From Antechinus flavipes (Eukaryota), in contig NC_067400.1 in assembly GCF_016432865.1 (NCBI RefSeq), positions 54,374,001 to 54,438,000 of the forward strand: a stretch of 64,000 nt of DNA. The letters run 5' to 3'. Below, in pieces: positions 1 through 64,000 of the stretch (positions within the stretch are counted from its first letter, which is position 1; every line of letters starts with the position of its first letter). The translations under genes were made by a program, and so were the position numbers. Under the pieces are notes generated by a model that was not told the origin of the DNA, searched no databases, and was given only the letters and a program-made list of their open reading frames with translations.

Positions 1-889
1 TTTCTGTATGACTCTCCTGCAGAGGAACTTCCTGCAGATTAGTACTTTATAACCTATGATTTTAAGGAGTTACTTGGGGGCACTAAGAGATTAACGGACA
101 TGCCCAGAATTCATAGCAAATATGTGTCAAAAATGGGATTAAAAATGTTCTATTATGATATGCACACACACATATACACAAGCATACATACATTGGATTT
201 GCAGATATTATCTCTTGTGAGCCATAATTACCCACTCAACTCTGTTTTTCTTTGCCCTAAAACATTCAATTCTTTGTAAATCAGAGAACTGGAATTCTTC
301 ATAAGGGATTATTGCAGTTTACAGATGCCAAGGTAGATTTTGATCTCAAGCAAAATGCTTTTTTCTTTTAATGGACTCCAATTCCATTTCAGATTGGTTA
401 TCTATTACTTTCTTCTCTGATAAGCCATTTGAGCATTGTCCAATACATCCTTGTAATTTTCTGCACCTGAATTTTCTGATAAGAGATATATTTTCCCCAT
501 TGTCCTTCACTTGGATTTGATAATAATCAGGATTAGGAAGGGTTTTCTGACATATTTACAGAATACCATGTTTATTGAATCAAGACACTGTGAATGGCAA
601 TTTGAAGTAAATATTTTTCACAGCGTATGAAGAGATTCTTGGTTAGGGCCTTGTCTTAGGTTCAAAGCATGATTTCAAATTCTTATCAGAATAGTTCAGG
701 CAAATAAGTATTTATCTGGAATTAAATGGGTTCATAAAAGTCTTATTTCCAGGAATACATGAAGCATTAGAACATGATCAGTATGCAATAAAGTATTATT
801 AGGAAATCAAGCTTTATTATTGGATAAAACTTATACTTTGAAACTAGTGATCAACCAAACTTGAGGGTGAAAGCTAGTTCAAAATTATG

Positions 890-1340
890 TAAGAATTGTG
901 GACTACCTAAAGAAATTTCCATCAGTTGGAGAATGGATGAACAAATTATACTATGTGGCAAAGGGGTACTATTGTGCTATAAGAAATGACAAAGGGGAAA
1001 GTTTCAGAGAAATTTCAGAAGATTTATTTGAACTGAAGCAGAGTGAAGTAAGGGGAACTAGAACAACTTATATTAAAATAGCATTGTAAAAATGAAGATC
1101 AACCTCATAATTGACCATGATTCCAGAGAACCAATGACAGAGGCACCATCAACAAAATATGCAGAATGAGACTTTTTTTTTGGGGGGGGGCTGGGTCTAT
1201 TGTGGGAATTTTTTTTTTAACTGGGCTATAAAATTTGTTATAGAGTTTTGTTTTTCTTTTCTTTTCTTTTTCTCTTGAGAGGATTAGGTGAGAGGGAGAA
1301 AAAATTTATGTTTAGTTTTGTTTTTGTTTTTGTTTTTTAA
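890..1340 (+). mobile_element. Old L1 relic (ORF2 C-terminus and 3' UTR)
   Basis: Degenerate PSVGEWMNKLYY...YYCAIRND, matching the L1 ORF2 end. Confidence 0.7.
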
Positions 1341-1759
1341 ACGTAAGGATGCTACCAACAGCTTGATTGTCAAATACTTGGAAATAAGTATTATGTTTCC
1401 CCTAATTTTTACTTTCTCCAGGAAAAAAAAATCCCTAGCTCCTACCAGTGCTCCTTATATAGCAAGAACTCCAAGCCCTTCACTACTCTGCTTGCCCTCT
1501 TCTGAAAGTTCTTTGGGTGAATAAAAATGGCACCTAACATAGAACAAAGTTTCAGATACTGTCTTTTCAGAAAAGAAGACAAGATTATCATGTCTCTATA
1601 TACTCCTCGTTTAACCAATGCAATAAAAGGTCCTTATAAGAGAGATCCCAATAAATGTCTTAACTGCCATCAACTCAAAATTCCCAGATATTTTTCTTAC
1701 AAATGGCTACCTGATGCCATCTTGTATTTGTTGAGTGAATCTCTTGAACCAAAATGTTG

Positions 1760-1965
1760 TTGTTGTTCAGTTGTTTTCAACCATGTCTGACTCTTCACAT
1801 CTCCAATTATGTTTTCTTGGCAGAGATACAGGAGTGGTTTGCCATTTCCTTCTCTAACTCATTTTACAGATGAGGAAACTGAGGCAAATAGTGTCTGAGA
1901 CCTGATTTGAACTAAAGACCTCCTGAATGCACAGTTGGCACTTTATACACTATGCCATCTTGCTG
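1760..1965 (-). mobile_element. MAR1-like CORE-SINE
   Basis: Bov-B-type tail (ttcagt..gtctgactctt..ggagtggtttgccatttccttct) plus CORE (cattttacagatgaggaaactgaggc). Confidence 0.75.
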
Positions 1966-2324
1966 TCACAACCCAAGTATAAAACTTTATATTTAGTCTT
2001 ATTAAATATCACCTTTCTAGATCTAGCCTAATGTTCTAAACCTCTGATCTCTTATGTCATTCTCTTATGACACACATTGTCACACTTAATCACTACAGAG
2101 CCAGAGGCTGTCTTTATTCAAGAGAAAGTTCACATAGTGAAGGAATATGTGAAAATAACTAATAGAAAAACAAAATAAATCAATAAAATATTTTTAATAT
2201 GCCAAAAGTCCATTAGTTGGTGCCAAAGACAGATTCAATCACAAAAATCTTGGATTATGTCATGATATTATCCTGTCCTCCATATCTATGCCGGAATATG
2301 TTTCCCTTGAAATGTTTTGGGTTT

Positions 2325-2473
2325 TTGTTTTGTTTTTTGCTGAGGCAATTGGGGTTAAATGACCTGCCCACGGTCACACAGCTAGGAAGTGTTAAGTGTC
2401 TAAGGCCGGATTTGAACTACGGGTCCTCCTGACTTCAGGGCTGGTGCTCTATCCACTGTGCCACCTAGCTACC
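2325..2473 (-). mobile_element. WSINE1-like marsupial tRNA-derived SINE
   Basis: tgaggcaattggggttaa..ggtcacacagctaggaagtg..ctctatccactgtgccacctagct with a T-rich tail. Confidence 0.85.
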
Positions 2474-2714
2474 TCTGAAATGTTTTGTCATCTGATTTTA
2501 AAATACTGGAGAGGTTGGTGTGAGAAAGTTGGGGAAAATAGAAGAGGAAACTCTATAGCCTTTCTTCTATGGGCTGAAAGATATCACAGCCTAATAGCTG
2601 ACATAGTGAACCCAGAGTCAGCAAAGCTGGCTCCAAAGACTAGAAATAAATGTTCTGCTATTCACTGATTTGTATGAGTAAAAACCCTTTTAAAATTGAA
2701 CCTCACTGAGTTCA

Positions 2715-3172
2715 AAAAAGTCTGGAAAGACTAACTGTAACTGATGGTGAATGAAGTAAGGAGAACCAGGAGAACACTGTACATGGTAATAATGAGATTT
2801 TGTGATGATCAAATATGACAGATTTAGGTCTTTTTAGCAATACAGTGATCCAAGACAATTTCATTAAACTTGGGATGGAAAATGCCATCTACAAGTAGAG
2901 AGAATACTATGGAGACTGAATGCAATGGAAACATACTATTTTAACCTTTTTTTTTCTCATGATTTTTCCCTTTGTTTTGATTTTTCTTTCACAAAAATGA
3001 CTAATATGGAAATATGTTTAAAATGATATGTAGCCTATATCAGATTGCTTGCTAACTTGGGGAGGAGAGAAGAAAGGAAGGGAGGGAGAAAAAAATTAGA
3101 ACTCAAAATGTTACAAAGTGAATATTGAAAGCCATCTTTATATGTAACTGGAAAATTAAAAAAAAAAAAATA
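2715..3172 (+). mobile_element. L1 3' UTR relic
   Basis: gaaccaggagaacactgtac..gtgatgatc..purine tract..A-rich tail typical of marsupial L1. Confidence 0.75.
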
Positions 3173-3999
3173 CTAAGTGGGAGGGAAGGAAACTAAGCCT
3201 CAGTCTCTTTAATGATTAAATGGGAATAATAATATAGTCACTGCCAGCTTGCCAGGATTATGAGGAAAACCCATTGTCAATTAGAAAGGAATCTCCAGGG
3301 AGTCTCAAAAAGCACTGATGCAGTTTTGATCTCTTAAGGCTTCAAACTGCACTAAGGCTTTGGAGATACTCCGTGTAAATGTGAATTACTGTTGGTAGGG
3401 AAAAGGGAATGGCAGAGAACAGTAGATATCATTACCTAGCCAGGGCAAGGGTTGGCTGGTGTATCATGAGAGAACAGTGTGTTGTTTAATCCTCAGCTCC
3501 TGAGTCACTGGAACTGAACCCTCTGACCCTAGTTTATGTCTCTGCCTCTGGAAAAAAGTCAATTCTCTTCATCTTTCTATAGATCAAAGGTTTGTACCTT
3601 CTCAACTGCCTCTTATCTTAACCTCCTTTTATCTTGACTTTTTGCCAGGAAACCTTGAGCTGATTTGCATGGCCTGGCCCAGCTGCCATAGCCCTTCCAA
3701 GGGGGCACCTAAGGTGTGGTGGAAGAAGGATCAATAGTGTCTTGACCCTGCAAGGGTTTGGGGGCAGTGATGCATCCTGGAAGGGATAGGAAAAATGGGG
3801 GTGTGACCTGAAGCAGAAAATAGAATAAGAACAGTTCATAATTATAAATATTTAAATTTTTGCAAAGCACTTCATACACATTATCTCAGATAAATTTCAC
3901 AAAAAATTCTATGAAGCAGGTTCCACATACAGCATCCCAAAAGTCTTAATACAGTTTTAAGCTTTTATAATAATTGGATATTAAAATATATCATATATT

Positions 4000-4680
4000 A
4001 AAGAAGGGAAAGGGACCCGTATGTGCAAAAATGTTTATGGCAGATCTTTCGTAGTGGCTAGAAACTGGAAAATGAATGGATGCCCATCAATTGGAGAATG
4101 GCTGAATAAATTGTGGTATATGAATGATATGGAATATTATTGCTCTGTAAGAAATGATCAGCAGGATGAATACAGAGAGGCTTGGGGAGACTTACATTAA
4201 CTGATGCTGAGTGAAATGAGTAGAACCAGGAGATCATTATATATTTCAACAACAATACTATATGAGGATCAATTCTGACGGAAATGGCTATCTTCAACAA
4301 TGAAAGGATCCAAATCAATTTCAATTGATCAGTAATGAACAGAACCAGATATACGCAGCAAAAGAACTCTGGGAAATGAGTGCGGATCACAACACAGCAT
4401 TTACACTCTTTCTATTATTATTTGCTTGCATTTTTGTTTTTCTTCCTAGGTTATTTTTATCTTCTTTCTAAATCCAATTTTTCTTGTGTAGCAAGACAAT
4501 TGTATAAATATGTACACAAATTTTGTATTTAACATAAACTTTAACACATGTATGGGACTACCTGCCATCTAGGGGAGGGGATGGAGGGAAGGAGAAAAAA
4601 AGTTGGAACAGAAGTTTTTGTAAGGGTCAATGTTGAAAAATTACCCACGCATGTGTTTTGTCAATAAAAAACTATAACAA
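4000..4680 (+). mobile_element. 5'-truncated L1 (ORF2 end and 3' UTR)
   Basis: gtagtggctagaaactggaaaatgaatggatgcccatcaattggagaatggctgaataaattgtgg; AATAAA near the 3' end. Confidence 0.9.
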
Positions 4681-4696
4681 TTTTTAATATATATAT

Positions 4697-5377
4697 ATTT
4701 TTTTTCATTTTTAATAGCTTTTAATTCACAAGTTATATGTATGGGTAATTTTACAGCATTGACAATTGTCGAACCTTTTGTTCCAATTTTTCCCCTCCTT
4801 CCCCTCACCCCCTCCCCTAGATGGCAGGATGACTAGATGTTAAATATATTAAAGTATCAATTAGATACACAATAAGTATAGATGACCAAACCGTTATTTT
4901 GCTGTACAAAAAGAATCAGACTCTGAAATATTGTACAATTAGCCTGTGAAGGAAATCAGAAATGCAGGCAGGCGAAAATATAGGGATTGGGAATTCTATG
5001 TAGTGGTTCATAGTCATCTCCCAGAGTTCTTTCACTGGGCGTAGCTGGTTCAGTTCATTACTGCTCTATTGGAACTGATTTGGTTCATCTCATTGCTGAG
5101 GATGGCCAGGTCCATCGGAATTGATCATCATATAGTATTGTTGTTGAAGTATATAATGATCTCCTGGCCCTACTCATTTCACTCAGCATCAGTTCGTGTA
5201 AGTCTCTCCAGGCCTTTCTGAAATCGTCCTATTGGTCATTTGTTACCAAATAATAATATTCCATAATATTCATATACCACAATTTATTCAGCCATTTTCC
5301 AATTGATGGGCATCCACTCAGTTTCCAGTTTCTGGCCACTACAAAGAGGGCTGCCACAAACATTCGTGCACATACAG
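4697..5377 (-). mobile_element. 5'-truncated L1 (ORF2 end and 3' UTR), tail-to-tail with the previous element
   Basis: ORF 5229..5441 carries CARMFVAALFVVARNWKLSGCPSIGKWLNKLWYMNIME; poly-T at the left end. Confidence 0.9.
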
Positions 5378-6649
5378 TATAACAATTTTTTTTAAAAGAA
5401 AGTAAATATATAATAACATAAAGCAGTGTTACATGTTGCAATGTGATGTGATAGAATGTTATTTTACATTATGTTACACAGTCAATCTTCAACATTCTCA
5501 TGTTTAACTTGCAACTTCAAGCATTCATATGATTTTGTTAGTAACTTTGTTTCACTTTCATGTTGGCAATCTCACTCATTCTTGGATAGTAAAGAAAAAA
5601 TGACAGGCTGAATATGTTCAAATTTGTGGAGTGGCTAGTGTCCTTCTAGACAATCAGCAGCTGGCTATAGCCATCGAGGCTGCCAATTCCATTATCATCG
5701 TAGCCTCGAGGCTACTTGTCAACTCACCTCTGCTGTGCTCTCAATATTCTGAGATCTTTAAGAGTCTCAAATGTACATGAGCAGACATTACTGATGGATT
5801 ATATCAAGCTGGTGCATCCTTCATGACTTCCAAGGTCATACACCTGAAGAAGAGAGTGTTAGAGATCACCTCCAAAGTTCAGACCTTACCTTTCACTGGA
5901 TAGCAGTGATAAAGACAGCAACCTCTCTCTTGGTTTTCAGAGGATGACCAAAGTTGAGAGGTCTACAGCAGTATAGCATACAGTAAGACACCCTCACATC
6001 GCCAATTGACACTGCAAAAGATAAGATTCAGATTCAAAATTATTTTAGTTTTAAGAATTTTATTTGCTATATATTACTTATGATACTGTAGATTTCATAT
6101 GTTATTTTTTTTAAAAAGTGACTTGTCTGAAATCAATGTATTGGGGTTTTTTTGTTTTTTGTTTTTTGTTTTATTTTTATTTTTTGAGTTGTTAGCACAA
6201 AAGGTCTCAGGATTTGAGGGAATTGCTGGTATTAAAAATATTTTGCATGTTATCAATTTTATTTTGTGTACTGCATTTTATTGGTTATTTCATAGTTACT
6301 GTATTAGGAAAAGTACACATTATCAAAATCAATATCTTGTTATAAAGAATTATTTGCAGGAAAGTGTATTTTGAACAATTTCCAGTGAAAGATTATGGTT
6401 TTTAGTGGTTGCAAAAACCTAATCCTTTATTTCCCATTAGTTCAATGTACCAACTTTGATCTATTTTTACTTCTGAGTCATTTTCTGGGAACAATACCCC
6501 TGTGAAGGTTGAGGGTTGAGTGTGTTATATTAAATAATGTTATATAATTATATTATAATCGCTTTAAAAACTTTAAAGTATGTTAATATTTTTGAGACAT
6601 TCTATATCCATATTTATATCTACTAGATATACATACTGATAATAATGAT

Positions 6650-6965
6650 AAGGAAAGTTCCTCTCTGGGAAACATACATACAATTGTTTTATGTATAAAT
6701 ATATGTGTATACAAATATACCTATATATGTATGTACATATACATATGTACACATATATCTAGATATATATATGTGTGTGTGTGTAGGCTGGCCTAGAAAT
6801 TTCATTGCTTTAAGATATTAATATAGAACTAGTAATATTGGTAAAGGAAGTTCCTCTCCAGGAGGCATATATGCAAATATTATGCATATAAATATGTGTA
6901 TACATATATATCTATGCATATGTGTGTATGTGGACCAGCCTAAAATTTTCATTGCTTTAGGACTT
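6650..6965. repeat. Two diverged tandem copies of an approximately 130-190 bp unit containing (TA/CA)n sequence
   Basis: ggaa(a)gttcctctc...aaat(t)ttcattgcttta occurs at about 6652-6812 and about 6846-6959. Confidence 0.7.
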
Positions 6966-7084
6966 TCAGTGAAGAGCTTCCCATTCCAGTGTGTGTATCA
7001 CCAGCTATTCTGAAACTTATGATCTTTGAGAATTACTTGGGATACTGAGAAGTAATAGAAATATTCAGCCAGAATCACACATCC

Positions 7085-7230
7085 TGCATAAGTCCCCCTT
7101 TTACAAATGAGAAAATTGAAGATCAGATGGTTAGGGGATCTGCCCATGATCAGTCAGTGGTTAAGAGTCACAGGTGGTATCTGAACCAGGTCACCTTGAA
7201 TGTTAAATCCAGCTTTCTATCCACTAGTTC
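7085..7230 (-). mobile_element. MIR relic
   Basis: ccttttacaaatgagaaaattgaag..aaatccagctttctatccact. Confidence 0.6.
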
Positions 7231-7261
7231 CCAATGCCTCTCAAGGATAATGAGTATTTTT

Positions 7262-7495
7262 TTAGTCATTTTTCAGTCACGCCTGATTCTTTGTGGCCCC
7301 ATTCAGGATTGTCTTGCTAAAGATACTAAAGTGGTTTGCATTTCCTTCTCTAGCTCATTTTACAGATGAGGAACTGAGACAAACAGGGTTAAATGACTTG
7401 CCCAGAGTATCTGAGGCCAGATTTGAAATCAGGAGAGGAATTTTCCTGACTCCAGCCCTGATACTCTGTGCACTATGGCTCCACCTAGCTACCCT
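7262..7495 (-). mobile_element. MAR1-like SINE
   Basis: Bov-B-type tail plus CORE plus tRNA-like head (ccacctagctaccc). Confidence 0.75.
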
Positions 7496-7751
7496 ATAGC
7501 GAGTATATATCAGATTTATTATAAAACCTTTCCCTTACTTTATGCAGATCCCTATGTTCTGGACAATAGGCTTGTCCTGATGTAAAGTCGGTCTTGTGAC
7601 CTGACATCGGCTAAAGATTACAAAGTTGTCATAGGACAGCTGTCATGAAAGCACTGTCTTGTGGCATTCTATGGAATATAATAACAATTATTATTATAAA
7701 TAACATTCCTATGGTACTTGAAAATTTGCCAAGTATTTTATATTTGATTGG

Positions 7752-7970
7752 GTGATGCAGTGAGCTGAAAGTTGGATTTAGAGTGAAGGAGTCTTGAGTT
7801 TAAATTTAGCCTCACACACTTACTAGCACTGTCTCCCTCAGTTTCCTCATCTGTAAAATGAAAATAATAGTAGGACCTACCTCCCATGGTTCTTGTGAGG
7901 ATCAAATGAGAAAACTTTTGTACCAAACTTTGCAAACCTTAAAGTACTATGTAAATATGAACTATTATTA
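7752..7970 (+). mobile_element. MIR relic
   Basis: ctcagtttcctcatctgtaaaatg..cctacctcccatggttcttgtgaggatcaaatgag. Confidence 0.8.
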
Positions 7971-9809
7971 CCACCTTATTTGAGCCCCTAGAAACCCTAT
8001 GAGATATTATTTCCATTTTACAGATAATAAAATTGAGATTCAGAAAGGTTATATGAATTACCTGTGATCACATAGCTAGTAAATTTCAGAAGCAGGAAGT
8101 GGAAGATCTGGCGCATCATATGATGAGGTCCCTCCAATGCAAATGTCTGTCATGCTTTTTCACGTCTCACATGAGTATTTTATATTTTTGGCATGTGACT
8201 GTCCCTTTTCTGTTTATCCAAGACTTCAAGAATTCAAACAACATATTCCCATTTCTCTTTCATTACCACACCCCTCTTTGTCATTCACAACAGAAACAGG
8301 ATATTCTGATTGGCTTCTATTTCTTCTTGATAAAAATTAGAATACCTGAAAATAAATGAAATAGAAGGTCTTTGATTGCTCATGTTTTCCATCCTTTAAC
8401 ATCTAAGTATTACTTAATTTCTCTCAAAGAAATGAGGTCCACATTTTAAAAGTCTACAAAAAAAAAGTTTCATATTTTCATTTTGATGAGTGAACAAGAT
8501 TCACACAGTCAGAAAAATCTTCCTTAAATTTAACTTTTCATCGATTTTGCAGGTTAAACTTATTTCTGTTTGTTCTTTCCTCAATGGAGACAGATGCAAT
8601 GTTTACTGTCTGTGAACGATAATACTTATGATGTTCAAAGATAATTATTGTCACCTGACAAAGCTCTTTTCTCTTCATTGTGTATTTTAACAACACATCC
8701 TTTCTGAGATCTTGTTTCTTACCCTTTAATCATCTTAATGGCTCTCTAGTAAAATCTCTACAAGCTTCTCATATCTTTTTTCAGCTCTCTTTTGTGGCAG
8801 CCTTTAAGCAAAGGATACCCAGATCATGAAAATGTATGATCAGAAAAGAAAGTGAAACAAGTAGATGGGCAGACTGAGAGTACCTTTGAGATACCAAAAA
8901 ATCTAGAGCCCAACTTTTTAAAACTGTAGTTCTCTACCTGAAAGAGGGCCTTATAACTCAATGTGAGGGTCACAAAGTTGTCACATCAGTCACATCAGTA
9001 AATGTTTAATTTATAAACCTATTTTATATATTTATATACTTGGGGTCACATAGTTTAAGAAGCTCTGATCTACAGGAAGATAAGCATCATAGTCTATATC
9101 CTCCATGAAATATCTATGGGAGAACATTCAAAATCACACAAGAAAGAAAGGCTTAAAGGAAGTGTAATTTATACTGTGGAGGGAGTACTCACCTTAATAA
9201 GAGGCTGGAATTGTTGAAATTGGGAAGGGACCCAAAATATTGGGGTCACAGACCAGTATTGTGATGTGTCTCAAAAGAATTTTCAGTCTTGAACCCATTT
9301 CCAAGTTAAGGGGCAAAGTTGATTGTAATTGTTATGTCAACTGAAGCAATCTAAATTCCAAGAGAATTTAGCAAAGAAAGAGAATCAAGGAGACGAATTT
9401 ATCTAGTTTTTCATGTTATAGATGTGCTAATTTTATGGCCTAGAGGTAGACCAAGGTTGGAAGTGGGGGATCTCAGGATCAGATTCCAAAGTCAGAGTAC
9501 TTTAGACTCCCTGACAGATTATCAGAATAGAAGCCCCCAAAGGTCAAAGAACCTTAAAATTATTGCTGTCTCCCCTAGAAGCTATATATCAGAACCATTG
9601 GACAGTTTTTATTAAAAAAAAAAATCTTGATAATGCTAAATCTAATGGAAAGGATTTGGCCCAGAATGGAAAGTCTAAATGTGATCATGCTTCAGGGTCT
9701 CAAAAAGAAGAGAATTTATGAAGGAAGAAGTCATAGCAAGGAATTCCAAAATTGAGTCACATAGCTAGTAAGTTTGAGAAAGATTTGGATCTGAGTCTTT
9801 CTTTTTTTT

Positions 9810-10170
9810 TTCTTAACAGTATTTTATTTTTCCAAGTACATGTAAAGATAGTTTTGTTGTTGTTGTTGTTTTTGCTGAGGCAATTGGGGTTAAGTGATTT
9901 GCCCAGGGTCACACAGCCAGTAAGTGTTAAGTGTCTGAGATCATATTTGAACTCAGGTCCTCCTGAATTCAGGGCTGGTGTTTCTATCTACAGTGTCACT
10001 TAGCTGCCCTAAAGAGAGTTTTCAACATGTATTTTTGTAAGATTTTGAATTCCAATTTTTTTTCTCCCTCCCTTTCTTCCCCCTTTTCCAAGACAGCGAG
10101 CAATCTGACATAGGTTAGAAATATACAATAATTTTAAACAAATTTTCATATTTGTCATGTTGCAAAAGAA
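9810..10170 (-). mobile_element. L1 3' end relic interrupted by a WSINE1-like SINE (9856..10009)
   Basis: The SINE is flanked by the approximately 13 bp duplication TAAAGA(T/G)AGTTTT. Confidence 0.75.
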
Positions 10171-10439
10171 ATCAAGGTCTTTCTATCATCATTTATCATT
10201 AAGGGTTAATTAAGCACCTACTATGCACTAGACTCAACACTCTAAGCATTATACTAGGCTTTCACTATATAGTAGAGTTTGTTGCCAGGAAAAAACTGCC
10301 CTGGTTTTCAGAGAAGAGGCAAATTAGGCCCTTTCCTGAAAATTCCAGATCAATATTCAGGAATAATTCTAACATGTCAAGGCTAAATAAAAGAAGAGAG
10401 AAGAGAACAAGAGGAGATAGGAAAACATGCAAAAAGGTT

Positions 10440-11075
10440 TGTAGCAATTCTTTTTATGATAGCTACTCATTAGTTGGGAAATGAATGAATGCCCATTAAT
10501 TGAGAAATGGCTGAATAAGTTATGGTATATGACTGTAATGGAATACTATTGTTCTATGAGAAATGATGAACAGGCTGATTTCAGAAAATGATGAACTGAT
10601 GCTGAGTGAAGTGAGCAGAACCAGGAGAACATCGTACACAGCAGCAGCAAAATTGTGTAATGATCAGCAATGATAGACTCAATTTTTCTCAGCAATTCAG
10701 TGATCCAAGGTAATTCCAATAAATCTTAGATGGAAAATGCTATCCACACCAGAGAAAAAACTATGAAGACTGAATACAGATCAAAGCATATTATTTTCAC
10801 CTTTTTTTCTTTTCTTTTATCTTTTTCTTTCTATCAGTTTTACCCTTCTGTTCTGATTTTTCTTTCCTAACATGATTCAAATGGAAATATTTTAAAAATG
10901 AATTTATATATATAACCTATATCAGATTGCTTGCTAGTATGGGGGAGAAAGGTGATAAGGGAGAGAGGGAGAAAAAAATTCTGCAACTCAAACTCTTACA
11001 AAAAATGAATGTTGAAAACCATCTTTACATGTAATTGGAAAGATAATATACTATTAAAATATTTTTAAAAGAAAA
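10440..11075 (+). mobile_element. Old L1 3' relic
   Basis: aatggctgaataagttatggtatatg..gaactgatgctgagtgaagtgagcagaaccagg. Confidence 0.85.
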
Positions 11076-11599
11076 GATAGGAAAAAAACAATAATCCAAC
11101 CGAAAAATTAGTGACATTTTTGTATTTCATCTTCTATTATGCTCCCCACTTTGTACTGAAAACTGACATTGCTAACTCAAGAGTAGTTTGCTAAGTACAA
11201 ACTAATTGTAAAAATTGGGCTAGTTCTCCAAGCTCAACCTCACAGAACCTAGTTATAAATAGTATAGACGTGCTATCTTTCTGAATTTTCATCTCTTTTC
11301 AAATGATTCATATACCTAATTCCACTTCAGCCCAATTCACTCAGTACTTGTGCATTGCATTGTGGTTTTTAGTCACCTTCCCTCCACTTTATTGCAAACA
11401 AGCTGCCCTGTATTCTCCAACTTCTAAAACAGAATTGGTTCTGTCTCCTAGATTTAAATATAGCATCCTTTTTTATCTCACTGCCTTCTGCAACTCCCAC
11501 TCCTTGCCAGCACAGCCTAGCATAGTCCCATGGCCACACACACAGGTGGAGGAAGTAGGAGGAATTTAGGAGCAAGGTCAGCTTAAAACCTGCATTTCC

Positions 11600-12525
11600 A
11601 ACTTGTTTGCAAAACAGATGTCCCAGCAAATCTTCACGTTCAGAATGTCTAAGCCTGAACTCACTATGCTTTCTCTAAACTTGTTCTTTCTCTTAAATTC
11701 ACTAATTCCATCTGTGGCTTCTTCATCTCAACAACTAACTTCCAACCTAAGGTTCTTTTTTCCATCATGCCTCCATTCTCTTTTCTCAGCTTAACTTTTC
11801 CATTTTTAATATAGTATCCTGACTATTTCTATTTCTGCCTTCATAATGTTGCTTACACTCATCCTCTCTCCTCTGCTTAACTTTTCTATTTCTAATATAG
11901 TATCCTGTCTGGTCTTCCTATTTCTACTTTCTCCTCTAACAATTATCCTTTCCTCTGGAGCTTGAATAAGATTCTTTATGCAAAAATATGTCCAGATCAC
12001 TCCTCTTCTCTAAAATCTTCCTTGACTTCCCATTGCCTACTGAGAAAAGTTCCAATTCTTTTTCCTGGCATTCAAGTCCCTCCAAAACTTATTTCCTATT
12101 ACTTTCTTGTACTCAGTCTGTTCCTTAACTAAATCAGACAGTTTACTGTATTCTCTTCCTCCATGCTTTTGTTCAGTTTGCTCCCCAGCCATGGGATTTT
12201 TCTCCATCCCCATCTTTACCCACTGAACCCCCTCCCACTCTTTAAAGCTCAACTCACAAATCCTCCCTCCTACCCATCCCCTTAGAAAGTCTCCCTTGAT
12301 TCTCCTGTTGTTACTGATCTTGTACTTCACATCCCATAATTTGTTCTCTGATGCTCTAACACACTCATCACACAATATTGTTTATTTTAATCGTGTTATG
12401 GCCTCCTTCACCTTTTATTAAAATTTTAAATCCTTGAGGGCAGAGACAGACTGTGTGTTATCCAAATGTATCTTCCTTAGCACCTAGGACAGCACTCTGC
12501 ATACAAGAGACACTTAATAAATATC
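11600..12525 (+). mobile_element. L2 LINE relic
   Basis: Pyrimidine-rich L2-type body ending in the L2 3' end (ccttgagggcagagac..cacttaataaata). Confidence 0.65.
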
Positions 12526-13304
12526 CATAGATACATTGAGTTATATCATCCCTGGAATTAAGATTATTTTCATACTTTGCTGTTCATTATCAAACTTACA
12601 ATCTATTTTTCATCTTCCTCCTCTCCTCTTTCCTCTACTATGCATTGCTGAACATCATTCTTCCCGAACTTTCTGATCAGTTTATCTAGATTAATATTAG
12701 CTTCCTGCTTCCTGTAGCTGGTCATTGGAGCATTATCTTCTCTGAGAATCCGATGAGCTTATTCTCCTTTACAACTCACAGCTGCTGATGAGAGCTTTGA
12801 TGAGAGCTGGTGAGAGTCCAAACACTACAAAAAGCATTTGCTTTATTTTGCCCACCTTGACATCTCTTCATCAATAATTCATCTGTGGCTAAGAGCCTCC
12901 AACTATTAAGGTGCCCAGCCTTCAGTCTCAGTGATTTGGATTAATGCTTGGAAATTTCTCCACATTGTTTTCATGCCCCCAGAGCACAACCTTGGCTCAT
13001 GGTTGGTACTGGGCCAACCCATGATGGTATAAATACATTTGGCATACTTTCTATTACCACCCTTTGTTTGAAACAGCTAACAAGATGCCTTGGAAGACCT
13101 AGAACCCAGTGAAAACCATGTGCTTATGGTTTTTGAAGAATATCACCCAGAACTGAATCTATAGACTTACTTATTAAAGCAATACATTTCCCCCTTTCTC
13201 TTCAACTTAATACACTATTGTTCTACCCTAAGTAGATTTTCCTTGAGAAGATAACAAGATTTGGTTGAAAAGGCATTGGATTTGGAATAAAGGGACCTGT
13301 GTTT

Positions 13305-13329
13305 TTTTTTGTTGTTGTTATTGTTGTTG

Positions 13330-13360
<31 letters not shown>

Positions 13361-13820
13361 TTATAGCTTTTTATTTACAAGTTATATGCATGGGTAATTT
13401 TACAGCATTGACAATTACCAAAACTTTTGTTCCAATTTTTCCCCTCCTTCCCCCCACCCCCTCCCCCTGATGGCAGGATGACCAGTACATGTTAAATATA
13501 TTAAAGTATAAATGAAATACAAAATAAGTTTACATGTCCAAACCATTATTTTGCTGTACAAAAAGAATCAGATTCTGAAATATTGTACAATTAGCCTGTG
13601 AAGGGAATAAAAAAAAATGCAGGCAGGCAAAAATATAGGGATTGGGAATTCAATATAATGGTTTTAGTCATCTCCCAGAATTCTTTCGCTGGGTGTAGAT
13701 GATTCAGTTCATTACTGTTCCAATGGAACTGATGTGGTTCATCTCATTGCTGAGGATGGCCAGGTCCATTAGAATTGATCATCATATAGTATTGTTGTTG
13801 AAGTATATAATGATCTCCTG
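13305..13820 (-). mobile_element. 5'-truncated L1 inserted in a MIR
   Basis: L1 3' UTR with a (TTG)n/(TTTTG)n tail; CTGTGTTTT occurs on both sides. Confidence 0.85.
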
Positions 13821-14056
13821 AGGAGCTGTGTTTTAATACCAGATCTGACATTTTCTACTTATGTGATATCGATTTAGTTATTTAAGCTTTTCGGGGCCCA
13901 ATTTTCTCACTTGGAAAATGGAAACAATGAACTTGGAATTCTTGAGTTTAAATTCTGCCTTAAAATGTAAACACTTACAGACAGTGTGACCCTGGATAAG
14001 TCACTTTATTGCTGAGACTGTTTCCATATCTCTAAAATAAAGGTGTTGAACTCAAT

Positions 14057-14361
14057 TGTTGGAATACATGGGAGAGCTATTGGAATACATGGGAGCCACT
14101 TGACAGTGGCTGCTGGAGGTCTAACCCAGAATGGATCTCCTCTTGTGAGAGGATGATACAAGAAGACTGAGAGGCAGTTGCTGTTCTCTGACCATACTGA
14201 CGGAGAAGCCATTGTGTTGTCCGACCTCTCTCCTCTCTGCCTCCAATTTATCTCATTCCTAGTCTGCGACCCCTGTATCAGCAAAGGTTGCCTTACAACT
14301 CCTTCAGATGTTGTGATCCACAGCTTTGGAGGCTCTCGGAGAATTGACCTGTCCCTTAACA
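14057..14361. mobile_element. Solo LTR (305 bp), probably class II/ERV2, inserted in a MIR3 relic
   Basis: TGTT...AACA termini with the 6 bp TSD CTCAAT (14051-14056 and 14362-14367). Confidence 0.75.
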
Positions 14362-15150
14362 CTCAATGGTCTCTCAGATTCCCTGATAATTTGTCTTTGA
14401 AACTATATTCTTAAAGATCTTTTTTAACTTCAGATCTATGATTATGCCTCAATTCCACCAACTAATTATGCACTTTGAGTTGCTCTGTCAGCAATTCTGA
14501 CATATCTCCAATATCTTTCCTCAATCCCCTAGGATGAGTACACTGGCTGGCAAAATATGACATGAAGAGATGGAGATATGTGACTGTCAGCATCAAATCT
14601 GTGACTTGGGCCTCAGTATAGGAAGTACTCCTTCCAGCTTAGTTAACTGGTCCATGACAAATCCAGAACTACCTTAGGTAACAGCAAATGTATGAAACCA
14701 GCCAGCTTTGGTCTTTTCTCCTCCAAAATCTGAGTTACCTCAGAGAATATCAGAACAATGATTGCTGCCCTTGAAGTGATCCCATCCCATCCCTTGGTAT
14801 AATCCATTGAGGTAGGAGACAGGACAGGGGGGAATATAAAGAGCTGACTGGGAATATAGAATTTTCATTGAAAAATAATTGATCTGTTTCTTACAAAATG
14901 CAAATTATCTCTCAGTTCTACTCAGTTCTACAATTCTGTGATTCAATCAAAAACAGCCAAGTAATTCCATGTGGGATCAGAAGAAGGGAAAAAAGGCAGA
15001 GAACAAAGATGCATATATCTCCAAAGTGCTTTTTATTCATCAGGTTAAGTCTTGAGCAATACTCTTTTTTTTTTTTTTTGAGACAATCAGGATTAACTGA
15101 CTTATTCAGGGTTATACAGCTAGTATGTGAGGTCACATTTGAACTCAGGT

Positions 15151-15686
15151 TGTAATGCCAGAGAAACTGAGACAAGACAGAGATTGGTTTTTAATCTTTA
15201 TAAGGTGGAGAGGTTTTTTTTTTTTTTTTTTTTTAGGCTAGCTGGCCTGATGGGACTCATGTTCAAAAATCATATGGCTCTGAGGCAGGGAACTTTTATA
15301 GCTAACTAGAGTTTGCAAACAGAAAAACCTGAGTATACAATCTTATAGGGGAAACAAAAGCAGGTAAGGGAAGTGAGGGGGTGAGGACACTGGGTGAGTG
15401 GACAAGCCATAATTTCAGAAAAGGATCGTAACTTAGTCCTGACAGGATAAGGGTCAAGATAAGAAAGTCAAGGGCAGGAGACAGCAAGATGAGGGGCAAT
15501 ACTCAAATGGAGGGGGAATTATCCTAGCAAGGACTGAGTTAATGCACCTGGATTTTATGATGCACTGGAATATAAAGTGGCCAGAGCTTCAAGATTTTTC
15601 CTGACTCGGTTCTCCCAGTCCTAATAGCAAAGGAAAAAAAAGGGGAGAGCATAACAATTCAGCATGTGACAATTCAGGGCATAACA
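15151..15686 (-). mobile_element. Solo LTR (536 bp), probably class I/ERV1, inserted in a SINE
   Basis: TGTAATGCC...GGCATAACA termini; 4 bp TSD AGGT (15147-15150 and 15687-15690); minus-strand TATAAAA (15294-15300) and ATTAAA (15190-15195). Confidence 0.8.
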
Positions 15687-16214
15687 AGGTCCTCCAGATT
15701 CCAAGGCTAGGGCTCTAGCCACTGCATGTCTTGCTATTTTTTGAAGTAATGAGAAAAGAAATTAAAATCACTAGCATTAAATAATGCTGCTTGGACTTAA
15801 GTTACAGATAGAGTACTGGCTACATGATAATAACTATGGGAAAGTAATCATCTAGATGAATTACTGGTAGTTTCTTTAATCTGTAAAATGGGATTATAAT
15901 ATTTATATGAACTTTGCCACAAGCTTTTTATGAAAAAATCATGGATTCTTCTCCGGGCTCCATTTCTAGCTCTGTAAACTTCTTTCTTCATCATGATGCA
16001 TTAGTCTTCTTCCACCCAAGGTCAGTCAGCCCCTATAGTCCTTTTCTCTGACTGGTCAGTTCCTCGAAGAGTTTTTAATTTAAGGAAAATGACCAGAAAA
16101 GTAGCCATGTTCATTGCTTCATTTCTCTCGAAGCTGCTCTCATAGCTGACTTCTTTCTCTGCTACGATCCCTCTGGTACCTTCTCTCAGAACTCCTGCAA
16201 TCATTTCTAAGCAT

Positions 16215-16365
16215 CCTTTTATGTTTTATCTTCACCAATTTGATTGTAATTTCATTAAAGGCAGAAACCATCTTTCTTTTTGTTTCTATTTGTATTTCTA
16301 GTGCTTAGTAAAAGGCCCAGCACATAGAAAATACTTAATGAATGGCTTGTTGACTTGACTTGTGA
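16215..16365 (+). mobile_element. L2 3' end
   Basis: tttgtatttctagtgcttagta..gcccagcacatag..tacttaatgaatggcttgttgacttgact. Confidence 0.75.
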
Positions 16366-16902
16366 CTATGTAAATGTGAGTTAATTATTACTGTTTTCAT
16401 TGAGTTGAGATAATACTTCAGCATTTTCTCCCACTAAGTAATACAATATTCCTATTGCCTGGAGAGAATCTAGAAATGAGAGATGAAACAAGGTTTCAGT
16501 AGGAAATGCTTAAAGCAGGAGACAAGTGATTTATCATGATTTCATAGTAACAACTCATATAGAGTAAAATCATCTTGAAAATGTGAGTCTGTGTCAGGTT
16601 CCATTGTATTGTTTGATTTTTGTTGAAATGCATTTTTCTTACTATTTCTTTTTTGTTATAGAATGGATTGGGGGAGGAAGAGGAGGAGGAAGAAGGATAT
16701 ATTGGGAGAAAGGGTGATTAAAATGTTCATAAAGATCTTTTTTAAAAAGAAATGAGTTTGACTTAAAAGAAAGTATCAGGCTAAACAGAGTTTGCTGATT
16801 CATATTAAGTGAGGGGGGTGGGAGGGAGAAAATAATTCTTTTATGTGAGAAAGAAACAATTAAATAAGGAAAAGGAGACTGTTGTGTGTTTGTTCGGTAT
16901 AT

Positions 16903-16908
16903 TTTATT
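16903..16908 (-). terminator. Probable polyadenylation signal of copy 1
   Basis: AATAAA on minus about 640 nt after the stop, in a CTTTCAATAAAAT context resembling the array's TTCTCAATAAAAT. Confidence 0.55.
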
Positions 16909-17154
16909 GAAAGTAGCAAAAGAATTAGTAGAAAAATATAGCAGAAGAGAACAGTAACATATTTATATAATCTAAAAAGAAAAAATGTAGGTAACAAATT
17001 GAAAAGATAATATCTCATGGGAAATTGAAGAAGATAAAAAGATGAGAGAATTTGTATATTTATGACTTGATACATGATAATCTTTTGGAGGATTTGTAAA
17101 ATGACATAATGGTGATAGAATTATACCTAGGAGAAGAGATTAGAGTCTGAGATA

Positions 17155-17365
17155 GCACAGTCATAGAAATATAGGTTTAAAACTGGAAGAGCTTTTGATA
17201 GCCATCAGATCCAGCCACCTTCCCAACTTTGCAGGTGAGAAAATTGGGCCTCTGTAAGATTAATTTGCCTAGAGTCAGCATAGCTAATAAGTGTCCAAGG
17301 CTAGGATTTGAATCTAGGTTTCCCCCATTTCCAAGTCCTGTGCTTTATTCACTACATCATGCTGC
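17155..17365 (-). mobile_element. MIR3-like relic inside the probable 3' UTR of copy 1
   Basis: Minus strand reads gcagcatgatgtagtgaataaagcacaggac..attcaaatcctagcc..ctcttccagttttaaacctat. Confidence 0.7.
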
Positions 17366-17548
17366 TTTTCACAAAAATCAAAATCATCCAACAATTAGGA
17401 AGGTACTCACTCAACTGCAGTGAGCCTAGGAGATGGCATACAAGGAAGAGAGAAACAAATAGGCTGAGATGAAGAAAAGTCTTACCTTCATGCTTCACAT
17501 GTGTCCCCACCAGGTCCTTCCTGGAAGCTCAGAGCCAATCACTCCCAC

Positions 17549-17920
17549 CTAGCAGCAACATTGCTTCTTACAGCAGCACTGTTGGCAGCAGCATTTCTGT
17601 TGGCAGCAGCCTTTGCAACAGCCACAGCCCTTGCCACAGCCACAGCCACAGCCACCACAGCCACCACAGCAGCAGGTGCGGCGGCAGCAGACCACTGTAG
17701 GGCTGCAGCAGCCCCCACAGCAGCCACAGCAGCAGGGGCAGCAGCCAGAGCAGCAGCCTACACGGCGGCAGCTACAGGTGGTACAGCAACAATTGCCACA
17801 GCCACCGCAGCCTCCACAGCCACAGCCTCCGCAGCCGCCACAGCCGCCACAGCCACCACAGCCGCAGCCACCACAGCTGTTGCAGGTGGTACAGCTTCCT
17901 CTACAGCCACAACAACCCAT
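17549..17920 (-). CDS. SCYGR: Cys/Gly-rich ultra-high-sulfur keratin-associated protein, SCYGR/KRTAP28-like, copy 1 (123 aa, inverted orphan copy)
   Basis: ATG-initiated intronless ORF MGCCGC...[32 protein letters not shown]...[29 protein letters not shown] lies 101 bp upstream. Central and C-terminal blocks resemble the human SCYGR motifs as recalled. The symbol is family-level only. Confidence 0.9.
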
Positions 17921-18013
17921 AGTGTCAGTATAGAGGGTTCAAATAAGATGAGAGAGAGGACTCAGGAAAGGGGAGGTGAGTGAAGTTTGATACTCTCCTT
18001 CCACAGGGCAGCC

Positions 18014-18021
18014 CTTATATA
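18014..18021 (-). promoter_or_regulatory. TATA box of copy 1
   Basis: CTTATATA on plus (TATATAAG on minus). The TATA-to-ATG segment aligns with that of copies 2-8. Confidence 0.8.
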
Positions 18022-19126
18022 CTCTAGTAGGTGGGGGTGACTGAGTATGTCACAAGATACTTCCTTCTTGTTGCTTATCTCATTTTGATGACATATTTTC
18101 TTTGTCTCACGTTCTCTTCTTCACTAGGATGCCTTTGACTCCTTGGCTACTTTGTCTCTTGGCTCCTTGATTGTCCCAATCCCTGTTTTTTCTATTCTTG
18201 ACTCTACTTCAGCTAGCCCCACCCTTTCTCCAAATATTCATAGTTTAACCCTCACCATCATCCAAAACTCCTCATCACTATTCAAGATCTGGAATTCTAA
18301 GGTATCCTTGTGTGAGCATAATGTTCTGTTCCATCTTTCCTTTTTCTTAATGAGCCTATTTAAAAAAAAAATTCAGACTATTTTGATCCTTCCTAGATGA
18401 ATTGATAATTAATTTATGAAATTATGAAGTAGAGCAGGCACACCCAGTTCTTTGATACTCACTGTGAAAGACTACTATGACAAGGAGAAATGAGGCAGCA
18501 ATTGCATTTTAATAAGGCCCAAAGGATGTAGGCATGAAAATCCAGAAATTATAGAGATATAGTAAAAGGAGATATAGAGTCAAATGCCATTGGGATAGAG
18601 GATGGGATAAAGAAGGGAGGCAGCAGGGGAAAAAGAATTAGGAGGGAAAAAAGCACAGGGACTCACTCATGAAATGATGGAGTAGATTTGGAAGCACTTG
18701 GTAGAGTGGACACAATGGAGATGGAAGCAGATTTGGGGAGTTTGAGGTCTCATTTTATAAGATTTTGGGGAGAAAGAGGCTAATCTTTCTCCTTGCCACC
18801 TTGGGAATTAATCCATTAATATATCCAAATCATCTCAAAGTTTCAGTAAAACTTTAAGGTTAATATATCCATGTCATCCCACAGTTATCAGTAGAACTTC
18901 TACTAGATTTGATGCAAATATCTAAAACTTATCTGGGATTTATTTATCACAGGAGCAAAAATTCCTGACTACAGAGCTTCCCCTAATTCAGCATATCACA
19001 ACATTGTAATTTGTTAAATATACAATTGGCAAATTTGGCTCTTTTTGATCTCTGGAATGGTTTGTATATAACTCCTGCGTTCCTCTTTGCAATCTTTCTT
19101 CCTGATATTGCTACTTTATACTTTTA

Positions 19127-19350
19127 TTGTTGTTAAGTTCTTTCAGTCATGTCCAATTCTTCATGATGCCATTGGGATTTTCTTAGCAAAGATGCTGGAC
19201 TAATTTGCCATTTCCTTCTCCAGATCATTTTACAGATGAAGAAACAAAGGCAAAAAAGGTTAATTAACTTGCTGAGGTTCTGCGGCCATATTTGAAATCA
19301 GGAATATGAGTCTTCCTGATTCCAAACCTGGCACTTTATCCACAGCAACA
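19127..19350 (-). mobile_element. MAR1-like SINE between divergent copies 1 and 2
   Basis: ttcagtcatgtccaattcttc..ttgccatttccttctccag..cattttacagatgaag. Confidence 0.75.
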
Positions 19351-19745
19351 CTTAGCTGCCACTTCATACTGGCTCCTTGTAAATTTACTTATTATACAGA
19401 GGAGGAAAGAGAGACAGAGAGGAAGGAAGAGGAGGAGAAAAAAAGGAGGATAAAATCTGCAAATTACAGATCAGTGAATTTGGCCTGGTAATTTTGCAGA
19501 AAAGATAGAATTATCTAGTACTAAACAATAGTACAATTGGATAAATTAAAAACTGAGCAGTCTCAAAGAGCAACTTAAACTTTTAAGGAGGCCTCCTGAA
19601 ATTCAGACAATACTAAAACAAATAATTTAATGAGGCAGAGGCGGCTCAAAGAGGATGTAAATAAGAAAGTAGAGCTCATGTGATTATCAGAACTGGGATA
19701 AACAACAAAAAACATCATGGGTCCTAGACCAGCTCTTGAGCAGTG

Positions 19746-19753
19746 TATATAAG
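19746..19753 (+). promoter_or_regulatory. TATA box of copy 2
   Basis: TATATAAG 99 bp before the ATG, positionally conserved in all array copies. Confidence 0.85.
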
Positions 19754-19844
19754 GGCTGTCCTGTAGAAGGAGAGCATCAAACTTCACTCATCTCTCCTGA
19801 GTCCTTTCCCTCCTCGCATCATTTGAATCCTCTGTTCTGACACT

Positions 19845-20228
19845 ATGGGTTGTTGTGGCTGTAGAGGAAGCTGTACCACCTGTAACAGCTGTGGTGGCTG
19901 TGGCTGTGGTGGCTGTGGCGGCTGTGGCGGCTGTGGCGGCTGCGGGGGCTGCGGCTGTGGTGGCTGCGGCAGCTGTGGCAACTGTTGCTGTACCACCTGT
20001 ACCTGCCGCCGTGTAGGCTGCTGCTCTGGCTGCTGCCCCTGCTGCTGTGGCTGCTGTGGGGGCTGCTGCAGCCCTACAGTGGTCTGCTGCCGCCGCACCT
20101 GCTGCTGTGGTGGCTGTGGCTGTGGCTGTGGCTGTGGCTGTGGCAAGGGCTGTGGCTGTTGCAAGGGCTGCTGCCAACAGAAATGCTGCTGCCAGCAGTG
20201 CTGCTGTAAGAAGCAATGCTGCTGCTAG
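19845..20228 (+). CDS. SCYGR: SCYGR/KRTAP28-like protein, copy 2 (127 aa)
   Basis: Intact ATG..TAG ORF; TATATAAG at 19746; AATAAA at 20896. Confidence 0.92.
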   Translation: MGCCGCRGSCTTCNSCGGCGCGGCGGCGGCGGCGGCGCGGCGSCGNCCCTTCTCRRVGCCSGCCPCCCGCCGGCCSPTVVCCRRTCCCGGCGCGCGCGCGKGCGCCKGCCQQKCCCQQCCCKKQCCC

Positions 20229-20261
20229 GTGGGAAAACTCTCCACCAATTGGTAAGATTTC

Positions 20262-20515
20262 ACAGGGGTTTAGCAATAGAGCATTGGCCTGAGACTTAAG
20301 AAGATGAGGTCCTAAACCTCACTCTGCCAGTGACTTAACATAAGACCTCATGCATGTCACTTGCACAGACTCAGAGAAAAACCAATCCTCAGAGGGAAGA
20401 GGAACATGAGAGGGCAACGTGATTGTAATTTACCTCATTTCCCTCATTTCACAAAATAAGAAGCTTAAATAAGATGGACCCTGAGATTATTGCCAGCTCT
20501 GAGGTCTGACTGCTA
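20262..20515 (+). mobile_element. Degenerate sense MIR/MIR3 relic in the 3' UTR of copy 2 (homologous in copies 3-8)
   Basis: aatagagcattggcctgag.. (head), ctctgcca..gtcactt (CORE 5' part), ctcatttccctcatttcacaaaat..agatgg..gccagctctga (MIR3 3' part). Confidence 0.55.
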
Positions 20516-20895
20516 TTATTCACTCCTGCTCTTTTCTGGCCTGAATAGAATTGAGGCATCCATGAACATATATGATCCTTTGAGTTATTTGCACTTAATT
20601 AATGCCCCTTCTCAAAGGCACTGTTGCAACTGAGATCTGTCTCCCTATGAGGCTTGTCTCTCAATACAATTGGTCTCAGACAATGAGAAAAGGACACAGC
20701 CCAGCTACTGGAGAATAGTCAAGCCTATGAGCCAAGCAAAGTGGAATCATGATTTTTTTTTAATATTTTCTTTCTTAGTGCTTTTCATCCTCTTTTGTCT
20801 TTTCTATCTTTAATCTTGTTCTTTCCATATGTACTATATATTATTTTACTACTCTGCTGCTCTGGAGTCTTTCTAAATCTTTACTAATTTTTCTC

Positions 20896-20901
20896 AATAA
20901 A
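20896..20901 (+). terminator. Polyadenylation signal of copy 2 (homologues at 26617, 32956, 41488, 50174, 56493, 62168)
   Basis: AATAAA conserved 646-668 nt after the stop in all seven array copies, followed about 35-45 nt later by a TTTTTGTTTG U/GU-rich element. Confidence 0.75.
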
Positions 20902-21872
20902 ATCCAAAAAATGACCATAAAATCACTCATGCTCCTTTTTTGTTTGAATATATGAACAACTCTAATAGACGCACAATTATATCCTCTTGAGGACTGGATT
21001 TTCTCACAAAAGTGGGGCTCTTATCATGTTGCTAGAAGGGGTTAAGGGTTCAATAGAAGAAAAGCACTCAGTTCAGAGACAGCACAAATTTCCATGCATC
21101 TTACCTTGGGAATCCTCAAGGAAATGATCCCTGCTCACAAACCAATGTTGAGAAATGTTTTCCCACCATTACAAGTTTATTGAACATTTCTGATGAATTA
21201 AGACTACAATGTAGCCTTACCCTTTAAATGGGGGTGCCCTTAAAGGATGATCTTTGAATCAAGACCATCTCAACACCTGTGCAACCTTGAGCCCTCCCTG
21301 TGCCCAGTCTGGTACTCTTCCATGATAAAAATAATTACTCTGAAGACCAATAATAGTAAGACGCTGGCTGTCCCCAATAATAGGATCCAGACAAGAATTG
21401 AAAAGTATTTTGGCAGGCCAAAACTATGGACTTACTCCAACAAAATGAAATTTGATAAGAGAAATGCATGTGAGTACATTTTGGTTCAAAAATTCAATTT
21501 CACACGTTCAAGATGAGGGGTTCATAGTACTCATGTAGTTTGTCTGAAAAAGATCTGTAGATTTTGATGGACCACAAGCTCAGTATGAATCAACAGTGTA
21601 CCATGACAGCCAAAACAATGAGTTAGTGTGACCTGAAGCTTCATGGAGAGAAATGACTTTCAAGAATCAGGAAGTAATTATTTCCACCTTAGCTTCCTCT
21701 GCTCACACTTGGAACACTGTGGTCAGTTCTTTCTTCACTATGTAGGAAGATTATTTATACTGTGCTTAGTATCTAAGCCAACAATAGCACTACAGGGTCT
21801 AAATCCCCCAAAAAAATTTTAAATAGAAGAAAAGAATCCACCTGTACAAAAATATGTATGACATCTCCTTTT

Positions 21873-22403
21873 GTTGTTCTTTTGTTTCTTTGTTTTGCTT
21901 TTTATTAAAGTTTTTTTTATTTTTCAAAACATATGCATGGACAATCTTTAACATTAGCCCTTGCAAAACTTATGTTCCAATTGTTTCTCCCTTTCCTCAC
22001 ACCCTCCCCTAGATGGCAAGTAGTCCAAAATATATTAAATATGGTAAAATATATGTTAAATCCAATATATGCATACATATTTATACCATTATTACGCAGC
22101 ACAAGAANNNNNNNNNNNNNNNNNNNNNNNNNNNNNNNNNNNNNNNNNNNNNNNNNNNNNNNNNNNNNNNNNNNNNNNNNNNNNNNNNNNNNNNNNNNNN
22201 NNNNNNNNNNNNNNNNNNNNNNNNNNNNNNNNNNNNNNNNNNNNNNNNNNNNNNNNNNNNNNNNNNNNNNCAAAAAGAGTGAAAATGCTATGTTGTAAAC
22301 CATACTCATTTCCCACAGTCCTCTCTCTGGGTGCAGATGGCTCTCTGCATTACTGAACAATTGAGACTGATTTGAATCATCTCATTGTTGAAGAGAGCCA
22401 CAT
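21873..22403 (-). mobile_element. Short 5'-truncated L1 insertion, spacer 2-3 (contains an N gap)
   Basis: L1 3' UTR between the duplicated ATG(A/T)CATCTC(C/T)TTTT at 21858-21872 and 22404-22418. Confidence 0.85.
22108..22270. other. Assembly gap (163 N)
   Basis: Run of N. Confidence 1.
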
Positions 22404-22840
22404 ATGTCATCTCTTTTTGGAATGGCAAAGAACTGGAAATTAAGGGGATGTTCATCAATTGGGGAATGGCTGAACAAGTTGTAATATATGATTATATTGG
22501 AATACTCTTGCATTCTAAGAAATGACAAGAAGGATGCTTTCAGAAGAACCAGGAAAGAGCTGGTGAACTGATGAATAGTGGAATAAACAAAATCAGGAGA
22601 ACATTGTACAAAGTAACAGCAATATTGTGTGATCAACTGTGAATGATTTAGCTATTGTCAACAATAAAATTATCTAAAATAATTTCAAAGGATTTATGAT
22701 CGAGAGAAATGATTGCTTCTCTCATTTATTTATCTATTAACTATTGGAGAGATTCAGGATTTTTTCCTTCCTATTTCCTCCTTCTCTAACATTTTCTTCA
22801 ATCTTAGACCACACTCAACTAGAAAAACTAGCTTAGATCC

Positions 22841-23015
22841 CAGGGCTTCTTAAAGTTTTTTCTACTTGTGACTCCTTTTCACCTGAGAAATTTTTGTGAC
22901 CCCATGTACATTGGTATAGAAAAGAGGCTTAAAATCAAACACTTCCTGATAATAAATCATAATTTCATAACTCCCTATTCAGTTACACAACCCCATAGAA
23001 GTTTAAGAAGCTTTG
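22841..23015. mobile_element. hAT-type MITE (homologues about 37675-37852, 44437-44616, 58356-58532; right end deleted at about 29440 and 52907)
   Basis: About 14 bp terminal inverted repeats CAGGGCTTCTTAAA / TTTAAGAAGCTTTG. The TSD is ambiguous. Confidence 0.6.
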
Positions 23016-23699
23016 GTTTAGATGAATAAGCAAATTCAAGCCAATTGTGTTTCAGTCAGACATGTACGAATGGATTACTCTTTTTTTTAAAGATTACCTT
23101 ACACTACATTGGTCAGGAAAGAGGTAAGTTACTTTGTTCAAGACTGAATGATCAATCATTTCCCTGGACCCTCATTAGAATAAGCCCACTTCTTATTAGA
23201 ATATTTATTGTTTCATGACTTATTAACGATTCAGATTTGATTTCTCCCCTCAGGAACACACACTCGGCCATGGACATTTAAGCACTGAGTGGGTTTCATG
23301 AGGGATTTTTGAAATTCCAGAGTAGCCCACCCCCTTTTAAAAAAATTATCTTCTGGTAATAACTAATGAAGAAATTAATTACGTTAAAACTATAGCTCTC
23401 AAAGTTCTTATATATCGCATGATAAATAATTCTATCCACTTCCAGAGAAAAAAGTGATGGAATCTGAAGGCAGATTAAAGCATACTATTCTTTACTCTTT
23501 TTATGGGGGGGAGAGGGTCAGAGTTCTTTCCCAACCTAACATGTAAATTTAAAGTTTTAAGATTTTTTTTTAAAGGATGTAGGTTTATAAGCTAAAAAGT
23601 TTACAGAAGGAGATAACTAGAAGAGAAAAGGGCCTTTAATGCATATCAAATGAAGGTCATTTGAAGGAATTATATGATGTTCAACTTCAAGAAAAGAAA

Positions 23700-24000
23700 T
23701 TCAAGGAAGGATAAGATTAATGCCATGTGAAATAGGGAATGGATTTTGACTGTTCAACCCAGAGAGCTTAACTACAAATTATGGATGAAAGTTTCAAAGA
23801 AGCCAATCAGATTTGATATAATAATAAGTAGAACTATGCCTAATAGAATGGATAGTGAGTTCCCTCTTATTGGAGATATTTATACAAACACTGAATGGCC
23901 ATTTCTCAAGTGCCCATAGTGAGGATGCTTTTTCTGGTATGATTGATGGAGCTGGATGCCAAGATCACTTCTGATCTCTCAAATTCTAGGTATTCTGTGA
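23700..24000 (+). mobile_element. L3/CR1 3' end relic (one per spacer)
   Basis: gatagtgagttccctcttattggag..ggatg..caaattctaggtattctgtgatc matches the L3/MIR3-type 3' end. Confidence 0.65.
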
Positions 24001-24099
24001 TCTCTCTAAAAACAGTTCCTCTCTCTAAAAACAGTTCAAATCTTTTATATTCTAAACAATAACCAGAATACTATTTCTTTTCTCTGCTACTTGCTCCAC

Positions 24100-24720
24100 A
24101 ATATAGATTACTCCATCTTCGTCTTTTCATTACAAAGCTTCAGTAAAGAAGTGGTCTCATTCCTTAGGCCCCTAAGATCTGACTTCCATTCCTACAAGTC
24201 ATCTGAAACATCTATCTCTAGGGGTATTAGGCCTCTAAAAGTCAACTCCATTGATTCATTCTCAGTCCTCACTAAAGACCTTCCTGCAATCTCTGAAACT
24301 TGCTCACCCCCCTCTTCTTGATGCCCATTTCTCCTCTGGTTTTTATTTCTCCCCCACATCCTTTTCCCTTCCCCCCACAATCCTCACTGTCATAACTCAA
24401 GCTTTCATCACCTCATACCTGGATTATTGCAATAGCCTTCTATTTGGCCTTCCTGCTTCAAGCCTCTTTCTACTCCAATCCAGCTTCCCAACAGCCACCA
24501 AGTTCAAGTCTGACCTTATCATCTCAACTCAATGTAATCCAGTTTCTCCCCCTAATCCCATTAGTATTTTTGATAGGCTGGTGCACAGAGTTGACTCAAG
24601 TATTTGGAATCCAATATAAACTCCTATGCTTGATGTTTAAATTCTGTACAACCAGACACTCTCTTACTTTTTTAGTCTAACAAATTTCTCTTTTCCTCAC
24701 ACTCTACAATCCTTTCTCTA
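24100..24720 (+). mobile_element. L2 RT relic (one per spacer)
   Basis: Translates to LRSDFHSYKSSET..FSVLTKDL and AFITSYLDYCNSLLFGLPASSL, versus L2 QSGFR..STETAL..LDLSAAFD and LDYCNSLLxGLP. Confidence 0.85.
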
Positions 24721-24816
24721 TGAGACAAGTAGCATAGATGGAATTTCTCCACTCGCCCCCAATTTTAGAAGTCAAGAATGGGAAGGTAAGTTTTTGGCCT
24801 AAAGAATGGGAAGGTA

Positions 24817-24962
24817 GGGCACCTAGGTGGCACAGTGGATAGAGCACCAGTTCTCAAGTCAGGAGGACCTGAGTTCAAATTTGAATTAAGACATTTATCA
24901 TTTCCTAGTTGTGTGACCCTTGCCAAGTCTCATAACCCCAATTGCCTCAGAAAAAAAAAAAA
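24817..24962 (+). mobile_element. WSINE1-like SINE, spacer 2-3
   Basis: gggcacctaggtggcacagtggatagagcacc..aaccccaattgcctc plus poly-A, directly after AAAGAATGGGAAGGTA. Confidence 0.9.
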
Positions 24963-25024
24963 GGAACATAAAAGAAATTAAGTGTCTGACCTTTGGTAGT
25001 ACAGCCAGTAAAAGGGCCAGGGCT

Positions 25025-25180
25025 AAGATAGAATCATGAGCTCTTAGTGATATAGACATGGAGTTAGAAAAAACTTTTAAAAACATCTCATCCAACTCTT
25101 ATTTTACAGATAAGAAAACTGAGTCCTGGGAGGTTGTGCTTTGTCTAAGATTATAAAGGCAATGAGAATCAGAGGCAGGA
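25025..25180 (-). mobile_element. MIR3 relic upstream of the promoter (one per spacer)
   Basis: agatagaatcat..catctcatccaactcttattttacagataagaaaactgag. Confidence 0.7.
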
Positions 25181-25487
25181 AATAATAAAGACAATACATG
25201 GACCCAACTTTCTTGACAATATTTCTAACATTCTTCCCAGCCTGCCAAATGGTGAAAGTAATGATCTTCACAATAGTATCCCCTCTCATGAATATTACCT
25301 CATGAAATTATTTGTTTTAGGATTTCCTTGAAAGAGAGTGAAATTCAAGAAATCCTAAAACAATTAATTTCATGAGGCAGAGGAGGCTCAAAGAGGAAGT
25401 AAATAAACAAGTAGAGCTCATGTGATTATCTGAACTGGGATAAACAACAAAAAACATCATGGGTCCTGGACCAGCTCTTGAGCAATG

Positions 25488-25495
25488 TATATAAG
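25488..25495 (+). promoter_or_regulatory. TATA box of copy 3
   Basis: TATATAAG 99 bp before the ATG. Confidence 0.85.
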
Positions 25496-25586
25496 GGCTG
25501 TCCTGTAGAAGGAGAGCTTCAAACTTCACTCACCTCTCCTGAGTCCTTTCTCTCCTCACCTCATTTGAACTCTCTGTTCTGACACT

Positions 25587-25964
25587 ATGGGTTGTTGTGG
25601 ATGTAGAGGAAGCTGTACCACCTGCAACAGCTGTGGTGGCTGTGGCTGTGGTGGCTGTGGCGGCTGCGGGGGCTGCGGCTGTGGTGGCTGCGGCGGCTGC
25701 GGAGGCTGTGGCAACTGTTGCTGTACCACCTGTAGCTGCCGCCGTGTAGGCTGCTGCTCTGGCTGCTGCCCCTGCTGCTGTGGCTGCTGTGGGGGCTGCT
25801 GCAGCCCTACAGTGGTCTGCTGCCGCCGCACCTGCTGCTGTGGTGGCTGTGGTGGCTGTGGCTGTGGCTGTGGCAAGGGCTGTGGCTGTGGCTGTTGCAA
25901 GGGCTGCTGCCAACAGAAATGCTGCTGCCAGCAGTGCTGCTGTAAGAAGCAATGCTGCTGCTAG
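25587..25964 (+). CDS. SCYGR: SCYGR/KRTAP28-like protein, copy 3 (125 aa)
   Basis: Intact ORF; TATATAAG at 25488; AATAAA at 26617. Confidence 0.92.
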   Translation: MGCCGCRGSCTTCNSCGGCGCGGCGGCGGCGCGGCGGCGGCGNCCCTTCSCRRVGCCSGCCPCCCGCCGGCCSPTVVCCRRTCCCGGCGGCGCGCGKGCGCGCCKGCCQQKCCCQQCCCKKQCCC

Positions 25965-27884
25965 GTGGGAAAACTTTCCACCAATCGGTAAGATTTCACA
26001 GGGGTTTAGCAATAGAGCATTGGCCTGAGACTTAAGGAGATGAGGTCCTAAACCTCACTCTGCCAGTGACTTAACTTAAGACCTCATGCATGTCACTTAC
26101 ACAGACTCAGAGAAAAACCAATCCTCAGAGGGAAGAGGAACATGAGAGGGCAATGTGATTCTAATTTACCTCATTTCCCAAAATAAGAAGCTTAAATAAG
26201 ATGGACCCTGAGATTATTGCCAGCTCTGAGGTCTGACTGCTATTATTCACCCCTGCTCTTTTCTGGCCTGAATAGAATTGAGGCATCCATGAACATATAT
26301 GATCCTTTGAGTTATTTGCACTTAATGCCCCTTCTCAAAGGCACTGTTGCAACTGAGATCTGTCTCCCTATGAGGCTTGTCTCTCAATACAATTGGTCTC
26401 GGACAGTGAGAAAAGGACACAGCCCAGCTACTGGAGAATAGTCAAGCCTATGAGCCAAGCAAAGTGGAATCATGATTTTTAAAAATATTTTCTTTCTCGT
26501 TGAGTTTCATCTTCTTCTATCTTTCTACCTTTTATCTTATTCTTTCTATATGTACTCTGTATTATTTTAGTACTCTACTGCTCTGGAGTCTTTCTAAATC
26601 TTTACTATTTATTCTCAATAAAATCTAAAAAACAACCATAAAATTGCTCATGATCTTTTTTTTGTTTGAATGTATGGAAAACTCTAGTCTAAGAGAAGCA
26701 CAATTATATCCTCTTGAGGACTGGATTTTCTCACAAAAGTGGAGCTCTTATCATATTGCTACTAAAGGTAAAGGGTTCGATAGATGAGAAGCACTCAGTT
26801 CAGAGATAACACAAATTTCTGTGCCACTGGTACGCATCTTACCTTGGGAATCCTCAAGGAAATGATTCCTGGTCACACACCAATATTGAGAAATATTTTC
26901 CCTCCATCACATGTTTATGGAACATTTCTGATGAATAAAGACAACATAGGCTTATCCCTGGGAATGGATATACCTTTAAAGAATGATCTTTGAATCAAGA
27001 CCATCTCAACACCTGTACAACCTCAAATGTGGTGTCCTCCCAGTCTGACAAGCTTCCATGATAGGAATAATTACAGGGGCACTACAAAGCTAACAAACAC
27101 CCAGGTTTCCCCATTCTAGTCATAGGTCTCCTTGGAGTGGAGCACCCTAACATATCTGAGGAGCCCTCTAATTAATTTGAAAAGATGCATGCCTTTAGTG
27201 GAGCCACTACCACATTGTTCCTTTGCTCTTTTGTTCCTCTTGCTCCATGACAATCATAGGGATATTGCTTCTGGCTGTGCCAAACGGAGCCTTCAAGACA
27301 AGATCAGTATGTGAAGACTGGAAGTGCTGCCAGTCTAGAGCTTCTGAAAGGAAAAGTCCTCCCTGGGGTGGCTGCCCTGTGCAATATCTAATGGAAGAAG
27401 CTGTCTTTTCTGTTGGTTCAAGTCCTTAAGATGCAAGACCTTATTTTACCTTCCTTATTGTCCCTGAACACATTGTTGTGATTTGTAGCATATGTGTGTG
27501 TGTGTGTGTGTGTGTGCATTTTGCCTTAAGAAACAAAGTTGACAATCCAGAAAAATCTATTGACTATGTTCCATTTTTTAAAAAATTCAACATTGTTAGT
27601 GTATTAGTAACTCTGTTTGGTCACTACAGCAGGAAAACAAGATATAATCCTGATTGTCTTTTTTCCCACTTGTGTGATTTGTATAAACATCTATGTTATA
27701 TGTATTATTAAAATGTTAAAATAAAGGACTTGTTATCCATATTTTCTTTCTCTTTTGAATTCTACAATCTAGATTTGTTAGGATTCTAGCAGCTATTTTT
27801 ATCACTACCTACAGTGTAGAAACAAGATAATTGCTATTTGAGAAGGGAAGATTAATAATTTTCTATCAAGTAAATACTCATGTG

Positions 27885-28246
27885 AGAGATAAAGAGAGAG
27901 AGGGGGGAGGAAACAAAAAATATAAGGGAAAGGAAGGAAGAATAGAGAAAATAAGGGGGAGGGAAGAATGGGGGGAAGAGCTAGAAGGAGCAAGGAAGTG
28001 GAGAAGGGTAGAGGAAGAGGAAGAGAGAGGAGGAAAAAGGGACAGAGAGAAAAGAAGAAAGAGGACAGGAAGTAGAAAAAGGAGAAGAAGGAGAAGGAGA
28101 AGGAGAAGGAGAAGAAGGAGGAGGAGAAGAAGGAGAAGGAGAAAGGGAGAAGGAGCAGGAGAAGGGGAGGATGAGGGGGAGAAGGAGGAGAAGAAGAAGT
28201 AGAAGAAAGAGGAGGAGGTGGAGGACTAATGGAAGGAGGAGAAGCA
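27885..28246. repeat. Polypurine (GA/GAA/GGA) low-complexity tract
   Basis: Near-pure A/G on the plus strand. Confidence 0.95.
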
Positions 28247-28254
28247 TAAAAGCT

Positions 28255-28870
28255 TCAAACTATAGATCAGTGGATTTGGCCTGGTAATGTAGAAATGACA
28301 GAAGTATCTACCACTAACAATAGGACAATTGGATGGATTAAAAACTGAGCAGTTTCAAAGAGTAATTTAAACTTTCAAGAAGGTCTCCAAGGGCTTGCTC
28401 TGGGCTTTGCTATTTAACATTTTCAATAATGACCTTGAAAAGAGTGTGGATGACATCCCTAGAAAATCCACAGGGGACAAAAGAGTAGGAGTGATGATTA
28501 ATTCCATCAAATGATGTCAGGTTTCAAAAATATTTTGAGAGACTAAAACTATGGGCTGACTCTAACAAAATGAAATTTGATAAGGAGAAATGTATATGTG
28601 CACATTTAGATTCAAAAATTCAATTGCACACATTCAAGATGAGGGAGGAACAGTACAAATGTAGTTTGCATGAAAAAGATCTATGGATTTTGCAGACCAC
28701 AAGTTCAGTATGAATCAACAGTGTACCATGACAGCCAAAAGAACGAGGTACTGTGACCTGAAGCTTCATGGAAAGACATGACTTTTAGGAATTAGGAAGT
28801 CATTATTTCTACCTGAGCTTCCTCTACTAATACTTGGAACTCTATGGTCAGTTTTTTCTTCACCTTGTAG
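28255..28870 (+). mobile_element. L3/CR1 RT relic (homologues about 34680, 35910, 43270, 51710, 63715; truncated versions at 19460, 21340, 56950)
   Basis: Decayed QGSALG..FNIFNND, W..SNKMKFDK, EKDL..DHKLSMNQQC and LEHYGQF, versus CR1 PQGSVLG..FNIFINDL, WAExNKMKFN, EKDLGV..DHKLNMSQQC and LEYCVQFW. Confidence 0.8.
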
Positions 28871-28874
28871 GAAG

Positions 28875-29300
28875 AATATTTATACTGTGCATACTATCTA
28901 AGCCAACAATAGCACTAAAGGGTCTAACTTCCAAAAAGTTGTTTTTTAATATAGAAGAGAAAATCCATATGTCAAAAATGTTTAAGACATCTCTTTTTGG
29001 AATGGCAAAAAATTGGAAATTAAGGGGATGGTCATCAACTGGGCAATGGCTGAACAAGCTGGAATATATGATTATGTTGGAATACTATTGCACTCTAAGA
29101 AATGACAAGTAGCATCCTTTCAGAAGAACCGGAAAGAGTTAGGTGGATTGATGTATAATGGAGTAAGCAGCAGAACCAGGAGAAGATTGTACAAAGTAAC
29201 AGCAATATTGCCTGATGATCATTTCATCATCAACTTTGAATGACTTGGCTATAGTCAACAATAAAACAATATAAGATAATTTCAAATGATTTATGATTGA
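28875..29300 (+). mobile_element. Old L1 3' relic nested in L3 (one per spacer; host of the younger L1 insertion)
   Basis: ORF 28834..29112 carries LFGMAKNWKLRGW..GQWLNKL..EYYCTLRND. Confidence 0.8.
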
Positions 29301-31811
29301 GAGAAATGATTATTTCTCTCATTTATTATTTATCCATTTATTATTGGAGAAATTCAGCATTTTCCCTTCCTATTTCCTTCTTCTTTAACATTCTCTTCAA
29401 TCTTAGACCCCACTCAGCTGGGAAAACTAGCTTGGATCTTAGGGTTTCTTAAAGCTTTTTCTGCTTTCTACCCCTTCTCGCCTGAGAAATTTTTGTGTTC
29501 CTCCATGTATATTGGTATATAAAATAGGCATACAAATCAAACATTTCCCAAAAATAAGTCATAATTCAGGCCAATTGTGTTTTAGTCAGACATGTATGAA
29601 TGGATTTCCGCCCTTTCTTTTAAAATTACCTTACATTATGGTGGTCAGGAAAGAGGTTAAGTTCCTTCATCCAAGACTGAATGATCAATCATTTGCCCAG
29701 ACCCTCATTAGAATAAGCCCACTTCTTACTAGAATATGTATTCTTTCATGACTTGTTGACAAATCAGAGTTAATTTTTATTCTCAGAAACACTCACTCTT
29801 CCATAGACATCTAGCATTGAGTGGGTTCCATCAAGGTTTTTTGACATTCCAGAGTGCCACTGACCTTTTTTATTAATTATCCTCTGGTAATAATTAATGA
29901 ATAAATTAATAACCTAAAAACGATGCCTCTCAAATTTCTTATATGTCACATAATGAATAATTCTATCCACTTCCAGAGAAAGAAGTGATGTTGTATTTTT
30001 AAGGTTATAAAAGTTTAACCTTAGTTTATAAGTTTATAAAAAGTTAAAAAGTTTATAAAAGAAGATAACCAGAAGATAGAAAAGCCTTTAATTCATATCA
30101 AATGAAGGTCATTTAAAGGAATTATATGATATTCAACTTCAAGAAAAGAAATTCAAGGAAGTTAAGGTCAATGTCATGTGAAATAGGAAATGGACTTTTA
30201 CTGCTCAGCCCAAAGGGCTTAACTGGAAATGATGGATGAAAGTTTCAAAGAAGCCAATCAGAATTCATATAACAGAAAATGTCCCAGTAATTAGAGCTAT
30301 CCTGAAAAAGAACGGATAGTGAGTTCCCTCTTTTTGGAGATCTTCAAGCAAGCCCTGGATGGTCATTTCTCAAGTGCCCATAGTGAGGATGCTTTTTCTG
30401 GTATGATTGGTGGAGCAAGATGCCAAGATCACTTCTGATCTCTCAAATTCTGGGATTCTGTGATCTCTCTAAAAACAGTTGCTCTCTCTAAAAACAGTTC
30501 ATATCTTTCATATCCTAAACAATAACTATAATACTATTTCTTATCTCTGCTACCTACTCTTTGCCTTTTCATTACAAAGCTTCACTAAAGAAGTGGTCTC
30601 GTTCCTTAGGCCCCTAAGATCTGACTTCCATTCCTACAACTCATCTGAAACAACTGTCTCTAGGGGCATCAGGATCTAAAAGTCAACTCCATTGATTCAT
30701 TCTCAGTCCTCACTAAAGACTTCCTTCAATCTCTGAAACTCTTGCTCACCCTTCTCTTCTTGATGCCCATTTCTCCTCTGGTTTTCATTTCTCCCCCACA
30801 TCCTTTTCCCTTCCCTCCACAATCCTCACTGTCATATCTCAAGCTTTCATCACCTCATACCTGGATTATTGCAATAGCCTTCTATTTGGCCTTCCTGCTT
30901 CAAGCCTCTTTCTACTCCAATCCAGCTTCCCAACAGCCACCAATTTCAAGTCTGACCTTATCATCCCAACTCAATGTCATCCACAGTTTCCCTATTCCCC
31001 TTAGTATTTTTGATAGGCGAGCGCACAGATTTGACCCAAATATTTAGAATCCAATATAAACTCCTATGCTTAACATTTAACATCTATACAACCTGACCTT
31101 CTCTTACTTATCTACTCTTACAAATTTCTCTCTTTCTCATACTGTAAAATCCTTTCTCTATGAGATAAGTAGCATAGATGGAATTTCTCCACTCACTCCC
31201 AAGTTTAGAAGTAAAGAATGGGAAGGTAAATTTCTGGCCTGAAGAATGGGAAAGTAAAAGAAATTAAGTTTCTGGACCATGGTAGGGGAACCAGTAAAAA
31301 GGGTAGGGCTAAGATAGAATCATGGGCTCTTAGGGATGTAGACATGGAGTCCAAAGGAGCCTCTAAAAATATCTCACACAACTCTTATTTTATGGATAAG
31401 AAAATTGAGTCCTAGGGAAGTTATGATTTGCCTAAGATTATAAAGACAATGAGAATCAGAAGCAGGATGTTTAAAGACAATATATGGACTCAAGTTTCTT
31501 GACACCATATGCAACATTCTTCCCAGTATGACAAATGTGAAAGTAATGATCTTCACTATAGTATCCCCTATCATGAGTATTATCCAGTGTTCAGGTTCCC
31601 TGCCTAGGACTAAATATTTCAGCTTTTTAAACTTCCCATTAGAATATGGCTTTGAAACAGAATGAAATTCAATAAATCCTAAAACAAATAATTTAATGAG
31701 GCAGAGGAGGTGCAAAGAGGAAGTAAATAAAAAAGAAGAGCTCATGTGATTATCAGAACTGTGATAAACAACAAAAAACATCATGGGTCCTGATCCAGCT
31801 GTTGAGCAGTG

Positions 31812-31819
31812 TATATAAG
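31812..31819 (+). promoter_or_regulatory. TATA box of copy 4
   Basis: TATATAAG 99 bp before the ATG. Confidence 0.85.
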
Positions 31820-31910
31820 GGCTGTCCTGTAGAAGGAGAGCATCAAACTTCATTCATCTCTCCTGAGTCCTTTCTCTCCTCACCTCATTTGAACTCTCTT
31901 TTCTGACACT

Positions 31911-32303
31911 ATGGGTTGTTGTGGCTGTAGAGGAAGCTGTACCACCTGCAACAGCTGTGGTGGCTGTGGCTGTGGTGGCTGCGGTGGCTGTGGCTGCGGT
32001 GGCTGCGGCTGTGGAGGCTGCGGTGGCTGTGGCTGCAGTGGCTGCGGCTGTGGAGGCTGCGGCGGCTGTGGCAATTGCTGTACCACCTGTACCTGCCGCC
32101 GTGTAGGCTGCTGCTCTGGCTGCTGCCCCTGCTGCTGTGGCTGCTGTGGGGGCTGCTGCAGCCCTACAGTGGTCTGCTGCCGCCGCACCTGCTGCTGTGG
32201 TGGCTGTGGTGGCTGTGGCTGTGGCTGTGGTTGTGGCAAGGGCTGCTGCCAACAGAAATGCTGCTGCCAGCAGTGCTGCTGTAAGAAGCAATGCTGCTGC
32301 TAG
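31911..32303 (+). CDS. SCYGR: SCYGR/KRTAP28-like protein, copy 4 (130 aa; longer first G/C block, lacks one KGCGCC repeat)
   Basis: Intact ORF; TATATAAG at 31812; AATAAA at 32956. Confidence 0.92.
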
Positions 32304-34165
32304 GTGGGAAAACTCTCCACCAATCGGTAAGATTTCACAGGGGTTTAGCAATAGAGCATTGGCCTGAGACTTAAGGAGATGAGGTCCTAAACCTCACTCT
32401 GCCAGTGACTTAACTTAAGACCCCATGCATGTCACTTACACAGACTCAGAGAAAAATCAGTGCTCAGAGAAAAAAGGAACATGAGAGGGCAATGTGATTC
32501 TAATTTACCTTATTTCCCAAAATAAGAAGCTTAAATAAGATGGACTATGAGGTTATTGTCAGCTCTGAGGTCTGACTGCTGTTACTCATCCCTGCTCTTT
32601 TCTGGCCTGAATAGAATTGATGCATCCATGAACATATGTGATCCTTTGAGTTATTTGTACTTAATGCTCCTTCTCAAAGGCACTGTTGCAACTGAGATCT
32701 GTCTCCCTATGAGGCTTGTCTCTCAATACAATTGGTCTCAGATAGTGAGAAAAGGACACAGCCCAGCTACTGGAGAATAGTCAAGCCTATGAGCCAAGCA
32801 AAGTGAAATCATGATTTTAAAAAATATTTTCTTTCTCATTGAATCTCATCCTCTTCTGTCTTTCTACTTTTAATTTTGTTCTTTCTATTTGTACTATATA
32901 TTATTTTACTACTCTGCTGCTTTGGAGTCTTTCTAAATCTTTACTAGTTTTTCTTAATAAAATCCAAAAAACAACCATAAAATCGCTCATGATCTTTTTT
33001 GTTTGAATATATGAACAACTCTAATAGACGCACAATTATATCCTCTTGAGGACTGGATTTTCCCATAAAAGTGGGGCTCTTATCATGTTGCTACTAAGGG
33101 TTAAGGGTTCAATAGATGAGAAGCATTCAGTTCAGAGATAATGCAAATTTCCATGCCACTGGTACACATCTTACCTTGGGAATCCTCAAGGAAATGATCC
33201 CTGCTCACACACCAATGTTGAGAAATGTTTTCCCTCCATTACATAATTTACTGAACATTTCTGATGAATTGAAACAACGTAGCTTTATCCCTGGAAATAG
33301 GGGTGCTTTTAAAGGATGATCTTTGATTCAAGACCATCTCCATACCTGTGCAACCCCAAATATGGTGTCCTCCCTGTGCCCAGTCTGACACGCTTCCATG
33401 ACAGGAATAATTACAGAAGCACTACAAGGCTAACACAGACCCAGGTTTCCTTCCGGTCATAGTTCTCCTTGGAGTTTGAAAAGAAGCATACCTTAAGTAG
33501 GAGTCACTACCACATTGTCCTTTGCTCTTTTGTTCCTCATGCTCCATCACCATCATGCGGATATTGCTACTGACTGTGCCAAAAGGAACCCTCAAGGCAA
33601 GGTCAGCATGTGAGCACCGCAACTACTGCTAGTCTAGAGCTTCCTAAAGGAAAAGTCCTCCCTGGTGTGGCTGTCCTGAGCTATTGCTAATGGATGAAGA
33701 TTTCTTGTCTGTTGGTTCAAGTCCTTAAGATGACAAGACCTTATTTTACCTTCTTTAGTGTACTTGAAAACATTGTTGTAATTTGTAGCATATGTGTGCA
33801 TGTATTTTGCCTTAAGAAACAAAATTGACAATCCAGAAAAAATTATTGACTATGTTCTATTTTTCTTTTGAATTCAATTTTGTTAGTGTATTAGTAACTC
33901 ATTTTGTCAGTACAGTATGAAAATAAGATATAATCCTAGTGGGAATTTTTCTCTCACTGGTGTGATTTGCATAAATATCTATGTTATATGTATTTTTTAA
34001 ATATTAAAGTAAAAGGAGTTGTTATCCATATTTTCTTTCTCTTTGGAATTGTATAATCTAGCTTATTGTAGCAGCTATTTTTATCACTACCTACACTGCA
34101 GAAACAAGATGATTGCTATTTCAGAAGGGAAGATTAATAATATTCTATTAAGTAGATACTCGTGT

Positions 34166-34669
34166 GAGAGAGATAAAGAGAGAGAGAGAGAGGAGGGACG
34201 AAGAGAAAAATATAAGGGGAAGGAAGGAGGAATAAAGAAAGATAAGGGGAAGGAAAAATAGGGGGAAGAGCTAGAAGGAGCAAGGGAGAGGTGAAGGGGA
34301 GAGGAAGAGGAAGAGAGAGGAGGAAAAAGGAACAGAGAGAAAAGAAGAAAGAGGACAGAAAGTAGAAAAAGAAGGAGGAGGAGGAGGAGGAGGAGAATCA
34401 GAAGAAGAATCAGAAGAAGAATCAAAAGAAGAAGAAGAGGAAGAGGAAGAGGAAGAGGAAGAGGAAGAGGAAGAGGAAAAGGGGGAAGAGGAAGAGAAGG
34501 AGTAAGGGAAGAAGGAGGAGGAGGAGAAGGAAGAGGAGGAGGAGGAGGAGGAGGAGGAAGAAGAGGAAGAGGAAAAGGGGGAAGAGGAAGAGAAGGAGTA
34601 AGGGAAGAAGGAGGAGGAGGAGGAGAAGGAAGAGGAGGAGGAGGAGAAAAGTAAGGGGAGGAGGAGGAG
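34166..34669. repeat. Polypurine tract with an internal direct repeat of about 80 bp
   Basis: (GGA)n, (GAAGAG)n and a duplicated gaagagaaggagtaagggaagaagg block. Confidence 0.95.
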
Positions 34670-35645
34670 CATAAAAGCTGAAATCTATACATCAGTGGAT
34701 TTGGCCTGGTAATGTAGAAATGACAGAAGTATCTAGCACTAAACAATAGGACGATTGGATGGATTAAAAACTGATCAGTTTCAAAGAGTAATTTAAATTT
34801 TCAAGGAGGTCTCCAGGGGAGTGCTCTGAGCTTTGCTATATAATATTTTCAATAATGACCTTGAAAAGAGTGTGGATGACATTCCTAGAAAATTCACAAG
34901 GGACAAAAGAGTAGAAGTGACGGTTAACACCACCAAATGAAGTCAGGTTTCGAAAGAATTTTCAGACACTAAAACTATGAGCTGACTCTAATAAAATGAA
35001 TTTGATAAGGAGAAATGTATATGTGCACATTTAGGTTCAAAAATTCAACTGCACACATTCAAGATGAGGAAGGAACAGTACAAATGTAGTCTGCATGAAA
35101 AAGATCTGTAGATTTTGCTGGACCACAAGCCCAATATGAATCAACAGTGTACCATGACAGCCAAAAGAATGAGCTAGTGTGACCTGAAGCTTCATGGAGA
35201 GACATGACTTTCAGGAATCAGGAAGTTATTATTTCTACCTTAGCTTCCTTTACTCATACTTGGAACACTATGGTCAGTTCTTTCTCTACCATGGAAGAAG
35301 AATATTTATACTGTGTATAACATCTAACCCAACAATAGCACTACAGGGTCTAAATCCCCCCAAAAAACTTTTAAATAGAAGAAAAGACTCCACCTACACA
35401 AAAATATTTATGACATATCTTTTTGTTGTTGTTTTTTTTAATTAAAGTTTTTATTTTTCAAAACATATGCATGGACAATTCTTTAACATTAGCCCTTGCA
35501 AATCCTTGTCTTCCAATTTTCCCTCCTTTCCCCCAGACCCTCCCCTAGATGCCAAGTACTCCAAAATATGTTAAATATGATAGAAATATATGTTAAATCA
35601 AATATATGCATACATATTTATACCATTATTATGCTGCACAAGAAA

Positions 35646-35825
35646 NNNNNNNNNNNNNNNNNNNNNNNNNNNNNNNNNNNNNNNNNNNNNNNNNNNNNNN
35701 NNNNNNNNNNNNNNNNNNNNNNNNNNNNNNNNNNNNNNNNNNNNNNNNNNNNNNNNNNNNNNNNNNNNNNNNNNNNNNNNNNNNNNNNNNNNNNNNNNNN
35801 NNNNNNNNNNNNNNNNNNNNNNNNN
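35646..35825. other. Assembly gap (180 N)
   Basis: Run of N. Confidence 1.
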
Positions 35826-36648
35826 AAGAGAAGGAGTAAGGGAAGAAGGAGGAGGAGGAGAAGGAAGAGGAGGAGGAGGAGAAAAGTAAGGGGAGGAGGA
35901 GGAGCATAAAAGCTGAAATCTATACATCAGTGGATTTGGCCTGGTAATGTAGAAATGACAGAAGTATCTAGCACTAAACAATAGGACGATTGGATGGATT
36001 AAAAACTGATCAGTTTCAAAGAGTAATTTAAATTTTCAAGGAGGTCTCCAGGGGAGTGCTCTGAGCTTTGCTATTTAATATTTTCAATAATGACCTTGAA
36101 AAGAGTGTGGAGAAAATTCACAAGGGACAAAAGAGTAGAAGTGACAGTTAACACCACCAAATGAAGTCAGGTTTCGAAAGAATTTTCAGACACTAAAACT
36201 ATGAGCTGACTCTAACAAAATGAATTTGATAAGGAGAAATGTATGTGTGCACATTTAGGTTCAAAAATTCAACTGCACACATTCAAGATGAGGAAGGAAC
36301 AGTACAAATGTAGTCTGCATGAAAAAGATCTGTAGATTTTGCTGGACCACAAGCCCAATATGAATCAACAGTGTACCATGACAGCCAAAAGAATGAGCTA
36401 GTGTGACCTGAAGCTTCATGGTGAGACATGACTTTCAGGAATCAGGAAGTTATTATTTCTACCTTAGCTTCTTCTGCTCACACTTGGAACACTATGCTCA
36501 GTTCTTTCTTCACCATCTAGGAAGAATATTTATACTGTGCATAGTATCTAAGCCAACAATAGCACTACAGGGTCTAAATCCCCCCAAAAAACTTTTAAAT
36601 AGAATAAAAGACTCCACCTACACAAAAATATTTATGACATATCTTTTT

Positions 36649-37175
36649 GTTGTTGTTTTTTTTAATTAAAGTTTTTATTTTTCAAAACATATGCATGGAC
36701 AATTCTTTAACATTAGCCCTTGCAAATCCTTGTCTTCCAATTTTTCCTCCTTTCCCCCAGGCCCTCCCCTAGATGCCAAGTACTCCAAAATATGTTAAAT
36801 ATGATAGAAATATATGTTAAATCAAATGTATGCATACATATTTATACCATTATTATGCTGCACAAGAAAAANNNNNNNNNNNNNNNNNNNNNNNNNNNNN
36901 NNNNNNNNNNNNNNNNNNNNNNNNNNNNNNNNNNNNNNNNNNNNNNNNNNNNNNNNNNNNNNNNNNNNNNNNNNNNNNNNNNNNNNNNNNNNNNNNNNNN
37001 NNNNNNNNNNNNNNNNNNNNNNNNNNNNNNNNNNNNNNNNNNNNNNAAGAATGAAAATGCTACGTTGTTAACCACATTCAGTTCCCACAGTCCTCTCTCT
37101 GGGTGCAGATGGTTCTCTTCATCACTGAACAATTGAAACTGATTTAAATCATCTCATTATTGAAGAGAACCACAT
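36649..37175 (-). mobile_element. Same L1 insertion, spacer 4-5
   Basis: TSD copies at 36634-36648 and 37176-37190. Confidence 0.85.
36872..37046. other. Assembly gap (175 N)
   Basis: Run of N. Confidence 1.
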
Positions 37176-39634
37176 ATGACATCTCTTTTTGGAACGGCAA
37201 AGAACTGAAAATTAAGGGAATGTCCATCAATTGGGGGATGGCTGAACAAGTTGTAATATATAATTGCACTCTAAGACATATTATACTATTGTATTCTAAG
37301 AAATGACAAGAAGGATGCTTTCAGAAGAACCAGAAAAAGTTAGGTGAACTGATGAATTGCGGAATAAACAGAACCAGTAGAACATTGTACAAAGTAACAG
37401 CAATATTGTGTGAGGATCAACTGCGAATGACTCAGCTATTGTCAACAATAAAATGATCTAAGATAATTTCAAAGGATTTTTGATTAAGAGAAATGATTTG
37501 CGTTCTATCAATAAAAAGTTATTTTAAAAAAAAGAGAAATGATTGCTTCTCTCATTTATTATTTATCCATTTATTATTGGAGACATTCAAGATTTTTTTC
37601 CTTCCTTTTTCCTCTTTCTCTAACATTCTCTTCAATCTTAGGCCCCACTCAACTGGGAAAACTAGCTTAGATCCTAGAGCATCTTAAAGTTTTTTTTCCA
37701 CTTTTGACACCTTTTTGCCTGGGAAATTTTTGTGTGATCCCATGTATATTGGTATAGAAAAGAGGCCTAAAATAAAACATTTCCTGATAATAAATCAAAA
37801 TTTCATAACCCCTATTCAGTTACACAACCCCATAGAAGTTTAGGAAGCTTTGCTTTAGATGAATAATCAGATTCAGGCCAATTGTGTTTCAGTCAGACAT
37901 GTATGAATGGATTACTCTTTTTTTTAAGATTACCTTACACTAGGGTGGTCAGGAAAGAGGTAAGTTACTTTGTCCAAGACTGAATGATCAATCATTTCCC
38001 TGGACCCTGATTAGAAGAAGCCCATTTGTTATTAGAATATTTATTGTTTCATGACTTATTAACCAATCAGAGTTGATTTCTACCCTCAGGAACATTCTCT
38101 CTCCCAAGAACATTTAAGCACTGAGTGGGTTCCATGAAGGTTTTTTGGCATTCCAGAGTGCCACTGACCCTTTTTTAAAAATTATCCTCTTTTAATAATT
38201 AATGAAGAAATTAATCACCCTAAAACTATATCTTTCAAAGTTCTTATATATCATATGCTGAATAATTCTATTCACTACCAGAGAAAGAAGTGATGGAATC
38301 TGAATGCAGATTAAAGCATACTATTCTTTACTCTTTTTATTGGGGGAGATAGTCAGAGTTGTTTCCCAGCCTAACATGTAAATTTAAAATCTTAAGGTTT
38401 TTTTTTTTTAAAGGATGTAGGTTTATAAGCTAAAAAGTTTATAGAAGGAGATAACCAGAAAAGAAAAAAGCTTTTAATATATATCATGTGAAGGTCATTT
38501 GAAGGAATTAGATGATGTTTAAATTCAAGAAAAGACATTCAAGGAAGTTAAGATCAATGTCATGTGAAATAGGAAATGGACTAAAAGTCCATTCTTGCTC
38601 AGCTCAAAGGGCTTAACTGGAAATGATAGAGGAAAGTTTTAAAAAAGCCAATCAGAATTCACATAACAAAAAATGTCCCAGTAATCATAACTATGTCTAA
38701 AAGAATGGATAGTGAGTTCCCTCTTATTGGAGATCTTTAAGCAAGCCCTGGGTGGTCATTTCTCAAGTGCCCATGGTGAGGATGCTTTTTCTGGTATGAT
38801 TGGTGGGGCTGGATGCCAAGATTACTTCTGATCTCTCAAATTCTAGGATTCTGTGATCTCTCTAAAAACAGTTACTCTCTCTAAGTTCAATCTTCAAATA
38901 TTTCTTTTCTCTGCTACCTACTCCCCAATATATGTTATCCATCTTTGCCTTTTCATTACAAAGCTTCACTAAAGAAATGGTCTCATTCCTTAGCCCCCTA
39001 AGATCTGATTTCCATTCCTTCAACTCATCTGAAACACCTGTCTCTAGGGGCACCAGGACTCTAAAAGTCAACTCCATTGATTCATTCTCAGTCCTCACTA
39101 AAGACCTTCCTGCAATCTCTGAAACTCTTGCTCATCCTCCTCTTCTTGATGCCCATTTCTCCTCTGGTTTTCATTTCTCCCCCACATCGCCTTCCTTCCC
39201 CCCTGCAATCCTCACTGTCATAATTCAAGCTATCATCACGTCATACCTGGATTATTGCAATAGCCTTCTATTTAGCCTTCCTGCTTCAAGCCTCTTTCTA
39301 CAGCTTCCCAACAGTCACCAAGTTCAAGTCTGATTTTATCATCCTGACCCAATGTAATCAATTGTCTCCCTATTCCCGTTGGTATTTTGGATAGGCTGGT
39401 GCACAGAGTTTACCCAAATATTTAGAATTCAATATAAACTCCTATGCTTGATGTTTAAATTCTGTACAACCAGACACTCTCTTACTTTTTTAGTCCAACA
39501 AATTTCTCTCTTCCTCATACTCTACAATCCTTTCTCTATGAGACAAGTAGCATAGATGGAATTTCTCCCCTCACCCCCAATTTTACAAGTCAAGAATGGG
39601 AAGGTAAGTTTTTGGCCTAAGGAATGGGAAGGTA

Positions 39635-39792
39635 GGGCAGCTGGGTGGCACAGTGGATAGAGCACCAATTCTCAAGTCAGGAGGGCCTGAGTTCAAATTT
39701 GACCTAAGCCACTTATCATTTCCTAGCTGTGTGACTCCAGGCAAGTCACTTAACCCCAATTGCCACAACAACAACAACAACAACAACAACAA
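39635..39792 (+). mobile_element. WSINE1-like SINE, spacer 4-5, with a (CAA)n tail
   Basis: 16 bp TSD AA(G/A)GAATGGGAAGGTA at 39619-39634 and 39793-39808. Confidence 0.9.
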
Positions 39793-40360
39793 AAAGAATG
39801 GGAAGGTAAAAGAAATTATCTATCTGTCCCCTAGTAGTACAGCCAGTAAAAGGGGCAGGGATAATATAGAAACATGGGCTCTTAGTGATTAGACATGGAA
39901 TTGGAAGGAACTTTTAAAAACATCTCATCCAACTCTCATTTTACAGAAAAGAAAATTGAGTCCTGGGGAGGTTGTGATTTGCCTAAGGTTCTAAACACAA
40001 TGAGAATCACAGGCAGGATGTTATAAAGACAATATATGGACCCAACTTTCTTGACACCATATCCAACATTCTTCCCAGCATGCCAAATAGTGAAAGTAAT
40101 AATCTTCACAATAGTATCCCCTCTCATGAATATTATGCAATGTTCAGGTTTCCTGCCTAGGACTACAAATTTCAGCTTTTAAAACTTCCCATTAAAATGT
40201 GGCTGTGAAACAGTGTGAAATTCAGGAAATCCTAAAACAAATAATTTCATGAGGCAGAGGAGGCTCAAAGAGGAAGTAAACAAGAAAGAAGAGTTCATGT
40301 GATTATCATGGGATAAACAACAAAAAACATCATGGGTCTTGGACCAGCTCTTGAGCAGTG

Positions 40361-40368
40361 TATATAAG
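40361..40368 (+). promoter_or_regulatory. TATA box of copy 5
   Basis: TATATAAG 99 bp before the ATG. Confidence 0.85.
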
Positions 40369-40459
40369 GACTGTCCTGTAGAAGGAGAGTATCAAACTTC
40401 ACTCACCTCTCCTGAGTTCTTTCTCTCCTCGCATCATTTGAACCCTCTGTTCTGACACT

Positions 40460-40837
40460 ATGGGTTGTTGTGGCTGTAGAGGAAGCTGTACCACCTGTAA
40501 CAGCTGTGGTGGCTGCGGCTGTGGTTGCGGCGGCTGTGGCGGCTGCGGCTGTGGAGGCTGTGGCTGTGGAGGCTGTGGCGGCTGTGGCAATTGCTGTACC
40601 ACCTGTACCTGCCGCCGTGTAGGCTGCTGCTCTGGCTGCTGCCCCTGCTGCTGTGGCTGCTGCGGGGGCTGCTGCAGCCCTACAGTGGTCTGCTGCCGCC
40701 GCACCTGCTGCTGTGGTGGCTGTGGCTCCTGTGGCTGTGGCTGTGGCTGTGGTAAGGGCTGTGGCTGTTGCAAGGGCTGCTGCCAACAGAAATGCTGCTG
40801 CCAGCAGTGCTGCTGTAAGAAGCAATGCTGCTGCTAG
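40460..40837 (+). CDS. SCYGR: SCYGR/KRTAP28-like protein, copy 5 (125 aa)
   Basis: Intact ORF; TATATAAG at 40361; AATAAA at 41488. Confidence 0.92.
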
Positions 40838-42734
40838 GTGGGAAAACTCTCCACCAATCGGTAAGATTTCACAGGGGTTTAGCAATAGAGCATTGGCCTG
40901 AGACTTAAGGAGATGAGGTCCTAAACCTCACTCTGCCAGTGACTTAACTTAAGACCTCATGCATGTCACTTGCACAGACTTAGAGAAAAATCAGTTCTCA
41001 GAGAGAAAAGGAACATGAGAGGGCAACGTGATTCTAATTTACCTCATTTCCCAAAATAAGAAGCTTAAATAAAATGGACTATGAGATTATTGTCAGCTCT
41101 GAGGTCTGACTGCTGTTATTCACTTCTGCTCTTTTCTGGCCTGAATAGAATTGATGCATCCACGAACATATATGATCCTTTGAGTTATTTGCACTTAATG
41201 CCTCTTCTCAAAGGCACTGTTGCAACTGAGATCTGTCTCCCTACGAGGCTTGTCTCTCAATACAATTGGTGTCGGACAGTAAAAAAAGAATACAGCCCAG
41301 CTACTGAATAGTCTAGCCTATGAGCCAAGCAAATTGGAATCATAATTTTTTAAAATATTTTCTTTCTTGTTGAATTTCATCCTCTTCTGGCTTTTTTACC
41401 TTTAATTTTGTTCTTTCTATTTGTACTATATATTATTTTACTACTCTGCTGCTTTGGAGTCTTTCTAAATCTTTACTATTTTTTCTCAATAAAATCCAAA
41501 AAATGACCATAAAATCACTCATGATCCTTTTTCGTTTGAATGTATGGAAAACTCTAGTCTAAGAGAAGCACAATCATATCCTCTTGAGGACTGGATTTTC
41601 TCACAAAAGTGGGGCTCTTATCATGTTGCTACTAAGGGTTAAGGGTTCAATAGATGAGAAGCATTCAGTTCAGAGATAATGCAAATTTCCATGCCACTGG
41701 TACGCATCTTACCTTGGGAATCCTCAAGGAAATAATCCCTGCTCACACACCAATGTTGAGAAATGTTTTCCCTCCATCACATGTTTATTGAACATTTCTG
41801 ATGAATAAAGACAACATAGCCTTATTCCTGGAAATAGGGGTGCCTTTAAAGAATGATCTTTAAAACAAGACTGTCTTGACACCTCTGCAACTCCAAATGT
41901 AGTGTCCTTCCTGTGCCAAGTCTGATGCGCTTCCATGATAGCAATAATTACAGGGGCACTACAAAGCTAACAAACACCCAGGTTTCCTCCTCCAGTCATA
42001 GGTCTCCTTGGAGTGGATCACCCTAAGATATCTGAGGAGCCCTCTAATTAATTTGAAAAGAAGCATACCTTAAGCAGGAGCCACTACCGCATTGTTCCTT
42101 TGCTCTTTTGTTCCTCATGCTCTATCACCATCGTGGGGATATTGCTATTGACTATGTCAAAAGGAACCCTCAAGCAAAGTCAGCATGTGAGCACTGGAAA
42201 TGCTGCCAGTCTAGAGCTTCTGAAAGGAAAAGTCCTCCCTGGTGTGGCTGTCCTGAGCAATATTTAATGGATGGAACGTTCTTGTCTATTGGTTCAAGTC
42301 CTTAAGATGCCAAGACTTTATTTTACCTTCCTTATTGTCCCTGAACACATTGTTGTCATTTGTAGCATGTGTGTCTGTGTGAGTGCATTTTGCCTTGAGA
42401 AACGAAGTTGACAATCTGTGTTCTGACTGTGTTCTATGTTTCTTTTGAATTCAACATTGTAAGTGTATAAGTAACTCTTTTTTGTTACTACAGCAGGGAA
42501 ACAAGAGGTTTTTTCCCCCACTGGTGTGATTTGCATATATGTATATATATAAAATATGTATTTTTTAAATATTAAAGTAAAAGGAGTTGTTATCCATATT
42601 TTCTTTCTCTTTGGAATTGTACAATCTAGTTTATTGTATCAGCTATTTTTATCACTACCTACATTGCAGAAACAACATGATTGCTATTTCAGAAGGGGAG
42701 ATCAATAATATTCTATTAAGTGAATACTCATGTG

Positions 42735-43259
42735 AGAGATAAAGAGAGAGAGAGGAGGGAGGAAGAGAAAAATATATGGGGAAGGAAGGAGGAATAGAGA
42801 AAGATAAGGGGGAAGGAAGAATAAGGGGAAGAGCTAGAAGGAGCAAGGGAGAGGAGAAGGGGAGAAGAAGAGAAAGAGAGAGGAAGATAAAGGGACAGAG
42901 AGAAAAGAAGAAAGAGGACAGGAAGTAGGAAAAGAAGAAGGAGAAGGAGAAGAAGAAGGAGAGGGAGAAAAAGGAAAAGAAGAAGAAGGAGGAGGAGGAG
43001 AAGGAGAAGGAGGAGGAGAGGAGGAGAAGGAAAAGGAGGAGGAGACAGATGAGGAGGAGGAGGAGAAGGAGGAGAAGAGGTAGGGAGAGGAGGAAGGGGG
43101 AGATGGAGGAGGAGGGGGAAGGGGAGGGGAGCAGGGGATCCAGGAAGAGAAGCAAAAGGAGGAGGAACAGAGGAAGGGGAGGAAGAGAAAGAGGAGGAGT
43201 AAGGGGAAGAGGTGGAGGAGCAGGAGGAGGAGGAAGAGGAGTAAAGGGAGGAGGAGGAG
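42735..43259. repeat. Polypurine tract
   Basis: Near-pure A/G on the plus strand. Confidence 0.95.
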
Positions 43260-46200
43260 CATAAAAGTTGTAATCTATACATCAGCGAATTTGGCTTGGA
43301 ATGACAGAAGCTTCTAGCACTGAATAATAGGACAAATTGATGGATTAAAAACTGAACAGTTTCAAAGATAATTTAAATTTTTCAAGGAGGTCTCCAGGGG
43401 AGTGCTCTGGGCTTTGCTGTTTAACATTTTCAATAATGACCCTGAAAAAAATGTGGATGACATCCCTAGAAAATTCACAAGGGATAAAAGAGTAGAAGTG
43501 CCGGTTAACACCACCAAATGATATCAGGTTTCGAAAGAATTTTCAGACACTAAAACTATGGGCTGACTCCAACAAAATGAATTTGATAAGGAGAAATGTA
43601 TGTGTGCACATTTAGTTTCAAAAATTCAATTGCACACATTCAAGATGAGGGAGGAACAGTACAAATGTAGTCTGCATGAAAAAGATCTGTAGATTTTGCT
43701 GGACCACAAGCCCAATATGAATCAACAGTGTACCATGACAGCCAAAAGAATGAGCTAGTGTGACCTGAAGCTTCATGGAGAAACATGACTTTCAAGAATC
43801 AGGAAGTCATTATTTCTACCTTAGCTTCCTTTACTCATACTTGGAACATTATGGTCAGTTCTTTCTCTACCATGGAAGAAGAATATTTATACTGTGTATA
43901 ACATCTAACCCAACAATATCACTACAGGGTCTACATCCCCCAAAAAGGTTTTTTTTTTTAACATAGAAGAAAAATATCCACATGTACAAAAATATTTATG
44001 ACATCTCTTCTTGGAATGGCAAAGAACTGGAAATTAAGGGGATGGCCATCAGTTGGGGAATGGCTAAACAAGTTGTAATATATGATTATGATGGAGTACT
44101 ATTGAACTCTAAGAAATGACAAGCAGGATCCTTTCAGAATAATCTGGAGTTAGGTGAATTGAGGCATAGTGGATTAAGCAATTCTAGGAGAACACTGTAC
44201 AAAGTAACAGCAGTATTGTGTGATGATCAACTGTGAATGACTTAGCTATTGTCAATAACAAAATGATCTGAGACGATTTCAAAGGATTTATGATTGAGAG
44301 AAATGATTGCTTCTCTCATTTATTATTTATCCATTTATTATTGGAGAAATTCAGGATTTTTTCCTTCCTATTTGCTCCTTCTCTGACATTCTCTTCAATT
44401 TTAGGCTAACTCAACTGGGAAAACTAGCTTAGATTCTAGAACTTCTTAAAGTTATTTCTACTTGTGACCCCTTTTTGCCTGAGAAATTTTTTGTGTGACC
44501 CCATGTATATAGTTATATAAAAGAGGCTTAACAAATCAAACATTTCCTGATAATAAATCATAATTTCATAACCCCCTATTCAGTTACACAACCCCATAGA
44601 AGTTTAGGAAGCTTTGTTTTAGATGAATAAGCAGATTCAGGCCAGTTGTATTTCAGTCAGACATGTATGAATGGATTACTCTTTTTTTAAAGATCACATT
44701 ACACTAGGGTGGTCAGGAAAGAGGTAAGTTACTTTGTCCAAGACTGAATGATCAATCATTTCCCTGGACTCCCATTAGAATACGCGCACTTCTTATTAGA
44801 ATATTTATTGTTTCATGACTTATAAACCAATCAGAGTTGATTTTTACCCTCAGGAACACTCACTAGTTCATGAACATTTAAGCACTGAGTGGGTTCCATG
44901 AGGGATTTTTGGAATTCCAGAGTGCCACTGACCCTTTTTAAAAATTATTCTCTGATAATAATTAATGAAGAAATTAATAACCCTAAAACTATATCTCTCA
45001 AACTTCTTATATATCACATGATGAATAATTCTATCCATTTCCAGAGAAAGAAGTCATGGAATCTGAATGCAGATTAAAGCATACTATTCTTTACTCTTTT
45101 TACTGGAGAGAATGGGAGTTCTTTTCCAACCTAACATGTAAATTTAAATTTTAAGGATTTTTTTTAAAGATGTATCTTTATAAGGTAAAAAGTTGACAGA
45201 ATGAGATAAGCAGAAGAGAGAAAGGCCTTTAATTCATATCATAAGAAGGTCATTTGAAGGAATTATATGATGTTCAATTTCAAGAAAAGAAATTCAAGGA
45301 AGGATAAGATCAATGTCATGTGAAATAGGGAATGGACTTTTACTGCTCAGACCAAAGGGCTTAACTGGAAATGATGGATGAAAGTTTCAAAGAAGCCAAT
45401 CAAATTTCATATAACAGTACATGTCCCAGTAATTATAACTATGTCTAATAGAATGGATAGTGAGTTCCCTCTTATTGGAGATCTTTAAGCAAGCCCTGGA
45501 TGGTCATTTCTCAAGTGCCCATAGTGAGGATGCTTGTTCTGGTATGATAGGTGGAGTTGGATGCCAAGATCATTTCTGATCTCTCAAATTCTGGGATTCT
45601 GTGATCTCTCTAAAAACAGTTCCTCTCTCTAAAAACAGTTCAAATCTTCCATATCCTAAACAATAACCATAATACTATTTCTTTTCTCTGCTACCTACTC
45701 TGCAATATGTTACCCATCTTCGTCTTTTCATTACAAAGCTTCACTAAAGAAGTGGTCTCATTCCTTAGGCCCCTAAGATCTGACTTCCATTCCTACAAGT
45801 CATCTGAAACACCTGTCTCTAGGGGCATCAGGACTCTAAAAGTCAATTCCATTGATTCATTCTAAGTCCTCACTAAAGACCTTGTTGCAATCTCTGAAAC
45901 ACTTGCTCACCCCCCTCTTCTTGATGCTCATTTCTCCGATGGTTTTCATTTCTCCCCTACATCTCCTTCCCTTCCCCCCAATCCTCACTCTGATAACTCA
46001 AGCTTTCATCACCTCATGCCTGGATTATTGCAATAGTCTTCTATTTTGGCCTTCCTGCTTCAAGCCTCTTTCTACTCCAATCCAGCTTCCCAACAGCCAC
46101 TAAATTTAAGTCTGACCTTATCATCCGGAATCAATGTAATCCAGTTTCTCCCTATTCCCTTTAGTATTTTTGATAGGCTAGTGCACAGTTGACTCAGATA

Positions 46201-46815
46201 TTTAGAATTCAATACAAACGCCTATGCTTGACATTTAAACTCTATACAACCTGACCCTCTCTTACTTTTTTAATCTTACAAATTTTTCTCTTCCTCACAC
46301 TCTACAATCCTTTCTCTATGAGGCAAGTAGCATAGATGGTATTTCTCCCCTCAGAACCAGTTTTACAAGTAAAGAATGGGAAGGTAAGTTTCTGGCCTAA
46401 AGAATGGAAAGGTAAAAGAAATTTAGGTAAGTTTCTGGCCCATGGTAGTATAACCAGTAAAAGGGGCAGGGCTAAGATAGAATCATGGGCTCTTAGGGAT
46501 GTAGACTTGGAACATGTAGAACATTCCATGTAGACAGGGATGTAGAAGAACCCCTAAAAGCATCTCACACAACTCTTATTTTACAGATAAGAAAACTGAG
46601 TCCTAGGGAGGTTGTGATTTGCCTAAGGTTATAAAGGCAATGAGAATCAGAGGCAGGACATTATAAAGACAATACATGGACCCAACTTTCTTGACAACAT
46701 ATCCAACATTCTTCCCAGCATGCCAAATGGTGAAAATAATGATCCTCTCAATAGTATCCCCTCTCATGAGTATTATCCAATGTTCAGGTTCCCTGCCTAG
46801 GACTATATATTTCAA

Positions 46816-48840
46816 CCTTTTTTTATTGACAGAACATGTGCATGGGTAATTTTTTTTTACAACATTATCCCTTGCACTCACTTCTGTTCCAACTTTTCCC
46901 TTCCCTCCCTCCACCCCCTCCCCTAGATGGCAGGCAGTCTTATACATGTTCAATATATTATAGTATATCCTACATACAATATATGTGTGCAGAACCATAC
47001 AGTTCTCTTGTTGTACAAGAAGAATTGGATTCAGAAGGTAAAAATACCCTGGGAAGAAAAACAAAAATGCAAGTAGTCCTCATTCATTTCCCAGTGTTCC
47101 TTCTCTGGGTGTAGCTGCTTCTGTTCATCATTGATCAATTAGAACTGAATTAGATTTTCTCTTTGTCGAAGAGATCCACTTCCATCAGAATACATCCTCA
47201 TATAGTATTATTGTTTTTTTTAAATTATAACTTTTTATTTACAAGTTATATGCATGGGTAATTCAGCATTGACAATTGGCAAACTTTTCTTCAAATTTTT
47301 CCCCTCCTTTCCCCCATCCCCTCCCCGAGATGGCAGGTTAACCAATACATGTTAAATATGTTAAAATATAACTTAAATGCAATATAAATATACATGTCCA
47401 AACAGTTATTTTGCTGTACAAAAAGAATCGGACTTTGAAATAATGTACTATTAGCCTGTGAAGGAAATCAAAAATGCAGGTGGACAAAAATAAAGGGATT
47501 GGGAATTCTATGTAATGTTTCATAGTCATCTCCCAGAGTTCTTTTGCTGGGTGTAGCTAGTTCAATTCATTACTGCTTTAATAGAACTGATTTGGTTCAT
47601 CTCATTGCTGGAGATGGCCACATCCATCAGAATTGATCATCATATAGTATTGTTGTTGAAGTATATAATGATCTCCTGGTCCTGCTCGTTTCACTCAGCA
47701 TCAGTTCATGTAAGTCTCTCCAGGCCTTTCTGAAATCATCCTACTGGTCATTTCTTACTGAACAATATTATTCCATAATATTCATATACCACAATTTATT
47801 CAGCCATTCTCCAATTGATGGGCATCCATTCAGTTTCCAGTTTCTGGCCACTACAAAGAGACCTGCTACAAACCCTCTTGCACATACAAGTACCTTTCCC
47901 TTCTTTAAGATTTCTTTGGGATATAAGCCCAGTAGAAACACTACTGGATCAAAGGGTATGCACAGTTTGATAACTTTTTGAGCATGGTTCCAAATTGCTC
48001 TCCAGAATGGCTGGATGTGTTCACAATTCCACCAGCGATGTATTAGTGTCCCTGTTTTCCCACATCCCCTCCAACATTCCACATTATCTTTTCCTATCAT
48101 TCTAGCTAATCGGACAGGTATGTAGTGGTATCTCAGAGTTGTCTTAATTTGCATTTCTGTGATTAATAATGACTTGGAGCATCTTTTCATATGGCTAGAA
48201 ATAGTTTCAATTTCTTCATCTGAGAATTGTCTGTTCATATCCTTTGACCATTTATCAATTGGAGAATGGCTTGATTTCTTATAAATTAGAGTCAATTCTC
48301 TCTATATTTTGGAAATGAGGCCTTTATCAGAACCTTTAACTGTAAAAATATTTTCCCAGTTTGTTGCTTCCCTTCTAATCTTGTTTGCATTGGATGATTT
48401 CAGAAAGGCCTGGAGAGACTTACATGAACTGATGCTGAGTATGTATTGCTCAACCCGCCATCAGGAGGAGGGATTGGGGAGAAGGAGGGGAAAAATTTGA
48501 ACAAAAGATTTGTCAATTATCAATGCTGTAAAATTACCCAAGCATATAACTTGTAAATAAAAAGCTATTAAAAAATAAAAATAAATATTAAAAAAAATTT
48601 TGTTTGCATTAGTTTTGTTTGTATAAAGGCTTTTTAAATTGATATAATCAAAATTTTCTATTTTTTTGTGATCAACAATGATTTCTAGTTCTTTGTTGGT
48701 CACAAATTCCTTCTTCCTCCACAAGTCTGAGAGATAAAGTATCCTATGATCCTCTAATTTATATATAATCTCGTTTTTTATGACTGAATCATGGACCCAT
48801 TTTGATCTTATCTTGGTATACTGTGTTAAGTGTGAGTCCA
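46816..48840 (-). mobile_element. Composite L1 insertion of about 2.0 kb in the promoter of copy 6 (three nested L1 pieces)
   Basis: ORFs 48461..48841 and 47768..48295 encode the L1 ORF2 C-terminus (YTKIRSKW; HMKRC..CWRGCGKTGTLIH..IPFDP..WLNKLWY). ATATTTCA..TTTT flanks both ends and occurs once in the other promoters. Confidence 0.92.
48392..48599 (+). mobile_element. Internally deleted mini-L1 nested in the larger L1
   Basis: 11 bp TSD TTGTTTGCATT (48381-48391 and 48600-48610); A-rich tail. Confidence 0.75.
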
Positions 48841-49046
48841 TGCATATTTCAGTTTTTTAAACTTCCCATTAGAATATGGCTTTGAAATCCAGTGAAATTC
48901 AGGAAATCCTAAAAAAAAATTTTTTTTTAATGAGGCAGAGGAGGCTCAAAAAGGAAGTAAACAAGAAAATAGAGCTCATGTGATTATCAGAACTAGGATA
49001 AACAAACAATAAACATCATGGGTCCTGAACCAGCTGTTGAGTAGGG

Positions 49047-49054
49047 TATATAAG
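49047..49054 (+). promoter_or_regulatory. TATA box of copy 6
   Basis: TATATAAG 98 bp before the ATG. Confidence 0.85.
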
Positions 49055-49144
49055 GGCTGTCCTGTGAAGGAGAGCATTAAACTTCATTCACCTCTCCTGA
49101 GTCCTTTCTCTCCTCGCATCATTTGAACCCTCTGTTCTGACACT

Positions 49145-49516
49145 ATGGGTTGTTGTGGCTGTAGAGGAAGCTGTACCACCTGCAATAGCTGTGGTGGCTG
49201 TGGCTGTGGTGGCTGCGGCGGCTGCGGTGGCTGCGGCTGTGGAGGCTGTGGCTGTGGAGGCTGTGGCGGCTGTGGCAATTGCTGTACCACCTGTACCTGC
49301 CGCCGTGTAGGCTGCTGCTCTGGCTGCTGCCCCTGCTGCTGTGGCTGCTGTGGGGGCTGCTGCAGCCCTACAGTGGTCTGCTGCCGCCGCACCTGCTGCT
49401 GTGGTGGCTGTGGCTGTGGCTGTGGCTGTGGCAAGGGCTGTGGCTGTTGCAAGGGCTGCTGCCAACAGAAATGCTGCTGCCAGCAGTGCTGCTGTAAGAA
49501 ACAATGCTGCTGCTAG
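49145..49516 (+). CDS. SCYGR: SCYGR/KRTAP28-like protein, copy 6 (123 aa)
   Basis: Intact ORF; TATATAAG at 49047; AATAAA at 49563 and 50174. Confidence 0.92.
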   Translation: MGCCGCRGSCTTCNSCGGCGCGGCGGCGGCGCGGCGCGGCGGCGNCCTTCTCRRVGCCSGCCPCCCGCCGGCCSPTVVCCRRTCCCGGCGCGCGCGKGCGCCKGCCQQKCCCQQCCCKKQCCC

Positions 49517-51424
49517 GTGGGAAAACTCTCCACCAATCGGTAAGATTTCACAGGGGTGTAGGAATAAAAGCATTGGCCTGAGACTCAAGGAGATGAAGTC
49601 CTAAATCTCACTCTGCCAATGACTTAACATAAGACCTCATGCATGTCACTTGCACAAACTCAGAGAAAAATCAATCCTCAGAGGGAAAAGGGACATGAGA
49701 GGTCAGTATGATTTAATTTACTTCATTTCCTTCATTTCACAAAATAAGATAGACCCTGAGATTATTGCCAGCTCCGCTATTATTCACTCCTGCTCTTTTC
49801 TGGCCCAAATGTAATTGATGCATCTATGAACATATATGATCCTTTGGGTTATTTGCACTTAATGCCCCTTCTCAAAGGCACTGTTGCAACTGAGATCTGC
49901 CTCCCTAAGAGGTTGTTTCTCAATACAATTGGTCTCAGACAATGAGAAAAGGACACAGCCCAGCTACTGGAGAATAGTCAAGCCTATGAGTCAAGCAAAG
50001 TGGAATCATGATTTTTTAAATATTTTCTTTCTTAGTGATTTCCATCCTCTTCTGTCTTTTCTACCTTTAATCTTATTCTTTCTATTTGTACTTTGATATA
50101 TTATTTGTATTTGATATTTTATTTTACTACTCTGCTCCTCTGGAGTCTTTCTAAATTTTTACTAATTTTTCTCAATAAAATCCAAAAAATGACCATAAAA
50201 TCGCTCATGATCCTTTTTTGTTTGAATGTATGGAAAACTCTAGCCCAAGAAAAGCACAATCATATCCTTTTGAGGACTAGATTTTTCCACAAAAGTGGGG
50301 CTCTTATCATGTTGCTAGAAGGGGTTAAGGGTTCGATAGATGAGAAGAACTCAGTTCAGAGACAACGCAAATTCTCATGCCACTGCTATGTATCTTACTT
50401 TGGGAATCCTCAAGGAAATGATCCCTGCTCACAAACCAATGTTGAGAAATGTTTTCCCTCCATCCCATGTTTATTGAACATTTCTGATGAATTAAGACAA
50501 CATAGCCTTTTCCCTGGGAATGGGGATGCCCTTAAAGGATGATCTTTGAATCAAGACTGTCTCTACATCTGTGCAACCCCAAATGTAATGTACTCTCTGT
50601 GCCCAGTCTGACATGCTTCCATAACAGGAATAATTACGGGGCACTATAAGGATAACTAACACCCAGGTTTCTTCCTTCCAGTCATAGCTCTCCTTGAAGT
50701 GGAGCATCCTAAAATATCTGGAGCCCTCTAATTAATCTGAAAAGAAGCATACCTTAAGTAGGAGCCATTACCACATTGTTCTTTTGCTCTTTTGTTCCTC
50801 TTGCTCCATCACCATCATGGGGATATTGCTACTGGTGGTACCAAAAGAAACCTTCTAGGCAAGGTCAGCATGTGAGCACTGGAAATGTTGCCAGTCTAGA
50901 GCTTCTGAAAGGAAAAGTCCTCCCTGATGTGGCTGCCCTGAGCAATATCTAATGGAAGGAGTTTTCTTGTCCATTGGTTCAAGTCCTTAAGATGGCCTTC
51001 CTTATTTTGTATTCCTTAGTGTACCTGAATACATTGTTGTGATTTGTAGCATGTGTGTATATGTGTATGTGCATTTTGCCTTAAGAAACAAAGTTGACAA
51101 TCCAGAAAAAGCTATTGACTATAGTCTATTATTCTTTTAACTTCAACATTGTTAGTGTATTAGTAACTCTTTTATGTCACTACAGTGGGAAAACAAGATA
51201 TAATCCTGGTGGGGCTTTTTTCCCCCACTGTTGTGGGGAAAAAGTTACATGCATTTTAAAATGTTAAAAGAGTTGGTATCCAATTTTCTTTGTCTTTTGA
51301 ATTCTACATTCTAGCTTTGTTAGGATTCAAGCAGCTATTTTTATTACTACCTACAGTGTAGAAACAAGATAATTGCTCTTTCAGAAGGGAAGATTAATAA
51401 TGTTCTATTAAGTAAATACTCATG

Positions 51425-51700
51425 TGAGAGATAAAGAGAGAGAGAAGAGGGAGGATGAGAAAAATATAAGGGGAAGGCAGGAGCAATAGAGAAATATAAG
51501 GAGAGGAGAAGAATAGGGGGAAAAGCTAGAAGGAGCAAGGGAGAGGAGAAGGAGAGAGGAAGAGGAAGAGAGAGGAGGAAAAAGAGACAGAAAAGAAGAA
51601 AGAGGACAGGAAGTAGAAAAAGAAGAAGAACAAGGAGAAGTAGAAGGAGAAGAAGAAGGAGAAGAAGGAGAAGGAGGAGGAGGAGGAAGAGGAGGAGGAA
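51425..51700. repeat. Polypurine tract
   Basis: Near-pure A/G on the plus strand. Confidence 0.95.
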
Positions 51701-54700
51701 CATAAAAGCTTCAAACTATAGATCAGTGAATTTGGCATGGTAATGTAGAAACGACAGAAGTATCTACCACTAACAATAGGACAATTGGGTAGATTAAAAA
51801 CTGAGCAGTTTCAAAGAGTAATTTAAACTTTCAAGAAGGTCTCCAGGGGAGTGCTCTGGGCTTTGCTGTTTAACATTTTCAATAATGACCTAGAAAAGAG
51901 TGTGGATGACATCCCTAGAAAATCCACAGGGGACAAAAGAGTGGGCGTGATGATTAATTCCATCAAATGATGTCAGGTTTCAAAAATATTTTGAGAGACT
52001 AAAACTATGGGCTGACTCTAACAAAATGAAATTTGATAAGGAGAAATGTATATGTGCACATTTAGATTCAAAAATTCAATTGCACACATTCAAGATGAGG
52101 GAGGAACAGTACAAACGTAGTTTGCATGAAAAAGATCTATGGATTTTGCTGGACTCCAAGCTCAGTACCAATCAACATGTACCATGTTGTACCATGACAG
52201 TCAAAAGAATGAGGTAGTGAGACCTGAAGCTTCATGGAGAAATGTGACTTTCAGGAATCAGGAAGTCATTGTTTCTACCTGAGCTTCCTCTACTCATACT
52301 TGGAACTCTATGGTCAGTTTTTTCTTCACCTTGTAGGAAGAATATTTATACTGTGCATACTATCTAAGCCAAAAATAGCACTAAAGGGTCTAAATACCAA
52401 AAAGTTTTTTTTTTTTAACATAGAAGAGAAAATCCATATGTCAAAAATATTTAAGACATCTCTTTTTGGAATGGCAAAAAATTGGAAATTAAGGGGATGG
52501 CCATCAATTGGGCAATGGCTGAACAAGCTGTAATATATGATTATGTTGGACTACTATTACACTCTAAGAAATGACAAGCAGGATCCTTTCAGAAGAACCA
52601 GGAAAGAGTTAGGTGGGTTGATGTATAATGGAGTAAGCAGCAGAACCAGAAGATTGTACAAAGTAACAGCAATATTGCCTGATGATCATTTCATCATCAA
52701 CTTTGAGTGACTTGGCTATAGTCAACAATAAAACAATATAAGATCATTTCAAATGATTTATGATTGAGAGAAATGATTATTTCTCTCATTTATTATTTAT
52801 CCATTTATTATTGGAGAAATTCAGCATTTTCCCTTCCTATTTTCTCCTTCTTTAACATTCTCTTCAATCTTAGACCCCACTCAGCTGGGAAAATTAGCTT
52901 GGATCTTAGGGTTTCTTAAAGCTTTTTCTGCTTTCTACCCCTTCTCACCTGAGAAATTTTTGTGTTCCTCCATGTATATTGGTATATAAAACAGGCATAG
53001 AAATCAAACATTTCCCAAAAATAAGTCATAATTCAGGCCAATTGTGTTTTAGTCAGACATGTATGAATGGATTTCCCCCCCCCACCTTTTTAAGATTACT
53101 TTACCTTATGGTGGTCAGGAAAGAGGGTAAATTCCTTCATCCAAGAATAAATGATCAATCATTTGCACAGACCCTCCTTAGAATAATCCCACTTCTTATT
53201 AGAATATGTATTCTTTCATTACTTGTTAATCAATCAGAGTTGATTTCTACCCTCAAAAACACTCACTCTTTGTTTCATCAGGATTTTTTGACATTCCAGA
53301 ATGCCACTGACCAGTTTTATTAATTATCCTCTGGTAATAATTAATGAAGAAATTAATAACCCAAAAACTATGTCTCTCAAATTTCTTGTATGTCACATGA
53401 TGAATAATTCTATCCACTTCCAGAGAAAGAAGTGATGCAATCTGAATGCAGATTAAAACATTCTATTTTCAACTATTTTTATTTGAGGTGGGGTATGGGG
53501 ATTCTTTCACCAAGCTAACATATAAATTTAAAATTTTAAGATTGTATTTTTAAGGTTATATGTTTATAATCTAAAAAGTATAAACTTTTATAAAAAAGGA
53601 GATAATCAGAAGAGAGAAGAGCCTTTAATTCATATCAAATGAAGGTCATTTGAAGGAATTATATGATGCTCAACCTCAAGAAAAGAAATTCAAGGAAGTT
53701 AAGGTCAATGTCATGTGAAATAGGGAATGGACTTTTACTGCTCAGACCAAAGGGCTTAACTGGAAATGATGGATGAAAGTTTCAAAGAAGCCAATCAGAT
53801 TTTATATAACAGAAAATGTCCCAGTAATTATAACTATGCCTAATAGAATGGATAGTGAGTTCCCTCTTATTGGAGATCTTCAAGCAAGCCCTGGATGGTC
53901 ATTTCTCAAGTGCCCATAGTGAGGATGCTTTTTCTGGTATGATTGGTGGAGCTGGATGCCAAGATCACTTCTGATCTCTCAAATTCTGGGATTCTGTGAT
54001 CTCTCTAAAAACAGTTCCTCTCTCTAAAAACAGTTCAAATCTTCCATATCCTAAACAATAACCATAATACTATTTCTTTTCTCTGCTACCTACTCCCCAG
54101 TATGTTACCCATCTTTGTCTTTTCATTACAAAGCTTCACTAAAAAAGTGGTCTCATTCCTTAGGCCCCTAAGATCTGACTTCCATTCCTACAAGTCATCT
54201 GAAACACCTATCTCTAGGGGCATCAGGCTCTAAAAGTCAACTCCATTAACTCATTCTCAGTCCTCACTAAAGACCTTCCTGCAATCTCTGAAACTCTTGC
54301 TCATTCCCTCTTCTTGATGCTCATCATCCCTTTCCCTCTCCCCACAATCCTTACTCTTATAGCTCAAGCTTTCATCACCTCATGCCTGGATTATTGCAAT
54401 AGCCTTTTATTTGGCCTTCCTGCTTCAAGCCTCTTTCTATATCAATCCAGCTTCCCAACAGCCACCAAATTCAAGTCTGACCTTATCATCCCAACTCAGT
54501 GTCATCTACAGTCTCCCTATTCCCCTTAGTATTTTTGATAGTCTAGTGCACAGATTTGACCCAAATATTTAGAATCCAATATAAACTCCTATGCTTGATA
54601 TATAAACGCTGTACAAACTGACCCTCATTTGCATTTTTAGTCTAACAAATGTCTCTCTTCCTCACACTTTGCAATCCTTTCTCTATGAGATAAGTAGGAT

Positions 54701-55339
54701 AGATGGAATTTCTGCCCTCTGCCCCCAGTTTTATAAGTAAAGACTGAGAAGGTAAGTTTCTGGCCTAAAGAATGGGAAAGTAAAAGAAATTAAGTTTCTG
54801 GCCCATAGTAGTGTAGCTAGTAAAAGGGGTAGGGCTAAGATAGAATCATGGGTTCTTATGAATGTAGATATGGAGTCGGAAGGAATCTCCAAAAACATCT
54901 CACAAACTCTTATTTTACAGATAAGGAAACTGAGTCCTAGGGAGGTTGTGATTTGCCTAAGATTATAAAGGCAATGAGAATCAGAGGCAGGATGTTATAA
55001 AGACAATATATGGACTCAACTTTCTTGATACCATATGCAACATTCTTCCCAGCATGTCAAATGGTGAAAGTAATGATCTTCAAATTAGTATCCCCTCTCA
55101 TGAGTATTATCCAATGTTTAGGTTCCCTGCCTAGGACTAAGTATTTCAACTTTGTAAACTTCCTATTTGAATATGGCTTTGAAATAGAGTGAAATTCAGG
55201 AAATCCTAAAACAAATAATTTAAGGAGGCAGAGGAGGCTCAAAGAGGAAGTAAACAAGAAAGTAGAGCTCATGTGATTATCTGAACTGGGATAAACAAAC
55301 TAAAAACATTATGGGTCCTGCACCAGCTCTTAAGGAGTG

Positions 55340-55347
55340 TATATAAA
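55340..55347 (+). promoter_or_regulatory. TATA box of copy 7
   Basis: TATATAAA 99 bp before the ATG. Confidence 0.85.
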
Positions 55348-55438
55348 GGATGTCCTGTAGAAGGAGAGCATCAAACTTCACTCACCTCTCCTGAGTCCTT
55401 TCTCTCCTCACATCATTTGAACTCTCTGTTCTGACATT

Positions 55439-55834
55439 ATGGGTTGTTGTGGCTGTAGAGGAAGCTGTACCACCTGCAACAGCTGTGGTGGCTGCGGCTG
55501 TGGTGGCTGTGGTGGCTGTGGTGGCTGCGGTGGCTGCGGCTGTGGAGGCTGTGGCGGCTGTGGCAACTGTTGCTGTACCACCTGTACCTGCCGCCGTGTA
55601 GGCTGCTGCTCTGGCTGCTGCCCCTGCTGCTGTGGCTGCTGTGGGGGCTGCTGCAGCCCTACAGTGGTCTGCTGCCGCCGCACCTGCTGCTGTGGTGGTT
55701 GTGGCTGTGGCTGTGGTGGCTGTGGCTGTGGCTGTGGCTGTGGCTGTGGCAAGGGCTGTGGCTGTGGCAAGGGCTGCTGCCAACAGAAATGCTGCTGCCA
55801 GCAGTGCTGCTGTAAGAAGCAATGCTGCTGCTAG
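55439..55834 (+). CDS. SCYGR: SCYGR/KRTAP28-like protein, copy 7 (131 aa)
   Basis: Intact ORF; TATATAAA at 55340; AATAAA at 56493. Confidence 0.92.
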
Positions 55835-57499
55835 GTGGGAAAACTCTCCACCAATCGGTAAGATTTCACAGGGGTTTAGCAATAGAGCATTGGCCTGAGA
55901 CTCAAAGAGATGAGGTCCTAAACCTCACTCTGCCAGTGACTTAACATAAGACCTCATGCATGTCACTTGCACAGACTCAGAGAAAAATCAGTTATCAGAT
56001 GAAAAAGGGACGTGAGAAGAAAATGTGATTGTAATTTATCTCATTTCCCTCATTTCACAAAATAAGAGGCTTAATAAGATGGATTCTGAGATTATTGTTA
56101 GCTCTGAGGTCTGACTGCTATTATTCACCCCTGCTCTTTTCTGGCCTGAATAGAATTGAGGCATCCATGAACATATATGATCCTTTGAGTTATTTGCACT
56201 TAATGCCCCTTCTCAAAGGCACTGTTGCAACTGAGATCTGTCTCCGTAAGAGGCTTGTCTCTCAATACAATTGGTCTCGGACAGTGAGAAAAGGACACAG
56301 CCCAGCTACTGGAGAATAGTCAAGCCTATGAGCCAAGCAAAGTGGAATCATGATTTTAAAAATATTTTCTTTCTCAGCAAGTTTCAACCTTTTCTGTCTT
56401 TTCTACCTTTAGTCTTGTTCTTTCTATATGTAGTACATATTATTTTACTACAATGATGCTCTGGAGTCTCTAAATCTTTACTAATTTTTCTCAATAAAAT
56501 CCAAAATATGACCATAAAATCGCTCATGTTCTTCTTTGTTTGAATGTATGAAAAACCCTAGCCCAAGAGAAATACAATCATATCCTCTTGAGGACTGGAT
56601 TTTCTCACAAAAGTGGGGCTCTTACCATGTTGCTACTAAGGGTTAAGGGTTCAATAGATGAGAATAATTAATTTGAGAGATAACACAAATTTCCATGCCA
56701 CTGGTATGCATCTTACCTTGGGAATCCTTAAGGAAATGATTCCTGATCACAAACCAATGCTGAAAAATGGTTTTCACCCATTACAAATTTATTGAACATT
56801 TCTGATAAATTGAGACAATGTATCCTTATCGCTGGATAAGAGGATGTCCTTAATGCATGATCTTTGTATCAAGACCATCTCGATACCTCAGCAACTCAAA
56901 TGTGGTATCCTCCCTGTGCCCAGTCTGGCACACTTCAATGATAGGAATAATTACTCTGAAGACCAATGATAGCTTATATTATCTCTGGCTGCCCCCAGTG
57001 GTAAGATCTGGACAAGTATTCAAAAGTATTTTGGCAGGCCCAAACTATGGACTTACTCCAACAAAATGAAATTTGATAAGGAGAAATGCATGTGTGCACA
57101 TTTATCAAAAATTCAATTGTACACATTCAAGATGAGAGAGGAACAGTACAAATGTAGTTTGCATGAAAAAGATCTGTAGATTTTGCTGGACCACAAGTCC
57201 AATATGAAACAACAGTGTACCATGACAGCCAAAAGAATGAGCTAGTGTGACATGAAGCTTTATGGAGAGACATGAGAAATCATTTTCAGGAATCAAAAAG
57301 TAATTGTTTCCACCTTAGCTTCTTCTGCTCACCCTTGGAACACTGTGGTCAGTTCTTTCTTCACCATGTAGGAAGATTATTTATACTGTGCATAGTATCT
57401 AAGCCAACAATAGCATTACAGGAGCTAAGTCCCCCTCAAAAAAGTTTTAAATAGAAGAAAAGAATCCATCTATACAAAAATATTTATGACATATTTTTT

Positions 57500-57914
57500 G
57501 TTGTTGGTTTTTTTTTTATTAAAGCTTTTTCTTTTTCAAAACATATGCATGGATAATTCTTTAATATTAGCCCTTGCAAAACCTTGTCTTCCAATTTTTC
57601 CTCCCTTCCCCCAGACCCTCTCCTAGATGGCAAATAGTCTAAAATATGATAAATATGGTAGAAATATAGGTTAAATCTAATATACGTATACATATTTATA
57701 CGATTATTATGCTGCACAAGAAAAATCAAATAAAACCAGTTTATAAAAAAAAGAAGAGAAGAAAATGCAAGCAAGCAACAATGAAAAGAGTGAAAATGCT
57801 ACACCGTAAACCATACTCAGTTCCCACAGTCCTCTCTCTGGGTGCAGATGGCTCTCTTCATCACTGAACAATTGAAACTGATTTGAATCTTCTTATTGTT
57901 GAAGAGAGCCACAT
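57500..57914 (-). mobile_element. Same L1 insertion, spacer 7-8 (gap-free, 415 bp)
   Basis: TSD copies at 57486-57499 and 57915-57929. Confidence 0.85.
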
Positions 57915-60348
57915 ATGTCATCTCTTTTTGGAATGGCAAAGAACTGGAAATTAAGGAGATGTTCATCAACTGGGGAATGGCTGAACAAGTTGTAATCTAT
58001 GATTATATTGGAATACTATTGCACTCTAAGAAATGACAAGAAGGATGCTTTCAGAAGAACCAGGAAAGAGTTGGTGAAATGATGAATAGTGGAATAAACA
58101 GAACCAGGAGAACATTGTACATAGTAACAGCAATATTGTGTGATCAACTGTGAATGATTTAGCTATTGCCAACTATAAAATTATCTAAAATAATTTAAAA
58201 GGATTTTTGATTAAGAGAAATGATTGCTTCTCCCATTTATTATTTATCCATTTATTATTGGAGAGATTCAAGATTTTTTTCCTTCCTATTTCCTCCTTCT
58301 CTAACATTCTCTTCAATCTTAGGTCCCACTCAACTGGGAAAACTACTTTAGATCCTAGAGCATCTTAAAGTTTTTTCTACTTGTGACTCCTTTTCTCCTG
58401 AGAAATTTTTGTGTGACCCCATATATACTGGTATAGAAAAGAGGTCTAAAATAAAACATTTCCTGATAATAAATCAAAATTTTATGATACCCTATTCAGT
58501 TACACAACTTCATAGAAGTTTAGGAAGCTTTGCTTTAGATGAATAATCAGATTCAGGCCAATTGTGTTTCAGTCAGACATTTATAAATGGATTACTTTTA
58601 TTTTTTAAGATTACCTTACATTAGGGTGGTCAGGAAAGAGATAAGTTACTTTGTCCAAGATTGAATGATCAATCATTTCCCTGGACTCTCATTAGAATAA
58701 GCCCACTTCTTATTGGAATATTTATTGTTTCATGACTTATTAACCAATCAGAGTTGATTTCTACCCTCAGGAACATTCTCTCTCCCAAGAACATTTAAGC
58801 ACTGAGTGGGTTCCATGAGGATTTTTTGGCATTCCAGAGTGCCACTGACCCTTTTTTAAAAATTATCCTCTGGCAATAATTAATGAATAAATTAATTACC
58901 CTAAAACTAAATCTCTCAAACTTCTTATATATCACATGCTGAATAATTCTATCCACTTCCAGAGAAAGAAGTGATGGAATCTGAATGCAGATTAAAGCAT
59001 ACTATTCTTTACTCTTTTTACTGGGGGAGGATAGTTAGAGTTGTTTCCCAGCCTAACATGTAAATTTAAAATTTTAAGGGTTTTTTTTTTTTAAGGATGT
59101 AGGTTTATAAGCTGAAAAGTTGATAGAAGGAGATAACTAGAACAGAAAAGAGCCTTTAATACATATCAAATGAAGGTCATTTGAAGGAATTATATGATGT
59201 TCAACTTCAAGAAAAGAAATTCAAAGTAGTTAAGGTCAATGTCATGTGAAATACGGAATGGACTTTTACTGCTCAGCCCAAAGGGCTTAACTGGAAATGA
59301 TAGATGAAAGTTTCAAAGAAGCCAAACAGATTTCATATAACAGAAAATGTCCCGGTAATTATAACTATGCCTAATAGAATGGATAGTGAGTTCCCTCTTA
59401 TTGGAGATCTTCAAGCAAGCCCTGGATGGTCATTTCTCAAGTGCCCATAGTGAGGATGCTTTTTCTGGTATGATTGGTGGAGCTGGATGCCAAGATCACT
59501 TTTGATCTCTCAAATTCTGGGATTCTGTGATCTCTCTAAAAACAGTTCCTCTCTCTAAAAACAGTTCAAATCTTCCATATCCTAAACAATAACCATAATA
59601 CTATTTCTTTTCTCTGGTACCTACTCCCCAATATGTTACCCATCTTCGTCTTTTCATTACAAAGCTTCACCAAAGAAGTGGTCTCATTCTTTAGTCCACT
59701 AAGATCTGACTTCCATTCCTACAACTCATCTGAAACACCTGTCTCTAGGGGCACCAGGACTCTAAAAAGTCAATGGAGTTGACTCATTCTCAGTCCTCAC
59801 TAAAGACCTTCCTGCAATCTCTGAAACTCTTGCTCACCCTCCTGTTCTTGATGCCCATTTCTCTTCTGGTTTTCATTTCTCCCCCACATGCCCTTCCTTC
59901 CCCCCCCCCGCCCCGCAATCCTCACTGTCAAAATTCAAGCTATCATCACATCATATCTGGATTATTGCAATAGCCTTCTATTTGGCCTTCCTGCTTCAAG
60001 CCTCTTTCTACTCCAATCCAGCTTCTCAACAGCCACCAAGTTCAAGTCTGATCTTATCATCCCAACTCAATGTTATCCACTGTCTCCCTATTCCCCTTGG
60101 TATTTTGGATAGGCTGGTGCACAGAGTTGACCCAAATATTTTGACTCCAATATAATCTCCAATGCTTGATATATACATTCTGTACAAACTGACCCTCACT
60201 TACATTTTTAATCTAACAAATATCTCTCTTCCTCATACTCTGCAATCCTTTATGAGATAAGTAGGATAGATGGAATTTCCCCACTAGCCCTCAATTTTAT
60301 AAGTCAAGACTGGGAAGGTGAGTTTTTGGCCTAAAGAATGGGAAGGTA

Positions 60349-60494
60349 GGGCAGCTAGGTGGCACAGTGGATGGAGCACCAGCTCTGAAGTCAGAAGGAT
60401 CTGAGTTCAAATTTGACCTAAGACACTTATCATTTCCTAGCTGTGCGACACCAGGCAAATCACTTAACCCCAATTGTGTCAGAAAAAAAAAGAA
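60349..60494 (+). mobile_element. WSINE1-like SINE, spacer 7-8
   Basis: 16 bp TSD AAAGAATGGGAAG(G/A)TA at 60333-60348 and 60495-60510. Confidence 0.9.
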
Positions 60495-61063
60495 AAAGAA
60501 TGGGAAGATAAAAGAAATTAAGTATCTGTCCTGTGGTACTATAGCCAGTAAAAGGGTCAGGACTAGGATAGAAACATGGACTTTTAGTGATGTAGACATG
60601 GAGTTGGAGGGAACTTTGAAACATTCATCCAATTCTTTTTTTACAGATAAGAAAATTGAGTCCTGGGGAGGTTGTGATTTGTCTAAGGTTATAAAGGCAA
60701 TGAGAATCAGAGGCAGAATATTAAAAAGACAATATATGGACTCAAGTTTCTTGACACCTTATGCAACATTCTTCCCAGTATACCAAATGGTGAAAGTAAT
60801 GATCCTCACAATAGTATCCCCTCTCATGAAATGACCCAGTGTTCAACTTCCCTGTCTAGGACTAAGTATTTCAGCTTTTTAAACTTACCATTAGAATATG
60901 GCTTTGAAACAGAGTGAAATTCAGGAAATCCTGAACCAAATAATTTCATGAGGCAGAGGAGACTCAAAGAGGAAGTAAACAAGAAAGAAGAGCTCATGTG
61001 ATTATCAGAACTGGGATAAACAATAAAAAACATCATGGGTCCTGGACCAGCTCTTGAGCAGTG

Positions 61064-61071
61064 TATATAAG
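61064..61071 (+). promoter_or_regulatory. TATA box of copy 8
   Basis: TATATAAG 99 bp before the ATG. Confidence 0.85.
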
Positions 61072-61162
61072 GACTGTCCTGTGGAAGGAGAGCATCAAAC
61101 TTCACTCACCTCTCCTGAGTTCTTTCTCTCCTCACCTCATTTGAATCCTCTGTTCTGACACT

Positions 61163-61522
61163 ATGGGTTGTTGTGGCTGTAGAGGAAGCTGTACCACCTG
61201 CAACAGCTGTGGTGGCTGTGGCTGTGGTGGCTGTGGCGGTTGTGGTGGCTGCGGTGGCTGCGGCGGCTGTGGCAATTGCTGTACCACCTGTACCTGCCGC
61301 CGTGTAGGCTGCTGCTCTGGCTGCTGCCCCTGCTGCTGTGGCTGCTGTGGGGGCTGCTGCAGCCCTACAGTGGTCTGCTGCCGCCGCACCTGCTGCTGTG
61401 GTGGCTGTGGTGGCTGTGGCTGTGGCTGTGGCTGTGGCAAGGGCTGTGGCTGTTGCAAGGGCTGCTGCCAACAGAAATGCTGCTGCCAGCAGTGCTGCTG
61501 TAAGAAGCAATGCTGCTGCTAG
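61163..61522 (+). CDS. SCYGR: SCYGR/KRTAP28-like protein, copy 8 (119 aa)
   Basis: Intact ORF with 52 Cys and 33 Gly of 119 residues by manual count; TATATAAG at 61064; AATAAA at 62168. Confidence 0.92.
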
Positions 61523-63445
61523 GTGGGAAAACTTTCCACCAATCGGTAAGATTTCACAGGGGTTTAGCAATAGAGCATTGGCCTGAGACTTAAGGAGATG
61601 AGGTCCTAAACCTCACTCTGCCAGTGACTTAACATAAGACCTCATGCATGTCACTTGCACAGACTCAGAGAAAAACCAATCCTCTCAGAACATGAGAGGG
61701 CAACGTGATTCTAATTTACCTCATTTCCCAAAATAAGAAGCTTAAATAAGATGGACCCTGAGATTATTGCCAGCTCTGAGGTCTGACTGCTATTATTCAC
61801 CCCTGCTCTTTTCTGGCCTGAATAGAATTGAGGCATCCATGAACATATATGATCCTTTGAGTTATTTGCACTTAATGCCCCTTCTCAAAGGCACTGTTGC
61901 AACTGAGATCTGTCTCCCTAAGAGGCTTGTCTCTCAATACAATTGGCCTCAGACAATGAGAAAAGGACATAGCCCAGCTACTGGAGAATAGTCAAGCCTA
62001 TGAGCCAAGCAAAGTGGAATCATGATTTTTAAAAATATTTTCTTTCTCATTGAGTCTCACCCTCTTCTGTCTTTTCTATCTTTAATCTTGTTCTTTCTAT
62101 ATGTACTATATATTATTTTACTACTCTGCTGCTTTGGAGTCTTTCTAAATCTTTACTAATTTTTCTCAATAAAATCCAAAAAATCACCATAAAATGACTT
62201 GTGATTCTTTTTTGTTTGAATATATGGAAAACTCTAAGAGAAGCACAATCATATCCTCTTGAGGACTGGATTTTCTCAGAAAAATGGGGCTCTTATCATG
62301 TTGCTACTAAGGGTTAAGGGTTCAATAGATGAAAAGCACTCAGTTCAGAGACTACACAAATTTCCATGCCATTGTTTTGCATCTTACCTTGGGAATCCTC
62401 AAGGAAATGATCCCTGCTCACAAACCAATGTTGAGAAATGTTTTCCCTCCATCACATGTTTATTGAACATTTCTGATGAATAAAGACAACATAGCCTTAT
62501 CCCTGGAAATGGGGATACCTTTAAAAAATGATCTGAATTGAATTAACACCATCTCAATATCTGTACAACCCCAAATATGGTATTCTCCCTGTGCCCAGTC
62601 TGACACAATTCCATGATAGGAAAAATTACAGAGGCACTACAAGGCTAACATAGACCCAGGTTTCCTCCTTTCAGTCATAGCTCTCCTTGGAGTGGAGCAC
62701 CCTAAAATATCTGAGGAGCCCTCTAATTAACTTGAAAAGAAGCATACCTTAAGTAGGAGCCACTACCACATTGTTCCTTTACTCTTTTGTTCCTCATGCT
62801 CCATCACAGTCATGGGGATATTGCTACTGATTGTGCCAAAAGGAACCCTCAAGTCAAAGTCAGCATGTAAGCACTGGAAGTGCTGCCAGTCTAGAGCTTC
62901 CTAAAGGAAAAGTCCTCCCTGGTGTGGCTGTCCTGAGCAATATCTAATGGATAGAGCTTTCTTGTCTGTTGGTCCAAGTCCTTAAGATGGCAAAACCTTA
63001 TTTTACCTTCCTTAGTGTACCTGAACACATTGTTGTGATTTGTAACATATGTGTATGTGTGTGTTTTGCCTTAAGAAACAAAGTTGACAATCCAGAAAAA
63101 ATTATTGACTGTTCTATTTTTCTTTTGAATTCAACCTTGTTAGTGTATTAGTAACTCATTTTGTAAGTACAGTATGAAAATAAGATATAATCCTGGTGGG
63201 GATTTTTCTCTCACTGGTATGATTTGCATAAATATCTATGTTATATGTATTTTTTAAATGTTAAAGTAAAAGGAGTTGTTATCCATATTTTCTTTCTCTT
63301 TGGAATTGTACAATCTAGCTTTCTTAGGATTGTAGCAGCAATTTTTATCACTAACCGCAGTGTAGAAACAATATGATGACTATTTCATAAGGGAAGATTA
63401 ATAATGTTCTATTAAATGAATACTCATGAATATGTGTTCGTGTGA

Positions 63446-63471
63446 GTGTGTGTGTGTGTGTGTGTGTGTTT

Positions 63472-63510
<39 letters not shown>

Positions 63511-63706
63511 GGAGGAGTAAGAGGAGGAGGAAAGAGAGGAGAAAGAAACAGAAAGGGAAAGAAAGAGGAAATGAGAAAGAAAAGGAGGAGAGAAAAAAGG
63601 AAAAGGAGAAGAAGAAGGAATAGAAAAAGAAGAAGAATAGGAGGAGGAGGAAGTAAAGGAGGAAGTGAAGGAGGAAGAGAAGGAAAAGGAGGAGGAGGGG
63701 AAGGAG
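63446..63706. repeat. (GT)n, (GA)n and polypurine tract
   Basis: (GT) run about 63446-63469, (GA) run about 63474-63504, then GA-rich sequence. Confidence 0.95.
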
Positions 63707-64000
63707 CACAAAGCTGCAAACTATTGGTCAGGGAATTTGGCCTGGTAATGTAGAAATAATAGAAATATCTAGTACTAAATAATAGGTCAGTGGGATGGAT
63801 TAAAAACTGAGCAGTTTCAAAGAGTAATTTAAACTCTCAAGGAGGTCTCCAGGGGAGTGCTCTGAGCTTTGCTATTTAATATTTTCAATAATGACATTGA
63901 AAAGAGTGTGGATGACATCCCTAGAAAATTCACAAGGGACAAAAGGGTAGAGGTAACAGTTAACACCACCAAATGATGTCAGGTTTCAAAAGTGTTTTGA

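What the first reader, a model, noticed from the sequence alone, without database searches (positions are those of the whole stretch)
17549..61522. Tandem expansion of at least eight intact SCYGR/KRTAP28-like ultra-high-sulfur genes in a marsupial
Seen: eight ATG-to-TAG intronless ORFs with no frameshift or stop, each with a TATA box at -98 to -101 and a conserved distal AATAAA; seven sit in a 5.7-8.7 kb tandem unit that continues off the window. Established: intronless, clustered Cys-rich KRTAP genes are typical hair-matrix genes, and human SCYGR genes cluster at 2q36.3. Inference: because whole spacers with their TE relics are co-duplicated at high similarity, this is a recent lineage-specific amplification rather than one-to-one orthology with eutherian SCYGR paralogues.
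Basis: partly seen in the sequence, partly recalled or inferred. Interest (0 to 1): 0.7.

Follow-up and report, generated by a model that had tools for sequence, protein, structure and literature searches.

The report
Marsupial SCYGR (KRTAP28) hair-protein gene array
Eight intact, near-identical genes for tiny cysteine- and glycine-rich proteins of the SCYGR (KRTAP28) family lie in a row; about ten such genes were already counted in opossum, wallaby and platypus, so this is an ordinary member of a known family, not a special expansion.

Summary
The window has exactly eight intact ATG-to-TAG ORFs of 119-131 aa with 44% Cys and 29% Gly. Each has a TATA box at -98 to -101 and an AATAAA about 650 nt after the stop. 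Seven sit in direct tandem units of 5.7-8.7 kb that run off the right edge. No N gap touches a gene.

The family call is right. The only database hit is a cat "SCYGR7-like" protein (86% identity), and the nearest ESM Atlas clusters are SCYGR7-like and SCYGR9-like. Composition matches published KRTAP28 values, not KRTAP5. Nearly all change is at third codon positions (dN/dS about 0.07), so the genes are under purifying selection.

"Recent lineage-specific expansion" is only partly right. The alignable spacers show that the units arose after the marsupial-eutherian split. But the units differ by 10-16%, and none is near-identical. Runs under other organism labels appear to hold the gene 1-2 stretch at about 97.5% identity. 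Published subfamily-28 counts are about ten in opossum, wallaby, platypus and eutherians. The best reading is unit turnover in an old array of about ten copies, with CDS-limited gene conversion that also reaches the inverted gene 1.

Expression and synteny could not be tested. This genome's array appears undescribed, but the family and its mode of evolution are known.

The parts
16903..18021 (-). Gene 1 (inverted): TATA at 18014-18021, CDS 17549-17920 (123 aa), AATAAA at 16903-16908
   Evidence: Only 17543-18025 aligns to the other copies. The CDS is 96.5% identical to the others but the flanks are unrelated. Faint collinear homology remains just before the AATAAA.
19746..20901 (+). Gene 2: TATA at 19746, CDS 19845-20228 (127 aa), AATAAA at 20896
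   Evidence: Head-to-head with gene 1, with the TATA boxes about 1.7 kb apart.
25488..26622 (+). Gene 3: TATA at 25488, CDS 25587-25964 (125 aa), AATAAA at 26617
   Evidence: This gene was the query.
31812..32961 (+). Gene 4: TATA at 31812, CDS 31911-32303 (130 aa), AATAAA at 32956
   Evidence: It has the longest first Gly-Cys repeat, a 39-nt period in 3.1 copies.
40361..41493 (+). Gene 5: TATA at 40361, CDS 40460-40837 (125 aa), AATAAA at 41488
49047..50179 (+). Gene 6: TATA at 49047, CDS 49145-49516 (123 aa), AATAAA at 50174
   Evidence: The upstream spacer carries a unit-specific interspersed-repeat insertion at about 46.6-48.9 kb.
55340..56498 (+). Gene 7: TATA at 55340, CDS 55439-55834 (131 aa), AATAAA at 56493
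61064..62173 (+). Gene 8: TATA at 61064, CDS 61163-61522 (119 aa), AATAAA at 62168
   Evidence: The spacer after it continues to the window end and aligns to earlier spacers.
19597..64000 (+). Direct tandem array of seven units (5.7-8.7 kb), open at the right end. It includes two-unit blocks: 19597-28157 matches 55190-63708, and 25328-33414 matches 48882-56954, both at about 87%
   Evidence: self-BLAST; identity by region.
22108..22270 (.). Assembly gap 1, in the spacer 1.9 kb after gene 2
   Evidence: The flanks are collinear with unit 7.
35646..37046 (.). Gaps 2 and 3 with the 1046-bp piece between them, which is a 96.5% copy of 34588-35645. This may be assembly redundancy

Best explanation
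This is the left end of the SCYGR gene cluster of a marsupial. [quoted passage not shown] It is an ultra-high-sulfur keratin-associated-protein-like family.

Each gene is a single-exon unit: TATA box, about 70-nt leader, 360-396-nt CDS, and about 650-nt 3'UTR ending at an AATAAA. The proteins have five parts: a fixed N-terminus, a variable Gly-Cys repeat, an invariant central block, a second variable Gly-Cys repeat, and an invariant Gln/Lys/Cys tail.

By analogy with the family (inferred, not shown here), they are made in the keratinising hair shaft. There they would cross-link keratin filaments and other matrix proteins through their many cysteines.

The array is not a net expansion. It is an ancient array of about ten copies, and its units 2-8 were renewed by unequal crossing-over or duplication about 0.11-0.18 substitutions per site ago. 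That is roughly tens of millions of years. The coding sequences, including that of the much older inverted gene 1, are kept almost identical by purifying selection plus gene conversion confined to the CDS. Replication slippage keeps changing the length of the two repeat regions in steps of whole codons.
For: Family:
[quoted passage not shown] E is 6.7e-9 with 86% identity over residues 1-124.
- The local Smith-Waterman score lies 15 sd above composition-preserving shuffles, also for the non-repeat C-terminal part alone.
- In the alignment, the N-terminus, central block and tail match almost letter for letter.
- The ESM Atlas nearest clusters are SCYGR7-like (0.97), SCYGR9-like (0.95) and a mouse RIKEN gene cluster (0.95). 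KRTAP4/5-type clusters score only 0.84-0.87.
- Composition is C 43.8, G 28.9, S 3.7, Q 4.0%. Published KRTAP28 values are C 38.4, G 30.9, S 7.7, Q 4.2 (PMC4180150).

Coding and constrained:
- 22 of 25 variable ungapped sites are third codon positions.
- Mean dN is 0.012 and mean dS 0.162, a ratio of 0.07. All indels are whole codons inside the repeats.

Turnover rather than expansion:
- Units align at 83-90% over kilobases. Nucleotide diversity is 0.09-0.14 in spacers.
- Subfamily 28 has 9-13 genes in platypus, opossum and six eutherians, and 10 in wallaby.

Gene conversion:
- Diversity is 0.005 in the central CDS block and 0.006 in the tail, against 0.03-0.10 in the 3'UTR.
- Only 5 of 81 third positions vary in non-repeat blocks, against 122 of 611 3'UTR sites (Fisher p = 0.002).
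- Gene 1's CDS is 96.5% identical to the others, yet its flanks are unalignable apart from a faint collinear trace before the AATAAA.
- GENECONV and RDP events for KRTAP28 were reported in wallaby. Concerted evolution of high-cysteine KRTAPs is described in PMC2528016.

Hair expression in the family: human SCYGR8 marks a hair-shaft cluster together with KRTAPs in a spatial atlas (bioRxiv 10.1101/2025.09.09.675235).
Against:
- Only one outside homologue could be retrieved, because HMMER's composition filter drops this family. No tree with other marsupials or eutherians could be built.
- Synteny with the human 2q36.3 neighbours is untested. The 17 kb to the left shows no recognisable gene.
- Low synonymous diversity in the non-repeat blocks could partly reflect constraint on mRNA structure (z = -3.3) rather than conversion.
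- Ages rest on an assumed neutral rate.
- The literature counts come from 2008-2014 draft assemblies.
Confidence: 0.8

Rival explanations
1. One reading: a recent amplification specific to this lineage, which raised copy number above the ancestral marsupial state.
For: - Whole spacers, including dispersed-repeat relics, are co-duplicated.
- All eight proteins are nearly identical.
- Pairwise unit identities fall in a narrow band, as a burst would produce.
Against: - Units are 10-16% diverged, and no pair exceeds about 90% outside the CDS.
- Opossum, wallaby and platypus already have 9-10 copies.
- Runs under other organism labels hold 42-48% of the 31-mers of the gene 1-2 stretch, implying orthologues at about 97.5% identity.
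Confidence: 0.15
2. The copy number is inflated by assembly error, such as haplotigs or mis-joined repeats around the three gaps.
For: - All three gaps sit at the same point of the unit.
- A 1-kb piece between two gaps is a 96.5% copy of its neighbour.
Against: - The eight genes and their spacers differ from each other by 10-16%, and each has its own indels and repeat lengths. That is far more than allelic difference.
- Only the 1-kb piece looks redundant, and it holds no gene.
Confidence: 0.04
3. The genes are conserved and expressed, but their main role is not in the hair matrix. Possible roles are another cornified tissue or thiol-based metal binding.
For: - Wu et al. 2008 noted no functional or expression data for subfamily 28.
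- The protein is 86% identical between a marsupial and a cat. That is tighter than expected for a generic matrix filler.
- 44% Cys would bind metals.
Against: - Human SCYGR8 is co-expressed with KRTAPs in the hair shaft.
- The family is absent from dolphin (0 copies) in PMC4180150 Table 1, as expected for a hair gene.
- Gene structure and clustering are typical of KRTAPs.
Confidence: 0.1

Closest known systems
SCYGR1-10 (human 2q36.3), equal to KRTAP subfamily 28 of Wu, Irwin and Zhang 2008 (PMC2528016) and Khan et al. 2014 (PMC4180150)
   Same: - Small single-exon genes in a cluster of their own.
- About 40% Cys and 30% Gly, with low Ser.
- Same motif order as the cat SCYGR7-like protein: N-terminus, Gly-Cys repeats, central block and Gln/Lys/Cys tail.
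- Copy number close to ten.
- Species-specific similarity, with gene conversion reported.
   Different: - The CDS is somewhat longer (360-396 nt, against 207-351 nt listed for eutherian KRTAP28 in the supplement seen).
- Cys content is slightly higher (44%).
- One member is inverted and has old flanks.
- Synteny and expression are not shown here.
KRTAP5 (ultra-high-sulfur, human chromosome 11)
   Same: Cys- and Gly-rich, intronless, in tandem arrays, with size polymorphism from repeat slippage.
   Different: KRTAP5 has about 19% Ser (PMC2528016 Table 2), and members of that group carry Pfam Keratin_B2_2. These proteins have 3.7% Ser and no Pfam match even at E = 10. Atlas clusters carrying Keratin_B2_2 score lower than the SCYGR clusters.
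Ovine and caprine 'KRTAP28-1' (PMC6523819, PMC7074440)
   Same: The name only.
   Different: That gene is a high-sulfur KAP with a 255-bp ORF on goat chromosome 1, named independently (abstracts). It is a naming clash and should not be used as a comparator for SCYGR.

Membership tests
SCYGR / KRTAP subfamily 28 | Significant sequence similarity to an annotated SCYGR protein, beyond shared composition | tested here: met
   Cat SCYGR7-like: E = 6.7e-9, 86% identity. Smith-Waterman z = 15 against shuffles. Aligned. Only one comparator was available.
SCYGR / KRTAP subfamily 28 | Composition: about 38-40% Cys, about 31% Gly, low Ser and Pro, almost no Leu or Tyr | tested here: met
   C 43.8, G 28.9, S 3.7, P 1.6, L 0, Y 0, against the tables in PMC4180150 and PMC2528016.
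SCYGR / KRTAP subfamily 28 | Small single-exon ORF with its own promoter and poly(A) signal | tested here: met
   119-131 aa, TATA at about -99, AATAAA at about +650. The absence of introns is inferred from uninterrupted ORFs, not from RNA.
SCYGR / KRTAP subfamily 28 | Separate tandem cluster (KRTAP 'cluster 4') of about ten genes, syntenic with human 2q36.3 | tested here: inconclusive
   Eight genes lie in 44 kb, with no other KRTAP type in the window.
SCYGR / KRTAP subfamily 28 | Expression in the keratinising hair follicle | not testable with these tools
No RNA holder was listed.
KRTAP5 | High Ser (about 19%) and Keratin_B2_2-type repeats | tested here: not met
   Ser 3.7%. No Pfam family at E up to 10. 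HMMER's bias filter weakens this negative result.

The most novel reading that the evidence does not exclude
The non-repeat CDS blocks show almost no synonymous change across all eight copies, including an anciently separated inverted paralogue. The protein is also 86% identical between marsupial and cat. On the novel reading, this reflects more than gene conversion: selection would act on the sequence itself, for example on the unusually stable mRNA fold, as reported for human SCYGR2. It could also act to hold a fixed dose of about ten copies since before the monotreme split. SCYGR would then be a sequence-specific, dosage-controlled hair component rather than a generic sulfur-rich filler.
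Probability: 0.12. Interest if true: 0.5.

Novelty: new member of a known kind. Interest (0 to 1): 0.2.

Why it matters
The result adds a clean, fully intact marsupial example to a poorly studied family, for which Wu et al. reported no functional data in 2008. Whole-unit turnover, CDS-limited gene conversion and codon-wise repeat slippage can all be read directly in one stretch of sequence. It also carries a practical warning. MAFFT mistakes these proteins for DNA, and HMMER's composition filter hides almost all their relatives. That may be why none of the eight exact sequences is in the 15-billion-protein collection. It does not change what is known about KRTAP evolution.

Tried and rejected
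- **Pfam and PDB sequence searches:** no hits. This is uninformative for such biased sequences.
- **Word search on the whole protein and on residues 44-125, plus the full HMMER scan:** only the cat protein came back. The likely reason is that its non-biased N-terminal extension lets it pass the bias filter. The blank is therefore not evidence of rarity.
- **Exact look-up of all eight proteins:** none is in the collection, although the ESM Atlas holds gene 3's protein letter for letter.
- **align_proteins:** failed three times. MAFFT reads proteins made of C, G, T, A and N letters as nucleotides. Alignments were made with mafft --amino in scripts instead.
- **Read laying:** They were masked or left out.
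- **Pfam on spacer ORFs to name the transposon relics:** nothing found.
- **Search for a dasyurid neutral rate in PMC4408412:** none given.
- **Antisense and off-frame ORFs (Ala/Thr-rich, Gln/Pro-rich, Leu/Trp-rich):** rejected as by-products of the stop-free repeat. The TATA box, the ATG context, the poly(A) signal and the third-position substitution pattern all fit the Cys/Gly frame.
- **Mirror-like series of unit lengths (5.7, 6.3, 8.5, 8.7, 6.3, 5.7 kb):** judged mostly coincidental, because all units are direct and the long ones owe their length to different insertions.
Full report
**Observation**

Each runs ATG to TAG, is 119-131 aa long and has 52-57 cysteines (43-44%). Each has a TATATAA box 98-101 nt before the ATG and an AATAAA 641-668 nt after the stop. 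A low-stringency protein and DNA search of the whole window found no further copy or fragment, so nothing lies in the first 17.5 kb.

Self-comparison confirms direct tandem units for genes 2-8. Blocks of 1.7-7.6 kb align at 83-90%, and the last spacer runs into the window's end.

Gene 1 is inverted, head-to-head with gene 2. It shares only 17543-18025 with the others, which spans from just before its TATA box to six bases past its stop.

**Gaps**

The three N runs all lie in spacers, at least 1.9 kb from any ORF, promoter or poly(A) signal, so no frame depends on them. The flanks of gaps 1 and 3 are collinear with the ungapped unit 7. All three gaps begin at the same homologous point of the unit. 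The 1046-bp piece between gaps 2 and 3 is a 96.5% copy of the piece before gap 2. That piece may be an assembly redundancy that lengthens the spacer between genes 4 and 5. Nothing was filled in.

**Which frame, and is it coding?**

Other frames and the opposite strand also give long ORFs. That is expected of a stop-free GC-rich repeat. The Cys/Gly frame is the real one for four reasons:
- The promoter, the ATG context and the poly(A) signal are on its strand.
- 22 of 25 variable ungapped sites are third positions of that frame.
- Mean dN is 0.012 against dS 0.162, a ratio of 0.07, and every indel is a whole number of codons inside the two Gly-Cys repeats (repeat periods of 9-42 nt).
- That frame matches an annotated protein.

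**Family**

Pfam and PDB gave nothing. [quoted passage not shown] E is 6.7e-9 with 86% identity over residues 1-124.

The single hit is a filter artefact. That protein carries a 78-residue ordinary N-terminal extension, while purely Cys/Gly proteins fall to HMMER's composition correction.

In a local alignment the fixed N-terminus, the central block and the Gln/Lys/Cys tail match almost letter for letter. The Smith-Waterman score is 15 standard deviations above composition-preserving shuffles, also for the non-repeat half alone.

The ESM Atlas places the protein next to clusters named SCYGR7-like (0.97), SCYGR9-like (0.95) and a mouse RIKEN gene (0.95). These rank ahead of Keratin_B2_2-bearing KRTAP clusters at 0.84-0.87.

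Composition is C 43.8, G 28.9, S 3.7. This fits KRTAP28 (C 38.4, G 30.9, S 7.7; PMC4180150) and not KRTAP5 (S about 19%; PMC2528016).

SCYGR and KRTAP28 are two names for one family. PMC11576641 lists SCYGR10 in its table and names KRTAP28-10 among the same set of polymorphic pseudogenes. PMC13204572 places SCYGR6 in KRTAP type 28. The sheep and goat "KRTAP28-1" is a different gene that shares the name.

**Is it an expansion, and is it recent?**

Spacers that still align at 83-90% cannot date from before the marsupial-eutherian split. Three results go against "recent expansion":
- No pair of units exceeds about 90% outside the CDS. Spacer diversity is 0.09-0.14, which is about 0.11-0.18 substitutions per site. 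With a mammalian neutral rate of about 2-2.6e-9 per site per year (my own figure, an inference), that is tens of millions of years.
- Runs filed under two other organism labels hold 42-48% of the 31-mers of the gene 1-2 stretch. That share corresponds to about 2.5% divergence. A paralogue at 10% divergence would share about 4% of the words. Those runs therefore appear to hold the orthologue of this very pair, and the paralogues look four to six times older than that species split. This is indirect, because no reads could be laid.
- Wu et al. counted 10 subfamily-28 genes in opossum, 9 in platypus and 10-13 in six eutherians. Khan et al. counted 10 in wallaby and placed the subfamily in the mammalian ancestor.

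Copy number here (eight, with more to the right) is therefore the norm. The array is better described as turnover of units in an old array of about ten copies. Two-unit blocks (19597-28157 against 55190-63708, and 25328-33414 against 48882-56954, both about 87%) show that some steps copied more than one unit.

**Gene conversion**

Diversity among genes 2-8 falls to 0.005 in the central CDS block and 0.006 in the tail. It is 0.066 in the 5'UTR, 0.03-0.10 in the 3'UTR and up to 0.14 beyond. Only 5 of 81 third positions vary in non-repeat blocks, against 122 of 611 3'UTR sites (p = 0.002).

Gene 1 makes the case more strongly. Its CDS is 96.5% identical to the others, as close as they are to each other. 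Its 5' flank beyond the TATA box shows no similarity. Its 3' flank keeps only a faint collinear trace in the last 100 nt or so before the AATAAA (z of 5-8 in six of seven comparisons).

Gene 1 is therefore an old paralogue whose coding part has been overwritten. This agrees with the scan's other note on this window. It also matches the concerted evolution described for high-cysteine KRTAPs and the conversion events reported for wallaby KRTAP28.

Most of the measured dS sits in the two repeats. There, slippage and alignment ambiguity between TGC/TGT and GGN codons inflate it.

**Function**

Nothing here shows expression. By family analogy the proteins would be disulfide cross-linkers of the hair shaft. 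Two literature points support this: human SCYGR8 marks a hair-shaft cluster together with KRTAPs, and the family is missing from dolphin. I rate the hair-matrix role as likely, and it is inferred.

**What could not be done**

No tree with other species was possible.
- Synteny is untested.
- The species name (a dasyurid, perhaps the yellow-footed antechinus) comes only from other notes of this scan.

**Verdict**

The family assignment is correct. The evolutionary reading is overstated. This is a new set of members of a known family, evolving in the known way.

Noticed in passing
window 22108-22270, 35646-35825, 36872-37046: All three N gaps begin at the same homologous point of the tandem unit, right after an A-rich end that corresponds to about 57722 in the ungapped unit 7. 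The 1046-bp piece between gaps 2 and 3 is a 96.5% copy of 34588-35645. This is either a young local duplication or an assembly redundancy.
   Followed up: partly
window 28047-28225, 34300-34669, 42735-43259, 51541-51697, 63531-63636: Polypurine (AGG/AGA)n tracts of 100-520 bp lie about 2.1-2.3 kb downstream of genes 3, 4, 5, 6 and 8. They cause the GC- and AT-skew spikes seen in the composition profile. Units 2 and 7 lack them. They might act as break points for unequal crossing-over.
   Followed up: no
window 25587-25964 (+): The CDS folded as RNA gives -201 kcal/mol for 378 nt, with z = -3.3 against dinucleotide shuffles. A paper reports human SCYGR2 as having the lowest structure z-score of the whole human transcriptome (PMC9403969). 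A stable mRNA fold may be a family trait.
   Followed up: partly
window 16903-17548 (gene 1's 3' flank): Gene 1's 3' flank is unalignable with the other 3'UTRs, except for a faint collinear match in the last 100 nt or so before the AATAAA, at the same distance from the stop. This marks gene 1 as an old paralogue with a converted CDS.
   Followed up: yes
window 46600-48900, also 3995-5376 and 13338-13820: An interspersed repeat is inserted only in the spacer before gene 6. Its ORF resembles the C-terminal end of LINE-1 ORF2, judged by eye, with no Pfam hit. Copies at 87-89% identity lie outside the array in both orientations. It could serve as a marker to date that unit in other species.
   Followed up: no
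tools, not sequence: Proteins made almost only of C, G, T, A and N letters are read as DNA by MAFFT, so align_proteins fails. HMMER's bias filter removes nearly the whole family. Automated annotation and homology pipelines may miss SCYGR genes systematically.
   Followed up: partly
window 19597-19845 and equivalents: About 250 nt upstream of each ATG in genes 2-8 is conserved, with several invariant AT-rich blocks between -250 and -110. Gene 1 keeps only the TATA box. These blocks are candidate hair-specific promoter elements and were not analysed.
   Followed up: no
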